IMG/VR virus record: IMGVR_UViG_3300042455_001086
Location: 62,001-126,000 of that record
Strand: one strand, 5' to 3'
Length of the DNA stretch: 64,000 nt
Shown: positions 1 to 64,000 of the stretch, one piece after another
Layout of the letters: each line of letters begins with the position of its first letter
Numbering within the stretch: the first letter of the stretch is position 1
Position numbers and translations under genes: made by a program
Notes under the pieces: generated by a model
Database searches by the model: none
Seen by the model: only the letters and a program-made list of their open reading frames with translations
What the model was told of the DNA's origin: nothing

Positions 1-868
1 CATTTGCATATTTTAATAAGACTTCATCACAATCACCACCTTGACAAAGTTTTTTAACTGAAGTTGGGTTTTTCGCCTCCTGTGTTCCCGGTAATGCAGC
101 GTCTCTTGTATAACCCATTCTTTTTAACATACTCTCAACTTCATCTGGAATATCAAAACCTCTTTCTTCCCCACCTAAACTCACCCAAATAAAATATTTT
201 CCTGGTTCTGTAAATTCTTGTTTTAAACCATCCAATGATGTTTTTTTAATATATTGTTTTTTATCATTTACACCCATACCAGTATTCAAATCAACAGGTT
301 CATATAGTGTTCCGATTCCAGATTTTGGTCTAACTTTTGTATAACTAAAACCGGTTTCTTTAGCACCACTCGGACCAACAAGTTCATCAACTCTAATTGA
401 TTGCTCAGCAGAAAGATTTTTAACATCAGACACAAAACTTTCACCTCTTTTTAATTCTGGACATACTAACTGATTTTCAGAATATGGTTTTTCTTTATTT
501 CCAGTATCTTGTTTTACAAGTAAAAAAGCTCCTTTTGAATTTCTTTTGGCAAATACAAAAAATCTAAGATCATTTAACATAAATGATACATATTGGTCAC
601 CGGCGTTGACATTATTAACACCAGAATTTCTTAATTTTTGAATATTCTCTGGTTTAATATTTCCGATTTTACTTATATTTTTAGCCCCTTTATTCGTTAA
701 ACAACCAGCAGGTCCTGAAATCCAGGTTAGCCATTCTTCTGGTGTTTTAAAAGAAATAGCACTATCTTGTTCATTTAATATTTGTTCAGAAATAAGTGGT
801 TTTACATCACCCATTTTTGTTTCAAGAAGTCCAAGCATTCTTTTAATTTCTAAATTAACATTTTTCAT
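1..868 (-). CDS. Hypothetical protein, runs off the window start (MKNVNLEIKRMLGLLETKMGDVKPLISEQ...); not in ORF track
   Basis: ATG at 868; hand translation is open to position 1; leader contains LISE/LNE motifs. Confidence 0.8.
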   Translation of the reverse strand, partial: MKNVNLEIKRMLGLLETKMGDVKPLISEQILNEQDSAISFKTPEEWLTWISGPAGCLTNKGAKNISKIGNIKPENIQKLRNSGVNNVNAGDQYVSFMLNDLRFFVFAKRNSKGAFLLVKQDTGNKEKPYSENQLVCPELKRGESFVSDVKNLSAEQSIRVDELVGPSGAKETGFSYTKVRPKSGIGTLYEPVDLNTGMGVNDKKQYIKKTSLDGLKQEFTEPGKYFIWVSLGGEERGFDIPDEVESMLKRMGYTRDAALPGTQEAKNPTSVKKLCQGGDCDEVLLKYAN

Positions 869-887
869 TTTCTTATATATTTAAATT

Positions 888-1754
888 TTATAATTCACCA
901 CAAATATCAGAAATATCGGATGTGGTTATTTTACTTTTTTTAATTTCACTTTGAACCAATTTATCAAGTTCATCATCATATTTACCTGTTTGTTCAAGAC
1001 CTAAACATCCTTGAAGTTTTTTAATCTGGCCACCAGAAATTCCATCTTTACATCCTTTATAAAACTCACCAGAACAAACAACATAAGATAGATCATCATC
1101 TTTTTCCGTTTCTGAACCCTTATTACCCCCACCTGGATCACGAAGACCTTCGTCCTCTTTGGTTTTATTTTCAATTTTTTTATAACCTGGAACATCTCCA
1201 TCAACTTCCATTGTTTTCTTTACAGCACCTGATAAACCATTCATTACAATTGTGTCAAAATTTTGATAAACCTCATCCATCAAAACTTCACCCAAGTCTT
1301 GAGTATAAAGTTTTTCATATTCTTTTTTAACTTTACAATAATCACCAATTGATCTTATTTTCTTTAATAATTTTGTTACAGTTTCATTATATGTTCCCCA
1401 ATCCATCCCCAATGTGTACCAATCACTCCAATTAAAAGACTTATTTAATTTTTTTGCAATATATTGATAATCATTTGGGTTGTTAAATGTTTTTAATTTA
1501 CTAGAAGTTGGTATATCACACCCTTTATTGATTTGACTAAAAGCATCTTTACTTTTTTGTCCGGTTAATGAATCCCAATTTTTATAAAGTGCCGCAGCAC
1601 CACCAGCCGCAAGACCAATACCAAGTAATGTCAAAAAAAACTCGTTTAGTGGTTCTTTATCCTCCTTTAGATACAATTGGTTTGTTGCTTTTTTGTGCAT
1701 TTCAAGGATTCTCTGTTTCTCATATTGATCCAAAAAATATAAAGGTTTTTTCAT
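888..1754 (-). CDS. Putative virion protein with EKxRILxMH leader, TM segment and C-terminal peptidoglycan-binding-like domain
   Basis: EKQRILEMH; hydrophobic FFLTLLGIGLAAGGAAAL; IKKLQGCLGLEQTGKYD resembles PG_binding_1. Confidence 0.6.
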   Translation of the reverse strand: MKKPLYFLDQYEKQRILEMHKKATNQLYLKEDKEPLNEFFLTLLGIGLAAGGAAALYKNWDSLTGQKSKDAFSQINKGCDIPTSSKLKTFNNPNDYQYIAKKLNKSFNWSDWYTLGMDWGTYNETVTKLLKKIRSIGDYCKVKKEYEKLYTQDLGEVLMDEVYQNFDTIVMNGLSGAVKKTMEVDGDVPGYKKIENKTKEDEGLRDPGGGNKGSETEKDDDLSYVVCSGEFYKGCKDGISGGQIKKLQGCLGLEQTGKYDDELDKLVQSEIKKSKITTSDISDICGEL

Positions 1755-1999
1755 AATAATGTATTTGCTTTTCCTCTTGTTAATTTATTTAAAGATTTCC
1801 AGGTTACTTTATAGTCAATTTGATTTGCAACACTCCTTGTAAGTCCGGTTTCCCACTTTGTTACAGTCGGATAACCATTGCCACCACCAGAAGTCGCCGT
1901 TGATCCACCACCTTCTTCTTGTTCATCAATTTCACCTTCGCTTTTATCACTAAAAGTAAATTTTTGCATAATTGAAATTAAATCTTCAAGATTATCCAT
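1751..1999 (-). CDS. Hypothetical phage protein (TKWE...TRxxAN duplicated motif)
   Basis: 82-aa ORF; TATTTAT upstream. Confidence 0.65.
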   Translation of the reverse strand: MDNLEDLISIMQKFTFSDKSEGEIDEQEEGGGSTATSGGGNGYPTVTKWETGLTRSVANQIDYKVTWKSLNKLTRGKANTLL

Positions 2000-2050
2000 A
2001 GAATATCTTTTAATATAAATATACCTATGGTATGAAAAAAAATATAAGGA

Positions 2051-2362
2051 TTAAAAACTTTCTACCTTTGGTAGTTTTTCTGGATATACAATATAATATT
2101 CGTTTAGGAAAGAAAAAAGAGTATCTTCATCTATTGTCGGAAATTCATCTTCAAAATCATCCTCGTCTTCAAAATCATCATCCAATGTATTAAAAAAATC
2201 GTAACTTTCTTCAATTAGATTATATCCAAATTCTTTTGACTCATCCAAATTGATAATATCATTTCTTACCTCATCCTCTGAATCAATTGTAAGACGAAAT
2301 GTAATTTCCATCCTTTTTGTATCTTCATAAATGTAATAAGAAACAATTTCTCTAACTTCCAT
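2051..2362 (-). CDS. Acidic hypothetical protein
   Basis: 103-aa ORF, D/E rich, tightly packed in operon. Confidence 0.65.
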   Translation of the reverse strand: MEVREIVSYYIYEDTKRMEITFRLTIDSEDEVRNDIINLDESKEFGYNLIEESYDFFNTLDDDFEDEDDFEDEFPTIDEDTLFSFLNEYYIVYPEKLPKVESF

Positions 2363-2364
2363 TA

Positions 2365-2940
2365 TTATTTGATAATTCTTTTAAACATACTAAGAGATTC
2401 ATCAAGTTTTACAATGAAATCTTCTTTTAAATCATCTGGAACATCTTTAATTAGATCAATAGATAATTTATTATCAAAATCAATTTCATCATCTTCATCG
2501 ATTTCATATTCTTCATCATCTAAATAATCATCTTCAATAGCCATCATATCGGAGAAATCTTCCTCATCATCATAGTATGGATCATACATACTTCGGTCTT
2601 TATAGTCATCAGAATTTCCAGTAGAAAAGAATTCATATTCATCATCTCTATCCTCAACATCATCAAAATCTACGGTTCCATTTTTTAAATCATCTGGACC
2701 GTCAGCAATCTTATCAAGAGGAATGTGTGACTCATTTATTCCAACATTTGTATAAGGTTTAACATTACCTTTATTTGATACAACAATACCACCCTTATCA
2801 TTCGCAAAATCTTGAACATATAATGGTTGTGTATTTGATTGTTGTCCAAATTGTGTTACATAACCATCATATATTGTTTTGTGTTGATCCAAAATATTAT
2901 TTTTTTCGGTTTGTGACATTTTAAAGAAATATTGGTTCAT
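2365..2940 (-). CDS. Acidic hypothetical protein with EKxxILxxH leader
   Basis: MSQTEKNNILDQH; long D/E tract. Confidence 0.7.
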   Translation of the reverse strand: MNQYFFKMSQTEKNNILDQHKTIYDGYVTQFGQQSNTQPLYVQDFANDKGGIVVSNKGNVKPYTNVGINESHIPLDKIADGPDDLKNGTVDFDDVEDRDDEYEFFSTGNSDDYKDRSMYDPYYDDEEDFSDMMAIEDDYLDDEEYEIDEDDEIDFDNKLSIDLIKDVPDDLKEDFIVKLDESLSMFKRIIK

Positions 2941-2953
2941 ATTTTGTTTTTTT

Positions 2954-3262
2954 TTAAAAATTTTTATTGAGAATATCTCTCTTTGTTCTTACGAGAACAA
3001 TTTTATTTTCGGTTAGCGATTCTTCACTACCATCAATTTGAACTATTTTTTTCCAGCTATCAGCACCATCAATTAAAGCGAGTTTTGATCCACCAACCCA
3101 TTCAACATAATATATTTTGTCTCCTTGGACCTCACTAACGGATTTAACTTTACCTGGTGTTCCTGGATTTACTGGTGAATATGGATCATCCATTATAACA
3201 CAAATCACCTTGTCCCCAACTTCTAGTGGAGCGTTATTTTCATATTTTATTTTCTTTGCCAT
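2954..3262 (-). CDS. DUF4314-like SH3-fold protein
   Basis: VGDKV..MDDPYSPVNPGTPGKV..VEW..GSKLALI matches the DUF4314 pattern as recalled. Confidence 0.7.
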   Translation of the reverse strand: MAKKIKYENNAPLEVGDKVICVIMDDPYSPVNPGTPGKVKSVSEVQGDKIYYVEWVGGSKLALIDGADSWKKIVQIDGSEESLTENKIVLVRTKRDILNKNF

Positions 3263-3295
3263 ACAAATATAAATATAACGAAATATTTATTTAGT

Positions 3296-3916
3296 ATGAA
3301 AATAATAGTAAAAGAATCTCAATATAGAAAACTAATTCTTGAAGAAAGAAAAATTATGTTTGAAAAAAAGTTAGAAAATATGAAAAACTTCTTTGGGGAA
3401 TTAAGTGAAAACATCAAAAACCAGATTGGTTTGGATTTAACCTTTTTATCTACTTGGGGTGTAACTATTGCCGGATTTGTAAAACCAGTTCAAGATTTTA
3501 TTGCAAATAAATTTGACGGAATATCACCTGACGATTTAGTGTTAATGTCTGTTGGTTTAATTTTGGTATATTATCAAAATAATAAAGAAAAATTAAAAAG
3601 TGTTTTAGACGAAATAAAAGAAAGAAACCTAGTTGAGGTATTTGATGATACATTAAAAGTCGGTGAAAGATTAAGAAATGTGTTCGTTAAATTTATAGAA
3701 AGTTTAGCAATACCTACTTTAAAATATTCTAATATATTGGCATATACTTTTATTATCCCACTAATTGGTGATTTGTTTAATTTAGTCCAAGGTGAATCAG
3801 ATATGGTTAATCCAATTGATGTTGTAAAAAGAATTGGTGGATATATTGTTTTAAATTTGAGTGGTGAAATTGTTAAAAGAATTTTATTTGCTATTGTAAG
3901 GAGATTTAAATCTTAA
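3296..3916 (+). CDS. Leader-bearing hypothetical membrane-associated protein
   Basis: MKIIVKESQY leader; hydrophobic segments; TATTTAT 5 nt before ATG. Confidence 0.7.
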   Translation: MKIIVKESQYRKLILEERKIMFEKKLENMKNFFGELSENIKNQIGLDLTFLSTWGVTIAGFVKPVQDFIANKFDGISPDDLVLMSVGLILVYYQNNKEKLKSVLDEIKERNLVEVFDDTLKVGERLRNVFVKFIESLAIPTLKYSNILAYTFIIPLIGDLFNLVQGESDMVNPIDVVKRIGGYIVLNLSGEIVKRILFAIVRRFKS

Positions 3917-3920
3917 ATCT

Positions 3921-5747
3921 TCATTTTTTTTCTTTTATAATTATTTCCATAACTTTTTTTGTTTCATCGTCTGTTAAGTTATGAATATCTTTATTTTTCT
4001 CAAACCAATTTTTCATAACAGTTATAAATGGCTTTTTTGTCATTTTTGACATTCTTTTAAAACCAAAAATCTGAGCATCAATTTCTTCTGGTTGTGTGTA
4101 ATATTTAAATGAATCTGTTTCTTCTGGTTGATCCAAATCGTAAAGACTATTTAATTTTTGATAAACATGTCTTAATTCGTGTCCAACCAACTCATTTAAT
4201 TCGCCAACAATATCATAAATTAATTTTTGTTTATTTGTTGGGTTATATTTTATTTTAATTGATATTGTATCCTCATCCCTCCAATAGTCAGCATTTAATA
4301 TAAAATCGTCTATTTTTCTATCTTGTTCAATCTCCAATTCAAAACCAATTGGTATTGGTAAATCAGTAAATTCATAGAACATATTATCATCATCCAATTC
4401 TTCTGGTAGATAAAATGTTCCGTCCTCATTTTCTTTGAAAACTTTTACGACATCTCTAACGATTGTTCTAATAATATTTCTTAATTCTGATTTATTTCTT
4501 TCTAAAATAATATCATTTTTAATCTCTTCTATTTCAACAACCAAATCACCATCTCCTTTTATAACTCTATGATACATACCCTTTGGTATGAAGATCGTCT
4601 CACCTTCTTTTAATTGTTTTGGTATTTCATTATCCATTTGAAACTTCCAACCATTCGATTTTATTATTTTTACGTTTCTATCCAATTCATCAAAATGCCA
4701 TTTTAATTCATCACTATTTAAACTCTCCTTGAATAACCTTGTTTTCTTTCCGTTTTCTTTGATCTCGTCAAAAGGTAGAACATCATTTGTATTAACTTTT
4801 TTTTCTGGTAGTGGTGGGTCTAATAAAAATTTCTCGTTTAACCAATGTCTTAATTCATTCTCAACGAAAAATTCTGGAACCTCCTCATCATCTGATTTTT
4901 CTGATGCAATTTCTGCAATATATCTAGCAAACTTAACTTTTAATTTATCATCAAGCATTGTCATAAGTCCATCAGATATAAAAAATATTTTTGATAATGG
5001 GTCGTCAATTCCTAACTCACCCTCAACCAAATTAAAAATTTTCATTATTGTTTTTCCCCACCAAGTTTTATAACCGGTTGTTTCTTCAATTCCAGGTCTA
5101 AACACTTTATTAAACGCTCGTAATAATGATCCGGTAAAACCCACAATTGATAATTGTGGAAAAAACCAAGGAAGTAATCTTAATGTTGCTTTATATCCTC
5201 CTTCACCAATATGTTGATATAATCTTTTTGCTTTTGCGTTTGTTACAATTTCTTTTAACTGACCGAATGTTATTTTTCCTTGAGCTTTACAAAATTTTTT
5301 TGCGTCACAAATATTTTTGATTGCTCTTTCGGATGGTTCAATTTCTTCATTTAAACGATTATCCGTAGTATAGTCTAACTTAAATAATGGTGTTTTATTA
5401 AAATTAATTCTAATATTAAACTTATCTGGATCATATTCTATATACTGACCATCTTGTAATTGTAGAATATTTTCACCTTTTAATAAAATCAAATCTTCAA
5501 TAAAATTAGTTCTTATATTATTTGGTTCAGTATCAATAAAAAAACTAACAGTTGCTTGTGAATTTAAAAGTTCCTCTTTTGGTATGTATTTGTTGACAGA
5601 ACTTTTTGGTGTTATTGCAATACCATATAATTTAAGATTTATTTTTTTCTTATATTTTTCATAAAATAATGGTTCACACGCTTTTTTTAAAAAGGCGTTA
5701 AATAACATTATATATTTTTTATTAATAAATCTTTCGTATGGTGTCAT
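3921..5747 (-). CDS. Multidomain protein: unknown modules + cupin-like domain + HExxH metallopeptidase-like domain
   Basis: LKWHFDE...IFIPKGMYHRVIKG (cupin); GHELRHVYQ...EEIDA (zincin-like). Confidence 0.65.
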   Translation of the reverse strand: MTPYERFINKKYIMLFNAFLKKACEPLFYEKYKKKINLKLYGIAITPKSSVNKYIPKEELLNSQATVSFFIDTEPNNIRTNFIEDLILLKGENILQLQDGQYIEYDPDKFNIRINFNKTPLFKLDYTTDNRLNEEIEPSERAIKNICDAKKFCKAQGKITFGQLKEIVTNAKAKRLYQHIGEGGYKATLRLLPWFFPQLSIVGFTGSLLRAFNKVFRPGIEETTGYKTWWGKTIMKIFNLVEGELGIDDPLSKIFFISDGLMTMLDDKLKVKFARYIAEIASEKSDDEEVPEFFVENELRHWLNEKFLLDPPLPEKKVNTNDVLPFDEIKENGKKTRLFKESLNSDELKWHFDELDRNVKIIKSNGWKFQMDNEIPKQLKEGETIFIPKGMYHRVIKGDGDLVVEIEEIKNDIILERNKSELRNIIRTIVRDVVKVFKENEDGTFYLPEELDDDNMFYEFTDLPIPIGFELEIEQDRKIDDFILNADYWRDEDTISIKIKYNPTNKQKLIYDIVGELNELVGHELRHVYQKLNSLYDLDQPEETDSFKYYTQPEEIDAQIFGFKRMSKMTKKPFITVMKNWFEKNKDIHNLTDDETKKVMEIIIKEKK

Positions 5748-5753
5748 AATTAA

Positions 5754-6368
5754 TTACCAACTTCTTGATGATTTAAGTCCCAATTTTTTTCTATATCTTG
5801 AAACATTACACGCCCAGTAACCAGCTTTTGTTCTATCTTTCTTTTGATCACACTTATGACGAGCTCTAAATGATTTTGCTCTTGATTTACTTGCGTTTCT
5901 AACTCTCAAATTAGGATCACCAAAAGTTACTTTTTTAATATTACCACTTGGTGATTTAACATATACAGCAAATTTCTTTGGTCCTCCTGGTGTCCTAAAA
6001 GGACTATTTAATTTAACATTTTTTCCTCTGTGTTTTGCTTCGGTAATTGGTTCTTCCACCTCAATTGGAGCATCAAGCCAAACTTCCTCACCACTTTCAA
6101 GAATTACCTTTTTACCTAAATCACTTTCAACAATCCAAGTATCTTCTTCATTTAATTGGATTAAACCACGATTATATAATTTTCTTACTTCATTTATTAA
6201 ATTGAAATATTCATCAGAATAAATTCTAAAGATGTTTTCAGATAGTGTAATGTTATTATCCAAATGGTATTTCAAATTTTCAGACACTTTTACATTCTCA
6301 ACTAATCTCATTGAGTGTGAATATATCTCAAGTAATGATTTTCTAATTATATTTTCTAAAATTCTCAT
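5754..6368 (-). CDS. Leader + conserved basic phage domain (DUF6321-like)
   Basis: KLNSPFRTPGGPKKFAVYVK..KKVTFGDP..SFRARHKC..AGYWAC. Confidence 0.65.
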   Translation of the reverse strand: MRILENIIRKSLLEIYSHSMRLVENVKVSENLKYHLDNNITLSENIFRIYSDEYFNLINEVRKLYNRGLIQLNEEDTWIVESDLGKKVILESGEEVWLDAPIEVEEPITEAKHRGKNVKLNSPFRTPGGPKKFAVYVKSPSGNIKKVTFGDPNLRVRNASKSRAKSFRARHKCDQKKDRTKAGYWACNVSRYRKKLGLKSSRSW

Positions 6369-6437
6369 AGTTGTCGATATTTATTTGTATAAATACTTTG
6401 TATCTTAATAAATAAAACATATTTATAGTAAAATACT

Positions 6438-6980
6438 ATGAAAAGAAATAGATTAAACGAAAGAGATATTACACGAATCATCAATCGTGTGCTATCCGAA
6501 CAAGAAAACCCAAGTTCAGAAAAAAAAGGTAAAAAGAAGGAAGATGTAAAACCAAGATGTATTCCAGAAAATGTTGTTCCTTTAAATGAGATTGTTGGTT
6601 TTGCAGATGAATACGTAAAATATTCTCCTGGAATTAAAAAAAGAAGAGCCGGCGTAAATTCAATGGTTGATACTATTGGTATTTTAAATAATCTTAGATG
6701 GGCTAACGATATTAAAGACGGTGGAGCACATTTAGCTTATGAAATGATGAACAATCTAAATCGTTTTAGAAATAAAAACTATTACGATGAAACAACTGGT
6801 GATTGTCATAAAGCTATGGATAAAATTCTTGAATTATACAAAGAAAACGAACACGGAACTGAACTTGTTAAAGATATTGAGAGAGTTTTAGCTCTACAAA
6901 CAAAAGATGATGAATATACACCATCACCAAGAGCTAAAGAATATTTAAAACAATGTATTAACCTAATTAAAGGTCAATAA
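6438..6980 (+). CDS. Leader-bearing hypothetical protein
   Basis: RLNERDITRIINRVLSE leader; TATTTAT upstream. Confidence 0.7.
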   Translation: MKRNRLNERDITRIINRVLSEQENPSSEKKGKKKEDVKPRCIPENVVPLNEIVGFADEYVKYSPGIKKRRAGVNSMVDTIGILNNLRWANDIKDGGAHLAYEMMNNLNRFRNKNYYDETTGDCHKAMDKILELYKENEHGTELVKDIERVLALQTKDDEYTPSPRAKEYLKQCINLIKGQ

Positions 6981-7017
6981 AAGTTTGCTTAGGACCATTA
7001 CTGGTTATGGTAATGTT

Positions 7018-7048
7018 AAAAGGGACAATTCGCTACTGTCCCTTTTTT
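7018..7048 (+). terminator. Intrinsic terminator
   Basis: aaagggaca/tgtccct stem followed by T-run. Confidence 0.7.
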
Positions 7049-7078
7049 ATTTATCTAAATATTTATATAAAAACAACT

Positions 7079-7312
7079 ATGATGAAAAATTATTGGAAAC
7101 CCACACCGAAAAAGTGGAGAAAATTAGGGGATGCTTTACTTGCTGTTGCAACAGTTATTGCAATTGGTGGTATTTGGCAGTATGATAGTCTAAAAGAAAT
7201 TTTCACAACAACTGAACTTAAAATTATGATTGTGTCCTCAATTATATTTGGGGTTGTTGGTAAATTTCTTACAAATTTCTTTAAGGAGGATAAATCAGAA
7301 TCCCAAGAATAA
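7079..7312 (+). CDS. Two-TM holin-like protein
   Basis: WKPTPKKWRKLGDALL.., two hydrophobic helices; start moved to the ATG after TATTTAT. Confidence 0.55.
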   Translation: MMKNYWKPTPKKWRKLGDALLAVATVIAIGGIWQYDSLKEIFTTTELKIMIVSSIIFGVVGKFLTNFFKEDKSESQE

Positions 7313-7332
7313 CATTTTATCAGTTTTTTACT

Positions 7333-7360
7333 CCCCTCACAAAAGAGGGGTTTCTTTTTT
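7333..7360 (+). terminator. Intrinsic terminator
   Basis: cccctc-acaaaa-gagggg followed by T-run. Confidence 0.75.
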
Positions 7361-7388
7361 TAGGTAATTATTACTATATTTGTATCCT

Positions 7389-7544
7389 ATGAGTGATAAA
7401 AAAACAAAAAAACAAGTAGAAAGAAAGGTATTTGAAAGGACAATTACTCTTGATGATTGTATTATGATCTGGAAATATGACAATTATAAGACAAATACCG
7501 GCCCATATGAGGTGGAAATCAAACAACAAAAGAAAAAGGATTAA
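7389..7544 (+). CDS. Small hypothetical protein (51 aa, not in ORF track)
   Basis: MSDKKTKK...KKKD*; TATATTTG promoter just upstream. Confidence 0.6.
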   Translation: MSDKKTKKQVERKVFERTITLDDCIMIWKYDNYKTNTGPYEVEIKQQKKKD

Positions 7545-7561
7545 TTAGAGTATTTATTTAT

Positions 7562-8002
7562 ATGAAGTTATTACCTATTTTAAGTGAAATAATAGACAAA
7601 AAAACCCTCATTTCAGCGTTAAAAACGATGGATTTTGACGAAAAAGAGGCTAAAAATGAGCTAAAATACCACCTAAATAGGGTAAAAAACCTCCAAAAAA
7701 CACTTATAGGATACCGAATTTTGGTTGTAGATGACGAAAAAGACATCAATTTAGACGAAATTGGGACACATTTTAGTGAAAATAGACAAGAATTATTGTC
7801 AAATCACTCATTTTGTACTGGTTGTGGGGAAAAATACTACCTAATTACCGCAGAAATACCAAAAAATGAGGTAGATTTACAAGAAACACTCAGAAATAAC
7901 ATACTTTACCCCAATGAACACGAAATTTCAGTAAAAAATAAGGGAAAAAATGTAAAAATACTCAAAATTCAAGAAATTAACACCGAAAATGATGATTTTT
8001 AA
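7562..8002 (+). CDS. Possible ADP-ribosyltransferase-fold protein
   Basis: GYR..., GTHFS, PNEHEI resemble R-S-E ART motifs; MKLLPILSE leader. Confidence 0.4.
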   Translation: MKLLPILSEIIDKKTLISALKTMDFDEKEAKNELKYHLNRVKNLQKTLIGYRILVVDDEKDINLDEIGTHFSENRQELLSNHSFCTGCGEKYYLITAEIPKNEVDLQETLRNNILYPNEHEISVKNKGKNVKILKIQEINTENDDF

Positions 8003-8044
8003 GGTTATAAACTGATAAAATGCTAAATATTTCAGTCTATAACC

Positions 8045-8272
8045 TTATTTTTTGGTGGTTTTTCTAATAATCTCCTTAACTTTATTCAATTCTTGATCAA
8101 AATGACTTGTAATCGAGGTTTTTTGTTGGGTTATTGACTGATTTGCAATGTTATTTACCTTATTCAGAATGTTTTTAATGTGTTTTTTAAAAATTCTATA
8201 CAATATGTAGTATATTAAAACATTTACACCTAAAAAAACTAATGATATGATTAAAAAATATAAAATATTCAT
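8045..8272 (-). CDS. Small membrane protein
   Basis: N-terminal hydrophobic helix. Confidence 0.6.
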   Translation of the reverse strand: MNILYFLIISLVFLGVNVLIYYILYRIFKKHIKNILNKVNNIANQSITQQKTSITSHFDQELNKVKEIIRKTTKK

Positions 8273-8352
8273 AACTTACTGGTTTGAATAGTTAAAATTA
8301 AGTCTTTTTACTTTAAAATAAAGATTTTTATGCTTATTTTTAGATAAAATAT

Positions 8353-8634
8353 ATGAAATACAAAAAGTTTCTCCAAAAAGTTTTAGATATTGGGCTGAAA
8401 TCACAAACAGAACTTACTTTTGGTAAAGGAAGTTTCATAAAAATAAGTAATATGACCTATATTAGGAGTAAAAAAGCTTATTTGGTTAATGTAACCTTAC
8501 ATTTTGATGATTTTGAGAACTCAATGGATTTATATCCAGATGGTTTAGAATATATTGTTAAATCAGCTTGGGATGTTCTTGGTATTGGAAATCCGATTAT
8601 TATACAATCGTCGGTTGATGTAATTCCTAAATAA
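8353..8634 (+). CDS. Hypothetical protein
   Basis: 93-aa ORF. Confidence 0.6.
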   Translation: MKYKKFLQKVLDIGLKSQTELTFGKGSFIKISNMTYIRSKKAYLVNVTLHFDDFENSMDLYPDGLEYIVKSAWDVLGIGNPIIIQSSVDVIPK

Positions 8635-8646
8635 ATTTAAACAATT

Positions 8647-9237
8647 TTAATCCCACCACCATTCCATTCTTTCTTTTAAAATTTTAAATAATAAATTATG
8701 TGCTTTTTCTTGGTTATGTTTTGCAACATAAAAACATAAGTCCCTTTTATCTAAATTAGGTTTATTTTTTAAAACTTTACGAACACTTGACGGATACTTT
8801 TTTAAGTATTCATTATAATTTTCTGTCAAAATATCAATCTCCATTTTTTTGAGATTTTCATTACCTTCAATAGGTTCAAAACTGAATTTAGAATCTTCAT
8901 AGTCAAGGTATTCGGTATTGTAATATTCGTCTTTAACTCTTTCTATAAGATTCAAAACAATAGTCATATCACGATTATCTCTATCAACATCCATATGACG
9001 ATTTGCATAGATTATTTCCTTTCTTTGGAATTCTATTTTTTTCTGAAGAATTGTGAATATGTACCAACTATCCCAATCTTTATCTTTATATAATGTTGGG
9101 GCCCATCTGAAGATATTTTTTATACCTCCAGTAAAGTATCTTAGTCTCCAGTGTGCATTTCTCCATAAGAATGGTAAAACTCCTTTTCTGTTCCAAGCAG
9201 AATCATTTGGGATTGGAAGTTTGTTGTAGTTTTTCAT
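8647..9237 (-). CDS. Conserved hypothetical phage protein
   Basis: W..TLYKDKDWD..Y....L..KI..., ending ME.WWD, typical of T4-like phages. Confidence 0.7.
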   Translation of the reverse strand: MKNYNKLPIPNDSAWNRKGVLPFLWRNAHWRLRYFTGGIKNIFRWAPTLYKDKDWDSWYIFTILQKKIEFQRKEIIYANRHMDVDRDNRDMTIVLNLIERVKDEYYNTEYLDYEDSKFSFEPIEGNENLKKMEIDILTENYNEYLKKYPSSVRKVLKNKPNLDKRDLCFYVAKHNQEKAHNLLFKILKERMEWWWD

Positions 9238-9421
9238 TTTCTTCTTCTTTATATTGCAAATATAACGAAAATAAAACTAAAAAGTTAATAAAAACACATA
9301 AAAAAGTTTCAAATATATAATGCCAGTTGGTCTGTGTCATTGATAAGTGTGTTCCAAACCACATAAATGAACCATATTTATTCATTAATTGAATTATGAG
9401 ATATTTGATAAATTTTTTCAT
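9203..9421 (-). CDS. Small membrane protein
   Basis: Hydrophobic C-terminal half; start moved to MKKFIK. Confidence 0.5.
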   Translation of the reverse strand: MKKFIKYLIIQLMNKYGSFMWFGTHLSMTQTNWHYIFETFLCVFINFLVLFSLYLQYKEEENEKLQQTSNPK

Positions 9422-9479
9422 TTCTAATAAATACATTTTACAATTCAATTTTATTTAAGTATGATTGTTAAAAAAAATT

Positions 9480-9899
9480 ATGGTAAATGAACAAAGTAAT
9501 GTAGTTGTGAACTACGTAGGTAAATTAGAGGATGGAACAATTTTTGATTCATCTTTGGTGGAGGGGAGAACTCCATTAGAAACACAATTAGGACAAGGTC
9601 AACTTATTCCTGGATTTGAAAAAGGTTTAGTTGGTATGCAAGTTGGTGATAAAAAAACAGTAGAAATTGAGTCAGATCAAGCCTATGGTCCAAGAAATGA
9701 AGAACTGGTGATTGAAATTGAAAAAACAAAGGTTCCAGAAAATGTTGAGGTAGGTGCGATGTTACAAACATTTGGTCCTATGGGTCCAAGTATTGTAAAA
9801 GTTTTGGAAATTAAAGATGAGGTTGTTGTTATTGACGCTAACCACCCTTTAGCCGGACAAAAACTTATTTTTGAATTAGAATTGGTGGGGATTTCATAA
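9480..9899 (+). CDS. FKBP-type peptidyl-prolyl cis-trans isomerase (SlyD/SlpA-like, no His-rich tail)
   Basis: VNYVGKLEDGTIFDSS, GQLIPGFEKGL, AYG, DANHPLAGQKLIF. Confidence 0.93.
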   Translation: MVNEQSNVVVNYVGKLEDGTIFDSSLVEGRTPLETQLGQGQLIPGFEKGLVGMQVGDKKTVEIESDQAYGPRNEELVIEIEKTKVPENVEVGAMLQTFGPMGPSIVKVLEIKDEVVVIDANHPLAGQKLIFELELVGIS

Positions 9900-9911
9900 A
9901 TCCCCATTTTT
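9886..9911 (+). terminator. Terminator overlapping the FKBP stop codon
   Basis: tggggattt/aaatcccca stem followed by T-run. Confidence 0.6.
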
Positions 9912-9913
9912 AT

Positions 9914-10864
9914 TTAATATTCTTCTCCACCAAACTCAATTTGGTCTGATGTTGGTTTTGGTTGTTCTATTTTTGTTTGATCACTATCCGGTATTTCAAG
10001 GTCTTGTCCACCATCTATTACTTTACCACCACATAGTTTCTCAACATCAGCATCTGTAAAATAACTTCTACCAATTTTAGCACTTACAGCACTTACTGTG
10101 TTTGGTCCCATTTTACCATCCACTGATAAACCTAAACATCCTTGTATTTTTTTAATTGTATCTGAAATACACCCTTTTACATATGTTTCAGTACAAGCTT
10201 GATATTTTGTACCAGTTCCACCGCCACCACGCTCACGATAAATTATTTTTAGAGTTTCTTTTTTGAGTTTTTCTTTTTCAGCTGGAGATGCACTAGGACA
10301 TGCCCAATTTTGTGCTTCATATTCCGCTTTTGTTTTAAATCCACATTTTTTCGCATTAATTAATACTTGATCTGTAGTCTTAACTATTTGTTTTGTTTTA
10401 CAAACATTATTAAAAGGTTCAACTTGATTTGGTTGTGCGTACCAACTCATCTTTTCTGGATTACCATAATCACCCTCAATATTTTTTATACTTGTATTAT
10501 TTTTAGTACCAAATTTACCAGTAGAACAATTATAATAAACAACAGCTTTATTTTTTTTACCATCGACTATATTATCTTCATCCCCAAAAACACGACCAGT
10601 ATCTGTTGCAACATACTGAGATATGGTAGTTTTGTCAGTTATTAAATATGGTTTTCCATCATTTTTAAATTTTAAAACAAATTTTGTCCCTGGGAATAAT
10701 TTCAACTCTGGATGTTGGGCTATACTATTTTCAAGACTTAATATAGTATTTAAAATATATTCCTTTGGTTGGTTTTTTTGTTCTTGTAATAAACCTTTAT
10801 AATTGTAAAGAGACATTATTTCTCTTTTTTCATCTTCTGTTATTAAAAATCTTTTTGTTCCCAT
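9914..10864 (-). CDS. Leader-bearing protein with C-terminal peptidoglycan-binding-like domain
   Basis: FLITEDEKREIM leader; IKKIQGCLGLSVDGKMGPNT. Confidence 0.65.
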   Translation of the reverse strand: MGTKRFLITEDEKREIMSLYNYKGLLQEQKNQPKEYILNTILSLENSIAQHPELKLFPGTKFVLKFKNDGKPYLITDKTTISQYVATDTGRVFGDEDNIVDGKKNKAVVYYNCSTGKFGTKNNTSIKNIEGDYGNPEKMSWYAQPNQVEPFNNVCKTKQIVKTTDQVLINAKKCGFKTKAEYEAQNWACPSASPAEKEKLKKETLKIIYRERGGGGTGTKYQACTETYVKGCISDTIKKIQGCLGLSVDGKMGPNTVSAVSAKIGRSYFTDADVEKLCGGKVIDGGQDLEIPDSDQTKIEQPKPTSDQIEFGGEEY

Positions 10865-10906
10865 AATTTTTTATTTTATAAATATCTTTAAAACCAAAAA
10901 AAACCA

Positions 10907-11449
10907 TTAATTCATATCCGGTCTTTGGAATGGTTTTCCCTTTCTTAATCTTTTTCTAAATTTAGTATCGGCATCTTTTAGAGCATAAGCATAAGATTCA
11001 ACCCATTCTAAAACAATTGTTGTCATTTCTTCTAATTTACTTTTAACATTTTCTTTAGAAAAAATATCTTCACCCATATTAATTAACATTCTTATTTTTT
11101 CTTGATACGACTCTAATTTTCTATGTAGTATTTCACTAATTTTAATAACTTCCTTATCTGTAAAATCTTGTAGAACAGTTTTTGACACACTATTTATTTC
11201 TGAAATTAAATCAATTGCTTCTTTTAGATTTTCTTTTAAATCTATATATTCAATAGTTTTTGAACTTGTCATTTCAGCTATACCCCTAAAAACCGTCATT
11301 AAATCTTTTAAAGTATCAATCAAAATAGACATAGACTTCCCACCATGTTGTAACATTTGGTCGAAATCATCATATCCAGCAGCCTCTTCTGAAATATAAT
11401 TTACCAATTTCTCCAATTGATGTTCTGTCACAAGTATTTTTTTTCCCAT
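10907..11449 (-). CDS. Leader-bearing helical protein
   Basis: MGKKILVTEHQL leader. Confidence 0.7.
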   Translation of the reverse strand: MGKKILVTEHQLEKLVNYISEEAAGYDDFDQMLQHGGKSMSILIDTLKDLMTVFRGIAEMTSSKTIEYIDLKENLKEAIDLISEINSVSKTVLQDFTDKEVIKISEILHRKLESYQEKIRMLINMGEDIFSKENVKSKLEEMTTIVLEWVESYAYALKDADTKFRKRLRKGKPFQRPDMN

Positions 11450-11561
11450 AATTATTTTTTTAATTCTTCATTATATTTTGCAAGAATTTTAGCATTATTT
11501 TTAATCATTTTTAGATATTTATAAAGATTTCTTTTGTTTCTTGATTTTGTTTCTTCTTTTT

Positions 11562-11912
11562 TCATCGCATTCTTTTAATTCTAATTGATAATCCTTCTAA
11601 TTTGGAATTAGTTTTATTAATTGTTTCTGACAAATCTTTCATCAGATTTGTTAATTCGTCTTTTTGCCAATCATCAGCTGATGATTTTGTTAAATCAGAT
11701 GTGATATTATCTATTTGTTGTTTTAACTTTTCATCTTGTATTATTTTTCGTTTAATATTATACAATAAGTCATCAATTTCAGATAAATATTTTGAATAAT
11801 TATAACCTTTACCTCTAAACCAACCTTTAATACCTTCCCAAGTATTGCCTTCGTTAATTATTCTTTTAACGATTTCATCAATATCCTTTTGATTTATTTT
11901 TCTATTATCCAT
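11562..11912 (-). CDS. Leader-bearing coiled-coil protein
   Basis: DIDEIVKRIINE leader. Confidence 0.7.
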   Translation of the reverse strand: MDNRKINQKDIDEIVKRIINEGNTWEGIKGWFRGKGYNYSKYLSEIDDLLYNIKRKIIQDEKLKQQIDNITSDLTKSSADDWQKDELTNLMKDLSETINKTNSKLEGLSIRIKRMR

Positions 11913-11917
11913 AAAAT

Positions 11918-12739
11918 CTAACTTTGTTGTTGAAATCCTTGTTTCGCACCTGCAACACCTCCTTTAACGGCCGAACCAATTCTACCAAAAATATTATCAG
12001 CTTTCATTCCAAGTGCTTGTCTGATTGGTTTTTTAAGTTCTTTTGTTAGTGGGTCACCACCAAACATTTTATCTAAATTATCCATTGCTTTTTCTCTCTG
12101 GTCAGCTGGTGTATTTAAAATATATTGACCAGCCGGTGATTTAGTCCAAGTGGTAATTTTTGTTTGTGTTGCTTGATCTAATGTTGCTAAATTTGGAAAT
12201 TGTTTTAATAAATCTGGTGTTGGTGTTCCGGCTAGTTGAGCTAAAGGTTTTGCACCACCACCTACTGTTGTTCCAGTTGTTATAACTTTACTTGAGAGCG
12301 ACACACCAGATAAAGGTTTCAACTCCATTTTTTCAACTTTTGTGAATTTCAATTTACTGATTCCCTCAATTGCTTTAGGGTTTTTTGCCTCAGTCCAGTC
12401 TTTAAATTTACCTTGTTTTGCAAATTCTTTAGCTTTTGTAGATACTGGTTCTTCTACTAATTTAAAATAGTATTTATCGCCTTCTTTTTTATAATAATAG
12501 TCTTTATCTTGTGCCTGTAAAATTTGGGTTGGTACATAGTTTTTATCACCTTGTGTTTGAAATGTTACGGTTTCTTGTTTCGGTGTTCCAGTCGGAGTTG
12601 TGGTTGGTTGATTTATTACCAAATCTTCAGGTTCTCCGGCTCTAGCTATTTGTTCTGAAATAAATTCTTGTTTAATCGCATTGTGGTGCATTCCAAGAAT
12701 TCTACTTTTTTCAGCTTCTGTTATGATAAATTTTTTCAT
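11918..12739 (-). CDS. Leader-bearing hypothetical protein
   Basis: MKKFIITEAEKSRILGMH. Confidence 0.75.
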   Translation of the reverse strand: MKKFIITEAEKSRILGMHHNAIKQEFISEQIARAGEPEDLVINQPTTTPTGTPKQETVTFQTQGDKNYVPTQILQAQDKDYYYKKEGDKYYFKLVEEPVSTKAKEFAKQGKFKDWTEAKNPKAIEGISKLKFTKVEKMELKPLSGVSLSSKVITTGTTVGGGAKPLAQLAGTPTPDLLKQFPNLATLDQATQTKITTWTKSPAGQYILNTPADQREKAMDNLDKMFGGDPLTKELKKPIRQALGMKADNIFGRIGSAVKGGVAGAKQGFQQQS

Positions 12740-12776
12740 ATTTTAATTTTATTTATAAATATCATAAAGAGTTAAA

Positions 12777-12869
12777 AAAAATATTTATATTTGTAGAACA
12801 AATCAAATATCTATGAAGACAATATTTTTTATTTTCACACTTTTTATTGTTAGTTTTGTTAATTCACAA
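12777..12869 (+). repeat. 93-bp direct repeat (promoter + signal-peptide coding), copy 1; copy 2 at 14318-14410
   Basis: Two mismatches by manual alignment. Confidence 0.9.
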
Positions 12870-13439
12870 GATAGTATTATCCAGTATTACAATGAAATTG
12901 CTTATAGATCTGAATTTGTAACAAATGGAAAACCAACAATACGACCCCCTAAAAAATGGAAGACTGATGTAAAAATATTTGTTATGGGGACAAAAGATTC
13001 TGTAACATATAATGAGTTATTGAAAGTTGTTGATGAGTTAAATGAGTTAATCAATCCAATCGAAATAAAAATTGTCAATGAAAAGTCTCAAGCAAATTTG
13101 ATTGCGTTTTTTGGTCTATGCGGTGAATACGATAAAATTGAACCTCAAGTTGTTAGATTTAGTGGTTATAATTATGGTTTAGCTTGTATATTTTCAGATG
13201 AAAATAATGATTACTCGCATGGTTCATTTTATGTTGATGTTGTAAGATGCGATTGGTTGCCGCCAGAAGAGGCAGTTATGTTAAAAAAACATATCGTTAG
13301 AGAAGAATTGACACAGTCATTGGGGCTTATGAATGATTCAATGAAATACCCTAATAGTATTTTTTATGAAGGGTGGTCAATGACGACTGAATTTACAAAT
13401 ATGGATAAAGAAATTATAAAATTACATTATAATAAATAA
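12813..13439 (+). CDS. Secreted DUF2927-like protein (zincin-like fold)
   Basis: Signal peptide; REELTQSLGLMNDS..SIFY. Confidence 0.7.
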   Translation: MKTIFFIFTLFIVSFVNSQDSIIQYYNEIAYRSEFVTNGKPTIRPPKKWKTDVKIFVMGTKDSVTYNELLKVVDELNELINPIEIKIVNEKSQANLIAFFGLCGEYDKIEPQVVRFSGYNYGLACIFSDENNDYSHGSFYVDVVRCDWLPPEEAVMLKKHIVREELTQSLGLMNDSMKYPNSIFYEGWSMTTEFTNMDKEIIKLHYNK

Positions 13440-14282
13440 TTATTGTGCTTTACTAACACCTATCATCTTACCTAGTGTTATGTTTTGGAGGTAGCCAAAC
13501 AAATAGTCGACATAACCAATTGGTGTTCCACCAGTACCCAATGAGTTATAAAATACGGCACCATCATAATTTCTTATTTTTAACATATTAAAATTTTTAC
13601 CAAATTTTGTCCAATTCGGTTGTAATGTTAAAACTGCTTTGTCACCATCGACAGCTAAATCAGTACCAGATTTTACATTTAAATCCGCTATAATTGCTTG
13701 TTTTACATATTCGGTAGTTATACCATTAGCTCGTTCTGTTTTTTTGGTAATAAAAGGTTTATTAATATCACCAGAATAATTAGTTGTGATTGGACTATCA
13801 AATAGATATATATATTGTTTCTGTTTATCACCAAGTACTTCCTCACCAATATAAAGAGCTTTCGGTACGAATGACATTGATATTAAATTATCTAAATTAT
13901 TATCCTTTATTGGAATTGAAGATCCTTTATATTCCATTGATTGGGCATCAAGAATACCCACCTTCTTTGTAAAAACCAACACATTTTTATATATAATATT
14001 ATCAATTGAACCACCATAGTATTTTTGCATCGTATATGCAATATTTGAAGGTCCAGGAATATAATACGCTCCAGTTTGTTCATATTTTTGAAGTTTAATC
14101 CCAGTTGGTTCAATTGATCTAACTGCTTGTCCGGTTAATTCACCCATAGCTGTTTGTTTCTTCACATAAAGAGGATTTTCTGTTGATGTTCCTTGTTCCA
14201 TTAAATTTTGTTCTGAAATGGCGTTTTTATGTAATCCCAATATTCTTGATTTTTCTTCTTCTGATATGATAATTTTTTTCAT
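13440..14282 (-). CDS. Leader-bearing hypothetical protein
   Basis: MKKIIISEEEKSRILGLH; start moved to 14282. Confidence 0.75.
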   Translation of the reverse strand: MKKIIISEEEKSRILGLHKNAISEQNLMEQGTSTENPLYVKKQTAMGELTGQAVRSIEPTGIKLQKYEQTGAYYIPGPSNIAYTMQKYYGGSIDNIIYKNVLVFTKKVGILDAQSMEYKGSSIPIKDNNLDNLISMSFVPKALYIGEEVLGDKQKQYIYLFDSPITTNYSGDINKPFITKKTERANGITTEYVKQAIIADLNVKSGTDLAVDGDKAVLTLQPNWTKFGKNFNMLKIRNYDGAVFYNSLGTGGTPIGYVDYLFGYLQNITLGKMIGVSKAQ

Positions 14283-14317
14283 AATATTTTTTACAATAAA
14301 TATTAAAACAATCAAAT

Positions 14318-14410
14318 AAAAATATTTATATTTGTAGAACAAATCAAATATCTATGAAAACAATATTTTTTATTTTCACACTTTTTATTCTTAGTTTTGT
14401 TAATTCACAA
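14318..14410 (+). repeat. 93-bp direct repeat, copy 2
   Basis: Matches 12777-12869. Confidence 0.9.
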
Positions 14411-14773
14411 ATTATCAAAATTAAAGTTTATGAAACTATTGAATACTCTAATTACGACACTTTGGGAGTTTTTAATGTGATCTCCAATGTTTTGGAACCT
14501 GTATTATACAACTATGGTAATTGTGAATATGTTATTGATTTGACAAACAAAACGGATATGTTTTTTCGAGATGGTGTTTTGGAAAGTGAGAGTGATATAA
14601 TTTATGTAAATAATGGAAGTTTATATGTTGTTAATTTTTTATATGAAGGTTATGATGTTGGTGTAATTTTTAATACTGATACTAGAAATGAATCTTTTAA
14701 TTGGTTTTCAAGAACCGGAGATCATTATGATATATCAAAAGCCACAAAATTTGAAATAATTAAAACACAATAA
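14354..14773 (+). CDS. Secreted hypothetical protein
   Basis: Signal peptide nearly identical to that of 12813. Confidence 0.7.
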   Translation: MKTIFFIFTLFILSFVNSQIIKIKVYETIEYSNYDTLGVFNVISNVLEPVLYNYGNCEYVIDLTNKTDMFFRDGVLESESDIIYVNNGSLYVVNFLYEGYDVGVIFNTDTRNESFNWFSRTGDHYDISKATKFEIIKTQ

Positions 14774-14777
14774 AATT

Positions 14778-14807
14778 AAAAACCCACCGATTAAAGTGGG
14801 TTTTTTT
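14778..14807. terminator. Bidirectional terminator between convergent genes
   Basis: A5-cccac/gtggg-T7. Confidence 0.8.
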
Positions 14808-14808
14808 A

Positions 14809-15303
14809 TTAAGGTTTTTTAACTGGTTGAGATTGTGCAGCGCCAGGTTTTTGAGGTTGTGGTTGGAAACCTGCAACCCAACCGTCAACGGCAGCTTTAA
14901 GACCTGGTTGTGGTAATTGTTGTAATGTTTTCGGTAGATTTTTATTAAAGTTAATATTAAACGCTTGAATGATGGAATTTCCAATTAGTCTTGGTCCACC
15001 CTGAGTTAGCATAATAGAAATGTCTTGAACCTCACCAACTTGTGTGTTTCCATACATAAATTTATATAATACTCTATCACCACTAGCAACTCTTTGCACA
15101 GTTAATTTAGCTTGTGGGAACTGTGGATTTTGTTTTATTTTTAAATCAATTTCTTTATTTAAAATTCCGGCAACTTGATTCATAATCTGAGATACAGTAC
15201 CTTCAGTATCAATTGCTTCAGTTAAAAATTGTTTTGAGATTACACTTTTGTGCATTCCAAGAATTCTTGATCTTTCTTCTTCTGTTATTATTAATTTTCC
15301 CAT
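14809..15303 (-). CDS. Leader-bearing hypothetical protein
   Basis: MGKLIITEEERSRILGMH. Confidence 0.75.
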   Translation of the reverse strand: MGKLIITEEERSRILGMHKSVISKQFLTEAIDTEGTVSQIMNQVAGILNKEIDLKIKQNPQFPQAKLTVQRVASGDRVLYKFMYGNTQVGEVQDISIMLTQGGPRLIGNSIIQAFNINFNKNLPKTLQQLPQPGLKAAVDGWVAGFQPQPQKPGAAQSQPVKKP

Positions 15304-15333
15304 AATTTTTTATTTATAAATATTAGACAAAAT

Positions 15334-15363
15334 AAAAAACCTCACAAAATACTTGTGAGGTTT
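15334..15363 (-). terminator. Intrinsic terminator
   Basis: cctcacaa/ttgtgagg stem with A6 on plus strand. Confidence 0.75.
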
Positions 15364-15382
15364 CTATGTAAGTTAATTTTAA

Positions 15383-15817
15383 TTAATTAATAGTGTAAAG
15401 TTCATAATATACATACAAAGCTCCACTCCAGTTATCAACTTCAGCATCAGCTGGGTTTGCGTTATATAAATCAAATCTCACACCAGAGCTAATTCCAGTT
15501 GAAATTAAATAAGGAATTGCATTATCACTAGGATTTTGACTATAATATACAGAGTATTGAACATATATATTATCTCTATTTTCAACGGTAAGATCCAAAT
15601 CCGGGTTATTGATCACAAAATAGATTGAACTACCAAATCCTGGAGATGGTGCGAAATCTTCCATCCCAAGAATGTCAATAATACCTTTTGTTGTATTTAC
15701 TGTGACAACATCGGTTTGATCACGGTCTAATTCATAATGTGCGACACTATTGTCGTTTAATTCAGTTCCATTAAGAACAATTTCAGATGCGATTAATTTA
15801 TCTACTTTTAGTGGCAT
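15383..15817 (-). CDS. Putative structural/fibre-associated beta protein (MPLKVDKLIASEIVLNGTEL N-terminus)
   Basis: Beta-rich composition; N-terminus shared with 15843. Confidence 0.5.
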   Translation of the reverse strand: MPLKVDKLIASEIVLNGTELNDNSVAHYELDRDQTDVVTVNTTKGIIDILGMEDFAPSPGFGSSIYFVINNPDLDLTVENRDNIYVQYSVYYSQNPSDNAIPYLISTGISSGVRFDLYNANPADAEVDNWSGALYVYYELYTIN

Positions 15818-15845
15818 AATTTTTTGTTTTTTAATTGTTTATTTA
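15757..15845 (-). repeat. ~89-bp direct repeat, also at 16340-16428
   Basis: Identical 20-codon N-terminus plus upstream DNA, one mismatch. Confidence 0.9.
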
Positions 15846-16400
15846 GTTATATACTCTTATTTCTAATCTTATATTAATATGTTGATTACTTCCATTACTT
15901 GCATATAAACTAATTTCTGATGTACCATTATTAGCACAAACAAAACCCACAAAAATAGTTTCATCATCTGAACCAGAATAAGCTGTTGCCCATATTTTAT
16001 TTTGTGTAAATAATTCAACACTATTTGCTAAATACACTCCTTGTGCTATATAAGTAAACCAAATATTACCAATAGTATTCTCTAACACTGTTACTTCTGG
16101 GGCTCCTGTGTTATATAGTAAGGTACTACCACCATAACTTAATGGTGTGTCGTTATTTATTGCAACAAAATAAGTATCTGGATTATTATTTGGTGCGCCA
16201 ACATTTGAAAAGTCACCACCAGCAGCTTGAATTTTATAAGTTACTCCTTTTGTTAATGGTCCCGAATTAATTCCGGTTGTATTACCTTGACCACTCTGTG
16301 TCAATAAAGCTGTATATACTTTATAAGGTAATACTCCAGTTAATTCAGTTCCATTAAGAACAATTTCAGATGCGATTAATTTATCTACTTTTAGTGGCAT
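15843..16400 (-). CDS. Putative structural/fibre-associated protein
   Basis: YKVYTALLTQSG...APEVTVLENTIG; G/N/T-rich. Confidence 0.5.
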   Translation of the reverse strand: MPLKVDKLIASEIVLNGTELTGVLPYKVYTALLTQSGQGNTTGINSGPLTKGVTYKIQAAGGDFSNVGAPNNNPDTYFVAINNDTPLSYGGSTLLYNTGAPEVTVLENTIGNIWFTYIAQGVYLANSVELFTQNKIWATAYSGSDDETIFVGFVCANNGTSEISLYASNGSNQHINIRLEIRVYN

Positions 16401-16626
16401 AATTTTTTGTTTTTAAATTGTTTATTTAATAATAAATATTTACAATTGCCGGTTTATTCGTATAATTTTAAGATTTTTATTTTAACCCATTCAAAAAACG
16501 CGGCCAATCGGAACCAAAATAAAATCACGGACGAAGTCCGGGTTCGGTTTATACCCCCAATAAGAAAGGAAGAATTTTAATTATAATGATTTTTTATTTT
16601 AAAAATACTATAAACTAACAAAAAAA

Positions 16627-16917
16627 TTAACCATTAGAATAATCTTTTTTTAAACCTCTATAATATAAATCCATTAAAGGTCCGAACACACCAATTATAT
16701 AATCAATAATTGGTTCCCATTCTTTTTCTGACATATTTCCAAGATCAACTTCATATTTCATATAAAAAAATGTTTCAACTGCCGTCCTAGCTAACTCTAT
16801 TTTAAAATCTTCTTTATTTCTTGTATTAAAATAAGCGTGTGTAGCACCTCTTTTCATAACTTTTTCAAGTTTATGTGAATCATATCTTCTAATAAAAAAT
16901 GCTGGTAGTTTATTCAT
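16627..16917 (-). CDS. Acidic helical RR-family protein
   Basis: FFIRRY motif; start moved to MNKLP. Confidence 0.65.
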   Translation of the reverse strand: MNKLPAFFIRRYDSHKLEKVMKRGATHAYFNTRNKEDFKIELARTAVETFFYMKYEVDLGNMSEKEWEPIIDYIIGVFGPLMDLYYRGLKKDYSNG

Positions 16918-16918
16918 A

Positions 16919-17293
16919 TTAGATTTGTTTTTTTCTTTCCCAGTTAAGATACAACCGGTCTTTATACCTTTTTTCAAGAAATGGTTTTAATTCCCAATAC
17001 ATATCCATCACCTTATTTCGGCTGGTCTCATCCCAAAGATGTTCATCATAGTCCTCATCATAATATGTATCAATTTCATCACCCTTTCTTTCGGATATAA
17101 ATTCATGCAAAAGATCACCAATAATATAATCAGAAAAATCTTTAAATTCATTTACGGGGGGTGTTGTAATAATAAAACGATTTACATTCTTGTCAAACCA
17201 TTCCAAATCTTCCATTGTTATTCTTCTTTTAAGAAACTGGGGAAGATTCAAAAATAATGTTTCATATTGCGATTCTGTGATTATTATTTTCAT
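16919..17293 (-). CDS. Leader + RR-family domain
   Basis: MKIIITESQY; FLKRRI. Confidence 0.75.
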   Translation of the reverse strand: MKIIITESQYETLFLNLPQFLKRRITMEDLEWFDKNVNRFIITTPPVNEFKDFSDYIIGDLLHEFISERKGDEIDTYYDEDYDEHLWDETSRNKVMDMYWELKPFLEKRYKDRLYLNWERKKQI

Positions 17294-17311
17294 ATAAATA
17301 AATATAACAAA

Positions 17312-17623
17312 TTAACAATCACTATCATTCCACAGTGAAATAAAATCATTGTAAAATTCATCATACATTAAATCGGTTATAATATCCCGTCCGTGGTCTT
17401 CGGTTTCATCGGAGAATACCTCATTATCCCTTTCATATCCTTCATCCCCATAAAAGAAACTAATACCTTGGTCAATACAAAACTCGGCATAATCCTCACC
17501 ATCCTCAAAATTACAAGGATCTTGAATTTCGGTTTGATAAGTAATTATATCCTTAACTTCCTGGATTCTTCTTAATCTTTTAAGAAGTTCTTTGTTTTGA
17601 GTTTCAGTAATTATTATTTTCAT
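17312..17623 (-). CDS. Leader + RR-family domain
   Basis: MKIIITETQ; LRRI. Confidence 0.75.
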   Translation of the reverse strand: MKIIITETQNKELLKRLRRIQEVKDIITYQTEIQDPCNFEDGEDYAEFCIDQGISFFYGDEGYERDNEVFSDETEDHGRDIITDLMYDEFYNDFISLWNDSDC

Positions 17624-17676
17624 ATAAATAAATACATCATAAAATAAAAACCATTACTAAATGAGGTGGGGATAAA

Positions 17677-17856
17677 TTAAAGACGAGATGCCGAATCCAT
17701 TAGGAAACTTAATTTATTTTCCAGTTCTCGAATCTCATTTAACTGTCTTTGATTTAACTCAAGGGATTCTCCCCTTATTGAAGAGATTTTATTTTGGGTT
17801 CTTGTATATTCAATCATTAGTTGATTATACTTCTGTGCTTTTTGTTCGTTGTCCAT
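17677..17856 (-). CDS. Small coiled-coil protein (59 aa, not in ORF track), probable paralog of 62034
   Basis: Hand translation MDNEQKAQKYNQLMIEYTRTQNKISSIRGESLEL... Confidence 0.7.
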   Translation of the reverse strand: MDNEQKAQKYNQLMIEYTRTQNKISSIRGESLELNQRQLNEIRELENKLSFLMDSASRL

Positions 17857-17900
17857 AAATCATATATAGTTGAAAATTATTAAAAGGAAATGGATTCCGG

Positions 17901-18146
17901 TTATAATTTTGATTCTATGGTTTGAAGAATATTTTTTAACTTACGAGTTAAACTTCTTAAATTATCAAGTTCATCACTCATTCTTTTGTATTCCCCTTTT
18001 CTTGTTAAGACATCATATTCCTCCATTGATCTTGCAAGTTTTTGAGATACGTTTCTGTACTCATCTCTTATCGATCCCAGAGATCCCCGGTTTTCATTTA
18101 AAACCTTTCTTGCAATTCTTGTGATATCTTTTTCTGTTAGTCTCAT
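17901..18146 (-). CDS. Leader-bearing coiled-coil protein
   Basis: MRLTEKDITRIARKVLNE; TATTTAT 4 nt upstream. Confidence 0.75.
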   Translation of the reverse strand: MRLTEKDITRIARKVLNENRGSLGSIRDEYRNVSQKLARSMEEYDVLTRKGEYKRMSDELDNLRSLTRKLKNILQTIESKL

Positions 18147-18185
18147 AGTAATAAATACCCGGAATTTCAGAAAAAATTTCAAAAA

Positions 18186-18229
18186 TTTTTTTTGAATATT
18201 GGGTCTAATTTAAATTGGGGGTCGTGTTT
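18186..18229 (+). repeat. 44-bp exact noncoding direct repeat, copy 1; copy 2 at 18886-18929
   Basis: T8-gaatattgggtctaatttaaattgggggtcgtgttt; copies 700 bp apart. Confidence 0.9.
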
Positions 18230-18307
18230 CTGGGAGGTCATGTCGATTTTTTCTTATTTTTTCGACACTACATTAAATCATGTCGATTGAATAAACATAT
18301 TGGAAAT

Positions 18308-18337
18308 AAAAAACCCCTCTTTGTGGGAGGGGGGGGG
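18308..18337 (-). terminator. Intrinsic terminator
   Basis: A6-cccctc/gagggg. Confidence 0.6.
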
Positions 18338-18361
18338 TTAATATAAAATATAGAAAGATTA

Positions 18362-18799
18362 CTATCCTAAAGATAATATGGTTTTTTTAATTTTAGATAT
18401 TACATTACTTGGATTGGAAAAATCAATTTTACTTTTGGATGAATAGTTTTTAGATAAACTATTAAAATCAGTCTTTACTCCCCATTGATTTTCAAATATT
18501 TTACTTTGTATCTCATCACTTGTTATAAAAACTAAATTACCATCACTACCAATACCTAACCCCCAATTTTTTCTTTTACCTTGGTCACTTTTGTTTCCCC
18601 AGTTTAAAGTTGTCATTGGTTTATTTTTATATTTAAAATCAATGGTTTTTGGATTATTCCCATCTGAGTCGGTCACTAGTTTTAAACGATTTTTAATTGT
18701 TACCCAATTGTCGTTGGTCGTCATTTCTTCTTCCTCTATGATTATTCTTTTAACGATACGAGCTAAATCTGATTCAGTAAGTCTTATAATTTTTTTCAT
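18362..18799 (-). CDS. Leader-bearing hypothetical protein
   Basis: MKKIIRLTESDLARIVKRII. Confidence 0.75.
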   Translation of the reverse strand: MKKIIRLTESDLARIVKRIIIEEEEMTTNDNWVTIKNRLKLVTDSDGNNPKTIDFKYKNKPMTTLNWGNKSDQGKRKNWGLGIGSDGNLVFITSDEIQSKIFENQWGVKTDFNSLSKNYSSKSKIDFSNPSNVISKIKKTILSLG

Positions 18800-18885
18800 A
18801 ATATCCTATATTAATATTTTTTTTTATTTTAAAATAAATATTAATTAAAAAAAAAACGACTTTTTTTGAAAAAATTTTTTAAATT

Positions 18886-18929
18886 TTTTTTTTGAATATT
18901 GGGTCTAATTTAAATTGGGGGTCGTGTTT
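18886..18929 (+). repeat. 44-bp direct repeat, copy 2
   Basis: Matches 18186-18229. Confidence 0.9.
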
Positions 18930-19152
18930 TGTGGAAAACAATATTATATGTCGATTTTTTTAAAAAATTTAAACATACATTTATTCTATGTTTATCAAAT
19001 AGACATTCCCAAAATTGGGGAATTTTTTCCAAAAATTTTTTTTTAGAAATTGAGTATATCCCCAAAATGGGGGAAATTTTTTCTAAAATTTTTTTACGAA
19101 TACTTCATTTTTGGGATTGACCCCCCTATTTACCTGTCAAAATGTCATATAT

Positions 19153-19211
19153 GGGGGGGATACGGGAGGGGGGAGGGGGTAATAATGTCAGACCCCCATA
19201 TGGAGGGGGGG
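19153..19211 (+). other. G-run cluster (potential G-quadruplex)
   Basis: G7-ATAC-G3-A-G6-A-G5, then another G7, in an AT-rich genome. Confidence 0.55.
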
Positions 19212-19237
19212 TATATATACCATAAGCCCCCACTCGG

Positions 19238-19981
19238 TCAAATTGTCAGTTTTAACTTATTAACATTAACTTGTGGATAAAAATAATTAATCTCAAGATT
19301 GATTGGTTCTTTCTCATCTCTCCATCTAATATAAAAGTCACTACCAGATCCAAGATCCATTAGTTCGTCATCAGTTCTTCCTTCAAACTTTGTGTACTGC
19401 ATTGATTGGGGAATAAGATTATAATACTTATTTAATAACTCATTTAACTTATCGTTAAAGTTGTTTTCATATTCATCCTTATAAAGATTATCAACATATC
19501 TTCTTAGATACATTCCTCGTTCTCTAAGTAAATCAAACATATGTTCTTTTAAATATTCTTCTAGTTTTTTCGGCGGTGTGGTCCCGGTAATTTTATAGAA
19601 CTTATTTAAATCAATATCCATATCAACAGAAAGATATGTTCCACCTGAATTGTCGGTTGGTCTTACATTCGAAAGGTAGGGATAATGTTTTTTAATCATC
19701 TTTGATAGAATATCAAATCCTTTTTGTTTTTCATTGATTGATTCATTCATTGGTTGGGCATTCTTTTCTTCAATATCCATTTCCCCAATGATCTTTGTAT
19801 TTTCATCCAATGAATCTTTCCACACATTATATTCTTCTTCACCATTAAACTCCATTAACTTTGATTCGTAGTAATCCCCCTGGTCGTCAGTTATGTGTAG
19901 GGCAATTCCCTTTGTTATTGGCTTATCTTCTTCCAATAATAATTTGGTTAATTGTTCTTCTGTTATAATATACTTTTTCAT
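19238..19981 (-). CDS. Leader-bearing two-module hypothetical protein
   Basis: MKKYIITEEQL; internal SINE junction. Confidence 0.7.
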   Translation of the reverse strand: MKKYIITEEQLTKLLLEEDKPITKGIALHITDDQGDYYESKLMEFNGEEEYNVWKDSLDENTKIIGEMDIEEKNAQPMNESINEKQKGFDILSKMIKKHYPYLSNVRPTDNSGGTYLSVDMDIDLNKFYKITGTTPPKKLEEYLKEHMFDLLRERGMYLRRYVDNLYKDEYENNFNDKLNELLNKYYNLIPQSMQYTKFEGRTDDELMDLGSGSDFYIRWRDEKEPINLEINYFYPQVNVNKLKLTI

Positions 19982-19983
19982 AA

Positions 19984-20463
19984 TTAATTTACATCAAACC
20001 AATCATCATATACCTCACCATCTCTATGGTCTTCATCGGTTATTTCCCAATCCCAGGGAGCAATCTCATTGTGTTGTCTTAGTTCCTCAAGATAGCTTGA
20101 ATTAAAATCATCGTCAAGATATGTATCAACTTGACCTGATCTTGTGTATTGTATTCGAACCTTTTCATCCGTTACAAAATCACAGTCCTTATACTCAAGG
20201 GTTGGTCTATTAAGTTCCTTATCTTCCACATAATAAAATGGATTATTTTTTAATAGATAATAAAGATATTCAACATCCAATCTTTCAAACTCCCAACCAA
20301 TTGGTGCTTGAAGTATTTTTTTTGTATTTGAGTTGTCATACCTTGAAAATAAATTAAAGAAGTCTTCCGGCTCACCCAGTTCTTCATCTTTTAATACTTT
20401 GTGAACAAACCCCAAATACTTCTTTAGTTGAGGTTCGCTAAATTTTTCAAATCTTGTTCCCAT
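19984..20463 (-). CDS. Acidic hypothetical protein
   Basis: 159-aa ORF; TATTTAT 5 nt upstream. Confidence 0.7.
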   Translation of the reverse strand: MGTRFEKFSEPQLKKYLGFVHKVLKDEELGEPEDFFNLFSRYDNSNTKKILQAPIGWEFERLDVEYLYYLLKNNPFYYVEDKELNRPTLEYKDCDFVTDEKVRIQYTRSGQVDTYLDDDFNSSYLEELRQHNEIAPWDWEITDEDHRDGEVYDDWFDVN

Positions 20464-20483
20464 ATAAAATAAATATCAAATAG

Positions 20484-20515
20484 TTTGGTTATGTCAATTA
20501 TTATTTGTAACTTTG
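20484..20515 (+). promoter_or_regulatory. Bacteroidota-type housekeeping promoter (-33 TTTG, 20-nt spacer, -7 TAACTTTG)
   Basis: Exact match to TTTG-N20-TAnnTTTG; no ATG follows. Confidence 0.7.
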
Positions 20516-20519
20516 TATT

Positions 20520-20682
20520 GTTGGTGGTTGATTCCGAAACGGGTCCGAGTTCTCTAGGTGGGGGTTCGTAGAGGGTGAACTCCATAACATCTTATAAAAA
20601 TATAAGACAATAAAAAAATCCCCCAATACAAACCCGTCTTGTAAAGGAAGATAAACCCCCACCCACTCGTTTGTGGTTTTTT
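20520..20682 (+). ncRNA. Candidate structured small RNA
   Basis: GC-rich three-way junction downstream of a consensus promoter; weak hairpin + T6 at 20663-20682. Confidence 0.4.
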
Positions 20683-20821
20683 ATGTCATTATTTGTGTTT
20701 GATCTTATCTTAATCTTTACAAGCCACCAGGACTTTGATTAACTAATTCCCAGCTCTGGGGAAAATAAGTTCATTATATAAATATATGATTGTTTTGAAA
20801 AAGTCAAATATTTTTTATTAT

Positions 20822-21100
20822 TTACTTTTCCAGCTGAGCCCTTGAATGAGCTTGAATAAGATATGATATTGTCTGTAAATCCTGGGGACCAGTTATTTCC
20901 CCCATCTTATACAAACACTCAATCACATCTTCCATATCTGTATGAGTTAAAATATGTATTCGCTGTTTTAATTTATTCCCGTGAAGTGTGGCCTCTTTGT
21001 AAATACAGTGTCCGGAATATAAACCATGACAATATGTCACACTTATGGTGTCCCCTGATTTACTGACCTGGGGATTGAAAATGTCTAATATTGATTCCAT
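20822..21100 (-). CDS. Hypothetical protein
   Basis: 92-aa ORF. Confidence 0.5.
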   Translation of the reverse strand: MESILDIFNPQVSKSGDTISVTYCHGLYSGHCIYKEATLHGNKLKQRIHILTHTDMEDVIECLYKMGEITGPQDLQTISYLIQAHSRAQLEK

Positions 21101-21221
21101 ATGTTAATAATTTGTTTATAAATATTTGTTAATTTATTTGGAAATGTCAAAATGTCAGGTTCGTGTTGGGGACTACACAATCCCCCAGTTAGGGTTTCCC
21201 CACTTTTTCCCACTCCATAGT

Positions 21222-21519
21222 TCCCACTTATTACCACAATAATTGTCGTTCTAAATATCATAACCCCAATTTTTTCCCCTTCCTAGTATCTGGAAGACCA
21301 CTTTTTTTACTATATCTATTTCCCCGCTAAAATGGTATAGTTATAGTTTAAAGGCCGTGGATAGACATTTATGTTGTTTGTAAATCACTTTATTGGTTAC
21401 TTAAAAACATATCTTCAACGACCCGTAAGGGGGTATTTCAACAATGACCACCTTAAATTTACACAACTAATAACACATAGTAAATGGTAATAATCACTAA
21501 TAAGTGGTAATAAGTGGGA
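21222..21519. repeat. 16-bp perfect inverted repeat (21222-21237 / 21504-21519)
   Basis: tcccacttattaccac / gtggtaataagtggga. Confidence 0.85.
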
Positions 21520-21874
21520 TTATGTTTTATATCAGTTAAGCAAGGTTAAACCTTGCAATCAAGATATAATTAGTAATCCCTTTCACTACCACATTCATTT
21601 TAGTCTGTAATCACCACACCAAAATATAATATACATACAACACTAAAATATAACTTTGGTACAAAGTTGTCTGGATAGTTGTACCATATCATTATACCAA
21701 ATGTGTTATTATATTTTGTGTACCATATTGGTCACTAATACTGGGGGGGACCCATTAAAATGGGGGAAAAAGATTAGAACATATGAGTGAATGAAAAAGG
21801 AGACCGGATGAGGTCTCCCTTTGTAATGAGTGAGTATGTTGTAATGTTTTTACCTATTTAATAATCTTTAGCTC

Positions 21875-21913
21875 TTACCTTAATATTCTTCTTATGGATT
21901 CTTGTAGGTTCAT
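21875..21913 (-). pseudogene. Empty leader cassette: MNLQESIRRILR*
   Basis: Leader DNA identical to neighbours, but GAA codon replaced by TAA. Confidence 0.7.
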
Positions 21914-21915
21914 AA

Positions 21916-22371
21916 TTAATCTCTATATATTCCCAATACTGGGATTTTAGTTAATCCTTTTCTAGTATAGGAGTGGAATCTGTGCCAACCATCTATAATT
22001 AGTTCTTCATCATCAAAATCAATTATGATTGGTAATACTGAATCTCCGTGGTCTGTTTGTTCATCTCCATACCATTTATGATAATTCTCAAAACTATCCC
22101 ATTCTAATCGTTCTGTAACCTCATCTTTTATTAACTTAATTGGGACAACTCCATAGTAAAACATTTTTCTTTTAAAAGAAGTTTGTAACTCGTCATCAAT
22201 TAAATCTTTAATCTCCATATCATTTGTAGTTCCTTCATTTCTAAATATCATTAATGATTTTTGATATGGATATGGTAATTTATAAAATGGTGATACATCT
22301 AAATAATGACTAATATCTTTTGATTCCAGTTCTTCCCTTAATATTCTTCTTATGGATTCTTGTAGGTTCAT
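21916..22371 (-). CDS. MNLQE leader + ParB/Srx-like domain
   Basis: LPIIID....IIDGWHRF. Confidence 0.7.
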   Translation of the reverse strand: MNLQESIRRILREELESKDISHYLDVSPFYKLPYPYQKSLMIFRNEGTTNDMEIKDLIDDELQTSFKRKMFYYGVVPIKLIKDEVTERLEWDSFENYHKWYGDEQTDHGDSVLPIIIDFDDEELIIDGWHRFHSYTRKGLTKIPVLGIYRD

Positions 22372-22691
22372 AATCTTTCTTTGTAGTGGTTGTATAATGA
22401 TTTAATTTTGTCATCAAACAAATCTGATACATCTGTTACAAAATCTATTTCTTCTTGTTGTGGTAGATCTTCCCAGCCCAATTCATACTCATTATACATA
22501 ATTGTTTCCACAGCTCTTAAAGTTAATTCATATTTGAATTGTCCGTAATTTTCCGTTTCATAATACACTTGTTCGGCATTACCTGGAAGTTTTCTTTTAA
22601 TATCGTCTAATTTAATTCTCCTGCGAAAGAATTTCGTTTCATTTAGTAATTCTTCCCTTAATATTCTTCTTATGTTTTCTTGTAGATTCAT
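22368..22691 (-). CDS. MNLQE leader + RR-family domain
   Basis: MNLQENIRRILREE; FFRRRI. Confidence 0.75.
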   Translation of the reverse strand: MNLQENIRRILREELLNETKFFRRRIKLDDIKRKLPGNAEQVYYETENYGQFKYELTLRAVETIMYNEYELGWEDLPQQEEIDFVTDVSDLFDDKIKSLYNHYKERL

Positions 22692-22694
22692 TTA

Positions 22695-22764
22695 TAATAA
22701 ATATATTGTAATCTTTTTATCTAATCTATAATCTTTAGTAATTCTCTTACTTCTGGGTGTGATA
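22695..22764 (-). repeat. 70-bp exact direct repeat, also at 23408-23477
   Basis: 3' end of gene 23434 plus TATTTAT element, duplicated. Confidence 0.9.
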
Positions 22765-22789
22765 TAATAATTTTCCATATGTTGGAATT

Positions 22790-23404
22790 TTAATCTAACA
22801 TTTGTGGTTTGTCAATTTCATCCATAGGTATTGTTGCCAAATATTCGTCTTCGAATCCTCTGGAAAGTTTTATCCCAATATTGTTATATGTTGGTTCATA
22901 ATTAGATTCTTCGTCTCTTAATTTTTGATTTAATTGATGTCTTAAAGTATCGGAACTTTTTTCACCAACAATCCCATCAATCTGATAGTTTGTTCTTAAT
23001 TTTGAATTAAACTCATCTATAATTTCCTGAATCTTTCTTTTAATTTTTGAGATTTCACTCTTCGTTACCGGCTCATCATTATATAATCTTATTATGTTAC
23101 CACCAATTCCATTAAAAATACCCCTTTCTTTTATGAACCTAGATAATGCCCCATTTAAGTTAATTTCACTAATTGGTGTAAATCTGTATTTAACCCCCAA
23201 TTCTTTTAGTCTACCGAAGTTTTCATACTCAATGTATGCGTATAGTGGTATAGTAATATATCGTAAGTCTGGTGATGAAAAATGACCATATTGTTTTATA
23301 ATTTTGGCGGCTTCAGATTTTCTAACATTAAGATTTTTATGGAAGTCCTCACCATTGGATAATTCTTCCCTTAATATTCTTCTTATGGATTCTTGTAGGT
23401 TCAT
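22790..23404 (-). CDS. MNLQE leader + unknown cargo
   Basis: MNLQESIRRILREE. Confidence 0.75.
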   Translation of the reverse strand: MNLQESIRRILREELSNGEDFHKNLNVRKSEAAKIIKQYGHFSSPDLRYITIPLYAYIEYENFGRLKELGVKYRFTPISEINLNGALSRFIKERGIFNGIGGNIIRLYNDEPVTKSEISKIKRKIQEIIDEFNSKLRTNYQIDGIVGEKSSDTLRHQLNQKLRDEESNYEPTYNNIGIKLSRGFEDEYLATIPMDEIDKPQMLD

Positions 23405-23433
23405 ATGTAATAAATATATTGTAATCTTTTTAT

Positions 23434-23943
23434 CTAATCTATAATCTTTAGTAATTCTCTTACTTCTGGGTGTGATAAGAATTTTTCTATATCATTTTTA
23501 ATTGTTCCGGTATTACAAAATTGATTGTTAAAGAAATGTTTTGGTATTTTATCATATTCATCGTGCCAAATATCTATTCTATAATCTTCTGGTAATTCAT
23601 TTAATTGTCTATCATACCAATCCTGGGCTCTTTCTTCTATTTCATCTTCTGTTGTGAATCCATTGGAGTCTAAATATAAATCGTCTATCTTTATGTAAGC
23701 GTGAATAAGATACGATTGTTCTACTTCTCCCTCGTCAAAATCATAAACCTCATCGGCCATTATTAAATAATATCTAATGTTTTTATTTGGGTATAGTTTT
23801 TTTAATCTACCAATAATATTATAAGCAAAATAATGACAATAACCGTGTTGGTAATCATATTTATTTCCGTGTTTATTTCCGGTGTTCCATTTTGATTCCA
23901 GTTCTTCCCTTAATATTCTTCTTATGGATTCTTGTAGGTTCAT
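23434..23943 (-). CDS. MNLQE leader + putative papain/transglutaminase-like domain
   Basis: GYCHYFA...IHAY...YLDSNG (C-H-D); start moved to 23943. Confidence 0.55.
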   Translation of the reverse strand: MNLQESIRRILREELESKWNTGNKHGNKYDYQHGYCHYFAYNIIGRLKKLYPNKNIRYYLIMADEVYDFDEGEVEQSYLIHAYIKIDDLYLDSNGFTTEDEIEERAQDWYDRQLNELPEDYRIDIWHDEYDKIPKHFFNNQFCNTGTIKNDIEKFLSHPEVRELLKIID

Positions 23944-23979
23944 ATGTAATAAATACCTTATATATACAAAAAACCCCAC
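23902..23979 (-). repeat. 78-bp terminator+promoter+leader unit, also at 26087-26164
   Basis: Three mismatches by manual alignment. Confidence 0.9.
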
Positions 23980-24002
23980 CTTTTGGGGTGGGAATTATCT
24001 GT

Positions 24003-24422
24003 TTAAATCGGTATAATCTCACATGGTTCTAATCTTATTTTCTTAACTTCACGATAGTTTGTGAGTGATTTTAATATATTAACCAAACTATCTGAAAGTT
24101 CTTTAAGGAATTTTTGATCTACAATATCATCTAATGTAATATAATCTATCTTATTTGTAAGTTCATAACCTCTATATTCTAACCATCTTTGTTTAACCCA
24201 GGTTTCATCTACATATATTTTACCATAGAATGAGATAATATCACTAATTTCAGAATATAAAACATCATATATTTCAATTTTTTTCCACCAGTCATATTTT
24301 TTAGTCATAGTTTTATTTAAAACCATTTCCATAGCCGAATAAGATAAACCGCTTTCTTCTTCCCTATTTATTTTGGCATACCACTCAGTTAATACTTTTC
24401 TTATGTTTTCTTGTAGGTTCAT
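24003..24422 (-). CDS. MNLQE leader + unknown cargo
   Basis: MNLQENIRKVLTE; start moved to 24422. Confidence 0.75.
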   Translation of the reverse strand: MNLQENIRKVLTEWYAKINREEESGLSYSAMEMVLNKTMTKKYDWWKKIEIYDVLYSEISDIISFYGKIYVDETWVKQRWLEYRGYELTNKIDYITLDDIVDQKFLKELSDSLVNILKSLTNYREVKKIRLEPCEIIPI

Positions 24423-24444
24423 ATTATTATAAATATGACCATAA

Positions 24445-24768
24445 TTAAATTCGGATATATCCAATTTTTGTTTTATATAATCTATATGTGTCTTTCATTT
24501 TGTCTTTATATCTATTTCTTATAAAATCACATAATTTTGAATGGATTATCTCCATTTCATCTATTTTATTAAAAAAAACATCCCAACTAGGCATTTTTAA
24601 ATGTTCTACCATAAAATAATTTGACATATCGTGTAATAATGCTTCTTTCCAACTACGATAATCATGTGATCTAACTAAATGTTGAGCACCATTAGAATTT
24701 AACCAGAAGTGGAAAACCTCATCAATAGTCTCAAGTCTTCTAATTATGAGTTTTTGGTATTTGTCCAT
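24445..24768 (-). CDS. RR-family protein lacking the N-terminal leader peptide
   Basis: LIIRRL; TACATTTG promoter 3 nt before ATG. Confidence 0.65.
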   Translation of the reverse strand: MDKYQKLIIRRLETIDEVFHFWLNSNGAQHLVRSHDYRSWKEALLHDMSNYFMVEHLKMPSWDVFFNKIDEMEIIHSKLCDFIRNRYKDKMKDTYRLYKTKIGYIRI

Positions 24769-24796
24769 AGACAAATGTAGTAATTAATTTTGAAAC

Positions 24797-25188
24797 CTAC
24801 CACTGTCTGTCTTTATCTGACATTGTATTGATAATATTATCTACTATTACATTAACTTTTGGGATAAATTTACGTAGATGCCATTGTAGTTCATAAACTA
24901 ATGGGTCTTCATCCACAAACCAATTGGAACTATATTCTATCTTGAGATATATGTTTAGAACATTTTTTTTTCAATATTTGTGATTCTAATTTTTGGTTCT
25001 AACTCAAGAAAATCGCAAACATCAAATGAAATGTGTTCATCATCTTCCGAATTCAGTTCTCTACAAGTTTTTAACATTAACTCTAATGTATCATCCAAAA
25101 GTTTCTGGAGTCTTTCTATTCTTCGACCGTGACCAGTTTTATTGATCTCTTCTTTTAATATTCTTTTTATGTTTTCTTGTAGGTTCAT
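24797..25188 (-). pseudogene. MNLQE-leader gene split at an A9 tract (needs +1 nt or -1 frameshift)
   Basis: Frame 0 stops at 24955; -1 frame continues NVLNIYLKIEY...DRQW* to 24797. Confidence 0.65.
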
Positions 25189-25189
25189 A

Positions 25190-26128
25190 TTAATCTCCAC
25201 ATTGTATATGATAATGTTCTCTTAACTTATCACCAAATTTATTTTTGACATATCTTTCTATAAATCTATACATTTGTCCCCATTCGTCTGAATCATCATC
25301 TAATTTGTCGGCAAAATAATCCCAATACATTCCATCTCCTGTCTTTTCGATTACAATCTCCACAAAGTTTTCAGGGGTCCTAACATTACATATACCATTA
25401 TATTGTCTTTCTATTTCTCTTACAGAAAAATCAACCAACCAATCAACCGTGTCTATTCTTCTTTTAATTAAATTAACCGGATTTGATATTTCTTCCTTTA
25501 ATATCCTTCTTATTGATTCTTGTAGGTTCATTAAGTCACCTATATCCATATTTTTTATATCATCCGGTAATTCATTAAACTCTTTATCCTGTTTAGCTTT
25601 TAACTCCTCAGCTTCTTTCTCTTTTTTTATTCGTTCTTTTTCTTCAGGTGTCAAATCAATTTTTGGTTGTTTTCCCGTTTTTAGATAAATCTCTTTAGCT
25701 TTGTCCGCTTCTTCGTTTGATCCAATTAATTTAATTGCTGAAGGTGGTATTGGTTCAGTTGTTACATAAAAATACCATTCTGGCTCTGTTTTCTCGTGAA
25801 TAGGATCTTTATACCAATTATTATCAAGTTTTGTTAAATCTATTTCCCAAATGTCATTCCCATAAACACCAAAAAAGTTACCATGTTTTGGGTCTTGTGC
25901 AAATATTAAAGGAACCGGTTCCAGATTTAATTCATTGTTTGTAATAAAATTCTTTGTTCTTTCCCCAATTTTTGGTAATAAACCTCTTTTTAGAATACTA
26001 TCTCGATTCTTAGATGATGAATAATGATGTAATATAGATGGTGGATCTATTTTTGTTAAAATACTTTTAAGGGAAATTTTTTCTATTTCTTCCCTTAATA
26101 TTCTTCTTATGGATTCTTGTAGGTTCAT
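25190..26128 (-). CDS. Fusion of two cassettes: leader + Tpt1/ART-like domain, then second leader + RR-family domain
   Basis: LHHYSSSKNRDSILKRGLLP...TEPIPPSAIKL; internal MNLQESIRRILKEE at 25531. Confidence 0.65.
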   Translation of the reverse strand: MNLQESIRRILREEIEKISLKSILTKIDPPSILHHYSSSKNRDSILKRGLLPKIGERTKNFITNNELNLEPVPLIFAQDPKHGNFFGVYGNDIWEIDLTKLDNNWYKDPIHEKTEPEWYFYVTTEPIPPSAIKLIGSNEEADKAKEIYLKTGKQPKIDLTPEEKERIKKEKEAEELKAKQDKEFNELPDDIKNMDIGDLMNLQESIRRILKEEISNPVNLIKRRIDTVDWLVDFSVREIERQYNGICNVRTPENFVEIVIEKTGDGMYWDYFADKLDDDSDEWGQMYRFIERYVKNKFGDKLREHYHIQCGD

Positions 26129-26185
26129 ATGTTATAAATAGTTTATATATACAAAAAACCCCACTTTTATGTGAGGTTAATAATT

Positions 26186-26473
26186 CTAAACCATATTATT
26201 GAAAAATTTCTCAAGTTCGTATCTATATTTACTTGATATGAATTTATATAGGTTATTAAAAATATTATGTGTTTCAGTTTCCCATAGGTTAAGTTCAAAA
26301 CTATATAAAATAACATTGTTTGTTGTTGTCACAACCACATGTCTTAACCAACGATCAAAATCAAGTTTCACAATTTTAATCAAATCTATCGTGATATTGT
26401 TATTTAAATGTTCATAAAAAATTTTATCAATGACTGCAACCCTTCTAATTAAGGCAAGTTCTAAATTATCCAT
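26186..26473 (-). CDS. RR-family protein lacking the N-terminal leader peptide
   Basis: ALIRRV; TATCTTTG 3 nt before ATG. Confidence 0.65.
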   Translation of the reverse strand: MDNLELALIRRVAVIDKIFYEHLNNNITIDLIKIVKLDFDRWLRHVVVTTTNNVILYSFELNLWETETHNIFNNLYKFISSKYRYELEKFFNNMV

Positions 26474-26533
26474 ATACAAAGATATAATTTAATTTTGGAT
26501 TGATCTATAATTGACTTCTGGTTCTGACCTATT

Positions 26534-26839
26534 TTAATTATTTTTTCCATTAATATTTTTCTTACCGAATATTAGTTTTAGAAAAAATCTTTCAATTTCA
26601 TATGGTTCTGAATATTTGTATATCTTATAACAAACATACACACCAAAACAAAGTCTTAGAACTGTTAGAATATTAAATGAAATAAAACCAATCGTTGTTA
26701 AAACAATATCTAAAACATCAATTAAAATAAAAATGGTAAATAAAATCTCGTGTTTAAGAATTTTACGATTCAACTCTTTGATTCTTTTTTGAGCCTCCTC
26801 TGATGTTAATTTTTCAAATTCATACAGATTCTCTAACAT
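26534..26839 (-). CDS. Membrane protein
   Basis: Two hydrophobic helices. Confidence 0.65.
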   Translation of the reverse strand: MLENLYEFEKLTSEEAQKRIKELNRKILKHEILFTIFILIDVLDIVLTTIGFISFNILTVLRLCFGVYVCYKIYKYSEPYEIERFFLKLIFGKKNINGKNN

Positions 26840-26972
26840 AGTTTTATTGTTTTCTATAGATCAATTTTATTAACTCACCATTACCATCAACAATGTCAAA
26901 AAACCATAATATTTTGATTTTTTTGTTATAATTAACTAATTGTAGAACTATTAAATGTGATAATCAACATTA

Positions 26973-27467
26973 CTACAACCCCTCATCTTCTTTTTCTGTG
27001 AAGTATTGATTAAACTTTTGCAACATTAAATAAAATTGAAATAACTTATCAATTCTATCAAACTTATTTGACAACCAAGCTTCACCATTTCTATATTCTT
27101 CATTTCTGTCGTCAAAAACAATTGTTCTACCAATACCATCACCAAACAAACGATATAAGGCAAATGCGTTATTTTCCAACCTTCTTTTTAATTCGTCGTT
27201 TCTAATTACTATATAACCCAAAACACCAAGTTTGATGTGATCAATAAACTCTTTATCACAATCTCTTTTTGTTGTACACCACTTTGTTCCAGAACCATAT
27301 TTTTTTGATGCTTCGTGTGTTAATGGAATTGTCAATATAAAATCATCGTCTTTGTATAGCTCAATATATTCATCTTTGGAGACTTTAAATCTCTCATGCA
27401 ATATCGATGAAGAGATGTGATCACTTAAAAGTCTATTATATTGTGATTCTGTAAGAATGATTCGCAT
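26973..27467 (-). CDS. Leader + PcfJ-like (ASxxYGxGTxWC) domain
   Basis: MRIILTESQY; PLTHEASKKYGSGTKWCTT. Confidence 0.5.
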   Translation of the reverse strand: MRIILTESQYNRLLSDHISSSILHERFKVSKDEYIELYKDDDFILTIPLTHEASKKYGSGTKWCTTKRDCDKEFIDHIKLGVLGYIVIRNDELKRRLENNAFALYRLFGDGIGRTIVFDDRNEEYRNGEAWLSNKFDRIDKLFQFYLMLQKFNQYFTEKEDEGL

Positions 27468-27488
27468 AACTATAAATATGCTTTTATA

Positions 27489-27875
27489 TTAAAAATTTGG
27501 AATTTGATTATCCCTTTCTTTATCCCTTAAATAAACTTCTAAGGTTGATGTTCCACCAGAATAAATTCTATCAAATGAACTCTTAAAAAAAGCTTCTAGT
27601 TGTGGTTTAAATTTTTTTCTAATCTCGAACATCTGGTCTGTTTGTTCGTCGTTAAAAGGTTTTTTCATAACTGTTGTAATAACTAAAACTCTTTCATCCG
27701 AATTTAAAAATTTTACATTTCTTATATCAACCATAAAATCATAAAAGTTTTCTGGAAACTCAATATCTTTGGTTAAAAAATTAATCATCTTTTTTACAGC
27801 ATACTTTAATCTTTCCGATTCAGTATTTTCAATTTCTTCTTTTAATATTCTTTTTATATTTTGCCTTATATTCAT
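27489..27875 (-). CDS. Leader-bearing hypothetical protein
   Basis: MNIRQNIKRILKEE; start moved to 27875. Confidence 0.75.
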   Translation of the reverse strand: MNIRQNIKRILKEEIENTESERLKYAVKKMINFLTKDIEFPENFYDFMVDIRNVKFLNSDERVLVITTVMKKPFNDEQTDQMFEIRKKFKPQLEAFFKSSFDRIYSGGTSTLEVYLRDKERDNQIPNF

Positions 27876-27876
27876 A

Positions 27877-28521
27877 TTAATATTCAATATCTGTTAGTTC
27901 AAACCATAAATCTTCTATTTGGTCTTCATACATATATTCCAATAAATTCATTACGGAGTCATACATATCTGATTCTTCCATAAACCCATCAATCAATAAA
28001 CCGTGTATTCCATCCATCATATAATTTAAAAATCGTGTTTTAAAATCCGAATAAGTAACTCCTGGGTGACTATGCCCTTCACTATAATATTTATAATTTT
28101 CATAAAATTCATCTTCTAAATCTTCTTTTGATACTCTCCTAAAAAGAAAATTTGCAGCATCTTTTTTATCGTATTTTGCTTCACTAATAATTGGTTCATA
28201 TCCTTCGCACTTTAGATTATCATAATATTCCTGAATTGTGTTTGAGAAAATTTCTTCAAGACCTTTGTTAATTATATTAATTTCTTCTTCTTCGGTTGAT
28301 TCATCATCATTTAAAAAGTCATAATTTGCCATTATATTAAAAATAACATCAGACATATCATCTAAAATAACACGATAAAACATATTATATCCTTCTTCCA
28401 CACCATACTTTGTTTTATAGAAACAACCATTTTGGTCCAAAAAAACATTTTGTAAAGCGTATTTTAAATCCGATACTGATATTCGTCTTAAAATATATTG
28501 TATTTCTTTTGTCATATCCAT
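27877..28521 (-). CDS. Protein with two tandem RR-family domains
   Basis: YILRRI and FLFRRV modules joined at IISE. Confidence 0.7.
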   Translation of the reverse strand: MDMTKEIQYILRRISVSDLKYALQNVFLDQNGCFYKTKYGVEEGYNMFYRVILDDMSDVIFNIMANYDFLNDDESTEEEEINIINKGLEEIFSNTIQEYYDNLKCEGYEPIISEAKYDKKDAANFLFRRVSKEDLEDEFYENYKYYSEGHSHPGVTYSDFKTRFLNYMMDGIHGLLIDGFMEESDMYDSVMNLLEYMYEDQIEDLWFELTDIEY

Positions 28522-28525
28522 AGAA

Positions 28526-29473
28526 TTAACTTGGTAATTTTTTACCTTTTAAATATGTTTTTTCGTTCTCAACTTTTATTTTAATTTTTGGTTCATATCC
28601 TTTTGGAAGTTTGTTTTCAATCCCTTTGAATTCCCCCATTTCATTATCCATCCTTACAGTAACTTCTTTCTTTTCTAAATTCATCATAATTTGTCCGACA
28701 GTTGTCATATTATACATATTTTTAGTTCTATATGGATTTAAAAATGGATCTTCGTCATATTTTTCTTTTAATCTATCAATAATCTCAATATCTGTTTTCA
28801 CATCTTCTAAATGTTTCTTGGCTAATTCCATTCGTGAGACAGATGATTTTCTTTTTTCACCCTTTGTATAACCAGCACCTTTTTGATAAATTCCGTGATT
28901 AGTCCTTACAACAAGTTTTGAGTCTTCTTTTAATTTTTTTATAACTGGTGCGTGTTTTCTTGTCATTTCAACAACATAGATATTTTTATTATCAGAAACT
29001 ATGGTTTCACCTTTTAATCCAACATCGTTTTTATCTTCACCGGTATAACTAATAATTGATTTTATGACTTTTGGTAGAGTTTTATAACTAAGAGCTTTTC
29101 TTATTTTTCCACCATCAGCAGCAAACTTTTTCTTTGATGTTTTATCTTTTATTTTATCAACTTGTCTTCTTTCTTTTTTAACACCCTTTCCTTCTTTTTC
29201 GTCTTCAACAACCAATAAACTTGAATTTACAATACCAATACCAAATTCATTCATTCCTTCACTCCAGTCTGTATCAATATCTCTCCAATATACAACCTCA
29301 ACATCATCAATTAATTCGTGTATAATTTCAACATTAGCTTTATATCCTCTGTCTCTATTCTTTGCTAAAACAATACCATCGTCAATTCTTACTCCGGCAA
29401 TCGTACATTCAACTAATGTTTTTAGTTCTATATGTTCTCTTAATATATTTTTGATTGAATCTTTTAAGTTCAT
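28526..29473 (-). CDS. Leader + Cys-nucleophile Ntn-hydrolase
   Basis: CTIAG...LAKNRDR...WSEGMNEFGIGIVNSSL, typical of C45/C59/C69-type Ntn hydrolases. Confidence 0.75.
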   Translation of the reverse strand: MNLKDSIKNILREHIELKTLVECTIAGVRIDDGIVLAKNRDRGYKANVEIIHELIDDVEVVYWRDIDTDWSEGMNEFGIGIVNSSLLVVEDEKEGKGVKKERRQVDKIKDKTSKKKFAADGGKIRKALSYKTLPKVIKSIISYTGEDKNDVGLKGETIVSDNKNIYVVEMTRKHAPVIKKLKEDSKLVVRTNHGIYQKGAGYTKGEKRKSSVSRMELAKKHLEDVKTDIEIIDRLKEKYDEDPFLNPYRTKNMYNMTTVGQIMMNLEKKEVTVRMDNEMGEFKGIENKLPKGYEPKIKIKVENEKTYLKGKKLPS

Positions 29474-29496
29474 AAAAATAAATATCTAATTAAATC

Positions 29497-30645
29497 TTAT
29501 TTACCAAAAAGTTCAGCTTCTCGTTTTCTTCTAACTTCAAGACCTGGAAATTTTCCAAACATATGTGAGCTTTCTTTTTTTAATTGTTCTTGAGCCTTTT
29601 CCATTTGACCTCTTTTTACATATTGAATAAATTCACTCATTCTAAAATTTTTAATCCCCATATTGTATATCATTGAAATCATTGCGTTATACATATTTTG
29701 TGTTATATTTGGTGTTATTCCTTTTTTTTCCCAATCATTTAATATTTTATTTAACTGGTCTTTTGATTCTTCAACATCATCTCTTAAAAGAATTTCAGCT
29801 TGGTTTTTTGTGATTGTTGTTTTACCTGGAATAATTCTATGATATTTAGGTAAGAAATTATAATTTCCACCAACATCACCTCTATTTGGATTACTAAACA
29901 CAGCGTGTCCATAACCAATTGTTTTTGCACCATCACCGATGTCATAAGCGGTTAATATTGGTTCGCCTTTATTAACGACTGAACCTTCTTCATATTTTAG
30001 ATGATCAATTAATTTATCGTCATAATTACGAATTCGTTTTTTTGTTTCTTTTAAACCACCACCAATATTGATTGGTAGTTCTGTTTTTTCTGGTTCAACT
30101 TGTTTTGGTTCTGGTAATGATTGATAACCAATAACACCTATTAAAGAATATAAAGCATATTTTAAAATCTTTTTTCTTACATTATCGTCAAGATTTTTTA
30201 TCTTTTCTTTAAGTAATTCCAAATATTTTTTAGCTTCTTCTTTTGTTTTTACCCACAAAGTTGAAAGATCTATATTTTTTTTGACATCAGTAAAATCCCA
30301 CTCAAAATCTGGTTCCCTATCTTCATTTATAAGATTTATCGACTGAATAGCCAAATTGATGTATTCTGAACTTAATTTTAAATTTTCATTTAAGTCTCTT
30401 GTGTATTTTCTAAATCTATATGGTGAGTTTTTGACTGCTGACTTTGGAAATCTGGTTCCAATACCTTGTCTTCTGGCCATTTTAAGTGTTCTTGTATATT
30501 CTTCAAGTTCTTTTTTCTTTTTCCCATCACAATGTGCTCGTTGTGAAAAACCTTTTGGGTTATCACAGTCGATTGAATCCTTATATTCTTTGGACCATTT
30601 CTCTTCTAATTCTTCTTTTAATATTTTTCTAATTAATTGTTTCAC
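29497..30645 (-). CDS. Leader + modules + GH24 phage lysozyme
   Basis: LKYEEG..AYD.GDG..TIGYGH..YNAMISMIYNMG..GLEVRRKREAELF; GTG start. Confidence 0.85.
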   Translation of the reverse strand: MKQLIRKILKEELEEKWSKEYKDSIDCDNPKGFSQRAHCDGKKKKELEEYTRTLKMARRQGIGTRFPKSAVKNSPYRFRKYTRDLNENLKLSSEYINLAIQSINLINEDREPDFEWDFTDVKKNIDLSTLWVKTKEEAKKYLELLKEKIKNLDDNVRKKILKYALYSLIGVIGYQSLPEPKQVEPEKTELPINIGGGLKETKKRIRNYDDKLIDHLKYEEGSVVNKGEPILTAYDIGDGAKTIGYGHAVFSNPNRGDVGGNYNFLPKYHRIIPGKTTITKNQAEILLRDDVEESKDQLNKILNDWEKKGITPNITQNMYNAMISMIYNMGIKNFRMSEFIQYVKRGQMEKAQEQLKKESSHMFGKFPGLEVRRKREAELFGK

Positions 30646-30648
30646 TTA

Positions 30649-32073
30649 TTAACCCTTATCAATCTTATCTTGAAGAACTTTCACAAACTCGTTTTGAATC
30701 ATTTTCACAAACTTAATATATGGTGCATCCTCTTTTTCTGGATCATATTTATATTTTCCTCGTGGTGGTCTTGTTGATCTACCAAGGTAATTTAGCGAAC
30801 TTACATTAGAAATGCAAGAATGTCCCCCACTATTAGCTTGTATTAAATCCCACGCATTAATTGTAATTTCATCTAGCATTTTTTTCTCATCTTCATCCAA
30901 ATCACTAAATGGTTTTTCCATAATCTGATATATGCTTCTTATATATTCTTTGTTCCTTTGTGGTGATTTAAAATCATTACCATATGTTGCAACAAAATCT
31001 TTAAAAGTGAAACCAACAGATTCTGAACCAAATTCTTTACCACTTTCTGAAACCCACTTAATTGTTGATAATGGAATTTCTCTTGATTTTAATTGTCCTT
31101 CCCATTTTGATAATACCTCTTGTGCTATTTCACCAAGATTAATACCCTTTAATTCTCTTTCTTTTTTAAATGGATTACAAGAAACCTGAACCAAACCTAA
31201 TGGCCAAGCAATAACAATAAAGTCAGCTTCTGGATTGTTTTTAAATGGTGTATATCTGTCATATGAACCTGGTGCAAATGTGCTACCACCACCATATTGG
31301 ACGATTATTCTATCTTGAATTTTCACATTTGGATGTGATTTCATTTGTTGGATATAATCTTCTCTATTTTTTTGTAGTTGTGGTATTTTAGCATAGTTCT
31401 TCTCAACCATTATCCTTTTAATATTATTTAAAATACTCAACAATGATGGTTGTGATTTCATTACTAATTCTTCCAAGAAACCTGGTTTGTTTTTGAACGC
31501 CAATAATAACTTATTGGTTACCAGTCCCATCATAAACTTATTTCTTCTTGCTGATTGACTTTTATCCAATTTGAATAAATAATTAATAACCTCATCAACT
31601 GAAATATCTTTTGCAATATAATTTGCTGAATCGACCGTAGATATAAGTTCAATATCTTCCGGTGTGAATATTTCTTTTGGTGACACAATTTGTGATATTG
31701 TTTCAACATTTGATCTTGAATGTCTGAATGATGTTGCCGTGTCTTTTTCAACACCGGCTTGTCTGTCGTGATGATCGGTGTGAATTACGAACATCGGCTT
31801 GCCATTAGCGAAGTCAACTAAAACTGGCATAACATCACCATTAGCGTCTAATTTCTTAACCGCAAATTCTTTATCCCCATACTGGATTACTTCTGCATCA
31901 ACTACTTCAATTCCTTTTTGCTCAAGATAATGTTTCATTGCAAGAGCTGTCGTAACTCCGTCAAGTCAAAGGTCCTGGTGAAAGTAGATTTTCGCTTTCT
32001 TGTAGCGCTTTGCGATGTTATTAATATCGCGTAATCCACTTTCAACCAGGACATATCTATTTTTTCTGGTCAT
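30649..32073 (-). CDS. DHH-family phosphoesterase with in-frame TGA at 31966-31968
   Basis: IYFHQDL*LDGVTTA (motif I), HTDHH, GGH; upstream frame open to ATG 32073. Confidence 0.8.
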
Positions 32074-32163
32074 AATTTATTTTTTTTCATATAAATACTT
32101 TATAAATCCAATTAATTAATCTAGTCCTATTGAATATTTCTATTATTTTTACTACACTTCATT

Positions 32164-32475
32164 ATGCTTTCACCAGAAACTTTTAAAAAAATAGGAATTT
32201 TTATCAAAAGGCACAGTAATAATAATATTCTTACGATTGATAATATCACTTATCAAGCTAAGACTGATGCGAATTACGATAATTTTTTTGATAATCTAAA
32301 TCTTGTTACCATTAAACATATATTGATTTTGGATTGTAGATGTAGAGACAATTCATATTTTAAAGGTTATGAAGAATTGGGTAAAATGATTCACCATATG
32401 TTTAAGTATGAATTAATTGGGATTGATGATGTTATTGTTAGATATAACTGTTCAACATATTTTTGTAAGGATTGA
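32164..32475 (+). CDS. Hypothetical protein
   Basis: 103-aa ORF. Confidence 0.55.
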   Translation: MLSPETFKKIGIFIKRHSNNNILTIDNITYQAKTDANYDNFFDNLNLVTIKHILILDCRCRDNSYFKGYEELGKMIHHMFKYELIGIDDVIVRYNCSTYFCKD

Positions 32476-32480
32476 AGATA

Positions 32481-33479
32481 TTAAGCGACACTACTAACTA
32501 AATCAAACTTATCCGAATCACTTACAGCTTTTGATCTATGAAACCCAACAGCACCACCGGCATTTATATCAGCAAAATAAGTTGCGGAATCTTTTTTGTC
32601 TTTAAACTTAGGAAATGAATCACCTGACTTTCCTTTTGTTAAAAACACCACAGCAATTTCAGATGCCACATTTGGGTCATTAACTAAATCTGGATTACCA
32701 ACTAAATCTTTACCAATTAAATTACCATATTTTTCATAATTTCCTCTACCGGTCAATTGGTTGAGACCTCTTCCTCTATATTTCCAACCATCATCACCAC
32801 CTTGATTTCCAGCGGTTTTAGCATATACAACATTAAAGAATTTTTCAGGATCTTTTTTTAAGTTGGTTAATTCACTATCCGAATATTTTGCAACTCTGGA
32901 ACCAAAAATACTTTTAATTCTTGAATTTGATGTTCCGGCATATGATAGTTCTGATTTTGGTTTAAAACCCGATTCTTTTGAGATTACAGATAATATGCCA
33001 ATTTTTGCTAAAGGGTCTTTTATTCCAAATTTATTCATATGGTTAATAATTAAACCGATATTTCTTTTTTGTTCTCCGTCAAAACCACCAACTAATTTAA
33101 TATCACTATTTTTGGGTATTTGACTATCTTCTTGATCCGAACTAATACTATTTTCAAATAAAAACTTTTCTGTCAATTTCTTAATTGTTTCTAAGTCAAA
33201 ATAACCAGATTCTTCTAAATTATTTTCGGATTGGAAGTCTTTAATGGTTGATTGTGTGTTTTCGTCTAAAATCCCGTTTAACTCTATTTGTTTTTGTGTC
33301 ACAATTCTTAAAACAATTTGCATTATTCTAATCTCTTTGTTTGCACTATTTTTTGTAATCTCTTTGTTTTTACTAACCAAATCTTGATAGACCTTTATGA
33401 ATTTTTCAAATAGTTTTTTTCTATCATCATTTTCGTTGATGAGTTTTTTAAACTGGCTTTCAGTAATTACAATTTTCAT
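32481..33479 (-). CDS. Leader + peptidoglycan-binding domain + GH19 muramidase
   Basis: IKDFQSENNLEESG; KES; DGWKYRGRGLNQLTGRGNY; DLVGNPDLV. Confidence 0.85.
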   Translation of the reverse strand: MKIVITESQFKKLINENDDRKKLFEKFIKVYQDLVSKNKEITKNSANKEIRIMQIVLRIVTQKQIELNGILDENTQSTIKDFQSENNLEESGYFDLETIKKLTEKFLFENSISSDQEDSQIPKNSDIKLVGGFDGEQKRNIGLIINHMNKFGIKDPLAKIGILSVISKESGFKPKSELSYAGTSNSRIKSIFGSRVAKYSDSELTNLKKDPEKFFNVVYAKTAGNQGGDDGWKYRGRGLNQLTGRGNYEKYGNLIGKDLVGNPDLVNDPNVASEIAVVFLTKGKSGDSFPKFKDKKDSATYFADINAGGAVGFHRSKAVSDSDKFDLVSSVA

Positions 33480-33502
33480 ATTTATATAAATATACTGCTA
33501 AT

Positions 33503-33697
33503 TCAATCTTTATAATTTTTCCAGAATTTAAACAACTCTTCATCATTATATTCCTCGTTTTTATTATCCCAACCACACATATGACAAAGAAATGGATGAT
33601 TATCTTCCTTATCTTTTTTCCAAGAATGCCCACATTTACAATTTATTTCCTTTGCAAATAATTTATCGGCCTGTTTTTCGGTGATGATTATTTTCAT
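33503..33697 (-). CDS. Leader + zinc ribbon
   Basis: CKCGHSW...CHMCG. Confidence 0.7.
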   Translation of the reverse strand: MKIIITEKQADKLFAKEINCKCGHSWKKDKEDNHPFLCHMCGWDNKNEEYNDEELFKFWKNYKD

Positions 33698-34194
33698 TTC
33701 TTTAATCTATCAATTACTTCTTCTTGAAAGAATGTTTGGATTTCAGCATCACTATTTTCCTTTTCTAAAATATCTTTTAATCTAATATCTTCGTCATTTA
33801 ATACACTATAAAAATCATAGTCTATCAAATAACCTCTTTTGTCTGTTACAATTACACCCAAAAATTCATCACCATTAAATGTGATTTCACCATAGTATTC
33901 TATTTCATCACCCTTATCCATTTCTTCGGAAAATTCAAATCTAAATGGTCTTCCTTTTAAATTATATTTAAATCTCATTCCCTCTCTTTCATCAATATCA
34001 TAAATGTCGTCGTCGTTAAAAATAAAGTCTTCCGGATCACCACCTCTTTCTGTGTGTTTTTTGAATGACTTCAACATATCTTTTTCGAATGGTTTTAATT
34101 CCTCACCCTTCTTCATTTTTGAATACAAATCCAATACTTCGTCAAAATTTTCTGACAACATTTTATATTGACTTTCTGTTATTATTATTTTCAT
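33694..34194 (-). CDS. Leader-bearing acidic protein
   Basis: MKIIITESQY. Confidence 0.75.
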   Translation of the reverse strand: MKIIITESQYKMLSENFDEVLDLYSKMKKGEELKPFEKDMLKSFKKHTERGGDPEDFIFNDDDIYDIDEREGMRFKYNLKGRPFRFEFSEEMDKGDEIEYYGEITFNGDEFLGVIVTDKRGYLIDYDFYSVLNDEDIRLKDILEKENSDAEIQTFFQEEVIDRLKK

Positions 34195-35048
34195 AAATTA
34201 TTAAAATTACCTTTTTTTATTTTATTATCATTTAGGATAAAACATTTGTTATTAGTGTCTATTTTATAGTTTTTGTTTGGGAATGAAACATAATTACCAG
34301 TTTTAATATCAACTAACATAATATTACCAACAGATAATCCAAGATAATTTTTTGGCATCGGTGTGTTTAATATTAATTTTCCATCTTCTTCTGACATTCC
34401 GGTTAGTTCTTTAACTTGAAAACTTTTTCCATTAATCATAAGGTCAATTCCGTGATCTCTATCTTGTCTGGAACCTGGAGGAAAATACTTTATCTCGTAT
34501 TTGGAGTTTTTTAATTTATCAATAACATATTTTTCAGTAACACTACCCTTATTATAGGTATTCATATTGGTCCTAATTAATTCTTTTAAAACCGGACCAT
34601 CCTTTAGTAATCTTTCTTTATTATCGATTAACCAACTATAAAACTCTTTTGGTGTTTCTCCTTTATTTTCTTTTTTAAAAGTAGTTAATAATCTTTCTTT
34701 AACAAATTTGTGCCCACCAAAATAATTTAGAATTGACCAACTTGTTAGATCATTAAGTGGATATATATCAACAATTCCATATTTACTTTTATCTTCATTC
34801 CAATCTAAATTATCTTTATATATCTCATATAAAACTGTATTTAATAATTTAGCAAATCTTCTATCTCCTTGGATAAACTCAACATTTAAATTTTTTGAAT
34901 CATTATCTTCCGAATGTATAATATCGATATAACCTTTTAAATTTTCTTCATTTGTATTTTCACTAAAATCAATATCGATTTGACTTTCGGTCAAACCCAT
35001 AAGTTTCAAACTTCTTTTTATTTCGTTAATTATGATTTTATCCATCAT
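34191..35048 (-). CDS. Putative PD-(D/E)xK nuclease-fold protein
   Basis: TEKYV...DHGIDL.INGKSFQVK. Confidence 0.5.
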   Translation of the reverse strand: MMDKIIINEIKRSLKLMGLTESQIDIDFSENTNEENLKGYIDIIHSEDNDSKNLNVEFIQGDRRFAKLLNTVLYEIYKDNLDWNEDKSKYGIVDIYPLNDLTSWSILNYFGGHKFVKERLLTTFKKENKGETPKEFYSWLIDNKERLLKDGPVLKELIRTNMNTYNKGSVTEKYVIDKLKNSKYEIKYFPPGSRQDRDHGIDLMINGKSFQVKELTGMSEEDGKLILNTPMPKNYLGLSVGNIMLVDIKTGNYVSFPNKNYKIDTNNKCFILNDNKIKKGNFNNL

Positions 35049-35722
35049 TCAAAATCTTCTTCTTTTAAAATTAGTGGCTCACCAATTTCTGTTACTTGTT
35101 CGACCCAGTTATGATATAAATATCCATTATTATCGGAGTCTAACTTCATTGTACCGAACCCACCAACACCTTCGTTCCAATCATCTGTTTCCAAAACTTC
35201 TGAAATCATAAAATAAATTTCCTGTTGGAAAGTTTTTATATTGTGTTCTTTATTATTGTAGGTAATTTTATAACTATCAAACTCATTTTGCATTCCATTA
35301 TAATCAATTATTAATTCATCAATTGACAAATCTTTCATAAATTCAAATAATGGTTGTGAATATCTAAGCTCTTCCCAACCAAACCTATGATTATCTTTTG
35401 TGTGTTTATACACATAATACTTTGGTGTTAAAAGAATTTCTCTTGTTTTCGGATTTATCGTAACATCAACCCAAAAAGAACCATCTTTTTTGTCGGTATT
35501 GTTATAAAGTTTTTGACCAAAATATGAGATTATTTTATGAATAAATTCATCAAATATATCAATGAGACTAAACCTAAATGTATGACGCGAAGTCCAAAAT
35601 GTTGGGTAATAGTCAATCTCATCACCAAACATATCAACATTCTTTCCAATAGAACCAATAGGATTTAAATAAGCCATTAACGCCTTGAATGTTCTTTTAT
35701 TTATAATTGTAGTATTACTCAC
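35045..35722 (-). CDS. DUF6878-like paralog 5 (degenerate)
   Basis: Same architecture as neighbours; WNEGVGGFG. Confidence 0.45.
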   Translation of the reverse strand: MSNTTIINKRTFKALMAYLNPIGSIGKNVDMFGDEIDYYPTFWTSRHTFRFSLIDIFDEFIHKIISYFGQKLYNNTDKKDGSFWVDVTINPKTREILLTPKYYVYKHTKDNHRFGWEELRYSQPLFEFMKDLSIDELIIDYNGMQNEFDSYKITYNNKEHNIKTFQQEIYFMISEVLETDDWNEGVGGFGTMKLDSDNNGYLYHNWVEQVTEIGEPLILKEEDFE

Positions 35723-36410
35723 TAAATGAATCTTGTGTTACTTTTATTTCTATTGGTCCCAAATCGCTTTCCTCTACATTCCAATAATGATCGTGATTAA
35801 TCCGATCTTTAGTAATAGTAAAACTACCTTGAGATCCTTCATTTATTTCCCAACCACCATATTCACTTAATAAATTATAACAAATATTTTCAATCTCATT
35901 TGGAACATCGCCGCTTTGACCATTTTTAGTTGTATACTCACTATTAATGAACCCGCTATCTCCACCGCCCTCATAACTAACAATCATATCATCTATATTA
36001 AGTTCGGTCAATATTTTATCTATTTCTAAAAATTTTTCATACATAGAATCACCTTCTTCATAGTCATCTTTATCGTGGTAGTTTCCACTTTCTTGAGTAT
36101 CATAATAGCGATATTCAAGGTCTTCAAAAATTATTGTTTCATTTACGACATCTATCAGACCGTAAATTCTATAATAACTAGACATACCGTCAACATCAAC
36201 ACTACTTAACCCTTCATCAACACACTTTTCAGCATAAATATTTATTATATCTTGAATTATGTCTTCAATAACTTCAGCGACACTCAATAATTCAGTGTGA
36301 ATAATAACACTACCAACATAACCATCTTCACCGACTTCAACTTCAAAAGCCACATCTTTTAATTTGGCACTTTTAAAATAAGTCATTATTAATTTAAATT
36401 TCTTTTTCAT
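35715..36410 (-). CDS. DUF6878-like paralog 4
   Basis: YEGGGDSG...GGWEINEGSQG; start moved to MKKKF. Confidence 0.6.
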   Translation of the reverse strand: MKKKFKLIMTYFKSAKLKDVAFEVEVGEDGYVGSVIIHTELLSVAEVIEDIIQDIINIYAEKCVDEGLSSVDVDGMSSYYRIYGLIDVVNETIIFEDLEYRYYDTQESGNYHDKDDYEEGDSMYEKFLEIDKILTELNIDDMIVSYEGGGDSGFINSEYTTKNGQSGDVPNEIENICYNLLSEYGGWEINEGSQGSFTITKDRINHDHYWNVEESDLGPIEIKVTQDSFSE

Positions 36411-36411
36411 C

Positions 36412-37110
36412 CTATTTAAAATCTTCAATATTATCCAAAGTAATTTCCAAATTCATTCCAGAATCTTCATATTCTTCTTTTTTTATATTACCCATCACTA
36501 TTATATCATCACCCCAAATTCTACAACTTAATTCGGCACCAGGACCATCATTCCAATATCTATCTCCTGTTATTGTCACCATCAAACCATATCCTATATC
36601 CCATAATCTTTGATCAAGTTCTTCTGTTATTTTTTTTCTACGATTATCAACTTCAAAATCAAACGAGTCACCCTCACCAAATCTTCCATTGATTCCAAAA
36701 TCAAAATATGCGGTATCTGGATACTCACTGTATAAATAATCAATTCCATATTGAACTTCTCTTTTCATACCGACATACTGAAATTCTCTTGAGAATGATT
36801 CACTTTTTTCTACTTTATGAGTTCCTTGAAAAACTAATCTATTTTCCTGTGGAAAAATATCAATATATAAAAACCAATAATCGTCATTATCTAACACAAT
36901 ATATTTTCTAAATTCATAATAAAAATGATCAATTAGTTCTTCCAATATTGTTTCAATAAATGACGGAATTTCAATATTTATATTTCCATCTATTAAAAAT
37001 TTACGGTCCCAATGTTCAATATAGTTTCGATCAAGTTCAACACGAGTTTGGACTATTTTACTTCTCAAGCCTCTTAAAAACCCAAATAATATTTTTAGTT
37101 TGTCTTTCAT
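36412..37110 (-). CDS. DUF6878-like paralog 3 (degenerate)
   Basis: MKDKLKILFGF; WNDGPGA. Confidence 0.45.
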   Translation of the reverse strand: MKDKLKILFGFLRGLRSKIVQTRVELDRNYIEHWDRKFLIDGNINIEIPSFIETILEELIDHFYYEFRKYIVLDNDDYWFLYIDIFPQENRLVFQGTHKVEKSESFSREFQYVGMKREVQYGIDYLYSEYPDTAYFDFGINGRFGEGDSFDFEVDNRRKKITEELDQRLWDIGYGLMVTITGDRYWNDGPGAELSCRIWGDDIIVMGNIKKEEYEDSGMNLEITLDNIEDFK

Positions 37111-37113
37111 TAT

Positions 37114-37827
37114 TTAAAAATCATCTAGTGTTATGATTATATTCATATCTGTCATATCATAATCTTCACTTCTAACATTGAAATCCAGTTGAATTGAGTT
37201 ATTTCTTTGAATTGTGATCTTTCCGGCAGCTCCTCTTTCATCTTTCCAAAAGCTATCAACTCTTTCTTTCATTATTTTATCCAAAAGTATTGCCCACGGT
37301 TCAAGTCTTAAAGTAACCGGTGTATCGTCTTCTTCAAAATCTTTAATATCTAAACCACGCCATTCCGCATCAAACTCATATGCTACTGTTTCTGTTTCTT
37401 TCCATAAATCACCATTTTCAAATGTCATATTTATTGCATCCAAAGTCTCTTGTGATAATTTATTTTCAGTTGGGAGACCAGGAGTTGTTAAATCAATATT
37501 ATATTTGTATGAATTTTCATATAAATATTTACATTCACTTTTAAATTTTATTTTATTTTTCCAAGGATAAATTGTAATATACAATGTCCAAAAATCATCT
37601 TCATCATAATTATTAAAACGATGAAATTTTCTCATCATACTTGATATAACTTCTTCCAAAATTTCTTCAATTATTTTTGGTGATTTAAAACCTTTACCTT
37701 TTTTGGTTGTAAAAATATGATCCCATTGTTCAAGACCATCATATATATAATTCATATATGTTGTAATCTCTTCTGTTTTAAGGCCTCTAAAAAACCCAAA
37801 TAATATTTTTAATTTTTCTTCCATCAA
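37114..37827 (-). CDS. DUF6878-like paralog 2 (degenerate)
   Basis: MEEKLKILFGF; WKDERGAAG. Confidence 0.45.
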   Translation of the reverse strand: MMEEKLKILFGFFRGLKTEEITTYMNYIYDGLEQWDHIFTTKKGKGFKSPKIIEEILEEVISSMMRKFHRFNNYDEDDFWTLYITIYPWKNKIKFKSECKYLYENSYKYNIDLTTPGLPTENKLSQETLDAINMTFENGDLWKETETVAYEFDAEWRGLDIKDFEEDDTPVTLRLEPWAILLDKIMKERVDSFWKDERGAAGKITIQRNNSIQLDFNVRSEDYDMTDMNIIITLDDF

Positions 37828-38498
37828 TCTTCAAACATATCAACAGTTAATTCAAATTTTTCATCACACCAATTCATTTCTCTCATAATCCATTCGTGTG
37901 AAATTACAATTTCCAAATTGTTATTTAATTCAATTGTTCCAGTGGAACCATCATCAATTTCCCAACCACCATAGGCATTTTCTAAATTATCGTAAAGTGT
38001 ATTCCAAATTAATTCATTGTCAGGTTCTCTGGATCCCCATTGGATATTTGTATCTTCACCATCAATTGTTATTGAGTTAATATCTCCATCATCCCCACCT
38101 CCACTATATCTTGCTTCAATTATTTCAACTCCAGTTCTTTTAAAATATTCTTCAAGTTTTGGATTTTCTAATTTTCTTTCATAAGTTTCAGCTTGATTTA
38201 TATATTCTTCATATTTTAACTCAATATACATTGAGTTTGTTTTTGGTTCCACAAATAAATAAACACTGTAATAGTCTGTCTCACTATAACAATTATCAAA
38301 TAATTCACTATTTATTTCGTTATAATAATATTCTACAACATCAGTAGCAAAATCAAATATCATTTCTGGTAATCCTGAAATATTTGAGCTAGCCCCCCAT
38401 TCATATTCAATATTCTCATTAGGAGCATTCCAAACAAACTGAACTGTTTTATTAAGTGGTTTTAAAAATTTTAAAAGTGCTAAAAATTTCTTTTTCAT
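37824..38498 (-). CDS. DUF6878-like paralog 1
   Basis: YSGGGDDG...GGWEIDDGSTG. Confidence 0.6.
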   Translation of the reverse strand: MKKKFLALLKFLKPLNKTVQFVWNAPNENIEYEWGASSNISGLPEMIFDFATDVVEYYYNEINSELFDNCYSETDYYSVYLFVEPKTNSMYIELKYEEYINQAETYERKLENPKLEEYFKRTGVEIIEARYSGGGDDGDINSITIDGEDTNIQWGSREPDNELIWNTLYDNLENAYGGWEIDDGSTGTIELNNNLEIVISHEWIMREMNWCDEKFELTVDMFED

Positions 38499-38510
38499 AG
38501 TAATAAATAC

Positions 38511-38864
38511 TTAGTCATCGAATTTAAGATCAAGTGTTCTTATCATCCACATAGGTTTTTCTTTGGCTTCAATTGCTTTTATCCATTCTTTTGCTGATGG
38601 AATGTAATTGTAGCAATCCTCTTTGACATGGTCTTCAAGACAGTATCTAGTATATACAATTTTACCATCACTATTTGTGAAATGAGGACCAAAGATTTTT
38701 TCGGCTTCAAAAATACCTTCACTATGATGTCTCCACATTCTATGAAGTGAATGTCCATACCAGGCCTTCGTTGCGTCCATCCATTCGTGTAAATGAATAT
38801 AATCTTCCCATTTGCCACCATATTTTTTTTGATTGGACTTTGAGTGTAATATTGGGTGCGCCAT
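38511..38864 (-). CDS. DUF6915-like His-rich protein
   Basis: MAHPILHS..YGG..EDY..LHEWMD..HR..RHHSEGIF..HVKED. Confidence 0.75.
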   Translation of the reverse strand: MAHPILHSKSNQKKYGGKWEDYIHLHEWMDATKAWYGHSLHRMWRHHSEGIFEAEKIFGPHFTNSDGKIVYTRYCLEDHVKEDCYNYIPSAKEWIKAIEAKEKPMWMIRTLDLKFDD

Positions 38865-38926
38865 AATTATCTGTTTTTTTAAATAAATATAGATTTCATA
38901 ATCTATTTTTGTAGTATTTATATATA

Positions 38927-40219
38927 ATGAAAGAACTCATACGGAACATATTAATGGAAGAAATATCAAACCCGGAACAAATAACAAGAAAATATTTATC
39001 CAGATTAAATCTTGAACCTTGGGAAGATAAAAAATACAATATGCAATATCTTGTTGAACCAAAATCAAGAAGGATAATTTTTCTTTCGGTTCCAAATGAT
39101 TTTGAATGTTCGATTCTTGTTCTTGAGCACTTTTATACTATGTTAAAGATGTTTTTCAAAAATGATGAGCAAGAAATGACATATTTTGTTTATGATTACC
39201 TAAAAGAAAACGGATTAAACCTACCATTTCACAAAGAAGATTTTTGTATTTCAAGTAGTGAAGATACAGGAATTGTAAGTAATGAAGATGGTGATGAACC
39301 GATTAAAAAATATAATTTAAGTGAAGGAAGAAAGCCAAGTTTGGAAAATAAATTTGTTAAATCCTGGCTTTCAAAATTTGAGAATCTAAAAAAATATAAA
39401 AGTGAGGATGATAGATACATATATCTTGCTGGTAAATCTGGACAAATTGTTGTTAAACTAGACACACAAATAAATGAAACTTACGTAAATTCCGAATTAA
39501 TATTTAAACCTATTGAAAATATTATTGGATTAACAAACGCAAGAAGAAAAATAATTGGTTGGTTACTTGATACATATCATTTACCTGGAATGGGCTATGT
39601 TCTTTTTAGAAGTCAAGAAAGTTTGGGAAAGATTGGTGGTGATGCAATTCCATATAATCAAGAAGCAATCAACGAATCGGAAGAGAAATCAAAACTTGAA
39701 AGGTTCTTTATTAAAAGGTGGGATGATCAAAAAAAACAAGGTATAACACCAAATATAATGAATTTACATTTGTTTGGTCTTCAATCACATAGAGATGAAA
39801 TCTTACAATATTTTATAAAATATATGAATCTTAAAGATGTCAATAGTCGAGCTGAGGCTTTTAAAAGTTATTTACTTTCACAAGTATTCACAGAAAAACA
39901 AATAAAATTAATGGCAGAATTTTTTGAACGAGGAAAGATTACTGTCAAATTTAATAATGTCGAGTTTTTTGAAAATGAAAAATATAATGCTTTTGACTTG
40001 GATATAGAATTTGTTGTTTTGGATGGCTCTTTTTATAGTGAAGACATTGGCGAAAATGTAAATTTCTCATCTGGTGATATACCTTTTGATGATATGATGG
40101 AATATTTTGAATTTAAAGGAGTCGTTGAAAATGTGCTTGAAGGGTTTGTAGCTGATGTTTTAGAATCTTTTGGGTATGACACAGACGAAGATTTCGCTAG
40201 TATTAATATTAAATGGTAA
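38927..40219 (+). CDS. Leader-bearing three-module hypothetical protein
   Basis: MKELIRNILMEE; junctions NLSE and AINE. Confidence 0.75.
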   Translation: MKELIRNILMEEISNPEQITRKYLSRLNLEPWEDKKYNMQYLVEPKSRRIIFLSVPNDFECSILVLEHFYTMLKMFFKNDEQEMTYFVYDYLKENGLNLPFHKEDFCISSSEDTGIVSNEDGDEPIKKYNLSEGRKPSLENKFVKSWLSKFENLKKYKSEDDRYIYLAGKSGQIVVKLDTQINETYVNSELIFKPIENIIGLTNARRKIIGWLLDTYHLPGMGYVLFRSQESLGKIGGDAIPYNQEAINESEEKSKLERFFIKRWDDQKKQGITPNIMNLHLFGLQSHRDEILQYFIKYMNLKDVNSRAEAFKSYLLSQVFTEKQIKLMAEFFERGKITVKFNNVEFFENEKYNAFDLDIEFVVLDGSFYSEDIGENVNFSSGDIPFDDMMEYFEFKGVVENVLEGFVADVLESFGYDTDEDFASINIKW

Positions 40220-40797
40220 TGAAAGAATTAATTAGAAAAATATTAAGGGAAAATACAGATTATGACATCATTAAAAAGATTGTAACAAAATCTTTTGAAC
40301 GACAAGTCAATTCTGGTCAAATCCCAAAGATTAACTTTTTGGATTTAAAAAGAAAGGGATTATCTGATTATCAAGACGAGGTTTTTGATATATATCACGA
40401 TTTTGTTGGCAACTCAGAGGGAGCTTTTAAGTTATTTGACAAATATATGACTGGTAAAATAATTACCGATGTTGATATGAGAAATTTTGGTATTAAAGTT
40501 GATCCAGAAGATCAATATAAAGTTAGAATAACAGGAATTAACAATCCAGATTATAAAGGTAAAAGAATTGTAGGAACTAATGAGGAATTGGAGTTTGGTT
40601 TTGAATTAGTGTATGGGCAATTTATAACATCAAGAGGTATTTTAACTATAGACGAATTATATAGTGAGGAACACGATGATATTTGGCTTGATGTTACGGA
40701 TAATTTAAGATCGGAAATTGAATACTATGTTTGGAGTATAGCTGAAAATGATTTTGGTCTTATATTTGAAGATTGTACCTCACATTGGAATGACTAA
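40219..40797 (+). CDS. Leader-bearing protein similar to the C-terminal module of 38927
   Basis: MKELIRKILRE; TAATG overlap with upstream stop. Confidence 0.75.
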   Translation: MKELIRKILRENTDYDIIKKIVTKSFERQVNSGQIPKINFLDLKRKGLSDYQDEVFDIYHDFVGNSEGAFKLFDKYMTGKIITDVDMRNFGIKVDPEDQYKVRITGINNPDYKGKRIVGTNEELEFGFELVYGQFITSRGILTIDELYSEEHDDIWLDVTDNLRSEIEYYVWSIAENDFGLIFEDCTSHWND

Positions 40798-40802
40798 AAA
40801 TT

Positions 40803-40829
40803 AAAAAACCGGACTTTAATCCGGTTTTT
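40803..40829. terminator. Bidirectional terminator
   Basis: A6-ccgga/tccgg-T5. Confidence 0.8.
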
Positions 40830-40832
40830 CTC

Positions 40833-41081
40833 TTATAATGAGTAATTAACTCTTTTATCACCCAAAGCTTCAATAGCATTTTTGACCGCTTCATCTTTGG
40901 TTTTAAAATTCCCAATAACTTGTTTTTTGCCGTGTAATACATTATACACAGTTTCTTTCACATCGGCTTTTGAAAATTTATACCTAGAAGCTTTCTTTGG
41001 TTTAAATGTATCTTTAGCATAGACATCTAAATAACCAACCTTACAAATGTAACGACCTCTTTGTCCTGTTTTTGTTCCCAT
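40833..41081 (-). CDS. Basic hypothetical protein
   Basis: 82-aa ORF. Confidence 0.65.
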   Translation of the reverse strand: MGTKTGQRGRYICKVGYLDVYAKDTFKPKKASRYKFSKADVKETVYNVLHGKKQVIGNFKTKDEAVKNAIEALGDKRVNYSL

Positions 41082-41134
41082 TTCTTTTTTTTATATTTTT
41101 AAGTTAAACAATAAACAAATCTAATTCTTTTTTT

Positions 41135-41491
41135 TTATTTAGTCAAAATAATTTTAATAAATTTTCTGACTGTTCTAATAATTTTTTGTCTTTCTGAATC
41201 TTCTACTTTTGGATTACCGGACCAATCTTCCGGAATTATTTCAACATCTTCAAGTAATTCAAAAATTCTTCTTGTCCAATATGATCGATTTTGATATGAT
41301 GTAAATCCATAACCAGGAAAACCTTCAAAAGTGTATTCTGTAGTAGTTAAAGGTTCAATGTCACCCCAATTCCCACCCATTTTTCTTTCAGTCACAGTAA
41401 CTCTTCTTAAAAGAAAATTTAAAATAGAAGAATCAAACTCCTCGTTTGAAGAATTTGATTCTCTATTATTTTCTCTTAGTCTATGTCTCAT
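41135..41491 (-). CDS. Hypothetical protein with FLLRR motif
   Basis: 118-aa ORF. Confidence 0.6.
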   Translation of the reverse strand: MRHRLRENNRESNSSNEEFDSSILNFLLRRVTVTERKMGGNWGDIEPLTTTEYTFEGFPGYGFTSYQNRSYWTRRIFELLEDVEIIPEDWSGNPKVEDSERQKIIRTVRKFIKIILTK

Positions 41492-42030
41492 TTAAGAAAT
41501 TTCAATTTGTAAAGTGTTGAGTTAATTAACTCTTGAACGGTGTCAATTTGATTTTGAATAAAACTATCATCTACTGAATCTCTATTTTCATCTATGATGT
41601 CAAGTAATCTTTCAAAATATGAAATTGTTTTTTTGTTATTTCTATATTGTTCAATCTTGAAAGTTTTGAAATTTTTAATAATCCCATATTTTCCTTGATA
41701 TGACTCTACAATACCATCAAATAATCCTACAACTCCATCGTAATAGTCGTTTAATGCCTTGTGTTCGGCAAATGATTTTGTTTGAAGGTGAAACACATGG
41801 GCTTGGTTTCTTGAATGTAAGATATTACATACCATCTCACAAAAATCTTCATTTGATTCTGAATCGTCTTCTACATTTTCACTATCGTCCTCTTCCTCTT
41901 CATCTTCTGCATCATCCTCATCGTCTTCAATGTCATCAACTTCCTCATCTTCTGTATCATCCTCATCTTCCTCAAATAGATTTCGTTTTTTGAGTTCTTC
42001 ATAAAGTTTTTCTGTTAAATCTTTTTCCAT
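41488..42030 (-). CDS. Ferritin/Dps-like protein (DUF5856-like) with acidic N-terminal arm
   Basis: HSRNQAHVFHLQTKSFAEHKALNDYYD..IVESYQGKYG..YKLKFLK. Confidence 0.8.
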   Translation of the reverse strand: MEKDLTEKLYEELKKRNLFEEDEDDTEDEEVDDIEDDEDDAEDEEEEDDSENVEDDSESNEDFCEMVCNILHSRNQAHVFHLQTKSFAEHKALNDYYDGVVGLFDGIVESYQGKYGIIKNFKTFKIEQYRNNKKTISYFERLLDIIDENRDSVDDSFIQNQIDTVQELINSTLYKLKFLK

Positions 42031-42082
42031 AATTATTATATTTTATTTCTATAAATATTAGGAAAATTAAGAAATTAGTAAA

Positions 42083-42781
42083 TTAAACTTCAACAAACTC
42101 GATTTCATTTGTATCTGGATCCCAGTCAATAGTCAAAGGTTTGTTTCTGAACTCATAACGACCATTAAGGACTGCGGCATTTATATAGTGAGTTGTCCCA
42201 TCAAATATGTAGCCTGCACCCTCATGGATATGTCCACAGACGTGGATTTTTGGTTTGATTTCTTGTATTTTAACTAACAAATCTTCACAACCAACATTTA
42301 TTCTATTGTATGGAACATAATCCAATTTACCAAAAGCAGGTCCGTGTGTGATTAATATATCCACATCGTTTGGTATTAAATCCCACTTTTCTTTTATTTT
42401 TTCACCACGAGGAAGATTAAATGCCCAGTTATGAAATTCTGGTTGCCAAGGACTACCCCATATTTTAACAAGGTTTTCATAATCCCCACCGACCATCATC
42501 CAGTCATCTTGAAGATAATCTATGGTCTTATAACCAGTAAGTAATCCTTTTAATTTTTCTGGATCGTCCTGAAATCCAAAATCGTGATTACCACAAATGA
42601 ATACTTTTGTGTCGTAATTATCTAAGTTGTCATACCATTTGAAAAAACTTTCAAGTTCGGTTAAATAACCTCTACTTGATATATCACCGGCACAAATAAG
42701 AATATCACCACCAGGAAGAAAACCATTTAGTTTTTCGTGTTTGGTGTGTGTATCTGATATAAATGTTAGGCGTCTTTTCAT
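42083..42781 (-). CDS. Calcineurin-like metallophosphoesterase (MPPED-like)
   Basis: SDTH, AGD, GNHD, THGP, GHIHE. Confidence 0.92.
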   Translation of the reverse strand: MKRRLTFISDTHTKHEKLNGFLPGGDILICAGDISSRGYLTELESFFKWYDNLDNYDTKVFICGNHDFGFQDDPEKLKGLLTGYKTIDYLQDDWMMVGGDYENLVKIWGSPWQPEFHNWAFNLPRGEKIKEKWDLIPNDVDILITHGPAFGKLDYVPYNRINVGCEDLLVKIQEIKPKIHVCGHIHEGAGYIFDGTTHYINAAVLNGRYEFRNKPLTIDWDPDTNEIEFVEV

Positions 42782-42804
42782 AATACAAAGATAATGAATT
42801 TTGT

Positions 42805-43128
42805 CTAATATGTATCAATTTGTTTTTTTATTCTTTCCAAAATATCTTCATTCATTATATTCTCATTTATCAAGATTTGTTCCAACAAATCTTTGATGTC
42901 TCTTTTTGATCTTTCTTTTGATTTTCTTCTTGTTTTAAGTTCAGTTTGATAAAGATAAAATGATATTTCATCAACGCTCTTTAGTTTTTGAAGGTATTTT
43001 TCAATTCTTTGGTCCAACTTTCTACTATCTTGTAAATCAAGCATAGTTGGTTCCATTTTGAACAATTCATCCAATCTTCCTTTTAGATATTGAATTTCTC
43101 CGTATTTTAATATTTCTTGTTGTGTCAT
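42805..43128 (-). CDS. Helical hypothetical protein
   Basis: Start moved to MTQQE. Confidence 0.6.
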   Translation of the reverse strand: MTQQEILKYGEIQYLKGRLDELFKMEPTMLDLQDSRKLDQRIEKYLQKLKSVDEISFYLYQTELKTRRKSKERSKRDIKDLLEQILINENIMNEDILERIKKQIDTY

Positions 43129-43186
43129 AAAAAAATGTTTCCCATAAAATATAGGAAACATTTAATTTGTAATCAATAAAGATTTG

Positions 43187-43792
43187 TTATTTAATATCAG
43201 TTGATTCTAATAATGTATATGAAAACTTATTACCATAAATTTTTGCAGCCTTTTTACAAATAGACATAAACACATCAAAATCTTTAACTCTTTTAAACAC
43301 TTGACATCCTTCACTCCATCGGTCAACCCATGTTGAATCTTGACCCGCTTTATGAATGTTAATACCAAACATACCAGTATCAGTTTTTGTTTCTTCAAAA
43401 ATTAAATCCTTGTTTGCATCTCTCCAAACTGTAACATTACCATTTCTCTGACAAAGCGCTTGATATTTTCCTTGATGTAAATCTACAGACCAAACACTTC
43501 TGTATTGACCTGGAACTAACCTAGCAACACCATTTTTATTATGGAATTGTTGAACTCCCTTCTTACCCGGATCACAAGTTGCCATCCAACAATAGAATTG
43601 CCAAACACCCTTTTCATCTTTAAATGTTATTGTCAAAAAATCGTCAAAAACATTTGTTACTTTTTTATATACCGCTGGTGATGTATTTCTAACACCAACA
43701 ATATTAACATCATATCCTCTGTTTGAATCATCATTAAACCATTTATATCCTTTTGATTCAACCGCTTTTTTAATTTGTTCTCTTGTGTACAT
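43187..43792 (-). CDS. L,D-transpeptidase-like (YkuD-fold) cell-wall protein
   Basis: GINIHKAG......WSEGC catalytic-type motif. Confidence 0.65.
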   Translation of the reverse strand: MYTREQIKKAVESKGYKWFNDDSNRGYDVNIVGVRNTSPAVYKKVTNVFDDFLTITFKDEKGVWQFYCWMATCDPGKKGVQQFHNKNGVARLVPGQYRSVWSVDLHQGKYQALCQRNGNVTVWRDANKDLIFEETKTDTGMFGINIHKAGQDSTWVDRWSEGCQVFKRVKDFDVFMSICKKAAKIYGNKFSYTLLESTDIK

Positions 43793-43837
43793 AACTATAG
43801 TTATTTTCCCGTTTATTTAAATAAATATTACTTAATT

Positions 43838-44470
43838 TCATTCTGTATCATAAAACATTCTTTCGCTATCTTCCGTCACCCACTTATCGTGTCCTTCACA
43901 ATTAAACCAATCTTTATTCACCAAAAAATCTGGTTTATCTGGAAATGGTTTTGTCACAAATGAAGGTTCGGACCATTTAATTCTATTGTTTGGTTGGAGT
44001 GCAATTTGCCCGTTGTCTAATAAAATTATATGATGTGATTTATGTTCCATTGGATCCTCAGCCAAAGTTAAATCTGTATTCAAATCATTTGAACCCCAAT
44101 TTATTGTTGCGTAATAACTTCCTTTATACCAGTTTTTATCTTTCATAAAAACCTCAACTTGTGTGTCATATACATAACTTAAATGTATTAAAGTAAAGTT
44201 ATAGGAAAAACAATTCCATAATTGTAAATAATGGAATGGTAAATCCGGGTTTGGTACTTCATTTGTTGTTAATAATGCGTGACAAGGTAATTTATCTCTC
44301 ATCACACCATTATTTAGTAATACTTGAAAGAGTGCCGCTTGTCCTGGCATACATCTTACAGATATTATTACACCTTCGGTTACTTCGCCGTGTCCTTTTT
44401 TTCCTTGATAGAAATATTCATTTCTTACAAAGACCTTCAAAGGAAAAAAGTTATGTTCAATATATGCCAT
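43838..44470 (-). CDS. Conserved T4-like phage hypothetical protein
   Basis: LQLWNCFSY...QPNNRIKW. Confidence 0.7.
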   Translation of the reverse strand: MAYIEHNFFPLKVFVRNEYFYQGKKGHGEVTEGVIISVRCMPGQAALFQVLLNNGVMRDKLPCHALLTTNEVPNPDLPFHYLQLWNCFSYNFTLIHLSYVYDTQVEVFMKDKNWYKGSYYATINWGSNDLNTDLTLAEDPMEHKSHHIILLDNGQIALQPNNRIKWSEPSFVTKPFPDKPDFLVNKDWFNCEGHDKWVTEDSERMFYDTE

Positions 44471-44560
44471 TATATTTAATAAAATCCTTTACCGGTGTGG
44501 ATCATCGCGTTTATTCTTTGTTGTTCTAACCAACCTAAAAATTTGAATAGTTTTTTCATA

Positions 44561-44878
44561 TTACTCTACTACTTCACAAATATTTGTTATATCATCTTCA
44601 ACCTCATCAATCATAGGTTGATTTTCCAATTCTTCAATTACGATGTTAATTGCCTCCGGATAATGATTTGCGCTTCCTGGTTGGAAGTAAATGCTAGCAA
44701 GACCCAAAACTTCATTGTTTACATAATGTCTAAATTTTCCTTTTGCTTTATTAACTTCCCAGTCCATTGATACATCATTCCAATCTTCTAAAACAAGTCG
44801 GTTTCCACCTTTTTCCTTGTAATGTAATCTAATCAAATTATTATGACTAAAATTTTCTATAAATTCTCCTAGTTTCAT
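44561..44878 (-). CDS. Hypothetical protein
   Basis: 105-aa ORF. Confidence 0.6.
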   Translation of the reverse strand: MKLGEFIENFSHNNLIRLHYKEKGGNRLVLEDWNDVSMDWEVNKAKGKFRHYVNNEVLGLASIYFQPGSANHYPEAINIVIEELENQPMIDEVEDDITNICEVVE

Positions 44879-44890
44879 TTTATTTATTTT

Positions 44891-45307
44891 TTACCTACGT
44901 ACTGGTTTAAACTCAAATGGATAATTATCACAAAAATCTTTAACAAATTCCAATTCAATATCTTTTTCGTCTAAATTTGGATTTCTACTATTCCATACTT
45001 CAATTGTTTGATATGTTATTAACTTAGCTGATAATGCTATAATAATTTGAATAACTTTATTAAAGATTAATTCTGCTGGTAAATGTTGTTCTACTTTATT
45101 AAAAATTCTAATAATAACTGGATGTGTTAATGTTGTTATTTCTCCATTATATTTTTCTATATTATCTAATAGATATAACTTTGAAAATTCACACGCCAAA
45201 GCCGTATTTCGTTTGTTTTTTACGTTAGTCAAAAAACCAATGTTTTCCCATTTAGTGATTAGTTCACTTGAGTTTTGTTCTTTTAATGTTTTTAACAATT
45301 CTCCCAT
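44891..45307 (-). CDS. Short protein resembling the N-terminal region of gp23-type major capsid proteins
   Basis: LITKWENIGFL...HPVIIRIF. Confidence 0.4.
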   Translation of the reverse strand: MGELLKTLKEQNSSELITKWENIGFLTNVKNKRNTALACEFSKLYLLDNIEKYNGEITTLTHPVIIRIFNKVEQHLPAELIFNKVIQIIIALSAKLITYQTIEVWNSRNPNLDEKDIELEFVKDFCDNYPFEFKPVRR

Positions 45308-45321
45308 AATTTATATTTTTT

Positions 45322-45537
45322 TTATTTATTTTTTAATTGACTTATAACTTTATTCATATACCCCTCCAATAAAAAAAGTTTTCTTCTAATACCAATATTA
45401 TCCATATCTGCTAATAACCTCAAATAGTCGTTTAGTTCTTCAAGTTGTGTTTGTGGTTCAACTTCTTTTTGGATTTCAAGGTCCGGAAATGTATTTTTAA
45501 GTGCGTTTTTATGTCTATTTGATAGTTCGTTATTCAT
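45322..45537 (-). CDS. Hypothetical protein
   Basis: 71-aa ORF. Confidence 0.6.
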   Translation of the reverse strand: MNNELSNRHKNALKNTFPDLEIQKEVEPQTQLEELNDYLRLLADMDNIGIRRKLFLLEGYMNKVISQLKNK

Positions 45538-46390
45538 TTGTTGTATTTTCTTTTATAAAGTTTTCTACCTCTTCTCTTGTCACATTTATAGATTTTGGAC
45601 CTAATTCACTTTGATATTTTTCTTTAAGTTCTATTGGGACACTAATCTTTGAAAGTTTAAGATTATCTTGACCCTCTTTTGAATTTTCTAAATCCTTTTC
45701 AAAGAAGAAAACTGAAAAATGTGTAATCTTATCTGTACTTAAACCATAAAGTTCCATTTTTTCAACACCAGAATTACTTTCAACAATTTCAAATACTCCT
45801 CTAACCATAACACCTTTTTCACCTTTAACTTGGTACGTTTCAGGATTATCAAAAACTTTATCAAGTTTTTCGTGAAGTTGTTTTCTTAATTGTTGTTGGT
45901 GAGTGTCTTCTATGTCGTTAATCATACTAGGACTTCCATAAGCATAAATTGTTTTATCTTGTGATATTTCTGGTGAAAATTCCAAAACAATTTTCTTTTT
46001 TGGTTCAAACGTTTCAGGGTCATAAATTGTTGGTGTTATACTAGCACCATCAAAAACAGGTTCGTGAATTTTTTTGGGATCAAACATTTCGGGTGTTAAC
46101 GCCAAGGATAATAAATAACATTTTCCCTTAAATTTTTGATTTGGTACAAGTTTATAAATTTTGGGTTGTATGGTGTTGTTATTTTCATCAAGAGTAACTG
46201 GATGTTTCATAATAACAATTTCATCACATTCAGAAAATTCTTCACATTCTTTAATTCTTTCCAAATATGGTTCAAGATCTTCCCCGTATATTGTATTATC
46301 TGTAAGTCCTTTAACATCAACTAAAAAACCTTTTTTATTTTTTAGTTCTCCCGAACTTAAAATTTCATTAATTAATTCTTGTAGTTTCAT
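45530..46390 (-). CDS. Hypothetical protein
   Basis: 286-aa ORF. Confidence 0.7.
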   Translation of the reverse strand: MKLQELINEILSSGELKNKKGFLVDVKGLTDNTIYGEDLEPYLERIKECEEFSECDEIVIMKHPVTLDENNNTIQPKIYKLVPNQKFKGKCYLLSLALTPEMFDPKKIHEPVFDGASITPTIYDPETFEPKKKIVLEFSPEISQDKTIYAYGSPSMINDIEDTHQQQLRKQLHEKLDKVFDNPETYQVKGEKGVMVRGVFEIVESNSGVEKMELYGLSTDKITHFSVFFFEKDLENSKEGQDNLKLSKISVPIELKEKYQSELGPKSINVTREEVENFIKENTTNE

Positions 46391-46740
46391 TTTATGTTAT
46401 TTTTTAATTTATTTTTTAACCCTTTGAATACCTCTCTACCTTTTTTCAAAGTTTTTATTTTTGGTTGGATTCTTATTGTTTCTTCAAGATTTTCAGTTTC
46501 AATATCCATCCCTTCTATTATTTCAAGTATATTACCTAAATATTTTTTGTGTATGTCAACCCAAGGATATGGTAGTCCCCAATTTTTATGTCCCCAACAA
46601 GATTGTGTGGTTCCAATTTTATGGTAATTTAACAAGACAACCAATTCCCTAACACCATTATCTATTTTGTTTCCCAAGTTATCAGTAATTAATTTTGATT
46701 TTTCATCAATGTTTTTATACCTAATATCTTGTAATTTCAT
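46387..46740 (-). CDS. TYW3-like fold protein
   Basis: IDNGVRELV..LN...TTQSCWGH. Confidence 0.45.
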   Translation of the reverse strand: MKLQDIRYKNIDEKSKLITDNLGNKIDNGVRELVVLLNYHKIGTTQSCWGHKNWGLPYPWVDIHKKYLGNILEIIEGMDIETENLEETIRIQPKIKTLKKGREVFKGLKNKLKNNIK

Positions 46741-46975
46741 AATTTAATCCCCATCTTTCACTTATCTCAGTGAATTTATCGTTTATTTTTTCTTCTTTAA
46801 TACCATTTAAAGATGAGAAATCATTCTCAAATTGTAAACCGTGTTCCCGGTTTGCATCCATAATTTTTTGTTTAAGAACGGAAAGTTCGTTTGAAGTATA
46901 AAATTCTGTTCCGTGATCAATAATTTTTAGTTCCACAAGAATTTTTTTGTCAAAGGTTTTTATTTGGTGTATCAT
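46721..46975 (-). CDS. Hypothetical protein
   Basis: 84-aa ORF. Confidence 0.55.
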   Translation of the reverse strand: MIHQIKTFDKKILVELKIIDHGTEFYTSNELSVLKQKIMDANREHGLQFENDFSSLNGIKEEKINDKFTEISERWGLNYEITRY

Positions 46976-47802
46976 ATAGCTAACTCTAATTTTGAATTTA
47001 TTTTAGTTATACCGTCAATTCCGGTAATCTCAAAATCATCAATTGTGTAGTCGTAGAAGTTTTTATTTTCTTTTAAAATTAACTTTGGTTGTATGTCTAA
47101 TGGTTCCTTGTTTAATAGTTCTGAAACACCATCAAAATGCCTATCGTATATATGTAGGTTCTGAACCAAATGACAAAACTTACCAACTTTATAGTCACAA
47201 TGTCCCGCAACCATCATTAAAAGTGCCGTATATTGAATTTTGTTAATATAACCAGCAACTAAATAGTCGTTGCTACGTTGGATAAGTGTCATATCAAGAG
47301 TTAATTCTCCGTTATTTTTTCTTACCGAGAATAGTATTTCGTATGCGCAAGGAAATAAACCTTTTGTTTCAAATAAATCGTGATACTGAAACATATTGAT
47401 GATATGTCTTCTACCAAACGGATCATCAATTAAACCTACTAATAATCTATCAATTAAATTGTATCTTCCGATTGTTGCACCATATCTCTGTCCGATTGTA
47501 TCATCACCAATATTCCATTCTTCCCACCAGTTAATACCCATCTCACGAGCCACTCTCAATGATGAAGTTTGTTTTTGATATATCCATAAAATTTCTTTAA
47601 TACCTGTTTTAATTGCGGTATTTCTTAATGTTGGGATTGGAAACTCTTCTTTTGATATGTCATACTCTTCAAAAACTCCTGTAATAAATTTTGAGTTTGC
47701 CGGTGTTCCATCCTCGTATTTTGGTCTTGGGTTTTCATCCCAAGAACCTTCTTTTATAATTTTTTGGATGTTTTGGATGTAATATTTATCCGCTTTATTC
47801 AT
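46972..47802 (-). CDS. thyA: Thymidylate synthase
   Basis: ELLWI-like EILWIY, PCAY catalytic Cys, QRSND, NLHIYDRH. Confidence 0.95.
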   Translation of the reverse strand: MNKADKYYIQNIQKIIKEGSWDENPRPKYEDGTPANSKFITGVFEEYDISKEEFPIPTLRNTAIKTGIKEILWIYQKQTSSLRVAREMGINWWEEWNIGDDTIGQRYGATIGRYNLIDRLLVGLIDDPFGRRHIINMFQYHDLFETKGLFPCAYEILFSVRKNNGELTLDMTLIQRSNDYLVAGYINKIQYTALLMMVAGHCDYKVGKFCHLVQNLHIYDRHFDGVSELLNKEPLDIQPKLILKENKNFYDYTIDDFEITGIDGITKINSKLELAI

Positions 47803-48028
47803 TTTCTTTTTTAAAATATTCGTTTATCTGTTCTTCGTGTGGTTTATTTAATTCGTCCAAACAATCAGCAATTAACCTTAAACTATATGGCGACCAATAT
47901 CCTTTTTCTTTATTGGCCTGGTAGTAAAAATACCCATTAATATCTTTAATTGCGTGTCCAATATTTTTGTTCCCATAAAATAATTCAAATAACCCTGGTG
48001 TGAGTTCTTCGGTTGTTATTCTATTCAT
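47795..48028 (-). CDS. Hypothetical protein
   Basis: 77-aa ORF. Confidence 0.6.
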   Translation of the reverse strand: MNRITTEELTPGLFELFYGNKNIGHAIKDINGYFYYQANKEKGYWSPYSLRLIADCLDELNKPHEEQINEYFKKENE

Positions 48029-48524
48029 AACTTTCTATTTTTTTGTCGTTGTATGTTATTGTGATTAGTTTGGTTGGAATATTTTTTTCATCTAAAACTT
48101 TCTTTAATCTATCTGTACCTAAACTCTCCCATTTTACAAATTGAGTATGTTTATCTTTTTCTATTAAATCATATCTCTCTTCCAAATTCAACTCTCGTTC
48201 TTCAATCTTTAATCCCCACCTTTGAGAGAACTCAATATCAGTTTTACATTTTTTGATAAATTCATCTTTTGTTAATTTAATTTTATCCCCCATTATCCAG
48301 TAATAACCCATATAAGCCTCATTCAATAAGTCTGGTTCGTCTTTACCATAATGTTCCAATTGATTTTCGTTGAAGATGTGTAATAATCCGTATTCGTCCA
48401 TTTCACCAATCACTCGGACTTCACCAGCAATTGTTTCAAATACACCAACAATTGTACAAGGAAATTTATAACCTTTTGGTTTGTGAGCCTTGTCCCCCAC
48501 TTTAAATTTTGTTTCTTTATTCAT
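48021..48524 (-). CDS. Two-module hypothetical protein
   Basis: FKVGD..KPKGYKF SH3-like N-terminus. Confidence 0.65.
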   Translation of the reverse strand: MNKETKFKVGDKAHKPKGYKFPCTIVGVFETIAGEVRVIGEMDEYGLLHIFNENQLEHYGKDEPDLLNEAYMGYYWIMGDKIKLTKDEFIKKCKTDIEFSQRWGLKIEERELNLEERYDLIEKDKHTQFVKWESLGTDRLKKVLDEKNIPTKLITITYNDKKIESYE

Positions 48525-48536
48525 ATTTATTTTATT

Positions 48537-48764
48537 TTATTTATATATTGATGATCTTGAATTAAGTCTCTGACTCAATAAAGTTTCCTTGAAGCACTTA
48601 ACAAATTCCTCTTTTATATCTTCAACAACTATTCCATCACCCCACACCATTACGTCTTTCTTAACCCTATCTTTCCAATGATAGTTTGTTGGGTAGTTGT
48701 ATAAAAGGAAGTTCTCCATTTCCTCCATAGTAAAGGAAAGTTCTATTTTAATTTGTTCACTCAT
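48537..48764 (-). CDS. Hypothetical protein
   Basis: 75-aa ORF. Confidence 0.55.
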   Translation of the reverse strand: MSEQIKIELSFTMEEMENFLLYNYPTNYHWKDRVKKDVMVWGDGIVVEDIKEEFVKCFKETLLSQRLNSRSSIYK

Positions 48765-49203
48765 AATCTTTATAATAGTATTTATCTAACAATTCTCTAC
48801 ATTTTTTTGTGACATATTCCAAGGTCCAATTTTGTTTAAAACCATCTCTGAATCCTTCTTCACCTTTTGACATCCATTCGATTGCAAATGCAAAGTTTTC
48901 AAAATCTTTTTCCATCTGGCTTAAGTAAGAATTGGCTTCAAGTAATTCTGTAATATCATAACCATTCTTATGTAACCATAAAACCACTTTGGAATTATCA
49001 AAATGTAATATGCAATTGTCCTGACCATTGTGAAACTCAATACCTATAATTGACCGACCATCAAATGTTATTTGTTGTTTGCCATCTTCAGTGATTACCG
49101 GTTCAAATGATAATTTTTTAAACCAATAATATTTCTCATTTGGATAGACAAATTTTAAAATATCTTTTGCTTCGTCTTCTGTTAGTTCTTTAATGTTTTT
49201 CAT
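48757..49203 (-). CDS. Hypothetical protein
   Basis: 148-aa ORF. Confidence 0.6.
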   Translation of the reverse strand: MKNIKELTEDEAKDILKFVYPNEKYYWFKKLSFEPVITEDGKQQITFDGRSIIGIEFHNGQDNCILHFDNSKVVLWLHKNGYDITELLEANSYLSQMEKDFENFAFAIEWMSKGEEGFRDGFKQNWTLEYVTKKCRELLDKYYYKDYE

Positions 49204-49206
49204 TTC

Positions 49207-49470
49207 TTACCAACTTATTTCCCAATAACCGTCTCTTTGAACATCATACCACCGAACTTTATATCCCAATCTTTCAAGATGAACTCTTGTTGGGTGTGAT
49301 AGTATGTCTTTATAAATTGAGAACTTACCTACTGTTGCCGCTTCCTTAATTTCTTCAATTGTATCCACAATCTCTGGAGTTATTTTAATTTCTTCTGCGA
49401 GCTTTCTTGCTTCTTGTGCGTTCATATCTATTTTATTAAAATTCGTGTTTTCCTGGTTTAATTTTTCCAT
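49207..49470 (-). CDS. Hypothetical protein
   Basis: MNAQEARKL...LERLGYKV. Confidence 0.6.
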   Translation of the reverse strand: MEKLNQENTNFNKIDMNAQEARKLAEEIKITPEIVDTIEEIKEAATVGKFSIYKDILSHPTRVHLERLGYKVRWYDVQRDGYWEISW

Positions 49471-49678
49471 CCAAAATATCTTTCATAACTTTTGGTTGGT
49501 AATCTTCAAGTAATTGTTTTTGTGTTACTTCCCACCCAATTGGTGGTAATGTATAATCTTCAAAATATGTATACCTGATCATTCCTTGAATGTTTTCACC
49601 ACACTCTTTAACTTCTCCGGTTTCGTGGATTGTTGCCTCAAATTTACCTTCTCCAATATGTTTAATTGTGTAACCCAT
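49436..49678 (-). CDS. Hypothetical protein
   Basis: 80-aa ORF. Confidence 0.55.
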   Translation of the reverse strand: MGYTIKHIGEGKFEATIHETGEVKECGENIQGMIRYTYFEDYTLPPIGWEVTQKQLLEDYQPKVMKDILDGKIKPGKHEF

Positions 49679-49680
49679 CT

Positions 49681-49983
49681 TTATTTTCTTTTAAATAATA
49701 TATCAATAATTCTATTAATTGTCCAATCTCTTTTCTTTTCTTTGATGGTTTTTGGTTTCTCTTTGAATGGATTGTGATAGAGATTCGTCTCGGTGTCGTA
49801 GAAATACATAAATGAGCGTAAAAAAACTTGGTGTTGACTTTCTGGAATATTTGTGAAATCGGCAATTATCTTAACAGGTAATTCAGATTTATGCCCAGCA
49901 AGTGTTATACCAGTATTAATTTCAACAATTGGTTTAACATTTATCGTTAAACTATTTTTGGTGTCTAATGTTATATTACTCAT
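49681..49983 (-). CDS. Hypothetical protein
   Basis: 100-aa ORF. Confidence 0.55.
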   Translation of the reverse strand: MSNITLDTKNSLTINVKPIVEINTGITLAGHKSELPVKIIADFTNIPESQHQVFLRSFMYFYDTETNLYHNPFKEKPKTIKEKKRDWTINRIIDILFKRK

Positions 49984-50204
49984 CTTGATATTACTTTACA
50001 ATTATTTACATCTATGTCGTGTGATTTTCCATCAACCTTAACTCTGTAATACATTCCATATAAATTCTGCCATTCTTTAACAACTTCAAATTGTTCTCCG
50101 GTTTTAAATCTTTTTTCAACAAGCCCTGGTCTATAATAATTCAATAGTTCGTGACGATAGTGTTCGCACAAACAATCTTTTTTAACTTCTATTACCATCT
50201 TCAT
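49980..50204 (-). CDS. Small SH3-like hypothetical protein
   Basis: 74-aa ORF. Confidence 0.55.
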   Translation of the reverse strand: MKMVIEVKKDCLCEHYRHELLNYYRPGLVEKRFKTGEQFEVVKEWQNLYGMYYRVKVDGKSHDIDVNNCKVISR

Positions 50205-50219
50205 CTTTGTTTTGTTTTA

Positions 50220-50399
50220 CTATTTAATACCAATTCCCTCTCCGTCAATGTATATTAACTTTACCGTTTCACCATCACCTATAATTGTTAAAGTGGGATA
50301 TTCATCATCTGGAACAGGATAGGTGGGTTTTATTTCATAACGATATTCATAACAAATTTTATCCACTTTATCAAGAAACTCTTTCATTTTATTTGTCAT
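50220..50399 (-). CDS. Small hypothetical protein (59 aa, not in ORF track)
   Basis: Hand translation MTNKMKEFLDKVDKIC...GIK*. Confidence 0.5.
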   Translation of the reverse strand: MTNKMKEFLDKVDKICYEYRYEIKPTYPVPDDEYPTLTIIGDGETVKLIYIDGEGIGIK

Positions 50400-50494
50400 C
50401 TCTTAAATTTTGATTTAATTTTCATCCAAACTATTTCGGGAAAGTTCCATAACCACCAAAAAAATACATAAAATTTTTTCATCAATCAATCATT

Positions 50495-50722
50495 TTATAT
50501 GAAATATTTTGAGTGTATCTCTTGTCTTTTATTTGATAACCGATATTCAAGTGGTGATATGATTGTGGCGTAATTCAATGCCCCTAATTTTCGATCTAAT
50601 TGATTGTAAAAATTTCTAATCAACCTCTTTGCAACAAATGTTTGTTCTCGTGTTTCACAAGAATCAATTACCTTTTCAATCCATTTTGCTACGTCTCCGT
50701 AATGTGTGCTTCTATTTTCCAT
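50495..50722 (-). CDS. KWIEKVIxSCET family protein
   Basis: Paralog of 60106 and 60641; TATATTTG 4 nt before ATG. Confidence 0.7.
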   Translation of the reverse strand: MENRSTHYGDVAKWIEKVIDSCETREQTFVAKRLIRNFYNQLDRKLGALNYATIISPLEYRLSNKRQEIHSKYFI

Positions 50723-50745
50723 AATACAAATATAAAAAAAATTGA

Positions 50746-51003
50746 TTAATTCTCCAAATAAAAATCTTTTCCAGATTTCATTACATATTGAACTGTAACA
50801 CCATCGTTTGTTATTAATTCAATAAACATTGGTTTTCCGGTGTATAAACATAACTCAAATGAATGTGCCGTTGGTTTCATTGACATTATAAGTAATCTCT
50901 CCGGTCCAAGTATTTTAATTGAGGATCCATCAAGTGACAGTTCTTCATTTATGTCAATTTTAACACAATTATCACAAATGGATTCGGCATTTAAATTTTT
51001 CAT
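50746..51003 (-). CDS. Hypothetical protein
   Basis: 85-aa ORF. Confidence 0.55.
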   Translation of the reverse strand: MKNLNAESICDNCVKIDINEELSLDGSSIKILGPERLLIMSMKPTAHSFELCLYTGKPMFIELITNDGVTVQYVMKSGKDFYLEN

Positions 51004-51377
51004 ATATTTTCTTTTTGTTCTACAATCTCAATTAAATTAGTTAGACAATCAAGTTCGGCTTCTTCGTAAGTATAAAATAATTTAGTTGTTGTTGGGTAAT
51101 ACTCTGATCCAATTTCAGATTTAATACTTACCACACCTCGTCTTAAACTTCCACCAAAAGATTCATCTACCCATCCACTTAAACCATGTTTCTCTCTAAA
51201 CCATCTAAATGCTGACTGCCAAGTTGGTGCTGAAATACTTTCAAAATCTCTTTCATCCGAGTTGTAAGTAATACCAAAATTCCATTTACCATCAGCGAAA
51301 TATGACATACATCGTTCATCATAACCCAATGCTTTCATTCTTAAAGCCAAAGGATATATTACAAATTCTTTTTCCAT
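51000..51377 (-). CDS. Conserved hypothetical phage protein
   Basis: SAPTWQSAFRWFREKHGL...YEEAE. Confidence 0.7.
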   Translation of the reverse strand: MEKEFVIYPLALRMKALGYDERCMSYFADGKWNFGITYNSDERDFESISAPTWQSAFRWFREKHGLSGWVDESFGGSLRRGVVSIKSEIGSEYYPTTTKLFYTYEEAELDCLTNLIEIVEQKENI

Positions 51378-51395
51378 AATACAAATATAATAAAA

Positions 51396-52133
51396 TTATT
51401 GTTCCATAGTTGGTTTCAACCACATTAATTTGTTTTCAAAGATATATCTTTTTAATGTTGGGTATTGATCTAATATATCCAGAGTTCTCATCGTGTCGTG
51501 TTTAAAACATTTATATAGTTCTTCCCGGATTCTTTCAGCCGATACAACACTCATTTTACTTTCGTAATCGTAGTTATTAATGTAGTAATCAAGATGTCTT
51601 AAACTAAATCCTTTTGTAATTGAAAACCTAATTGCTCTAATAATTCTTAATGGATCGTCGTCAAAAGTTTCTTTTGTATGTAATGGTGTTTTTAATACCA
51701 TATTTTTTAGATCCTCCATTCCACCAAATAGGTCAATGATGTTTCCATCTATATCTATGGCCATTGCGTTGACCGTGAAATCTCTTCTTGTTAAATCATC
51801 TTCCAATGTTCCAGGTAAAACAATTGGTGTTCTTGTTCCCATTATATAACCAGTTTCCTTTCTTGCCATAACAAAGTCCGCAACTAATCCACTATGAATG
51901 TGGTCTTTTGGAAATTTTGCCCTAATTGTAAAACAATCCGGTGTTACCAAAAAGATTTCAAATCCTTCTTCTTTAAGGAACCCTTCAAGAATATTAAACA
52001 TTGTGTGTGGTGATCCAATATCTTTTAATAGGTCTTCACTTGGTACCACGGTGTAATCAACATCTTTTGATGTCAAACCGAGTATTTCATCTCTGACTTT
52101 GCCACCAACCTCGTAAAATTTAAATAAACTCAT
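51396..52133 (-). CDS. cca: tRNA nucleotidyltransferase (CCA/PAP family, no HD domain)
   Basis: VGGKVRD..KDVD, DDLTRRDFTVNAMA, DDPLRIIRAIRF. Confidence 0.88.
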   Translation of the reverse strand: MSLFKFYEVGGKVRDEILGLTSKDVDYTVVPSEDLLKDIGSPHTMFNILEGFLKEEGFEIFLVTPDCFTIRAKFPKDHIHSGLVADFVMARKETGYIMGTRTPIVLPGTLEDDLTRRDFTVNAMAIDIDGNIIDLFGGMEDLKNMVLKTPLHTKETFDDDPLRIIRAIRFSITKGFSLRHLDYYINNYDYESKMSVVSAERIREELYKCFKHDTMRTLDILDQYPTLKRYIFENKLMWLKPTMEQ

Positions 52134-52134
52134 A

Positions 52135-52665
52135 TTAAATTTTTTTAAGTATCAAACAACCATCTGAATCTAATTTTGGTTGTTCTTTTGGTTTGTCTTC
52201 AGTATACGATGTTGAAAATCCACCTAATGATTGGTCATAGAAACAGGGTTCCATTTTAATTTCAACATCAATTTCTATTTGTTGTTGGATAGATGAGACA
52301 GCCATATCCATTCTGTCTAACTCTGAAATAGTTTTTCTGTCATAATTTGCAAAATTAAATATAGCTTGTTTAACATCTTCCAAAGTAAACACCTTGTCTT
52401 TATTCAGTTCGATTGCTTTGCTGAATCCGTTTTTAAATCCATATTCAGTATCATCTTGTGCTGTTGGATATATTGAATGGTATTTAGCAAAATCATAAGC
52501 CAACTTATCCAAGTCATAACCATTCTTAATGTCGATACAATTTTTAACCGATAATTTATTTGTAATAGCCATTAGAGGACCACCTTCTGTATCTGCAAAT
52601 AACTTACCATCAACTGTAAGCCAATACGTATCCGAATTTAGTGATTTATATAATTTTCCTTTCAT
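52135..52665 (-). CDS. MKGKL family protein
   Basis: Paralog of 52975 and 60877. Confidence 0.7.
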   Translation of the reverse strand: MKGKLYKSLNSDTYWLTVDGKLFADTEGGPLMAITNKLSVKNCIDIKNGYDLDKLAYDFAKYHSIYPTAQDDTEYGFKNGFSKAIELNKDKVFTLEDVKQAIFNFANYDRKTISELDRMDMAVSSIQQQIEIDVEIKMEPCFYDQSLGGFSTSYTEDKPKEQPKLDSDGCLILKKI

Positions 52666-52676
52666 ATCAAATCTTT

Positions 52677-52973
52677 TTAAAGTTGTTTTTTAAAAATTGT
52701 AAACATAATCCCAATACCAATTAACATTCTATCAACAATCATTTGAGTATGACATCCATAGAATGGAATATAAAATTCATTAGGTAATTTCCAAAATATG
52801 AAAGACCCAATTAATAGTAATATATTAAAGAATCCAAATACAATAAAGAGTGGTGCTAAAATGCTTAAAATAGTTTTTCCAAACCATAACCAAGTTTCTT
52901 TATCTGTTTCTTTTAAAGACATAAAAGCTCTTACGGGAGATAAATACAAAACAATATTTAGAAACGTTTTCAT
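52677..52973 (-). CDS. Membrane protein
   Basis: Multiple hydrophobic helices. Confidence 0.65.
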   Translation of the reverse strand: MKTFLNIVLYLSPVRAFMSLKETDKETWLWFGKTILSILAPLFIVFGFFNILLLIGSFIFWKLPNEFYIPFYGCHTQMIVDRMLIGIGIMFTIFKKQL

Positions 52974-52974
52974 A

Positions 52975-53454
52975 TCATATCTTTTTAAGTATTAAACATC
53001 CATTTGGGTCTAAAAACGGAAATGATGTTTCTTCTTTTGGAAAAATTCTTGTAGAATCTAAGCCATCCCAAATATCATCCATCTCAATCTCAACTTCAAT
53101 TTCTGTTGGTTGTAGTATTGGTTGAGTAAATTCCGCAAAAGTACCTTTATTGTATACACAAAAATCCCAAAGATTTCCCATATCCTCCAAAGTAAAAACC
53201 TTGTCTTTATTCAACTCTATTGCTTTTTTGAAACCCTCTTTAAAACCAATATGACCGTAATGTTCATTATAATCACCATTAACATTAGCATACTCATCAG
53301 CCAACTTCTCAACATAAACTACTCCAAATATCTCATCGCAGTTTTGTTTGGATAGTTTTTTACCTTCAGTCACACCATTTGTAATTGCTACTACTTCTCC
53401 ATTTGTGTCTTTAAGTAAATAATCATTCCCTGTTTTAATTAATTTTCCTTTCAT
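52975..53454 (-). CDS. MKGKL family protein
   Basis: Paralog of 52135; TATCTTTG 4 nt before ATG. Confidence 0.7.
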   Translation of the reverse strand: MKGKLIKTGNDYLLKDTNGEVVAITNGVTEGKKLSKQNCDEIFGVVYVEKLADEYANVNGDYNEHYGHIGFKEGFKKAIELNKDKVFTLEDMGNLWDFCVYNKGTFAEFTQPILQPTEIEVEIEMDDIWDGLDSTRIFPKEETSFPFLDPNGCLILKKI

Positions 53455-53479
53455 AGTTCAAAGATACAAAACTTTTTTT

Positions 53480-53512
53480 AAAAAACAAAATCCCACCTAT
53501 AAAGATGGGATT
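53480..53512 (-). terminator. Intrinsic terminator
   Basis: aatccca/tgggatt stem with A-rich plus-strand flank. Confidence 0.7.
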
Positions 53513-53540
53513 AAATATTTTGAAACCTTGTTGTTTTTTA

Positions 53541-54563
53541 TTAGTCAATAACGATTGCTCTTAACGAGTCAGATGTTAATGAATCTGATTTTATGTAAAT
53601 TAATTTATTTTCGTGTCTCTTTAAGAAATTATCCAAAGTATCATTATAGGTTGACATAAGATATTGTTTACCATTAATCATTATATTAGCATCCATCGTA
53701 TAATGAATTTCAGTTTTGGTTCTAACCATTTGATGACCACATTCAGGACAAAATTTCCAAGATGATTTTTTAATCTTTGTTGAACACTTTGGACATCTAT
53801 CAATCAAATCTTTCTTCTCAAATGGTTTTTGAGATTCTGGTAATATCTTCCAAGTTGATGTTGATACGGTCCAAGAATTGAAATTTTTACTTACGGTTTT
53901 AAATGTTTGATTACTTGAAGATCCCATCTCAACTCTTCCTGTTTCAACTGATTTAGATTTTTTTGCAAAACTTCTTGGTTTTTGGTCGTATTTTCTTTCA
54001 AACTTATTTGATCGTGCGTTGTTACTGAAACTTAATTTACCACTATTATTACTAGTAATATCCACATTTGACGAGTAATTAACATTTGAAGTGTATAAAT
54101 TGTTTCCAATTACATCATTAGTTGATGTAAGATGAGTAACACCAAAACCAGCGGTTCCGGTATTAAAGTAAGTTGGATTCCAATTTAAATTATTGTTTAA
54201 TCTTCCAATAATTATATCTTCTTCCTCATAAAACAAAACTTCAACATCTCCGTTGTTTGCAATTGCGTTTTTTGTTTCATTTGAACCATCAACGGTATAA
54301 GTTTCAAACTTAAATTTGTTTGGAACATCAAGGTATCTTTCAAGAAATACTCTTTCACCTGGACGTAAAACAATTCCACCTCCGTTAATAAATTCTCCGT
54401 TTATTGAGATTTTTGATAGAACGGTTTTTTTAGATCCATTATAGAGTTCAATTTCAAATTCTGAACCGTCTTTTAGATAAACATTCTGACCGAATTGTTT
54501 AATCCTTTGTTTGTTTTTTGTGATATAAGCACACGGCTTATCACTGATTTGATTGTAATACAT
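53541..54563 (-). CDS. Conserved jumbo-phage beta-sandwich protein with zinc ribbon
   Basis: VYLKDGSEFEIELYN..ERVFLERY; CPKC..WKFCPECG. Confidence 0.75.
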   Translation of the reverse strand: MYYNQISDKPCAYITKNKQRIKQFGQNVYLKDGSEFEIELYNGSKKTVLSKISINGEFINGGGIVLRPGERVFLERYLDVPNKFKFETYTVDGSNETKNAIANNGDVEVLFYEEEDIIIGRLNNNLNWNPTYFNTGTAGFGVTHLTSTNDVIGNNLYTSNVNYSSNVDITSNNSGKLSFSNNARSNKFERKYDQKPRSFAKKSKSVETGRVEMGSSSNQTFKTVSKNFNSWTVSTSTWKILPESQKPFEKKDLIDRCPKCSTKIKKSSWKFCPECGHQMVRTKTEIHYTMDANIMINGKQYLMSTYNDTLDNFLKRHENKLIYIKSDSLTSDSLRAIVID

Positions 54564-54663
54564 TTTTCCTTATTTTATTTGTTTATTTTATTGGATGCCG
54601 ATTTGTTGGTTTTACCCAACTCAAATGTTTCAAGAACACTCGGAATCCAGTAACAAGGTTTCA
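54564..54663 (-). promoter_or_regulatory. Structured ~100-nt 5' UTR
   Basis: TGGAT/ATCCA and CCGA/TCGG closing two hairpins; 5' 12 nt complementary to 53521-53532. Confidence 0.5.
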
Positions 54664-54716
54664 GGAATAAATATATTATGATTTTGTTTTTTGTAAATAA
54701 AAAGATGGGTTTTAAT

Positions 54717-55085
54717 TTATCTTGCAATTTCCTTTGCTTGTCGTCTTAATTCTTTTGCTTCAGCTTCGAGTTCTCTGGCTCTACCAAGTAATGAATTTAT
54801 TTCTTCGGCGGTTTCCGGTGTCATATACTCAATGTAATCTGCACTATGACGATTGTGCATTCCTGTTAAATATTTTTTCTTTGGGACTTTATCTATTTTA
54901 ACATATTTCCCATCTTTCATCAAATACATAAACTTACCTTGTACTTTATTTCTTAAAATATCGGCAGACCAAGTTCCGGTATCATCAATATCCGATTTTT
55001 TAATGATGTTAAATTTATGATCTTCAACAACACGATTAACAATTCTTGTCAAATCAGATTCGGTAAGTTTTATGATTTTTTTCAT
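54717..55085 (-). CDS. Leader-bearing protein
   Basis: MKKIIKLTESDLTRIV. Confidence 0.75.
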   Translation of the reverse strand: MKKIIKLTESDLTRIVNRVVEDHKFNIIKKSDIDDTGTWSADILRNKVQGKFMYLMKDGKYVKIDKVPKKKYLTGMHNRHSADYIEYMTPETAEEINSLLGRARELEAEAKELRRQAKEIAR

Positions 55086-55094
55086 AACAATAGA

Positions 55095-55466
55095 TTATTT
55101 AATTATTTTTTGTTCCAGAACACCAATCAATTGTTTTGTATATAAATCAATGACATTTTGATATTCAGAAATCAACTTATTTACATTTTCGGTTAGTTTT
55201 ACTAATTTGGAATGTTCGTCATCAGATAAAAAATAAAATGTTGTTTTCGGTAGATCATCTTTTATATTTTTTACCTTAACTATTTTATAATCACCCTTTT
55301 TATTTAAATCTAAATAATATGGTTTATAGCCTTCTGATATGAGTTTTTGATTCCAAGTGTTTGATATTTGTGATCCATATACAATTCTATCACTTTTGGA
55401 TTCTTTTATTATCTTACCAACAATTCTTGTTAAATCCGATTCAGTAAGTTTTATGATTTTTTTCAT
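55095..55466 (-). CDS. Leader-bearing protein
   Basis: MKKIIKLTESDLTRIV; leader DNA near-identical to that of 54717. Confidence 0.75.
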   Translation of the reverse strand: MKKIIKLTESDLTRIVGKIIKESKSDRIVYGSQISNTWNQKLISEGYKPYYLDLNKKGDYKIVKVKNIKDDLPKTTFYFLSDDEHSKLVKLTENVNKLISEYQNVIDLYTKQLIGVLEQKIIK

Positions 55467-55477
55467 AATAATAAATA

Positions 55478-55849
55478 TCACATTCTTTCAAAATAGAAAA
55501 CAACAGGAATATTTGTCTCCTGGATTAAACCAAAATCTTTTGCCATTCGGTAATTATTATTGTGATTGTTTAATCTTTCTATTTGAAGTCCGATTTCTTT
55601 TCTAAACATCTCAAGATTGAATGTTGATTTCCACCGGTTACATCTCGCACAGCTTGGCATTAAATTTTCAAAATCATCGGTTCCCCTTTCAACACCCCAA
55701 ACTTCAAGGGTTGTTACTTTATCATTCCGGTATAATGGTTTGATGTGGTCCACTTGCATTTGTTTTATGGTAATTTCCTTACCACAATAACCACAATGTC
55801 CATCACATTTATTATAAACTTCTTGTCTGTTTATTTTGGTTTTGGACAT
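55478..55849 (-). CDS. HNH endonuclease
   Basis: CGYCG..QVDHIKP..NLMPSCARCN. Confidence 0.88.
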   Translation of the reverse strand: MSKTKINRQEVYNKCDGHCGYCGKEITIKQMQVDHIKPLYRNDKVTTLEVWGVERGTDDFENLMPSCARCNRWKSTFNLEMFRKEIGLQIERLNNHNNNYRMAKDFGLIQETNIPVVFYFERM

Positions 55850-55859
55850 TAATTTAATT

Positions 55860-56522
55860 TTACAAATGCGACATTAAAATATCAAGATAATAATCAATAA
55901 TTTCTGGATGAACATCTTTTACTTCACGATTAATTAAAATACTACCACTAAATTTTTCTTCAGATAGTAGCTCGTGAGTTTCTTTAAAGTGTTCACCAAG
56001 GGCATTATTATAAACTCTCACTCTTTTTGTGTTTTCAATATCTTCGTCTGTACCAGTTTTCTTATCTGGTGCCCCAAAATAAGCAAACGAGGCATTTGGT
56101 CGTTCGGATAGTATCCTTTCAATTTCATCAATCATTATTGACAAAATCTTTAATGTAATTTTTTCATTAGTCCTAAAAGAATACTTATCACTATGGGTAG
56201 CACCGATTGACGCTAATTTACTTTGTTTTGAATAAAATTCTGGTTGTAGTTTTGGATAAAATGAAATGATAAAGAAATCATATTTGTATTCTTCTATTTC
56301 AACTATATATTTAAAACCAGAAAAAGTTTTAGGTTTTCCATCAATGATTTCGGTTCTTTCTGGTGTAACAAACGTAAAAATTTTACCACCAATGAAATTA
56401 CTACCATCATCTTTTATTGGTAAGTTTTGGGAATATCTCCAATTATAATCACTTTTTAATTTTTCGGCTCGTTCTTTTGAAAAAACAATTTCTTTAAGTA
56501 TTTTTCTAATCGTTTTTTTCAT
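55860..56522 (-). CDS. Leader-bearing hypothetical protein
   Basis: MKKTIRKILKE. Confidence 0.7.
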   Translation of the reverse strand: MKKTIRKILKEIVFSKERAEKLKSDYNWRYSQNLPIKDDGSNFIGGKIFTFVTPERTEIIDGKPKTFSGFKYIVEIEEYKYDFFIISFYPKLQPEFYSKQSKLASIGATHSDKYSFRTNEKITLKILSIMIDEIERILSERPNASFAYFGAPDKKTGTDEDIENTKRVRVYNNALGEHFKETHELLSEEKFSGSILINREVKDVHPEIIDYYLDILMSHL

Positions 56523-56698
56523 TTTTTAGTTTTCTTAAACCTTTCATCATATTCTTTTGTACCATATGTTGCCATATTCCAAGTGGTATAAAAATATGGA
56601 TTTTTAATTGGACAATTACCAGATTCTTTTAAATCTTTACGGAATTTTTCTGATTGTTCCTTTGTATAATTAAAATCAAATATTTTTTTAGTTTCCAT
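56519..56698 (-). CDS. Small hypothetical protein (59 aa, not in ORF track)
   Basis: Hand translation METKKIFDF...; TATATTTG upstream. Confidence 0.55.
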   Translation of the reverse strand: METKKIFDFNYTKEQSEKFRKDLKESGNCPIKNPYFYTTWNMATYGTKEYDERFKKTKK

Positions 56699-56764
56699 TT
56701 TGTCCGTTTTTTATAGTACAAATATAACATAAATATTTTAATTAACAAAAAATTCAACTATTTT

Positions 56765-57031
56765 TCACTGAAACTTCTGTTGAAACTCATCATTACTTTC
56801 CCAAACATTAACAAACTCCTCCAATGTAAATTCTCTTAATTTATATTCATTTGGGTCGTCGACCAAATAATCATAATCTGGTTCTTCAAAAGTTTTAACA
56901 AACTCAAGATACTTCTCGTAAGATTTTACAAGTTCCTCCACAAATATTACATTATCTGGAATTTCAATTACCACTGGTTCTGGAAAGAACATATTCAATC
57001 CAATTCCTAAATTCACTTCAATTTTTTTCAT
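56765..57031 (-). CDS. Acidic hypothetical protein
   Basis: 88-aa ORF. Confidence 0.6.
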   Translation of the reverse strand: MKKIEVNLGIGLNMFFPEPVVIEIPDNVIFVEELVKSYEKYLEFVKTFEEPDYDYLVDDPNEYKLREFTLEEFVNVWESNDEFQQKFQ

Positions 57032-57428
57032 TATTCTTACTTTTTCTATAATACAAATCTGTTATAACACCATTTTGGTCAATCACTTCAAAAAAATATT
57101 TATCGTCATTACCATCAATTTCTCCAAACATTATTTTGTATTTGTTATTTTCTCTTAAAAATATACTAACTATGATGTTGTCACTATTTGGGTCATTACT
57201 AAAAAAACCAAAATCTATTGGATTTTTTGTTATGTCATAAACAACCTCATTTGTATCTGAACCATTTTTATCCAGAACATAATTATATTTATATATTGCC
57301 TTTATTGGATCTTTGAAACTCATTTCATATAGTCCGTATTCATTTTTTTTGAGGTCATTAACATAATCTAATTGTGAAAAACTAATTGTCCCACAAAAAA
57401 GTATTAAACTTAAAATTAATTTTTTCAT
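57018..57428 (-). CDS. Secreted hypothetical protein
   Basis: MKKLILSLILFCGTISFSQ signal peptide of Bacteroidota type. Confidence 0.7.
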   Translation of the reverse strand: MKKLILSLILFCGTISFSQLDYVNDLKKNEYGLYEMSFKDPIKAIYKYNYVLDKNGSDTNEVVYDITKNPIDFGFFSNDPNSDNIIVSIFLRENNKYKIMFGEIDGNDDKYFFEVIDQNGVITDLYYRKSKNNEKN

Positions 57429-57429
57429 A

Positions 57430-57546
57430 TTATTGTTTGTTATTATATTTTTTTCTTAAATAATCAGCCCAATCGGCCTGTTTTCTTCCGTTTATGAAGA
57501 ACCAACCCCAGTTTAGTTCAAACCATTTGTTTAGTTTTTTTAACAT
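57430..57546 (-). CDS. Small Trp-rich peptide (38 aa, not in ORF track)
   Basis: MLKKLNKWFELNWGWFFINGRK. Confidence 0.55.
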   Translation of the reverse strand: MLKKLNKWFELNWGWFFINGRKQADWADYLRKKYNNKQ

Positions 57547-57547
57547 A

Positions 57548-57691
57548 TTATTTTATTTTTAAGTTGTATGGATCTGGATCCAGATAATCAGAAATAACCA
57601 TCATTACAAATCCTGGTATTGCAACGATGAGTGCCGGAACTGCAAGAACTATTGAAATAACTCTTGTTGTGTAATAAAGTATTTTTTTCAT
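57548..57691 (-). CDS. Small membrane peptide (47 aa, not in ORF track)
   Basis: Single hydrophobic helix; operonic spacing. Confidence 0.55.
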   Translation of the reverse strand: MKKILYYTTRVISIVLAVPALIVAIPGFVMMVISDYLDPDPYNLKIK

Positions 57692-57924
57692 ATCTTTTGG
57701 AATCTATTAATTGATATTTCTCCAGCCCCAAATTTTTTATTTTCGGCAACCTCAAGCCACTCGTTTAATGGTCTGGCGTAGATAGTTCCAAACGATAGTG
57801 ATTTGTAAATAACCAAAGGTTCTTTCGTGTCTGTGTGATTTGCCAAACAAATCACTTCATATTTACCACCTTTATAATGTTGATACTTTTCTCCCGGTAA
57901 AGGGTAATTTATAAACTCTGCCAT
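57688..57924 (-). CDS. DUF1653 family protein
   Basis: YQHYKGGKYEV..A.HTDT.E.LVIYKSL..YARPL. Confidence 0.88.
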   Translation of the reverse strand: MAEFINYPLPGEKYQHYKGGKYEVICLANHTDTKEPLVIYKSLSFGTIYARPLNEWLEVAENKKFGAGEISINRFQKI

Positions 57925-57925
57925 A

Positions 57926-58132
57926 TTATTTTATTTTTAATTCTTTTCTATATTTTTCAATTAATTTTCTTTCTTCATTAAATTCATCAGTATCGGAGGC
58001 TTTATGTCCTCTCATTATAGCTTCAGTTATTTTTAATTCAGTTTTTAAAATGTAACTTAACTTTTCCGAATCTGTTAAATTATTTTTTGTTTTTACGCTC
58101 ATCATAAAAATATTGAATAACCCAAGAAACAA
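57926..58132 (-). CDS. Hypothetical protein
   Basis: 68-aa ORF; real start may be 58105. Confidence 0.55.
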   Translation of the reverse strand: MFLGLFNIFMMSVKTKNNLTDSEKLSYILKTELKITEAIMRGHKASDTDEFNEERKLIEKYRKELKIK

Positions 58133-58180
58133 ATACTATCAAAACCAAAAACCAGGCAAAAAGTAATGTGTTAAAAAATG

Positions 58181-58366
58181 TCATAATTTTTCTTTTTTTA
58201 TATAATTTAAAATTTCTTCTTTTGTTTTTCCTGAATTAAACATCTTATACACTTCCCTTGAAAAGTCGTCCGTTAAATACACAGCATCGGCATCTAGGTA
58301 GTCCATTATATTTTCAAGATTTAATAATATTCCTTCTTTCTTTAAAAATCTTTTATTAAATCCCAT
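58181..58366 (-). CDS. Small hypothetical protein (MGFNKRF...)
   Basis: Start moved to MGFNK. Confidence 0.55.
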   Translation of the reverse strand: MGFNKRFLKKEGILLNLENIMDYLDADAVYLTDDFSREVYKMFNSGKTKEEILNYIKKEKL

Positions 58367-58405
58367 ATTACAAAAAATAATAAACTTTTTAATATATTTC
58401 AATGA

Positions 58406-59674
58406 TTATAAGAATAATTTTTTGGATTGTTTTTCACGGTGAAATTTGATTGCAAAACGATGAACTTCTTCTTGTATTTTGCCAAACATTGTAAAATTTA
58501 AATCATCTTTGATATTGAATTCGGAACCATCAACTTTGTGAATAATAGATGATTTGTGATTTGAATCTTTTGATATTGAAATAAGATCCACCTGGTTTAA
58601 TATTCCAAGTTCTTCAAATACTCTTTTTGCAATACCAAGTTGTCCCTTACCACCATCAATGATTACAAGATCCGGAAGTTTTTGTTTTTCGTCAATTAAT
58701 CTTTTAAATCTACGATTAAGTATTTCATCAAATGATGCGTAATCATCAACGCCATCTACGGTTCTGATAATATACTTACGGTATTCAGATTTAACTGGAT
58801 TATCATTTTGGAACCTAACAGACGCTGCAACATTGGAATCACCCTGGTTGTGTGAATTATCAAACGCCTCAATTATTTGTGGAAGATTTTTAAGTCCGAG
58901 GATATTCTTCACATCAAACGCTTTCTTGTTGTATTTCTGTAATCTAACAACATTCAACTTATTATCAATAATTTCCAGATTTGAAAGTTTTGATAATAAG
59001 ATTTGTGCTTTTTCAAATTCCAAGTTGTCGGAATGATGCTTCATTGATTTTTTAAACTTTGATTTAAGTCCGGAAAAATCAAGCGATAAAACTTTTTTGA
59101 CATCACGAACAATCTCGTTATAATAAAACTTTTTGATGTTATTTATGCAAGGTGCATTACATCTTCCCAAATGGAATTCAAGACAAGTTTTGAACTTTTC
59201 TTTTGTAATGTTTTCTTCTGTCAAATCATATGAACAACTGCGAAGTTCAAACACATCGTGAATTAGGTTATAGATTTCACGACATAAGATACCAGAGGTA
59301 AGATCAAGTGATAGTCTATCATCTTGTTTGTTTTTTACAATTTCTAGTTTTGGGAAATCTTCATCGGTAAAACACAAGGACCATTTTCTTGTTCTATCAT
59401 CTTTTCCTTTTAGGTTAAACTTTGGTTTGTATAATTTAATTAATTCTTCTTCAAGGATAATTGCTTCTTGTTCTGATGAAGTGATTTTGAATTCAACATC
59501 AACAATATTCTCAACAAGAGTTTTTGTTTTTCCAGTATGATTTTTTTGAAAATAAGATAACACTCTCTTTGGTAAAAACTTTGACATACCAACATAGATG
59601 ATTTGTTCTTTGTCATTTTTGAACAAATAACATCCAGGATTTTGTGGTATGTCTTTTAGTTTTTCAGAAATCAT
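58406..59674 (-). CDS. uvrC: Excinuclease ABC subunit C, lacking the C-terminal HhH
   Basis: GIY-YIG (PGCYLF, IYVG), Cys cluster CLEFHLGRCNAPC, IEAFDNSH, IIDGGKGQL. Confidence 0.93.
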   Translation of the reverse strand: MISEKLKDIPQNPGCYLFKNDKEQIIYVGMSKFLPKRVLSYFQKNHTGKTKTLVENIVDVEFKITSSEQEAIILEEELIKLYKPKFNLKGKDDRTRKWSLCFTDEDFPKLEIVKNKQDDRLSLDLTSGILCREIYNLIHDVFELRSCSYDLTEENITKEKFKTCLEFHLGRCNAPCINNIKKFYYNEIVRDVKKVLSLDFSGLKSKFKKSMKHHSDNLEFEKAQILLSKLSNLEIIDNKLNVVRLQKYNKKAFDVKNILGLKNLPQIIEAFDNSHNQGDSNVAASVRFQNDNPVKSEYRKYIIRTVDGVDDYASFDEILNRRFKRLIDEKQKLPDLVIIDGGKGQLGIAKRVFEELGILNQVDLISISKDSNHKSSIIHKVDGSEFNIKDDLNFTMFGKIQEEVHRFAIKFHREKQSKKLFL

Positions 59675-59686
59675 ACTTCAAAGATA

Positions 59687-59902
59687 TTAAAAAATATCTT
59701 TCAAAGTATCTACATCACAAAATATTGTACCACAATTTTTACAAGCAATAATTTCAAATGGTTTGACTTTATATTTGTCAGTTCTTCTCAATGTTTCAAT
59801 TACCACTTTTCCTGTGTATTGACAATTCGGACACTTAATAGTGTCTGTTCTTGAGATTTCTTCAGATTGTTCTTTGTCTTCTGATGAGGTATAATCTTCC
59901 AT
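59687..59902 (-). CDS. Zinc-ribbon protein
   Basis: CPNC...CKNCG. Confidence 0.65.
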   Translation of the reverse strand: MEDYTSSEDKEQSEEISRTDTIKCPNCQYTGKVVIETLRRTDKYKVKPFEIIACKNCGTIFCDVDTLKDIF

Positions 59903-59915
59903 TATTTTATTTTTA

Positions 59916-60104
59916 TTACTTAAACATAAGTCCCACAAGTATTCCAATACCAAAACCGGCCAACATTAAAAGTCCGGCTAAAGCAAAAACATATTTTTTT
60001 ACTCCACCAAAATTAAATGGTAATTGGTTTTGAATTTGTGGTGTCTGAAAATTCTTCATAATCTGTTGTAACAGATTTGGATCAAATGGATTATTCATAT
60101 TCAT
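59916..60104 (-). CDS. Small C-terminally anchored membrane protein
   Basis: C-terminal TM helix. Confidence 0.6.
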   Translation of the reverse strand: MNMNNPFDPNLLQQIMKNFQTPQIQNQLPFNFGGVKKYVFALAGLLMLAGFGIGILVGLMFK

Positions 60105-60105
60105 A

Positions 60106-60333
60106 TTAGTTAAGTATTATTGTAGAAGTGTTAATCAAATTTTTTCTGGTTGTAAAGATTTTATATTCCAAATCTGTAATATAAGGTAAAGACAACATTT
60201 CATCATATCCAAATTTCTCCATCTGGGATTTGAAATTTTTAACCAATTTCTCACAAGTTGTGAGTTGTTCCCAAGTTTCACAGGATTTAATTACTTTTTC
60301 AATCCACTTTTTTGTTTTAAAATTATCTGACAT
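60106..60333 (-). CDS. KWIEKVIxSCET family protein
   Basis: Paralog of 50495. Confidence 0.7.
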   Translation of the reverse strand: MSDNFKTKKWIEKVIKSCETWEQLTTCEKLVKNFKSQMEKFGYDEMLSLPYITDLEYKIFTTRKNLINTSTIILN

Positions 60334-60637
60334 CTTTTATTATTTTATAATTATTAATTTGTAACCATTCCAAAAAATCAAGTGCGGTCCATTCATTCGG
60401 ATCTAATTCACCAAGAGGTCCATCACCAAATTGTTCTATAAATCCCGGTAAATAATCGTGGACTATTTCAATACCACCATTTTCGGCAACCTCAATTTTT
60501 GTTTTAACCATTTCAATAGCACAAGTTTCACATTGTACTGCTAATTTATCTCCTAAGAAATCGTGTTTACAGGTGACGCACTCACACATATAGTTTCCAG
60601 GAGCAAATCCACCTATTGGGTATTTTGTTTTTTCCAT
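60323..60637 (-). CDS. Zinc-ribbon protein
   Basis: GFAPGNYMCECVTC...CETC. Confidence 0.65.
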   Translation of the reverse strand: MEKTKYPIGGFAPGNYMCECVTCKHDFLGDKLAVQCETCAIEMVKTKIEVAENGGIEIVHDYLPGFIEQFGDGPLGELDPNEWTALDFLEWLQINNYKIIKDVR

Positions 60638-60640
60638 TAT

Positions 60641-60880
60641 TTAAGATTTTCCAATAAAAGATTGTCTTTTATTTGTTAATTTAGTTTCAAGTGGCAAAAT
60701 AACACCGTAATGATAATCTCTCCAATATTTGTCAGGAGTAGTTCTCATTAGTTGTTTTCTAAAATTACCAATTAATGTTTTAACGACAAATGTTTGTTGA
60801 TATGTCTCACAAGAGTCAATTACTTTTTCTATCCATTTTGATATATCACCGTAGTGTGTACTTCTTTTATCCATTTTCAT
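60641..60880 (-). CDS. KWIEKVIxSCET family protein
   Basis: RSTHYGD..KWIEKVIDSCET. Confidence 0.7.
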   Translation of the reverse strand: MKMDKRSTHYGDISKWIEKVIDSCETYQQTFVVKTLIGNFRKQLMRTTPDKYWRDYHYGVILPLETKLTNKRQSFIGKS

Positions 60881-61344
60881 ATTCTTTTAAATATTAAACA
60901 TCCATATTCATCTTTTTTAGGTATATCACCATAATAGACATTACCATTATTTGACAGTGCTGGAACAGTCTCAATCTCAACATCCCATTCTGTTTGTTGT
61001 AGTGATTGTTTAAAAACATCAAAAGTGGGTTCATTTTGCACATGGAAAAATGCTTCTCTTAATTGCCCTTCACTAAACTTTTTATCACCCATCAACTCAA
61101 GTGCTTTTTGGAAACCTTTTTTAAAAGCAAGTTCTCTAATAAGTGCTTCTTCATCATTCCATACTTCACAAATAGGATATTCTATTTTAGCCAACTCATC
61201 CAAATCATAACCAAGTTCAATTACTTTACAGTTTTTAAGTGATAACGATAATCCTTCTTTCTTTAATGATGTTGAAGCTATAACAACCCCATTATCATCT
61301 TCAAGAATATAATTTACATCTGTTTTAATTAATTTCCCCTTCAT
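60877..61344 (-). CDS. MKGKL family protein
   Basis: Paralog of 52135 and 52975. Confidence 0.7.
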   Translation of the reverse strand: MKGKLIKTDVNYILEDDNGVVIASTSLKKEGLSLSLKNCKVIELGYDLDELAKIEYPICEVWNDEEALIRELAFKKGFQKALELMGDKKFSEGQLREAFFHVQNEPTFDVFKQSLQQTEWDVEIETVPALSNNGNVYYGDIPKKDEYGCLIFKRI

Positions 61345-61376
61345 ACCTCAAAATTAATAATATTATTTTAAAAAAC

Positions 61377-61402
61377 AAATCCCCACTCTAAAGTGAGGAT
61401 TT
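61377..61402 (-). terminator. Intrinsic terminator
   Basis: aaatcc.cac/gtg.ggattt stem. Confidence 0.65.
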
Positions 61403-61406
61403 AATT

Positions 61407-61658
61407 TTATTTCTTTAGTTCTTCAACCATCTTTATATTAAGTGTTGGTGTCCTTAAAACATCATCGGTGCAATTCGTAATTGTTGTCATTCCATTATGG
61501 TATGATCTAACATCCTTTGCTTCCACTTGTGTTCCGTCATTAAACCTTACCAATTTATCACAGACATCACCTTTTTTAAATGCTAGGTATAAAATTCCAC
61601 CATAAATTAACCCACTTAAAATAATCACAAAGAATAGTGTTCCAAAATTTCTTATCAT
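61407..61658 (-). CDS. Membrane-anchored small protein
   Basis: N-terminal TM helix. Confidence 0.6.
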   Translation of the reverse strand: MIRNFGTLFFVIILSGLIYGGILYLAFKKGDVCDKLVRFNDGTQVEAKDVRSYHNGMTTITNCTDDVLRTPTLNIKMVEELKK

Positions 61659-61672
61659 AATTTTATTTTTTA

Positions 61673-62053
61673 CTAATTTATAAAGACACAATCACTGAAA
61701 TCATACAAATGATTACCCCTTGTTGATCTAACTTGTAAGTAATATTTATAACCAAATAACTCAAACGATTTTTGGTCTTCACCATCCTTCAGTGGTTTAA
61801 TTGGTAATTGAAGGTTTGTTTCAATTCCGTGAATAACTTCAATATTTTTAACAACATCAGTCCAGGTTGAAAGTCCGTATTTACCCTTATATCTAAATTC
61901 CTTTCCAACCAATTGTTTTAAATCAAAAGTTGATGTGGTTTCTTCAACTTCCGGTGATAATGGATTTCTTTCTCCGGTTAATTCTTCATAATACGGATTA
62001 AGTTCTCCGGTGTATGGATCGTGTGTTGGTATTTTATTTGCCGAAGTTTCCAT
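61673..62053 (-). CDS. Hypothetical protein
   Basis: HDPYTGELNPYYEELTGERNPL. Confidence 0.65.
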   Translation of the reverse strand: METSANKIPTHDPYTGELNPYYEELTGERNPLSPEVEETTSTFDLKQLVGKEFRYKGKYGLSTWTDVVKNIEVIHGIETNLQLPIKPLKDGEDQKSFELFGYKYYLQVRSTRGNHLYDFSDCVFIN

Positions 62054-62228
62054 TGAATAGCATTTTCATTTGGTTCATAAGTTGTATTTGTTTTTTTTGT
62101 AGTTCTTGGACTTTCCTTTTTTCTTCATCACTGAGTTCGTAGCTATTTGCGTTGATGTCTGAAATTTCATTTAAGATTCTTCTATGTTCGTTCAATAACT
62201 GTCCGTAAATTACCTCTATATTTTTCAT
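62034..62228 (-). CDS. Small coiled-coil protein, probable paralog of 17677
   Basis: YGQLLNEHRRILNEISDI. Confidence 0.7.
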   Translation of the reverse strand: MKNIEVIYGQLLNEHRRILNEISDINANSYELSDEEKRKVQELQKKQIQLMNQMKMLFNGNFGK

Positions 62229-62473
62229 TTTACAATTGCATTTGTCAATTGGTTTATTAGTCCTTGGACTTCTTCAAATTTAGTAAATCTGATGATTGGA
62301 TCCGTGTTAAATACTTCTACCGGCCAGTCTGATGTCTTTAATTCTTCATTTGCCGGAGTTATAAATGTTAAACCATTTACAATATCTAAAGCATAATAGT
62401 AAGACTCATCATCATCATATTCTCCGATGTATTCTTTTTGGAACCCCAAAAGTTGTAATTCTTTCTCTGTCAT
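62225..62473 (-). CDS. Hypothetical protein
   Basis: 82-aa ORF. Confidence 0.65.
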   Translation of the reverse strand: MTEKELQLLGFQKEYIGEYDDDESYYYALDIVNGLTFITPANEELKTSDWPVEVFNTDPIIRFTKFEEVQGLINQLTNAIVK

Positions 62474-62474
62474 C

Positions 62475-62738
62475 TTATTTTTTTTCTACAATGTTAAATG
62501 TTCCTTCTACTACACCCCAAGATGATTCTTCCTGAAACTGATAAGTTTCGGCAACATCGTTTGAATTCATTTCTCTTGTCAAATACCAAATTTGGTCTTT
62601 TTTCCAAGTTATGTTCATCAACTTTCTTCCCTTTGGTAGATTAATTGTCCCTTGACCACCCCAAGATTTAACTCGTTCGTTTTGAGTACATGATGTTGCA
62701 ATAACACAAATTAATATTCCTAAAATTACTTTTCTCAT
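62475..62738 (-). CDS. Phage lipoprotein
   Basis: Lipobox ATSC; GG..TINLPKGRKL.NITWK..WYLTR. Confidence 0.7.
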   Translation of the reverse strand: MRKVILGILICVIATSCTQNERVKSWGGQGTINLPKGRKLMNITWKKDQIWYLTREMNSNDVAETYQFQEESSWGVVEGTFNIVEKK

Positions 62739-62749
62739 TTTTATTTTTT

Positions 62750-63016
62750 TTACAATTCTCGTTTATCTAACTCTTCTAAAACTTCTTTTAACAATTCATC
62801 ACCTTTTTTATATTTTATATCGTGGTAAATATACAATAAAAAACAAACAACATCAAGACATATTGAATACAAAATCCATTTTCCTGTGGATAATACAAAT
62901 AAACTTTGTATTAAAACAATAATACACAATATAGTGGTAATAAAAGTATTTTTTTCCATCTTTTTTAATTCAGAATACGCTAAATCAAATAGATCGTCAT
63001 TTTTTAAATCTTTCAT
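62750..63016 (-). CDS. Two-TM membrane protein
   Basis: Two hydrophobic helices. Confidence 0.65.
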   Translation of the reverse strand: MKDLKNDDLFDLAYSELKKMEKNTFITTILCIIVLIQSLFVLSTGKWILYSICLDVVCFLLYIYHDIKYKKGDELLKEVLEELDKREL

Positions 63017-63252
63017 TCCAGTTCTTTTACTTTTATTAACGAATGTGCGGCTTCAAATCTCTTTAATGTCATAATAAGTTCTGTGACATTATCAAAAGCC
63101 CATCTTTCTGTTTCAATAACATAAAAATCTCCACCACCACCATTTTGAGTTTTGATAGTTAAAAATTGATCTCTTGTATCACAACAATCAGCGTCCTGGG
63201 TAAATGTCATTTGGAATTCTTGACCCAATATTGAAACTTTATTTTCTCTCAT
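63013..63252 (-). CDS. Hypothetical protein
   Basis: GGGDFYVIETERWA. Confidence 0.65.
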   Translation of the reverse strand: MRENKVSILGQEFQMTFTQDADCCDTRDQFLTIKTQNGGGGDFYVIETERWAFDNVTELIMTLKRFEAAHSLIKVKELE

Positions 63253-63291
63253 AACCTTAATTTTAAATCAAAGTTAAAAAAAAAACTTTAA

Positions 63292-63519
63292 TCAAACAAG
63301 TTTTATGATGAATTTTCCAGGATTTAAATATTCTTCCTCACAAGTCATATTATAATCACTAACACAATTTATTACAATATTTTTCATTTGATTACTTTGG
63401 CCGGTAATAACACCAACAACTTTTTGATTTGATTTCATATTCTCCCACAGAAATTGATCCAGAATAGTTTGGACCTCGTTATGTCTAATCCCGTGGAGAT
63501 CCAGCGAGTTCATCTTCAA
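63292..63519 (-). CDS. Smr-domain-like protein
   Basis: LDLHG...VITG. Confidence 0.7.
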   Translation of the reverse strand: MKMNSLDLHGIRHNEVQTILDQFLWENMKSNQKVVGVITGQSNQMKNIVINCVSDYNMTCEEEYLNPGKFIIKLV

Positions 63520-63670
63520 TTATATTTACTAAACTTACAGAAATTAAACTATTTGTCCCATCTTTGTCCTGATATATCACTTTTTTACCTCCAACAAAAT
63601 AATTATCATCTTCTAAAACGGCATCAACAATTTCACCATCAATCAATATTTTGATATTATTTTTGATCAT
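63485..63670 (-). CDS. Hypothetical protein
   Basis: Start moved to MIKNN; overlaps the Smr gene. Confidence 0.45.
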   Translation of the reverse strand: MIKNNIKILIDGEIVDAVLEDDNYFVGGKKVIYQDKDGTNSLISVSLVNIIEDELAGSPRD

Positions 63671-63765
63671 CTTTTTTTCCTTTTTTATAACGAATATAAA
63701 GTTCAAGTGGTATTAAAATCATAACACAAACAATTCCACTAATTATTAAAAATTGTTCCATTTTT

Positions 63766-63987
63766 TTAAATATTATAGGTTAATTCACCATTTTCAATTT
63801 CAACCTCTAACACACCATCACTTTCATAGGTAATTTTATCTATTTGTTCACCAGTTAATGTAATTTTTTCTGGTTCCATAAAAATTTTATATGCCTGGTT
63901 TAAAGACAACTTTGGGTCTGTAATTAAATTCAAAGTTGTTTGATTACTACATTCAACTATGGAAGGATATTGTCCGCCAACAGTCAT
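63766..63987 (-). CDS. Hypothetical protein, possibly 5'-truncated by the window end
   Basis: Frame stays open upstream to position 63999. Confidence 0.6.
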   Translation of the reverse strand: MTVGGQYPSIVECSNQTTLNLITDPKLSLNQAYKIFMEPEKITLTGEQIDKITYESDGVLEVEIENGELTYNI

Positions 63988-64000
63988 AATCGCCTTATCC

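What the first reader, a model, noticed from the sequence alone, without database searches (positions are those of the whole stretch)
888..56522. About 35 unrelated proteins share short N-terminal leaders: candidate generalised capsid-targeting / prohead-protease cargo system
Seen: two leader classes precede unrelated domains. Class A, MK(K)II(I/R/K)(L)TE(S/E)(Q/D/E), occurs at 3296, 6438, 9914, 10907, 11918, 13440, 14809, 16919, 17312, 17901, 18362, 19238, 26973, 32481, 33503, 33694, 54717 and 55095. Class B, MNLQE(S/N)IRRILREE or MKxLIRKILxE, occurs at 6368, 22371-29473, 30645, 38927, 40219 and 56522. Both contain or end in [ILV]-x-E. Established: T4 internal proteins carry an N-terminal capsid-targeting sequence (IPIII MKTYQEFIAE), and protease gp21 cleaves after E in (L/I)-x-E. 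Inference: this phage tags dozens of enzymes (muramidases, ART-like, Ntn-hydrolase, nuclease-like, ParB-like) for packaging into the head, leader removal and injection, giving a large, swappable virion-delivered effector set. Alternative: the leader is a small dimerisation or docking helix.
Basis: partly seen in the sequence, partly recalled or inferred. Interest (0 to 1): 0.88.

Follow-up and report, generated by a model that had tools for sequence, protein, structure and literature searches.

The report
Swappable N-terminal tags on phage proteins
About three dozen otherwise unrelated genes in this piece of an uncultured 257-kb freshwater phage begin with the same few short peptide tags, which most likely work like phage T4's capsid-targeting sequence to load a large, exchangeable set of proteins into the virus head; packaging itself has not been shown.

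Summary
36 ORFs in the window, plus one internal copy and one orphan copy, start with a 10-22-residue leader. The leaders form five related classes that share the core (D/E)-x-hydrophobic-x-R-I-(L/V)-basic...hydrophobic-x-E. Downstream sequences are almost all unrelated to each other.

The same leaders occur on 185 distinct ORFs in uncultured viral contigs. The B1 leader has no match in 185,579 cellular species genomes.

- **Modular:** one cargo family carries A1, B1, B2 or no leader. One orthologue next to the head genes carries A2 or B2.
- **Invariant Glu:** the only invariant leader residue besides Met1 is the terminal Glu of a hydrophobic-x-E motif.
- **T4-type context in relatives:** relatives with these leaders have a T4-type head module (gp20, S77/gp21 protease, scaffold, gp23). 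Some head-module proteins there carry the leaders.
- **Shared promoter motif:** leader genes share a TATTTAT upstream motif with head and baseplate genes.

Best reading (about 0.5): a greatly expanded T4-like capsid-targeting and propeptide system. Packaging, cleavage and injection are untested. The window phage's own protease was not reached. The B1 leader is also conserved at synonymous sites, which suggests a second role as a recombination handle.

The parts
888..1754 (-). A3-like leader gene; leader 1701-1754 (MKKPLYFLDQYEKQRILEMH)
2365..2940 (-). weak A3-like leader gene; leader 2881-2940 (..SQTEKNNILDQH); the only leader gene with no hydrophobic-x-E
3296..3916 (+). A1 leader gene; leader 3296-3346 (MKIIVKESQYRKLILEE); TATTTAT at -12
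5754..6368 (-). B2-like leader gene; leader 6327-6368. The Flavobacterium phage immuto homologue (47% identity) aligns from residue 20 and lacks the leader
6438..6980 (+). A2-like leader gene; leader 6438-6500 (..NERDITRIINRVLSE)
9914..10864 (-). A3-like leader gene; leader 10805-10864; TATTTAT at -20
10907..11449 (-). A1-like leader gene; leader 11387-11449 (MGKKILVTEHQLEKLVNYISE)
11562..11912 (-). A2-like leader gene; leader 11850-11912 (..QKDIDEIVKRIINE). A homologue lies beside a T4-type head module in L097
11918..12739 (-). A3 leader gene; leader 12686-12739 (MKKFIITEAEKSRILGMH); TATTTAT at -22
13440..14282 (-). A3 leader gene; true start 14282; leader 14229-14282
14809..15303 (-). A3 leader gene; leader 15250-15303
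16919..17293 (-). A1 leader gene; leader 17264-17293 (MKIIITESQY); TATTTAT at -11
17312..17623 (-). A1 leader gene; leader 17594-17623
17901..18146 (-). short A2 leader gene; true start 18146; leader 18093-18146 (MRLTEKDITRIARKVLNE)
18362..18799 (-). A2 leader gene; leader 18734-18799 (MKKIIRLTESDLARIVKRIIIE)
19238..19981 (-). A1-like leader gene; leader 19928-19981 (MKKYIITEEQLTKLLLEE)
21874..21912 (-). orphan B1 leader: MNLQESIRRILR then a stop, followed by a terminator-like hairpin; a remnant of a cassette
21916..22371 (-). B1 leader gene; leader 22330-22371 (MNLQESIRRILREE)
22368..22691 (-). B1 leader plus the 84-residue 'FFRRRI' helical domain. AlphaFold model: leader is helix 3-17 at pLDDT about 74, domain at 91-98
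22790..23404 (-). B1 leader gene; leader 23363-23404. The 125 nt of promoter plus leader are 94% identical to those of 22368-22691
23434..23943 (-). B1 leader gene; true start 23943; preceded by a terminator hairpin and TATTTAT
24003..24422 (-). B1 leader gene; true start 24422; leader 24384-24422
24955..25188 (-). B1 leader gene; true start 25188
25190..26128 (-). two leader modules fused in frame. Module 1: B1 leader 26087-26128 plus an ART-fold (KptA/Tpt1-like) domain. Module 2: internal B1 leader 25490-25531 plus a 'RRID' domain
26973..27467 (-). A1 leader gene; leader 27438-27467 (MRIILTESQY)
27489..27875 (-). B1-like leader gene; true start 27875 (MNIRQNIKRILKEE)
28526..29473 (-). B1-like leader plus AAT/Ntn hydrolase. 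The leader ends 10 residues before Cys23 (VEC-TIAG). The L008 homologue has a different leader in the same place
29497..30645 (-). B2 leader (GTG start; 30610-30645, MKQLIRKILKEE) plus a C-terminal Phage_lysozyme domain
32481..33479 (-). A1 leader (33450-33479) plus PG_binding_1 plus a GH19 muramidase
33503..33697 (-). A1 leader gene, 64 aa
33694..34194 (-). A1 leader gene
34191..35048 (-). doubtful leader (MMDKIIINE...); weakest member
38927..40219 (+). B2 leader gene; leader 38927-38962 (MKELIRNILMEE); TATTTAT at -12
40219..40797 (+). B2 leader gene; leader 40219-40251 (MKELIRKILRE)
54717..55085 (-). A2 leader gene; leader 55023-55085
55095..55466 (-). A2 leader gene; true start 55466; leader 55401-55466; TATTTAT at -11
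55860..56522 (-). B2 leader gene; leader 56490-56522 (MKKTIRKILKE)

Best explanation
The leaders are modular N-terminal propeptides that work like the capsid-targeting sequence (CTS) of phage T4 internal proteins.

Proposed mechanism:
1. The phage is a jumbo myovirus related to Flavobacterium phage immuto and to an abundant freshwater T4-like lineage.
2. It expresses dozens of accessory proteins late, from the same TATTTAT-type promoters as head and baseplate genes.
3. Each protein carries a short amphipathic helix. Classes B1 and B2 are the helix alone. A1, A2 and A3 have an added MKK-hydrophobic-hydrophobic-hydrophobic-T-E strand in front.
4. The helix docks the protein to the scaffolding core of the assembling prohead.
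5. The gp21-family (S77) prohead protease then cuts after the conserved hydrophobic-x-Glu at the end of the leader. This frees the mature protein inside the head for delivery with the DNA.

Shown:
- The leaders, their modularity and their swapping between cargoes.
- Protein-level selection on the peptide, and the invariant Glu.
- Restriction to viral sequence collections.
- The shared upstream motif with structural genes.
- The T4-type head module and leader-bearing head-module proteins in relatives.

Inferred:
- Late expression, docking, cleavage, packaging and injection.
- That the window phage itself has the S77 protease.

The B1 leader, which is also conserved at synonymous sites, probably doubles as a homology handle through which cargo cassettes are duplicated, fused, deleted and exchanged.
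For: 1. **Reality and N-terminal specificity.** Strict patterns match 31 times at N-termini and once internally, against 0 in shuffles.
2. **Unrelated cargo.**. Across the window and relatives, 184 cargo sequences fall into 113 BLAST clusters, 92 of them singletons.
3. **Virus-only distribution.** The B1 pattern hits 32 IMG/VR stretches and 0 of 185,579 species genomes.
4. **Protein-level selection.** A1 and A2 leaders use synonymous codons as the gene bodies do: Ser as both TCN and AGY, Arg as AGA, CGT and CGA.
5. **Modularity.**
   - The 84-residue FFRRRI domain occurs with B1, B2, A1 or no leader, and as the second module of fusions.
   - The ART-fold cargo occurs with B1 or with 'MNLxEQIxRIKxVMGLNE' leaders.
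   - The Ntn hydrolase occurs with two different leaders.
   - The immuto homologue of 5754-6368 lacks the leader.
6. **Orthologue with swapped leaders.** In a 65-93% identical protein encoded next to head modules, the leader is A2 (22 aa) or B2 (14 aa). The only invariant leader residues are Met1 and the terminal Glu. Across 102 leader proteins of all classes, that Glu is the only column at 90% or more.
7. **T4-type head module in relatives.** TerL, gp20, S77 protease, scaffold and gp23 occur in the leader-bearing contig L043 and in immuto.
8. **Head-module proteins carry the leaders.** p237, the gene after the capsid gene, has a B2 leader or a short 'KINE', always followed by Ala-Thr/Ser. 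p241, in the gp67/68 position, starts MKFGxLKSKIExxLxE-SY. A 440-456-aa protein upstream of TerL has KLIRKIVKE-AP.
9. **TATTTAT motif in relatives.** It is conserved upstream of p241 (45/46), protease (44/45), scaffold (32/32) and p237 (17/17). It is absent from operon-internal genes (0/45, 1/47, 2/41).
10. **TATTTAT motif in the window's contig.** It precedes gp25 and two large tail or baseplate genes. It precedes 19 of 36 leader genes against 7 of 92 others. The extended consensus is the same.
11. **Cargo types.** Cargo matches what is known or predicted to travel in heads: muramidases, an ART-fold protein (compare T4 Alt in PMC9026906) and ART-PolyVal. None of 102 leader proteins from relatives has a replication or nucleotide-metabolism domain.
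12. **Precedent.** The T4 CTS is the first 10 residues of IPIII, and gp21 cuts after L/I-x-E. T-even internal proteins are diverse with only the CTS conserved (PMC9026906, PMC3012670).
Against: - No proteomic or experimental evidence exists for any of these proteins.
- The head module and protease of the window's own contig were not found. The stretches read were record 33.8-173.6 kb and 179.6-210.2 kb. Their presence rests on relatedness and synteny with immuto.
- Hydrophobic-x-E is a short motif, present by chance in 28% of other N-termini.
- In A1 and A3 the conserved Glu is at residue 7-8, and conservation continues after it (SQY; EKSRILGMH). That is odd for a simple cut site.
- Cargo is not basic: median pI 6.2 against 5.5 for other ORFs, not significant. 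T4 internal proteins are basic.
- Thirty-six or more different cargo proteins in one 64-kb stretch is far beyond any documented CTS set.
- TATTTAT marks a promoter class, not a measured time of expression.
- AlphaFold gives the leader as a helix of lower confidence than the domain, but this cannot show whether it is free or packed.
Confidence: 0.5

Rival explanations
1. The leader is a docking or oligomerisation helix for a shared partner other than the prohead. Candidates are a phage chaperone or unfoldase (the contig encodes ClpB-like, DnaJ and FKBP proteins), a membrane or polar scaffold, or self-association. It is not removed by the head protease.
For: - The leaders are short amphipathic helices with a heptad-like hydrophobic stripe.
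- They are interchangeable modules on unrelated cargo.
- The contig encodes several chaperones.
- Cargo is not basic.
Against: - This does not explain why the terminal Glu is the single invariant residue.
- It does not explain why conserved head-module proteins carry the leaders with a hydrophobic-x-E-Ala/Ser junction.
- It does not explain the shared promoter motif with head and baseplate genes.
- It does not explain why in-frame fusions keep a full leader between modules.
Confidence: 0.2
2. The conservation is mainly at the DNA or RNA level. On this reading the shared 5' ends are homology handles for cassette recombination, or translation-initiation regions of near-leaderless late mRNAs, and the peptide is a by-product.
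For: - The B1 leader keeps rare codons in 45 distinct leader DNAs from about 30 contigs, although the search pattern allowed every synonymous codon. Leader against gene body: AAC 0.82 vs 0.26; CTA 0.68 vs 0.10; TCC 0.81 vs 0.08; ATA 0.93-1.00 vs 0.42; AGG 0.82 vs 0.15.
- Promoter-plus-leader blocks of 88-125 nt are 93-94% identical between neighbouring genes.
- An orphan leader and in-frame fusions are the expected products of recombination between leaders.
- TATTTAT lies only 4-6 nt before the ATG of many leader genes, so their mRNAs would be almost leaderless.
Against: - A1 and A2 leaders show ordinary synonymous variation, including both Ser codon families, so the peptide itself is selected.
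- Leaders also occur at operon-internal starts without the promoter.
- Different leader classes with different DNA replace each other on the same cargo while keeping the peptide pattern and the Glu.
- As the sole explanation this is unlikely. As a second role for B1 it is likely.
Confidence: 0.12
3. The leader is a localisation or turnover signal acting inside the infected cell, such as a degron or a targeting peptide to a phage-made compartment or the membrane. On this reading it has nothing to do with virions.
For: An N-terminal, transferable tag restricted to viruses. The contig encodes ClpB-like and rhomboid proteins.
Against: - No hydrophobic core or lipobox as in secretion signals.
- No nucleus-forming-phage marker genes were seen in the 167 kb examined.
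- This does not explain the leaders on head-module proteins.
Confidence: 0.08
4. The shared N-termini are only the slowest-evolving remnant of one old, much duplicated gene family, with no common function.
For: Tandem arrays and recent duplications exist.
Against: - Cargo includes distinct known folds: lysozyme, GH19, Ntn hydrolase, ART.
- Homologues exist without a leader or with another leader class.
- There are 113 cargo clusters.
Confidence: 0.05

Closest known systems
Capsid-targeting sequence (CTS) of phage T4 internal proteins IPI/II/III and Alt, removed by prohead protease gp21 (PMC9026906, PMC3012670)
   Same: - A short N-terminal peptide is the only conserved part of otherwise diverse proteins.
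- It ends in hydrophobic-x-Glu, the gp21 cut motif.
- The B2 leader (11-12 residues, hydrophobic residues at about 4-5 and 8-9, Glu at 11) has nearly the layout described for the 10-residue T4 CTS: targeting residues 4 and 7, processing residues 8 and 10.
- The morphogenetic context in relatives is T4-type: gp20, S77 protease, scaffold, gp23.
- An ART-fold cargo parallels T4 Alt.
- The genes sit in a variable, cassette-like region.
   Different: - Scale: at least 36 genes in 64 kb, against a handful per T-even genome.
- At least five leader classes of 10-22 residues, some with an added N-terminal strand.
- Cargo is not basic.
- The lineage is distant: non-T4 replication genes, a sigma-70-like factor, probably a Bacteroidota host.
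- No experimental evidence. No detectable sequence homology was tested; the peptides are too short.
Propeptide-processed head, inner-body and ejection proteins of giant phages phiKZ, 201phi2-1 and SPN3US (PMC9026906, PMC5694885, PMC7411985)
   Same: Jumbo phages that pack tens of different proteins into the head. Many of these proteins lose N-terminal propeptides by cleavage after Glu, carried out by a diverged gp21 homologue. Multiple cut sites per propeptide are described there, as A2 leaders would have (LTE and IxE).
   Different: Those propeptides are long and not a shared, portable short tag. The cargo there forms paralogue families. No chimallin, tubulin or split-RNA-polymerase genes were seen here.
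Polyvalent proteins of phages and conjugative elements (ART-PolyVal and muramidase/peptidase domains joined in one giant packaged protein; family definition recalled from memory, Pfam PF18760 hit by tool)
   Same: The domain repertoire is similar: ADP-ribosyltransferase, muramidases, peptidase-like hydrolases. One leader protein matches ART-PolyVal. Two-module in-frame fusions occur.
   Different: Here each effector is usually a separate small gene with its own tag, not a domain of one giant protein.
Mobile regulatory cassettes (promoter-stem-loop repeats) that mediate gene shuffling in T4-type genomes (recalled from memory; not checked in the literature tools)
   Same: Repeated terminator-promoter-leader blocks flank small accessory genes. 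The B1 leader DNA is conserved beyond what coding requires.
   Different: The repeat here extends into the coding sequence and encodes a selected peptide. The promoter motif is the one found before head genes, not an early promoter.

Membership tests
T4-type capsid-targeting sequence / gp21 propeptide system | Short peptide at the extreme N-terminus, transferable between unrelated proteins | tested here: met
   31 of 32 strict matches are N-terminal. The same cargo occurs with different leaders or none.
T4-type capsid-targeting sequence / gp21 propeptide system | The peptide ends in the protease motif L/I-x-Glu | tested here: met
   35 of 36 in the window against 28% background. A2: 47 of 47, independent of the search pattern. 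The Glu is the only invariant leader residue. This is sequence level only.
T4-type capsid-targeting sequence / gp21 propeptide system | The same genome encodes a gp21-family (Peptidase_S77) prohead protease and a scaffolding core | tested here: inconclusive
   Both are present in the leader-bearing relative L043 and in its lineage, and in Flavobacterium phage immuto. They were not found in the roughly 167 kb of the window's 257-kb contig that could be read. Synteny with immuto places the head module in the unread 210-257 kb.
T4-type capsid-targeting sequence / gp21 propeptide system | Cargo genes are expressed together with head genes (late) | tested here: inconclusive
   Leader genes share the R-TATTTAT-A-w-w-AAA motif with head genes of relatives and with baseplate genes of the same contig. 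No expression data exist.
T4-type capsid-targeting sequence / gp21 propeptide system | Known prohead or head proteins of the same system carry the same kind of N-terminus | tested here: met
   In relatives, p237, p241, the 440-456-aa protein upstream of TerL and the RYMFF protein beside the head module all do.
T4-type capsid-targeting sequence / gp21 propeptide system | Proteins are found in proheads and virions, processed after the Glu, and are injected | not testable with these tools
   Needs virion proteomics with N-terminal mapping and fusion experiments.
Sec/Tat/lipoprotein signal peptides | Hydrophobic core of 10 or more residues after a basic N-region | tested here: not met
   The leaders are charged amphipathic helices such as NLQESIRRILREE. 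True signal peptides occur on other ORFs, for example 12813-13439.
Polyvalent-protein effectors | Effector domains of the polyvalent repertoire | tested here: inconclusive
   One ART-PolyVal hit among 102 leader proteins of relatives. In the window: lysozyme, GH19, Ntn hydrolase and a KptA-like ART fold. Most cargo has no recognisable domain.
phiKZ-type nucleus-forming jumbo phages | Chimallin, PhuZ tubulin, split multisubunit RNA polymerases | not tested
   None appeared among the Pfam labels of the walked regions, but no dedicated search was made.

The most novel reading that the evidence does not exclude
An abundant group of aquatic T4-like and jumbo phages uses a multi-class, interchangeable capsid-targeting code to load dozens of different, rapidly exchanged proteins into the head and inject them. 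There are at least 36 in this 64-kb stretch and at least 113 cargo families among relatives. That would be the largest virion-delivered effector repertoire described. In addition, the B1 leader's DNA serves as the recombination handle by which co-infecting phages swap, fuse and delete cargo cassettes.
Probability: 0.3. Interest if true: 0.85.

Novelty: new variant of a known kind. Interest (0 to 1): 0.62.

Why it matters
**Effector candidates.** If these tags are capsid-targeting sequences, a large share of the 'dark matter' ORFs of abundant freshwater and marine myoviruses would be candidate head-packaged, injected proteins. Candidate functions are counter-defence, host take-over and cell-wall opening. 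The tag would then pick out such candidates from sequence alone.

**Tool use.** It would give a natural set of short targeting peptides beyond the single T4 example for loading foreign proteins into phage heads.

**Evolution.** It would show how such arsenals evolve: self-contained promoter-leader-cargo-terminator cassettes, with recombination in the leader.

**If the partner is not the prohead.** A virus-only, five-class, swappable N-terminal tag on more than 180 unrelated proteins would still be an undescribed sorting signal.

Tried and rejected
- **Near-identical DNA in cultured phages:** none found.
- **Literature search for the motif strings:** nothing.
- **Leaders in a 50-kb piece of the 642-kb huge phage LR756502:** none.
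- **Homologue search with the leader region alone:** only unnamed metagenomic proteins.
- **Finding the contig's own protease or capsid gene:**
  - Searches with the L043 protease and the immuto capsid protein failed. Two very abundant lineages filled the 600-row and 80-locus limits.
  - Walking the contig used all 12 look-ups. It reached baseplate and replication genes but not the head.
- **PHROGs on 20 proteins:** essentially no annotation.
- **PDB sequence searches for the 'nuclease-like' ORF 34191-35048 and for 23434-23943:** nothing significant.
- **Fold search of the FFRRRI helical domain:** no match.
- **Rfam and tRNA scans of the window:** empty.
- **Host-type sigma-70 promoters:** not enriched, 109 found against 118 expected.
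- **Basic cargo test:** expected for DNA-associated internal proteins, not met.
- **Secretion-signal and simple-paralogy readings:** considered and rejected for the reasons in the membership table and the rival explanations.
- **Typing the T4 CTS for comparison:** deliberately not done. Only the layout described in PMC9026906 was used.

Full report
**What the window is**

The window is 29% G+C and mostly minus-strand genes. It has no tRNA or Rfam match and no near DNA match in cultured phages. It is bases 62,001-126,000 of a 257,166-bp metagenomic contig: JGI Ga0453178_0000004, also IMGVR_UViG_3300042455_001086.

Walking the contig gave record 33.8-173.6 kb and 179.6-210.2 kb.
- It is a myovirus with a gp25-type baseplate gene followed by very large tail and baseplate ORFs.
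- It has its own sigma-70-like factor, primase, DnaB, 5'-3' exonuclease and class II RNR.
- It has many accessory genes: ClpB-like, DnaJ, FKBP, rhomboid, holin, RNA ligase, ThyA, a UvrC-like protein.

About ten proteins are 32-52% identical to those of Flavobacterium phage vB_FspM_immuto. The order SSB/RecA-like, exonuclease, DnaB, RNR is shared with that phage.

**The observation**

Thirty-six ORFs begin with a conserved leader.

| Class | Typical N-terminus |
|---|---|
| A1 | MKIIITESQY |
| A2 | MKKIIKLTESDLTRIVKRVIxE |
| A3 | MKKxIITEEEKSRILGMH |
| B1 | MNLQESIRRILREE |
| B2 | MKxLIRKILKEE |

- The classes are variations on one core. In an orthologous protein, the A2 leader aligns as an 8-residue strand (KKVVKLTE) placed in front of a B2-type helix.
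- Strict patterns hit 31 N-termini and one internal site, against none in 200 shuffles.
- After trimming 25 residues, the proteins show almost no BLASTP similarity to each other.
- Pfam recognises only a lysozyme, a GH19 muramidase with a PG-binding domain, and an AAT/Ntn hydrolase. PHROGs adds nothing.
The leaders are at the other end.

**Distribution**

- A fully degenerate back-translation of the B1 leader finds 32 stretches in IMG/VR, on contigs of 18-308 kb at about 30% G+C. It finds none in one genome from each of 185,579 bacterial and archaeal species.
- An A2 pattern finds nine loci.
- In those loci all classes co-occur. Together with the window there are 185 distinct leader ORFs. Their cargo falls into 113 BLAST clusters, 92 of them singletons.
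- Of 102 such proteins from relatives, Pfam recognises only DUF2237 (3 proteins) and ART-PolyVal (1 protein). None has a replication or nucleotide-metabolism domain.
- Within the parts of the contig read, the leader genes are concentrated in the window.

**The peptide is selected, and B1 also at the DNA level**

- A1 and A2 leaders use synonymous codons much as the gene bodies do. Ser appears as both TCN and AGY, and Arg as AGA, CGT and CGA. The amino-acid sequence is therefore what is conserved.
- B1 is different.

| Codon | Share in B1 leader | Share in gene bodies |
|---|---|---|
| AAC | 0.82 | 0.26 |
| CTA | 0.68 | 0.10 |
| TCC | 0.81 | 0.08 |
| AGG | 0.82 | 0.15 |

- In the window, blocks of terminator hairpin, TATTTAT and leader, 88-125 nt long, are 93-94% identical between neighbouring genes.
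- There is a leader-only ORF, MNLQESIRRILR followed by a stop.
- There are in-frame fusions of two leader-cargo modules. These recur in relatives either fused or as separate genes.
- All of this points to recombination within leaders.

**Modularity**

- The 84-residue 'FFRRRI' helical domain occurs with B1, B2 or A1 leaders, with no leader, and as the second module of fusions.
- The ART-fold cargo of 25190-26128 occurs with B1 or with a longer 'MNLxEQIxRIKxVMGLNE' leader. Its AlphaFold model has mean pLDDT 78, and its best fold matches are KptA/Tpt1 and DarT.
- The Ntn hydrolase carries two different leaders in two phages. Both stop shortly before the Cys-Thr-Ile-Ala-Gly that would become the catalytic N-terminus.
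- The immuto homologue of 5754-6368 starts where the leader ends.
- In the models, the leader is a helix of lower confidence than the domain behind it.

**Link to head assembly**

- One leader-bearing contig (L043) holds TerL, the gp20 portal, two small ORFs, a Peptidase_S77 (gp21-family) protease, a scaffold-like protein and the gp23 capsid protein. This is the T4 gene order. Immuto has the same block.
- This lineage is very abundant: more than 7,000 protease homologues.
- Several conserved proteins in and around its head module have leader-type N-termini:
  - p237, the gene after the capsid gene, has a B2 leader in about half of the members and a short 'KINE' in the rest. It is always followed by Ala-Thr/Ser.
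  - p241, in the gp67/68 position, starts MKFGxLKSKIExxLxE-SY.
  - A 440-456-residue protein upstream of TerL has KLIRKIVKE-AP.
  - A 65-93% identical protein beside the module has either an A2 or a B2 leader. Met1 and the terminal Glu are its only invariant leader residues.
- Across 102 leader proteins of all classes, that Glu is the only column conserved at 90% or more.
- T4 gp21 cuts after L/I-x-Glu, and the T4 CTS is a 10-residue N-terminal peptide ending in that motif (PMC9026906).

**Promoter class**

- TATTTAT (extended: R-TATTTAT-A-w-w-AAA) is conserved upstream of p241 (45/46 distinct upstream regions), the protease (44/45), the scaffold (32/32) and p237 (17/17). It is missing before operon-internal genes (0/45, 1/47, 2/41).
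- In the window's own contig it precedes gp25 and two large structural genes. It is frequent in the leader region (0.35-0.53 of genes per 10 kb). It is nearly absent (0-0.08) from the block of tightly packed small genes at record 110-140 kb.
- In the window it precedes 19 of 36 leader genes against 7 of 92 others, usually only 4-6 nt before the ATG.
- Host-type sigma-70 sites are not enriched.
- I infer that leader genes belong to the same, probably late, expression class as structural genes. Timing was not measured.

**Interpretation**

The best-supported reading is an expanded, multi-class version of the T4 capsid-targeting and propeptide system. Its steps are docking to the prohead core, cleavage after the leader Glu by the S77 protease, and carriage in the head. 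I put this at about 0.5.

Weak points:
- There is no proteomics.
- The contig's own head module was not reached.
- The cut motif is short.
- In A1 and A3, conservation continues past the early Glu.
- Cargo is not basic.
- The number of cargo proteins has no precedent.

A docking helix for another partner remains possible (0.2). A purely nucleic-acid-level explanation is unlikely on its own (0.12), but it probably describes a second role of B1.

**Novelty**

The principle is known for T-even phages: diverse internal proteins with only the CTS conserved (PMC3012670, PMC9026906). I found no description of this leader family, its scale, its several interchangeable classes or its lineage. Hence: a new variant of a known kind, conditional on the function.

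Noticed in passing
window 21874-21912 (-): A leader-only ORF: a perfect B1 leader (MNLQESIRRILR), then TAA where other copies have GAA, followed by a terminator-like hairpin at 21799-21818. It looks like the stump of a lost cassette.
   Followed up: partly
window 25190-26128 (-): Two complete leader-cargo modules in one reading frame, with the second leader at residues 200-213. Relatives have the same pair fused (L019:9939-10799, L003:4835-5683) or the first module alone (P0154, P0155).
   Followed up: yes
window 35045-38498 (-): Four or five tandem paralogues of 224-237 aa (22-29% identity). They have no Pfam or PHROG match and carry their own shared N-terminus (MK(D/E)KLKILFGF(L/F)RGL).
   Followed up: no
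window 15383-15817 and 15843-16400 (-): Two adjacent ORFs share an identical first 20 residues (MPLKVDKLIASEIVLNGTEL) and then diverge. This is another shared N-terminal module, of a different kind.
   Followed up: no
window 12813-13439 and 14354-14773 (+): Two plus-strand ORFs with near-identical signal peptides (MKTIFFIFTLFI(V/L)SFVNSQ) sit between A3 leader genes. One of them is DUF2927. The signal peptide style suggests a Bacteroidota host.
   Followed up: no
window 50495-50722, 60106-60333, 60641-60880; 52135-52665, 52975-53454, 60877-61344 (-): Two small paralogue families are each present in three copies about 8-10 kb apart, inside the tightly packed block that lacks TATTTAT.
   Followed up: no
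window, upstream of about 26 genes; for example 17294-17310, 23944-23960: TATTTAT lies only 4-6 nt before the ATG of many leader genes and there is no Shine-Dalgarno sequence. These mRNAs would be leaderless or nearly so. Before head genes of relatives the motif lies 21-30 nt upstream.
   Followed up: partly
window 20470-21915: A stretch of about 1.4 kb with only short ORFs and the highest G+C of the window (0.33). No tRNA and no Rfam match.
   Followed up: partly
L223:3070-5154 (same contig, record about 205.0-207.1 kb): A DNA cytosine methylase interrupted by an intein with a LAGLIDADG domain, according to Pfam labels. A 2,241-residue ORF starts just beyond record 210 kb.
   Followed up: no
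L035:16007-16417 (related 27-kb contig): A close relative carries an SmpB gene where the window's contig has other ORFs. The contig also encodes ClpB-like, DnaJ, FKBP, rhomboid and sigma-70-like proteins.
   Followed up: no
L131:2294-2869 (Flavobacterium phage immuto, record 102294-102869): The cultured relative has at least one B2-like leader protein (MKKSELVKLIKEELN...), next to the homologue of window ORF 5754-6368. This makes it a handle for experiments.
   Followed up: partly

What the first reader, a model, noticed from the sequence alone, without database searches (positions are those of the whole stretch)
3279..55476. Two promoter-like elements sit about 4-6 nt from start codons: widespread leaderless mRNAs with a functional split
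Seen: TATTTAT lies 4-6 nt upstream of ATG at 3296, 7562, 17293, 17623, 18146, 20463, 22691, 23404, 23943, 24422, 26128, 27467, 29473, 33479, 38498, 38927 and 55466, mostly leader-peptide genes. TAnnTTTG lies 3-6 nt upstream of ATG at 7389, 24768, 26473, 42781, 50722, 51377 and 53454, all genes without the leader peptide, several with TTTG about 20 nt further up. Established: TTTG-N19-21-TAnnTTTG is the Bacteroidota housekeeping promoter, and T4 late promoters are a single AT-rich -10 box (TATAAATA). Inference: Bacteroidota host; early genes use host sigma, late virion cargo uses a phage sigma recognising TATTTAT; transcription starts at or near the AUG.
Basis: partly seen in the sequence, partly recalled or inferred. 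Interest (0 to 1): 0.65.

Follow-up and report, generated by a model that had tools for sequence, protein, structure and literature searches.

The report
Start-codon-abutting promoters in a Bacteroidota jumbo phage
A 257-kb freshwater phage of Bacteroidota carries two kinds of promoter box, a host-type one on early genes and a phage-type TATTTAT box on late genes. Nearly half of them sit exactly where transcription should start on the AUG itself, so many of its mRNAs probably have no leader.

Summary
All 24 listed sites are as described. Genome-wide, TATTTAT lies 4-6 nt before 34 start codons, against about 1 in dinucleotide shuffles. TAHHTTTG lies exactly 4 nt before 15 start codons, against 0.2.

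The pattern repeats in two related 290-kb phages. It is kept in orthologues at 40-90% protein identity while the spacer letters change.

Both boxes place their TA at -12/-11 relative to the A of ATG. That is the published register of the Bacteroidota -7 element, whose TSS lies 4-5 nt after the G. Leaderless mRNAs are therefore a strong geometric inference, but no RNA data exist for this phage.

- TATTTAT is not confined to 4-6 nt. About 60% of its roughly 100 sites lie further out, with a second mode at 12-16 nt giving A-rich leaders of about 7-11 nt.
- Only about a third of the leaderless TATTTAT genes carry the N-terminal "leader" helix by my pattern.
- No gp55-like sigma is detectable. The phage encodes a 266-aa paralogue of the Bacteroidota primary sigma, behind a conserved host-type promoter.
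- Flavobacterium phage immuto uses the same TATTTATA box on its late genes without any detectable sigma, so what reads the box is open.

The host phylum and the early/late split are supported.

The parts
3263..3295 (.). 33-bp intergenic region between two divergent start codons (ATG at 3262 on the minus strand, ATG at 3296 on the plus strand). It holds two opposed TATTTAT boxes, at 3269-3275 (-) and 3284-3290 (+).
   Evidence: There is no room for a leader plus a separate promoter for either gene.
7551..7557 (+). TATTTAT box, gap 4 to the ATG at 7562 (sequence TATTTATTTAT)
17298..17304 (-). TATTTAT box, gap 4 to the ATG at 17293 (gene product begins MKIIITESQ)
17628..17634 (-). TATTTAT box, gap 4 to the ATG at 17623
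18151..18157 (-). TATTTAT box, gap 4 to the ATG at 18146
20469..20475 (-). TATTTAT box, gap 5 to the ATG at 20463
22697..22703 (-). TATTTAT box, gap 5 to the ATG at 22691 (MNLQE family)
23410..23416 (-). TATTTAT box, gap 5 to the ATG at 23404 (MNLQE family)
23949..23955 (-). TATTTAT box, gap 5 to the ATG at 23943. It lies just downstream of a terminator-like hairpin.
23974..23993 (-). Terminator-like hairpin with T-run, immediately upstream of the 23949-23955 box
24429..24435 (-). TATTTAT box, gap 6 to the ATG at 24422
26134..26140 (-). TATTTAT box, gap 5 to the ATG at 26128. It lies downstream of a terminator-like hairpin at 26157-26178.
27472..27478 (-). TATTTAT box, gap 4 to the ATG at 27467
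29478..29484 (-). TATTTAT box, gap 4 to the ATG at 29473
33486..33492 (-). TATTTAT box, gap 6 to the ATG at 33479. The gene has the N-terminal helix plus a peptidoglycan-binding domain and a GH19 domain.
38503..38509 (-). TATTTAT box, gap 4 to the ATG at 38498
38915..38921 (+). TATTTAT box, gap 5 to the ATG at 38927
55471..55477 (-). TATTTAT box, gap 4 to the ATG at 55466 (LTESDL family)
10878..10884 (-). TATTTAT box of the short-leader class, gap 13 to the ATG at 10864 with an A-rich leader. In-window sites of the same class (gap 12-15): 2015-2021, 12755-12761, 14296-14302, 15316-15322.
7375..7382 (+). Host-type -7 box TATATTTG, gap 6 to the ATG at 7389
24772..24779 (-). Host-type -7 box TACATTTG, gap 3 to the ATG at 24768
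26477..26484 (-). Host-type -7 box TATCTTTG, gap 3 to the ATG at 26473
42786..42793 (-). Host-type -7 box TATCTTTG, gap 4 to the ATG at 42781 (metallophosphoesterase)
50727..50734 (-). Host-type -7 box TATATTTG, gap 4 to the ATG at 50722, with TTTG 20 nt upstream
51382..51389 (-). Host-type -7 box TATATTTG, gap 4 to the ATG at 51377
53459..53466 (-). Host-type -7 box TATCTTTG, gap 4 to the ATG at 53454. TTTG lies 19 nt upstream and a hairpin lies before that.
59679..59686 (-). Host-type -7 box TATCTTTG, gap 4 to the ATG at 59674 (UvrC-like GIY-YIG nuclease).
61349..61356 (-). Host-type -7 box TAATTTTG, gap 4 to the ATG at 61344.

Best explanation
The window is part of a 257-kb freshwater myovirus of a Bacteroidota host, probably Flavobacteriales-like. 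Its genes are transcribed from two compact promoter classes.

Class H is the ordinary Bacteroidota sigma-A promoter, (TTTG-N19-20-)TAHHTTTG. It drives early, repair and nucleotide-metabolism genes. It also drives an operon that encodes a phage paralogue of the host primary sigma.

Class L is a phage-specific single box, aTATTTAT(a). It has about 100 copies and only a weak T-rich stretch 13-18 nt upstream of it. It drives late virion genes and the large family of proteins with an N-terminal amphipathic helix.

In both classes the TA of the box lies at -12/-11 relative to a preferred initiating A. In 57 of 128 promoter-proximal genes (17% of all genes) that A is the A of the ATG, so the mRNA would be leaderless. 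In most other class L units the A begins an A-rich leader of about 7-11 nt.

Shown: the motifs, their spacing, their conservation, their position at the heads of transcription units, the functional split, and the sigma gene with its host-type promoter.

Inferred: the TSS positions, the early/late timing, and that host core RNA polymerase carrying the phage sigma is what reads TATTTAT. I rate this last point at only about 0.4.
For: - Enrichment against shuffles: 34 vs 1 for TATTTAT at gap 4-6, and 15 vs 0.2 for TAHHTTTG at gap 4. The same histograms appear in two related genomes, G001 and G002.
- Orthologues at 40-90% identity keep box and spacing while the spacer letters differ. This holds in 15 of 24 class L comparisons, plus 4 more whose box is the overlapping TATTTATTTAT form, and in 8 of 14 class H comparisons.
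- Register: the published F. johnsoniae -7 element runs from T-12 to G-5, with 4-5 nt to the TSS (PMC6847099). F. psychrophilum gives -12 to -5 (PMC9723704).
- In the leadered class L sites, the 5th to 7th bases after the box are A in 87-91% of 113 sites (gap 9-18, three genomes). That is exactly where the A of ATG sits in the gap 4-6 class.
- Motif-bearing genes follow intergenic gaps of 32-71 nt (median). Motif-less genes follow gaps of 3-5 nt.
- Terminator hairpins lie directly upstream of some boxes.
- Two opposed boxes fill a 33-bp divergent intergenic region.
- -33 TTTG/TTG lies at spacer 19-20 in 9-11 of 35 class H sites and almost never at other spacers.
- Function of the genes behind each class.
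- The sigma has regions 1.2, 2 and 4. It is 39-48% identical to the 286-290-aa Bacteroidota sigma A and carries its signature motifs. The first gene of its operon keeps TAHHTTTG about 20 nt upstream across 78 related loci.
- No multisubunit or T7-like RNA polymerase was found.
- Host control with the same pipeline: only 5 of 65 TAHHTTTG genes in a Flavobacterium chromosome lie at gap 4-5, against 17 of 35 in the phage (Fisher p = 6e-6).
Against: - There are no transcript data of any kind. Every public run that holds this DNA is a DNA metagenome.
- Flavobacterium phage immuto has the same TATTTATA box before TerL, portal, sheath, tube, hub and tape-measure genes, but no sigma-70-family or gp55-like ORF was detectable. 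The phage sigma may therefore not be what reads the box.
- Some class L boxes lie inside the 3' end of the preceding gene, for example before the baseplate wedge gene at genome position 199422. Their conservation there could partly reflect coding constraint.
- Gene starts are my own calls. They are supported by conserved N-termini among paralogues but have not been verified experimentally.
Confidence: 0.62

Rival explanations
1. TATTTAT is a real late promoter, but the phage sigma-A paralogue does not read it. It is read by an unrecognised late factor shared by flavobacterial T4-like phages (a gp55-like protein too diverged to detect), or by host sigma A redirected by a small phage protein. 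The sigma-A paralogue would then serve another class, such as middle genes or host-like promoters after host sigma is inactivated.
For: Phage immuto shares the capsid, portal, terminase, sheath, tube and wedge genes and the TATTTATA late box, but has no detectable sigma. T4-type late promoters are likewise a single AT-only 8-mer. The box does not resemble any promoter class described for Flavobacterium (sigma-A variants, sigma-54, SM5, ECF; PMC9723704).
Against: No gp55, gp33-like or gp45 family match was found in this genome. No candidate emerged among the proteins shared with immuto. The sigma paralogue differs from host sigma A at conserved positions in regions 1.2 and 2.4 and lacks about 21 residues of region 3, as expected for a changed specificity.
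Confidence: 0.3
2. The TATTTAT box next to the ATG is a translation signal (an AU-rich enhancer or Kozak-like context for ribosomes that do not use Shine-Dalgarno pairing). The mRNAs would start further upstream and so have leaders.
For: Bacteroidota translation is tuned by upstream A/U-rich context rather than by Shine-Dalgarno pairing (PMC6847099). The box is AT-only.
Against: - The same box occurs at 9-40 nt from other starts, followed by an invariant A-run.
- It marks the heads of transcription units, not operon-internal genes, which instead have A-rich upstream regions.
- It follows terminators.
- In the 33-bp divergent region there is nowhere else for a promoter.
- The host-type box, whose promoter function is established, shows the same geometry.
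Confidence: 0.05
3. The pattern is a by-product of the 30% GC composition or of mis-called start codons.
For: The genome is very AT-rich. AT-only 7-mers are common: TATTTAT occurs 281 times on the two strands.
Against: Dinucleotide shuffles give about 1 site against 34 observed. The reverse complement and other AT 7-mers show no positional peak. Start codons are anchored by N-terminal peptides conserved among paralogues with different upstream regions. Orthologues keep the spacing.
Confidence: 0.01

Closest known systems
Bacteroidota primary-sigma (sigma ABfr / sigma A) promoters, -33 TTTG / -7 TAnnTTTG
   Same: Class H boxes match TAHHTTTG, have TTTG/TTG 19-20 nt upstream in about a third of sites, and have AT-rich upstream turns (PMC6847099, PMC7366714).
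   Different: About half of the phage's class H boxes sit exactly 4 nt from the ATG, which predicts no leader. In hosts only 3.7% of 5' UTRs are shorter than 10 nt (B. thetaiotaomicron) and 5.5% of mRNAs are leaderless (F. psychrophilum). By my pipeline, 5 of 65 TAHHTTTG genes on a Flavobacterium chromosome lie at gap 4-5.
T4-type late promoters (TATAAATA, read by gp55 with gp33 and the gp45 clamp)
   Same: A single AT-only box of 7-8 bp with no clear -35 element, on virion genes of a distantly T4-like myovirus (portal, capsid, sheath and wedge homologues).
   Different: The sequence is TATTTAT(A), not TATAAATA, and it is strand-specific. No gp55 or gp45 family match was found. Many boxes abut the start codon.
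Leaderless phage and bacterial mRNAs (lambda cI from PRM; middle and late genes of Thermus phage P23-45 with extended -10 promoters; Actinobacteria and Deinococcus)
   Same: A -10-like box a few nucleotides upstream of an AUG that would be the 5' end of the transcript. The AR9 paper remarks that phage transcripts are often leaderless (PMC5312081).
   Different: I found nothing on this for phages of Bacteroidota in the held library. Two different promoter classes share the geometry here. The statement that P23-45 middle and late transcripts are leaderless rests on my own knowledge; the paper was not held.
Phage-encoded sigma-70-family factors (such as SPO1 gp28 and gp33/34, and rpoD-like genes of jumbo cyanophages)
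   Same: A phage gene with sigma regions 1.2, 2 and 4, expressed from a host-type promoter, which fits a temporal cascade.
   Different: This one is a paralogue of the unusual short Bacteroidota sigma A (39-48% identity) with a shortened region 3. Its target promoter has not been demonstrated.

Membership tests
Bacteroidota sigma-A promoter (class H) | -7 element TAnnTTTG with no G at the two n positions (TAHHTTTG) | tested here: met
   40 TAnnTTTG sites lie within 40 nt upstream of genes, and 35 of them are TAHHTTTG.
Bacteroidota sigma-A promoter (class H) | -33 TTTG (or TTG) 19-21 nt upstream of the -7 element | tested here: met
   TTTG at spacer 19-20 in 9 of 35 sites and TTG in 11 of 35, with 0-1 at almost every other spacer. 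The element is also weak in F. johnsoniae.
Bacteroidota sigma-A promoter (class H) | Transcription starts 4-5 nt after the G of the -7 element | not testable with these tools
   No RNA run holds the sequence.
T4-type late promoter system | Consensus TATAAATA at about -10 | tested here: not met
   The enriched box is TATTTAT(A). ATAAATA and TATAAAT show no positional peak.
T4-type late promoter system | gp55-family late sigma and a gp45 clamp | tested here: not met
   No match to the T4 gp55 protein, phrog_234, phrog_12791 or phrog_223 at E <= 10. A very diverged homologue cannot be excluded.
T4-type late promoter system | Single box with no -35 element | tested here: met
   Only a weak T-rich stretch lies 13-18 nt upstream of the box (53-61% T).
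Leaderless mRNA | Promoter -10-type box placed so that +1 falls on the A of an AUG start codon | tested here: met
   The TA of both boxes lies 12/11 nt before the A of ATG at the modal spacing (class L gap 5, class H gap 4).
Leaderless mRNA | Mapped 5' end at, or within 1-2 nt of, the AUG | not testable with these tools
   No RNA data.
Sigma-70 family (the phage sigma, genome 162232-163032, outside the window) | Regions 2 and 4, and region 1.2 as in group 1/2 sigmas | tested here: met
   Pfam Sigma70_r2 4.9e-17, Sigma70_r4 4.1e-14, Sigma70_r1_2 3.5e-5. RpoD/RpoS-like by NCBIfam, but below every equivalog cut-off.

The most novel reading that the evidence does not exclude
A widespread clade of freshwater Bacteroidota jumbo phages (372 sigma-bearing contigs in IMG/VR) carries a shortened paralogue of the host primary sigma. 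This sigma redirects host RNA polymerase to a single-box TATTTAT promoter placed so that late mRNAs begin on, or within about 10 nt of, the AUG. Leaderless or near-leaderless translation would then be a main route of phage protein synthesis in a phylum that does not use Shine-Dalgarno pairing, possibly giving phage messages privileged access to ribosomes.
Probability: 0.3. Interest if true: 0.7.

Novelty: new variant of a known kind. Interest (0 to 1): 0.5.

Why it matters
How Bacteroidota ribosomes choose start codons without Shine-Dalgarno pairing is an open question, and leaderless mRNAs are rare in the hosts studied (about 4-6%). This phage clade would be a natural test case. Nearly half of its promoters abut the start codon, in two promoter classes. 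It would allow direct tests of leaderless initiation in this phylum.

The work also yields a compact promoter consensus, TATTTAT(A), for late genes of flavobacterial myoviruses. That helps annotation of such phages and helps define their early and late regulons from sequence. It also identifies a sigma-A paralogue whose specificity can be tested.

Tried and rejected
- Megablast of 12 kb against the phage collection found no match.
- tRNA scan of the window found none.
- The canonical sigma-70 promoter scan was not enriched: 105 found against 113.5 expected.
- T4 gp55 protein, phrog_234, phrog_12791 and the gp45 clamp phrog_223 found nothing in this genome. Pfam Rpb2_6 and Rpb1_2 found nothing. 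The T7-type RNA polymerase search also found nothing, but its control found nothing either, so that result is uninformative.
- The RNA-run search returned only DNA metagenomes, so read laying was not used, because contigs cannot show transcript ends.
- I looked for a hidden late sigma among proteins shared with phage immuto. PHROGs gave only families of unknown function and a ferredoxin match, nothing related to transcription. The Atlas and PDB sequence searches of the 204-aa protein at window 5754-6368 gave nothing. hhalign of 16 shared proteins against a sigma profile and against T4 gp55 gave at best 3.4% probability.
- Two genome-wide hhalign runs timed out and produced no result.
- A third promoter class was not evident in the 55 motif-less genes with long upstream gaps.
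- The Berdygulova 2011 paper on P23-45 could not be read.
- Structure prediction, complex prediction and the large protein searches were not used. No candidate justified them.

Full report
**What the window is.** The window is bases 62001-126000 of a 257,166-bp IMG/VR virus record with inverted terminal repeats and 30% GC. It is a myovirus. It has a tail sheath, a portal, a large terminase, family B DNA polymerase, SbcC-like nuclease and baseplate wedge proteins. It is only distantly related to isolated phages. The best sheath matches are a Microcystis phage and an uncultured huge phage (about 31% identity), followed by Flavobacterium phage immuto (35% over the C-terminal third) and T4-like phages. 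Public runs that hold the DNA are lake and freshwater DNA metagenomes from at least 16 studies, and none is RNA.

**Host.** The phage FtsH-like protease is 55-60% identical to its 80 best genome hits, which are Bacteroidota, mostly Flavobacteriales, Sphingobacteriales and Cytophagales; one record is labelled Bifidobacterium. There is no Shine-Dalgarno signal upstream of genes; the region is A-rich, as in Bacteroidota. Canonical TTGACA/TATAAT promoters are not enriched. A Bacteroidota host is therefore well supported.

**The observation.** I called 329 genes with a self-trained codon model that takes the first ATG in each ORF and uses no upstream information. TATTTA is the most enriched 6-mer in the 40 nt upstream of genes: 98 genes against 15.8 expected.

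- TATTTAT lies 4-6 nt before 34 start codons. Dinucleotide-preserving shuffles of the upstream regions give 0.97 +/- 0.92, with a maximum of 4 in 300 shuffles.
- TAHHTTTG lies exactly 4 nt before 15 start codons, against 0.21 +/- 0.44.
- The reverse complement and other AT-only 7-mers have no such peak.

**Correction on spacing.** The TATTTAT spacing is bimodal. One mode is 4-6 nt. A second is 12-16 nt (22 genes against 1.7 expected), with a tail to about 40 nt. About 60% of the roughly 100 gene-proximal boxes are not at the leaderless spacing. The consensus is aTATTTAT(a): A precedes the box in about 70% of sites, and a weak T-rich stretch (53-61% T) lies 13-18 nt upstream of it.

**Why these are promoters.**
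- The same box occurs at variable distances from start codons and is strand-specific.
- Motif-bearing genes head transcription units. Their median upstream intergenic distance is 32-71 nt, against 3-5 nt for motif-less genes, in all three genomes examined.
- Some boxes directly follow terminator-like hairpins, for example 23974-23993 and 26157-26178.
- The class H box has TTTG or TTG at a spacer of 19-20 nt in 9-11 of 35 sites and almost never at other spacers. That is the published Bacteroidota -33/-7 arrangement (PMC7366714, PMC6847099).
- The two divergent start codons at 3262 and 3296 are separated by only 33 bp, which hold two opposed TATTTAT boxes.

**Why leaderless.** In F. johnsoniae the -7 element runs from T-12 to G-5 and the TSS lies 4 or 5 nt after it (PMC6847099). 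F. psychrophilum gives the same -12 to -5 position (PMC9723704).

- TAHHTTTG followed by 4 nt and then ATG therefore puts +1 on the A of the ATG.
- TATTTAT at its modal gap of 5 puts its TA in the same -12/-11 register.
- Independent support comes from the leadered class L sites. The 5th to 7th bases after the box are A in 87-91% of 113 sites (gap 9-18, three genomes), against 57-65% at the flanking positions. They rise to 60-66% in the 73 sites with longer leaders, from 37-49% just before.
- That A-run sits exactly where the A of ATG sits in the gap 4-6 class. It is the expected signature of a preferred initiating purine.
- The second spacing mode therefore implies leaders of only about 7-11 nt.

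None of this is a measured 5' end, so the TSS remains an inference.

**How unusual.** Counting both boxes, with TATTTAA allowed, 57 of 329 genes have the leaderless geometry. That is 17% of all genes and 45% of the 128 promoter-proximal genes. Published figures for hosts are 3.7% of 5' UTRs under 10 nt in B. thetaiotaomicron and 5.5% leaderless in F. psychrophilum. With my own pipeline on 300 kb of a Flavobacterium chromosome, TAHHTTTG precedes 65 of 249 genes with a broad 14-30 nt spacing, and only 5 lie at gap 4-5. TATTTAT shows nothing there. Phage against host for class H gives Fisher p = 6e-6.

**Conservation.** The phage sigma gene has 372 relatives in IMG/VR. I fetched two near-complete relatives of 296 and 291 kb, with median orthologue identity of 68% and 61%.

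- Both show the same histograms: TATTTAT at gap 4-6 before 40 and 32 genes, against about 1 expected; TAHHTTTG at gap 4 before 6 and 8 genes, against 0.3.
- Among orthologue pairs with aligned N-termini, the class L box and spacing are kept in 15 of 24. Four more were scored as gap 0 only because their box is the overlapping TATTTATTTAT form. The class H box is kept in 8 of 14.
- The 4-6 spacer letters differ between orthologues.
- Around the sigma gene, orthologous upstream regions from 78 loci keep TAHHTTTG, or in other genes TATTTAT, within otherwise diverged sequence.

**Functional split.**
- Class H gap 3-6 genes with a recognisable domain: M20 peptidase, pyrimidine-dimer glycosylase, metallophosphoesterase, UvrC-like GIY-YIG nuclease, HAD phosphatase, AAA_33 kinase and ribonucleotide reductase. 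They cluster between about 30 and 150 kb of the genome, where many small ORFs lie.
- Class L genes: two baseplate wedge proteins (gaps 4 and 5), TerL (gap 14), tail sheath (gap 34), a head-tail adaptor, a peptidase and many proteins of unknown function.
- In the window, class L genes include a protein with a peptidoglycan-binding domain plus a GH19 domain.
Of these, 19 have a class L box, 14 have none (they are operon-internal) and none has a class H box out of the 29 class H genes.
- Its specific link to the leaderless spacing is significant in this genome (13 of 38 against 20 of 291, p = 1e-5). It is weaker in one relative (p = 0.012) and absent in the other.

So the early/late split is supported, but 'mostly leader-peptide genes' is an overstatement.

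**What reads TATTTAT.** The genome has one sigma-70-family gene, at genome 162232-163032 on the minus strand, outside the window. It encodes 266 aa with regions 1.2, 2 and 4. It is RpoD/RpoS-like but below every equivalog cut-off.

- It is 39-48% identical to the 286-290-aa primary-sigma-like ORFs of Pedobacter, Aquimarina, Roseivirga and Flavobacterium.
- It shares their VAKQYQNQGL and FISYAVWW motifs.
- It differs at conserved positions in regions 1.2 and 2.4, and lacks about 21 residues of region 3.
- It lies second in an operon whose first gene keeps a host-type box about 20 nt upstream across the clade.
- No multisubunit or T7-like polymerase, gp55 or gp45 was found.

This fits a cascade in which host sigma A transcribes the phage sigma gene and the phage sigma then directs late TATTTAT transcription.

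There is a serious caveat. Flavobacterium phage immuto shares the structural core. It has (C/A)TATTTATA 12-31 nt upstream of TerL, portal, sheath, tube, hub, tape-measure and other late genes. Yet it has no ORF matching a sigma-A profile or T4 gp55. TATTTAT(A) is therefore a late box of a wider group of flavobacterial myoviruses, and its reader may be something both phages share that I could not recognise. It does not resemble any described Flavobacterium promoter class.

**Comparison with known systems.** Class H is an ordinary member of the Bacteroidota sigma-A promoter family, apart from its position on the start codon. Class L works like a T4-type late promoter in being a single AT-only box on virion genes. 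It fails membership on sequence and on gp55 and gp45. Leaderless phage messages are known elsewhere (PMC5312081; lambda cI and Thermus phage P23-45 from my own knowledge). I found no report for Bacteroidota phages in the held library. I rate this a new variant of a known kind, of moderate interest.

**Limits.**
- There are no RNA data.
- Gene calls are my own.
- The relatives are not independent of each other.
- The sigma-to-box link is an inference.
- No other genetic code was needed or used.
- Nothing in the window resembled human sequence.

Noticed in passing
window 1-40000, and elsewhere in the genome (for example ATGs at 17293, 22691, 33479, 55085, 55466): At least 33 proteins begin with a conserved amphipathic N-terminal helix, in three flavours: MKKIIRLTESDL.RIVKRV, MKIIITESQ and MNLQESIRRILREE. 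It is attached to unrelated C-terminal parts, one of them a peptidoglycan-binding plus GH19 domain. This looks like a shared targeting or packaging tag, and it never occurs behind a host-type promoter.
   Followed up: partly
NC_055915.1 (loci L240-L243), for example upstream of genes at 119017, 120621, 147026 and 149201: The isolated Flavobacterium phage immuto has the same (C/A)TATTTATA box 12-31 nt upstream of its late structural genes. No sigma-70-family or gp55-like ORF is detectable, and TAHHTTTG is not clearly enriched.
   Followed up: partly
genome 162232-163032 (L009:12232-13032, minus strand), outside the window: A 266-aa phage paralogue of the Bacteroidota primary sigma with a shortened region 3. 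It has 372 relatives in IMG/VR at 80% identity or more among the best 80.
   Followed up: yes
window 12785-12800 and 14326-14341 (upstream of the ATGs at 12813 and 14354): Overlapping boxes, TATTTATATTTG, which is TATTTAT fused to TATATTTG. They lie before two paralogous genes for proteins with signal-peptide-like N-termini (MKTIFFIFTLF). These may be dual early-and-late promoters.
   Followed up: no
genome 14400-18422, 19487-22492 and 205008-207092 (L003, L004, L012): The portal (1340 aa, with an HNH endonuclease segment at residues 115-371), TerL (1001 aa) and a DNA methyltransferase (694 aa) all carry large inserted segments, the last two matching phrog_36001. These may be inteins or homing-endonuclease insertions.
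   Followed up: no
genome about 45450-61070 (L006:454-16069), just upstream of the window: A cluster of 24 tRNA genes on the minus strand, one with an odd 4-base anticodon call.
   Followed up: partly
genome 33325-35574 (L005:3325-5574, plus strand): An FtsH-like ATP-dependent protease, 55-60% identical to Bacteroidota chromosomal genes. It is a probable host-derived auxiliary gene.
   Followed up: partly
genome 18423-18450 (upstream of the portal gene): The T4 late consensus TATAAATA occurs once, 12 nt upstream of the portal ATG. It is a single case and may be chance.
   Followed up: no
window 22691-26180: Near-identical promoter regions are duplicated along with paralogous MNLQE genes. The regions upstream of 22691 and 23404 match each other, and the terminator-promoter modules upstream of 23943 and 26128 match each other. 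This indicates recent tandem duplication of whole transcription units.
   Followed up: no

What the first reader, a model, noticed from the sequence alone, without database searches (positions are those of the whole stretch)
3921..40219. Mosaic proteins whose domain boundaries coincide with [ILV]-x-E: possible polyproteins
Seen: 3921 (RLNE|module, IKE|cupin, IILE|HExxH domain); 5754 (PITE|AKHRGK basic domain); 19238 (SINE|); 27877 (IISE|second RR domain); 29497 (ELEE|KWSKEYKDSIDC module, LNE|, LKE|lysozyme); 38927 (NLSE|, AINE|). Inference: cargo modules are strung together and released by the same maturation protease, so one gene delivers several effectors. Caveat: xxE is common in these E-rich proteins.
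Basis: inference. Interest (0 to 1): 0.6.

Follow-up and report, generated by a model that had tools for sequence, protein, structure and literature searches.

The report
Protease-site joints between shuffled phage protein modules
In this uncultured 257-kb T4-like phage and its many metagenomic relatives, small protein modules are shuffled between genes and are nearly always joined by a short [Ile/Leu/Val]-x-Glu motif that matches the cutting site of the phage's own head-maturation protease, so one gene may supply several separately released proteins, although no cutting or packaging has been shown.

Summary
All 11 cited motifs exist. The window lies in a complete 257-kb, 30% GC T4-like phage genome that encodes a gp21-type (Peptidase_S77) prohead protease and a gp23-type capsid protein. 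Four of the six proteins have 45 to more than 1,000 metagenomic homologues each, with reshuffled module orders. Homology breakpoints carry [ILV]xE at about twice the expected rate and [ILV][NST]E at 3.6 times; control motifs do not. At module starts, 338 of 404 distinct internal contexts carry the motif against 71 expected.

The same module appears after an internal "..LNE|S" or after a short N-terminal leader ending in the motif. In a related contig the HExxH module of p3921 is a separate gene with the leader MGFKNLILE|D. T4's own gp21 sites (gp23 FLTE|A, gp24 LLRE|S) have the same form.

Nine of the 11 sites are supported as conserved joints. IKE331 lies inside the cupin fold, and LKE200 is not conserved.

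Cleavage by the head protease is the best explanation, but it is only inferred (about 0.5). No virion or cleavage data exist, p3921 lacks a leader, and some leader-bearing proteins look like lysis enzymes. I class it as a new variant of known kinds: T4 capsid-targeted internal proteins and polyvalent proteins.

The parts
3921..5747 (-). p3921, 608 aa, with four modules. A is residues 1-134 (5346-5747). B is 135 to about 320 (4788-5345) and has a hydrophobic core. C is a cupin, 322-409 (4521-4784). D is an HExxH zincin-like module, 417-608 (3924-4499).
   Evidence: More than 837 homologues show the architectures A-B-C-D, B-C-D, A-B-C, A-B-D, B-D, A-C-D, A-B-X-C-D and A'-A-B-X-C. The cupin fold matches at Z 11 over residues 322-414. 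C occurs as a stand-alone gene in Melnitz and immuto phages. B occurs as a stand-alone ORF in a 642-kb phage. D occurs as a stand-alone gene in L013.
5346..5357 (-). A|B joint, RLNE134|EIEPS.
   Evidence: The motif is kept within 3 residues in 92% of homologues. All 44 distinct internal contexts of module B carry [ILV]xE. B-first proteins have short leaders ending in the motif, such as MKFNQNILE|SIEPS and MDMVIYE|EIEPS. pLDDT falls below 50 exactly from residue 134.
4500..4508 (-). C|D joint, ILE416|RNKS.
   Evidence: It lies in the low-confidence coil at 410-418. All 51 distinct contexts of module D carry [ILV]xE. It corresponds to the N-terminal leader MGFKNLILE|D of the stand-alone D gene in L013.
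4755..4763 (-). IKE331.
   Evidence: It lies in cupin strand b1, residues 327-331. The cupin fold and the stand-alone cupins begin at about 322-323. It is kept in 43% of homologues. The true B|C linker, residues 308-326, usually lacks any motif and reads '..KKDDD|LPFEEV'.
5754..6368 (-). p5754, 204 aa. It has an N-terminal part with a leader-like start (MRILE|NIIRKSLLE|), the joint VEE|PITE110| (6039-6047), and a basic C-terminal module at residues 111-204 (5757-6038).
   Evidence: PHROG 7595 matches residues 107-189. The C-terminal module occurs alone in many podophages. The residues before the module are LDE| in immuto, LEE| in HTVC008M and LEE| in CRP-6; pT24 has none. In CRP-6 the module is fused to an XkdF-type putative head protease. 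TATAAATA lies 59 nt upstream.
19238..19981 (-). p19238, 247 aa. It has the leader MKKYIITE|, an N module (to about residue 72), the joint SINE84| (19730-19738), and a C module at residues 85-247 (19241-19729).
   Evidence: 45 homologues were found. N-only proteins (72-79 aa) and C-only proteins (150-190 aa) both exist. The C-only forms either have the leader (MRNYIITE|GQLNRLLTE|D..) or start directly at the module. Joints in full-length forms include VVKE|, TLQE|S, TINE|S and KINE|S.
27877..28521 (-). p27877, 214 aa. It has the joint IISE114| (28180-28188) followed by an 'RR' module at residues 115-214 (27880-28179).
   Evidence: Residues 109-210 are 47% identical (E 1e-28) to the C-terminal module of lysozyme homologue P0145, with ISE|A aligned to IIE|T. 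In other homologues the same module follows PLNE|S or INE|S. The similarity between the two halves of p27877 is weak (E 0.03).
29497..30645 (-). p29497, 382 aa, GTG start. Its parts are: leader with LKE11|ELEE15| (30601-30645); a Cys-containing KWS module; LEE49| (30499-30507); LNE87| (30385-30393); INE108| (30322-30330); a hydrophobic helix at 154-172 (30130-30186); a disordered linker containing LKE200 (30046-30054); and a GH24 lysozyme at 210-382 (29500-30018).
   Evidence: Pfam Phage_lysozyme matches at 2.8e-19. More than 1,000 homologues of 275-639 aa were found. Breakpoints fall at q11, q83-86 and q103-111. The minimal form is MVFKISLITE|DGKTEPDM.. and C-terminal modules follow PLNE|S. 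E108 is invariant. LKE200 is not conserved. This is the only GH24 lysozyme in the genome.
38927..40219 (+). p38927, 430 aa. Its parts are: leader MKELIRNILME11| (38927-38959); M1 (to residue 133); joint NLSE133| (39317-39325); M2 (134-250); joint AINE250| (39668-39676); and M3 (251-430).
   Evidence: 79 homologues show the architectures M1-M2-M3, M1-M3, M2-M3 and X-M1-M2-M3. M2-first proteins begin MKKKNLNE|GRPPS. M3 also follows the leader MRDIIRQILQE|ES... M1|M3 joints read RQINE|STEMET. Module starts carry the motif in 51 of 52 contexts for M2 and 47 of 47 for M3.

Best explanation
The six proteins belong to a large pool of small modules, carried by uncultured (at least partly marine) T4-like phages, that are recombined freely between genes. 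Each module is delimited on its N-terminal side by a minimal [Ile/Leu/Val(Met)]-x-Glu motif. The commonest form is [IL]-[N/T]-E followed by S, G, N, E or A. The motif sits either at the end of a 7-15-residue N-terminal leader or in a flexible linker after another module.

The most likely mechanism is as follows. The leader acts like the T4 capsid-targeting sequence and brings the precursor into the prohead core. The phage's gp21-type serine protease (Peptidase_S77, published specificity L/I-X-E) then cuts after the Glu of the leader and of the exposed linkers, at the same time as it cuts the capsid protein. A multi-module precursor would thereby be converted into separate small proteins that stay in the head and are probably ejected with the DNA.

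For p3921 the conserved sites predict three products: A (residues 1-134), B+cupin (135-416) and the HExxH module (417-608). For p38927 they predict three pieces besides the leader.

Shown here: the modular shuffling; the motif at joints far above chance; the equivalence of leader ends and internal joints; the presence of the protease with its catalytic motifs; and the same site form in T4 substrates.

Inferred, not shown: packaging, cleavage, ejection, and any effector function.
For: 1. The phage is T4-like.
- Peptidase_S77 matches at 80 bits. The protein aligns to T4 gp21 structure 5JBL at E 2.4e-13, keeping ELNHP and SSRGxGS (in the wild-type T4 gene these read ELNHP).
- Gp23 matches at 214 bits.

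2. Published specificity of gp21.
- gp21 cuts after L/I-X-E. A 10-residue capsid-targeting sequence is sufficient for packaging. Asp at P1 blocks processing (PMC9026906).
- At the joints studied here, [ILV]xD is not enriched or is depleted.

3. Form of T4's own sites.
- gp23 reads FLTE65|AEIG and gp24 reads LLRE10|STTT. gp22 and gp68 contain ALSE|S, DLTE|S, TITE|S and SINE|N.
- This phage's capsid protein has HLINE59|ATSEG at the region homologous to the T4 site.

4. Enrichment at boundaries defined independently of the motif.
- Breakpoints: 87 of 170 against 44.9 expected for [ILV]xE; 53 against 14.7 for [ILV][NST]E, peaking at offset -1; controls at expectation.
- Module starts: 338 of 404 against 71 expected.
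- The motif recurs at more than 20 junction types across four families.

5. Leader ends and internal joints are interchangeable.
- The same module follows a leader or an internal joint: MNLKKIIKE|SIDDFDW against DQLNE|SKDDFDW, and MRDIIRQILQE|ES.. against EAINE|SE...
- D is fused in the window after IILE|R, but is a separate gene with the leader MGFKNLILE|D in L013.

6. The joints look accessible.
- They lie in predicted coil or low-confidence linkers.
- They are often followed by Gly- or Pro-rich sequence, so they are not helix caps.

7. Weaker support.
- The T4 late-promoter consensus TATAAATA lies upstream of the p5754-p3921 operon and of several leader genes.
- The p5754 basic module is fused to an XkdF-type head protease in podophage CRP-6.
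Against: - There are no virion proteomics, N-terminal data or expression data for this phage or any relative. Literature searches found none.
- p3921 has no [ILV]xE in its first 133 residues and p27877 has none in its first 40, so they lack a T4-type targeting leader.
- Some homologues start directly at a module with no leader, for example MSKHIEPS.. and MDKYRKAGF...
- The B|cupin joint, a genuine shuffling point, usually has no motif.
- Many conserved [ILV]xE sites lie inside folded modules, so the motif alone cannot specify cleavage.
- Two leader-bearing proteins are peptidoglycan hydrolases with architectures that recall lysis enzymes: GH24 with a hydrophobic helix, and PG_binding+GH19. Lysis enzymes would not be expected inside capsids.
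- About a third of all ORFs in the genome (111 of 324) have the motif at residues 5-18, against roughly a quarter expected. That would mean an unusually large cargo repertoire.
- The enrichment statistics treat related sequences as independent.
Confidence: 0.5

Rival explanations
1. The motif is a conserved module delimiter that is never cut. Under this view the proteins function as full-length multidomain proteins in the infected cell. The [ILV]-x-E would be kept either because it belongs to a standard linker or N-terminal element needed for folding or for some other interaction, or because fusions of neighbouring leader-bearing genes carry the end of the leader with them.
For: - Gene fusion and fission at exactly the leader/joint position is documented.
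- Leaders occur on proteins that look cytoplasmic or lytic: GH19+PG_binding, an NTN-hydrolase-like protein, and GH24 with a hydrophobic helix.
- Modules also exist without leaders and in phages that lack S77.
- No cleavage has been demonstrated.
Against: - Internal joints keep only the minimal hydrophobic-x-Glu triplet, with a P2 preference (N/T/S) that differs from the leaders (K/R/M/Q). They do not keep the amphipathic body of the leader, so they are not simple relics.
- The triplet is held under selection while its flanks vary. Asp cannot replace Glu, and aromatic residues rarely replace I/L/V. That pattern fits protease specificity (PMC9026906) better than a generic linker.
- A helix N-cap role is unlikely. 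Many joints are followed by G/P-rich, non-helical sequence, and in the p3921 model the motif lies 3-6 residues before the next helix.
Confidence: 0.27
2. The joints are cleaved by a protease other than the gp21-type head protease. The candidates are the zincin-like HExxH module D of p3921, acting on itself or in trans as proposed for the metallopeptidase domains of polyvalent proteins, and the NTN-hydrolase-like protein at window 28526-29473.
For: - Module D has HELRH on a long helix after a helix plus a 3-4-strand sheet, followed by further helices containing QPEE. This is the topology described for polyvalent-protein metallopeptidases, which Iyer et al. proposed release neighbouring domains (PMC5512222).
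- There is a weak hit to eCIS_core at the HExxH (E 0.25).
Against: - The same joint motif occurs in the p29497, p38927 and p19238 families, which have no peptidase module.
- The motif equals the known S77 specificity and the capsid-protein site.
- D was not confirmed as a zincin by any significant sequence or fold match.
Confidence: 0.1
3. The coincidence is chance. [ILV]xE is simply common in these Glu-, Ile- and Leu-rich proteins, so some sites fall near boundaries.
For: The motif occurs about once every 20-45 residues in the six proteins. Two of the cited sites (IKE331, LKE200) are indeed explained this way.
Against: Breakpoint and module-start tests give 2- to 11-fold excess over expectation, with matched control motifs at or below expectation. 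The motif recurs at more than 20 different junction types.
Confidence: 0.02

Closest known systems
T4 internal proteins (IPI, IPII, IPIII, Alt) with a capsid-targeting sequence, processed by the gp21 prohead protease
   Same: - The phage is T4-like and has an S77 protease.
- It has short N-terminal leaders ending in L/I-x-E, for example MVFKISLITE| and MGFKNLILE|, compared with the 10-residue T4 targeting sequence (PMC9026906).
- The sequence after the leader is highly variable.
- The site form matches T4 gp23 and gp24.
   Different: - In T4 the packaged proteins lose terminal propeptides only. Here the motif also lies between two to five independently shuffled modules, which implies a polyprotein-like precursor.
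- There are dozens of candidate genes here, against four in T4.
- No sequence homology to the T4 internal proteins was found.
- Packaging and cleavage are unproven.
Polyvalent proteins of phages and conjugative elements (Iyer, Burroughs, Anand, de Souza, Aravind 2017, PMC5512222)
   Same: These are multi-module proteins with combinatorial architectures, predicted to be delivered with the DNA. They often include lysozyme and HExxH metallopeptidase domains, and release of domains by proteolysis has been proposed.
   Different: - The proteins here are much smaller (200-700 aa, with modules of 30-190 aa), and nearly all modules are uncharacterised.
- The proposed processing enzyme is the head-maturation protease acting on an explicit, conserved linker motif, not an embedded metallopeptidase.
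- No defined cleavage motif was noticed in the passages of that paper that I read.
Head and inner-body or ejection proteins of phiKZ-like giant phages (phiKZ gp175, SPN3US gp245)
   Same: A gp21-related protease cuts many head proteins after Glu at a three-residue motif. Precursors carry multiple sites and there are many packaged ejection proteins (PMC9026906, PMC10052503).
   Different: - The motif there is S/A-X-E, not I/L/V-x-E.
- The cleavages mainly remove and fragment long N-terminal propeptides. They do not separate shuffled functional modules.
- The phage lineage is different.
Viral polyproteins (for example in picornaviruses and retroviruses)
   Same: One open reading frame would be cut by a virus-encoded protease at short linker motifs to yield several mature proteins.
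   Different: There is no evolutionary relation. The cutting here would happen inside a dsDNA phage prohead, and the products would be accessory cargo rather than replication or structural proteins.

Membership tests
Substrates of a T4 gp21-type (Peptidase_S77) prohead protease / CTS-bearing internal head proteins | The phage encodes an S77 prohead protease with catalytic residues. | tested here: met
   PF03420 matches at 80 bits at genome 11928-12353(-). The protein aligns to T4 gp21 structure 5JBL at E 2.4e-13, keeping ELNHP and SSRGxGS.
Substrates of a T4 gp21-type (Peptidase_S77) prohead protease / CTS-bearing internal head proteins | An L/I-X-E motif in an exposed, flexible segment at the place where mature products begin. 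| tested here: met
   Nine of 11 cited sites lie at independently defined boundaries. The sites fall in coil or low-pLDDT linkers. Enrichment is shown. Two sites, IKE331 and LKE200, fail.
Substrates of a T4 gp21-type (Peptidase_S77) prohead protease / CTS-bearing internal head proteins | A short N-terminal capsid-targeting sequence (about 7-10 aa in T4) ending in the cleavage motif. | tested here: inconclusive
   A leader is present by sequence in p5754 (MRILE|), p19238 (MKKYIITE|), p29497 (..ILKE|ELEE|) and p38927 (MKELIRNILME|). It is absent from p3921 (first site at residue 134) and p27877 (first site at residue 43). The targeting function itself cannot be tested with these tools.
Substrates of a T4 gp21-type (Peptidase_S77) prohead protease / CTS-bearing internal head proteins | The protein is found in proheads or virions and is cut after the Glu. 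| not testable with these tools
   No proteomic data were found for this phage or its relatives.
Polyvalent proteins (PMC5512222) | Several unrelated modules in one polypeptide, with combinatorial architectures across phages. | tested here: met
Polyvalent proteins (PMC5512222) | A zincin-like HExxH metallopeptidase hub domain. | tested here: inconclusive
   Module D of p3921 has HELRH and a compatible predicted topology. The only sequence hint is a sub-threshold eCIS_core hit (E 0.25). Fold searches of the whole model were dominated by the cupin. The other five proteins have no such domain.
Polyvalent proteins (PMC5512222) | Delivery into the host together with the DNA. | not testable with these tools
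   This needs virion and ejection experiments.
SAR-type (signal-anchor-release) endolysin, considered for p29497 | An N-terminal weakly hydrophobic transmembrane helix directly preceding the muralytic domain. | tested here: inconclusive
   A hydrophobic helix at residues 154-172 precedes the GH24 domain at 210-382. However, 150 residues of other modules lie in front of the helix, and about 70 residues do so in the minimal homologues. This is the only GH24 lysozyme in the genome.

The most novel reading that the evidence does not exclude
Uncultured jumbo T4-like phages, at least some of them marine, may use a combinatorial cargo grammar. Under this reading, dozens of small modules are tagged for the prohead by short leaders and strung together in changing orders through minimal [IL]-[NT]-E-[SG] joints. 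The head-maturation protease would cut at these joints, so single genes would load sets of separate proteins into the capsid for ejection into the host. The same three-residue joint would serve both as the cleavage site and as a recombination-tolerant seam, letting modules move between 'own leader' and 'internal' positions.
Probability: 0.4. Interest if true: 0.75.

Novelty: new variant of a known kind. Interest (0 to 1): 0.62.

Why it matters
If the joints are cut, these T4-like phages package far more kinds of protein than the T4 model suggests, and they make them from polyprotein-like precursors. That would turn hundreds of metagenomic "hypothetical proteins" into a defined class of candidate injected proteins whose mature boundaries can be predicted. 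It would also show how a three-residue protease site lets phages shuffle cargo modules quickly. Finally, it would supply natural rules for loading foreign proteins into T4-type capsids. Even if the joints are not cut, the delimiter motif is a practical tool for splitting these orphan proteins into their true modules for structure and function studies.

Tried and rejected
- Megablast of the region against known phages found nothing. The closest cultured relatives match only at protein level: Flavobacterium phage immuto, Tenacibaculum phage pT24, Methylophilales phage Melnitz and Pelagibacter phage HTVC008M.
- All-against-all BLAST within the genome gave no paralogues for the six proteins. Without composition correction it gave only noise, so "mosaic" could not be shown from this genome alone.
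- Peptide-pattern scans of viral contigs found nothing for p38927 and one relative for p29497.
- Pfam and PHROGs identify only the lysozyme and one unnamed PHROG. Scans of single modules gave nothing significant.
- Conservation of each site across the p3921 family does not separate joint sites from interior sites, because interior sites lie in conserved cores. It only showed that LPE315 (4%) and IKE331 (43%) are poorly kept.
- The helix N-cap or hydrophobic-staple explanation was considered and rejected. Many joints are followed by Gly/Pro-rich, non-helical sequence, and the next helix starts 3-6 residues later.
- DNA-level microhomology as the cause of the motif was rejected. P3 alternates among I, L, V and M, and P2 ranges over N, T, S, K, R, Q, I, F, Y, H and M, so only the protein-level pattern is kept.
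- The late-promoter scan gave only weak support, because TATAAATA is common in a 30% GC genome.
- The similarity between the two halves of p27877 is marginal (E 0.03).
- No protease-substrate complex prediction was run. A short flexible substrate is a poor case for that test, and a negative result would not count as evidence.

Full report
**Context**

The window is bases 62,001-126,000 of a single 257,166-bp virus record with 30% GC. IMG/VR rates the record as complete. The record encodes a Peptidase_S77 prohead protease of the T4 gp21 type (80 bits). That protein aligns to T4 gp21 structure 5JBL at E 2.4e-13 and keeps the ELNHP and SSRGxGS segments. The record also encodes a gp23-type major capsid protein (214 bits; PDB matches to T4 gp23 and gp24). 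It is therefore a jumbo T4-like phage.

No nucleotide-level relative exists among sequenced phages. The nearest cultured phages match only at protein level. They are Flavobacterium phage immuto, Tenacibaculum phage pT24, Methylophilales phage Melnitz and Pelagibacter phage HTVC008M.

**The observation**

[ILV]xE is common in these proteins, with 5-19 sites per protein, so position alone proves little. I therefore defined domain boundaries without using the motif.

For p3921 (608 aa), a word-indexed search found more than 837 homologues. Their lengths and coverage show free recombination of four modules plus an extra module X. The modules are A (1-134), B (135 to about 320), C (about 322-409) and D (417-608). 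The observed architectures are A-B-C-D, B-C-D, A-B-C, A-B-D, B-D, A-C-D, A-B-X-C-D, A-B-X-X-C and A'-A-B-X-C.

- C exists as a stand-alone gene of 85-89 aa in Melnitz and immuto.
- B exists as a stand-alone 223-aa ORF in a 642-kb phage.
- In a related 102-kb contig, D is a separate 199-aa gene.
- AlphaFold2 gives a confident A domain, with pLDDT below 50 starting exactly at residue 134. It shows unstructured linkers at 308-326 and 410-418, a cupin at 324-409 and a confident D domain.
- Fold searches confirm the cupin, aligned over residues 322-414 at Z about 11.

The other proteins behave the same way.

- p29497 has more than 1,000 homologues of 275-639 aa, with breakpoints at q11, q83-86 and q103-111 and with extra N- and C-terminal modules.
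- p38927 has 79 homologues, with breakpoints at q126-140 and q242.
- p19238 has 45 homologues that split at q78-88.
- The basic C-terminal module of p5754 begins at about 104-110.
- The second half of p27877 is 47% identical to the C-terminal module of a lysozyme homologue, starting at residue 109.

Nine of the 11 cited sites coincide with these boundaries. Two do not.

- IKE331 lies in the first strand of the cupin, about 8 residues inside the module, and is kept in only 43% of homologues.
- LKE200 lies in a non-conserved linker that is not a shuffling point. Motifs occur there at about chance level.

E108 is invariant.

**Is it more than chance?**

I ran two tests on the retrieved families.

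The first test used homology breakpoints. These are places where a BLAST alignment between two non-redundant proteins begins while both proteins extend at least 25 residues upstream, with no collinear upstream alignment. This definition does not use the motif.

| Motif | Observed (of 170) | Expected | Naive binomial p |
|---|---|---|---|
| [ILV]xE, P1 within -8..+3 | 87 | 44.9 | about 6e-12 |
| [ILV][NST]E | 53 | 14.7 | about 6e-17 |
| [ILV]xD (control) | 37 | 37.9 | |
| [ILV]xK (control) | 34 | 44.6 | |
| [AGS]xE (control) | 22 | 21.1 | |
| [FWY]xE (control) | 10 | 24.5 | |
| [KR]xE (control) | 12 | 20.1 | |

The offsets peak sharply at -1, that is, with the Glu immediately before the start of homology. 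An earlier, cruder version of this test gave the same direction.

The second test located twelve modules by iterated HMM search and recorded the residues just upstream of each internal occurrence. Of 404 distinct contexts, 338 had [ILV]xE, against 71 expected, and 247 had [ILV][NST]E, against 22 expected. [ILV]xD (25 against 64) and [FWY]xE (2 against 35) were depleted.

Three modules fell short in this second test.

- The cupin start is a true exception, with 10 of 50 contexts and a typical sequence "..KKDDD|LPFEEV".
- The RR module scored low because my module definition included the motif.
- The p19238 C module scored low because the inferred start was offset from the motif.

The p-values overstate significance because the sequences are related. 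Even so, the motif recurs at more than 20 different junction types: A|B, A|C, A|X, A'|A, B|X, X|X, X|C, B|D, C|D, leader|B, lysozyme|RR, and others. Chance is excluded as a general explanation.

**What the joints look like**

The consensus has four features:

- a hydrophobic P3 (I, L or V, occasionally M);
- a variable P2 with a preference for N, T or S;
- an invariant Glu at P1;
- a small or polar P1' (S, G, N, E or A).

The motif usually follows a short acidic or polar stretch. Examples are DNRLNE|EIEPS, GEQLNE|GQYDYED, PKTINE|SKTLLE|N, ENSINE|NNLPF, GEPLNE|SKN, KKYNLSE|GRKPS and QEAINE|SEEKS.

The same modules also occur directly after short N-terminal leaders that end in the same triplet:

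- MKFNQNILE|SIEPS;
- MVFKISLITE|DGKTEPDM;
- MNLKKIIKE|SIDDFDW, compared with the internal DQLNE|SKDDFDW;
- MKKKNLNE|GRPPS;
- MRDIIRQILQE|ESGGD, compared with the internal EAINE|SEEKS.

The clearest case is module D. It is fused in the window after ..IKNDIILE|RNK, but in contig L013 it is a separate gene starting MGFKNLILE|DGRR. Leader ends and internal joints are therefore interchangeable.

**Link to the protease**

Published work on T4 shows the following (PMC9026906):

- gp21 cuts after Glu in the short motif L/I-X-E;
- the first 10 residues of IPIII are sufficient to target proteins into the prohead;
- Asp at P1 blocks processing;
- Alt is trimmed at both ends.

Reading T4's own genes confirms the site form. 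gp23 has FLTE65|AEIG and gp24 has LLRE10|STTT. gp22 and gp68 contain ALSE|S, DLTE|S, TITE|S and SINE|N.

This phage's capsid protein has LKE43, LYE50 and HLINE59|ATSEG in the region homologous to the T4 cleavage site. Its protease has LILIE17, where T4 gp21 has LLIE9.

The joints thus have the form of bona fide gp21 sites. They discriminate Glu from Asp and aliphatic from aromatic P3 residues. They also sit in predicted flexible segments. That combination makes the head protease the most economical reader of the motif.

**Mechanism proposed**

This mechanism is inferred. Leader-bearing precursors would be incorporated into the prohead core. The S77 protease would remove the leader and cut the exposed joints. 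The separated modules would remain in the head and leave with the DNA.

From the conserved sites, p3921 would yield A, B+cupin and the HExxH module. p38927 would yield three pieces besides the leader. p29497 would yield several small basic pieces plus the conserved core, which begins DREPDFEW.. and comprises a hydrophobic helix and the lysozyme.

Two further observations give weak support.

- The T4 late-promoter consensus lies 59 nt upstream of the p5754-p3921 operon and upstream of several other leader genes. TATAAATA is four-fold enriched upstream of ORFs genome-wide.
- The p5754 basic module is fused to an XkdF-type putative head protease in Roseobacter podophage CRP-6.

**Reasons for caution**

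- Nothing shows packaging or cleavage. No proteome of any relative was found.
- p3921 and p27877 lack a leader. Module A contains no [ILV]xE at all in 133 residues.
- Some homologues begin directly at a module with no leader.
- The B|cupin seam usually has no motif.
- Many conserved motifs are buried in domain cores.
- Leaders occur on proteins that might be lysis enzymes. These are the only GH24 lysozyme, which has an internal hydrophobic helix, and a PG_binding+GH19 protein. An NTN-hydrolase-like protein also carries a leader.
- 56 of the window's 123 ORFs carry the motif at residues 5-18. If all were cargo, the repertoire would be unusually large.

**Rivals**

1. The motif is a delimiter that is conserved but never cut, or is inherited through gene fusion. 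This is plausible. However, the joints keep only the minimal protease-like triplet, with their own P2 preference, and the triplet is under selection in otherwise variable linkers.
2. A different enzyme does the cutting, notably the zincin-like module D. Iyer et al. proposed this role for the metallopeptidase domains of polyvalent proteins (PMC5512222). However, three of the families have no peptidase module, and D is not confirmed as a zincin.
3. Chance. This is rejected.

**Comparison with what is known**

The finding works like the T4 system of capsid-targeting sequence, internal proteins and gp21, and like the polyvalent-protein concept. It also resembles the extensive Glu-specific processing of head proteins in phiKZ-like phages (PMC10052503). 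It differs in one respect: the protease-type motif separates independently shuffled modules inside small proteins, across a very large family set known only from metagenomes. I found no description of this in the literature searched. I class it as a new variant of a known kind.

**Steps not run**

- No protease-substrate complex prediction was made.
- No read mapping was done, because it does not bear on proteolysis.

Noticed in passing
whole window, e.g. 21916-29473(-), 16919-17623(-), 32481-34194(-), 54717-55466(-), 11918-15303(-), 38927-40797(+): Dozens of otherwise unrelated small ORFs share a few N-terminal leader families: MNLQESIRRILREE.., MKIIITESQY.., MKKIIKLTESDLxRIV.., MKKxIITEEEKSRILGxH.. 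and MKELIRNILxE... 56 of 123 window ORFs have [ILV]xE with its Glu at residues 5-18. Genome-wide the motif is 1.7-fold enriched at residues 7-14.
   Followed up: partly
window 32481-33479 (-): This protein combines the leader MKIVITE|SQFKKLINE| with a PG_binding_1 domain and a GH19 domain. It is a second peptidoglycan hydrolase carrying a leader. It could be the true endolysin, which would argue against the leader being a capsid-targeting signal.
   Followed up: no
window 28526-29473 (-): This protein combines the leader MNLKDSIKNILRE| with an AAT/NTN-hydrolase-like domain (PF03417, just above the cut-off).
   Followed up: no
L010 (Roseobacter phage CRP-6 gp55), compared with window 5757-6038 (-): The basic C-terminal module of p5754 is fused in a podophage to an XkdF-type putative head serine protease (Peptidase_S78_2, E 2.8e-17). 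It is preceded there by LPLEE| as well. The same module is annotated 'HVA1 family protein' in other podophages and also occurs in Nitrosopumilaceae spindle-shaped viruses.
   Followed up: partly
window 5754-6368 and 3921-5747 (-); L004, L005, L011, L013: The gene order is conserved: a p5754-like gene is followed by a cupin or p3921-like gene in immuto, Melnitz, pT24 and the metagenomic contig L013. In Melnitz the p5754-like part is the C-terminus of a protein of about 650 aa.
   Followed up: partly
genome-wide; window genes 3296, 5754, 6438, 10907, 11918, 13440, 14809: The T4 late-promoter consensus TATAAATA occurs within 100 nt upstream of 26 ORFs, against 6.5 expected. These include several leader-bearing genes and two structural genes.
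   Followed up: partly
window 12813-13439 (+) and 14354-14773 (+): These paralogues have near-identical signal-peptide-like N-termini (MKTIFFIFTLFI.SFVNSQ). They are interleaved with the MKKxIITEEEKSRILG family on the opposite strand. Two more copies lie elsewhere in the genome.
   Followed up: no
window 35045-38498 (-): A tandem array of five ORFs of about 210-236 aa. The no-composition-correction BLAST links three of them (35045, 35715, 37824) and, separately, two (36412, 37114). Several start MK.K(L/F)K.L..F.
   Followed up: no
window 15383-15817 and 15843-16400 (-): Two adjacent paralogues start MPLKVDKLIASEIVLNGTEL. A third copy lies in the structural region of the genome (genome 23034-23318).
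   Followed up: no
whole record (G000): IMG/VR labels the 257-kb record as ending in inverted terminal repeats. That is unexpected for a T4-like phage and might be an assembly artefact. It was not examined.
   Followed up: no
L006 2441-3112 (+), 642-kb uncultured phage LR756502: The stand-alone homologue of module B lies between the two topoisomerase II subunit genes of a megaphage. It also begins with a leader-like MKNIIKYNHFLILE|.
   Followed up: no
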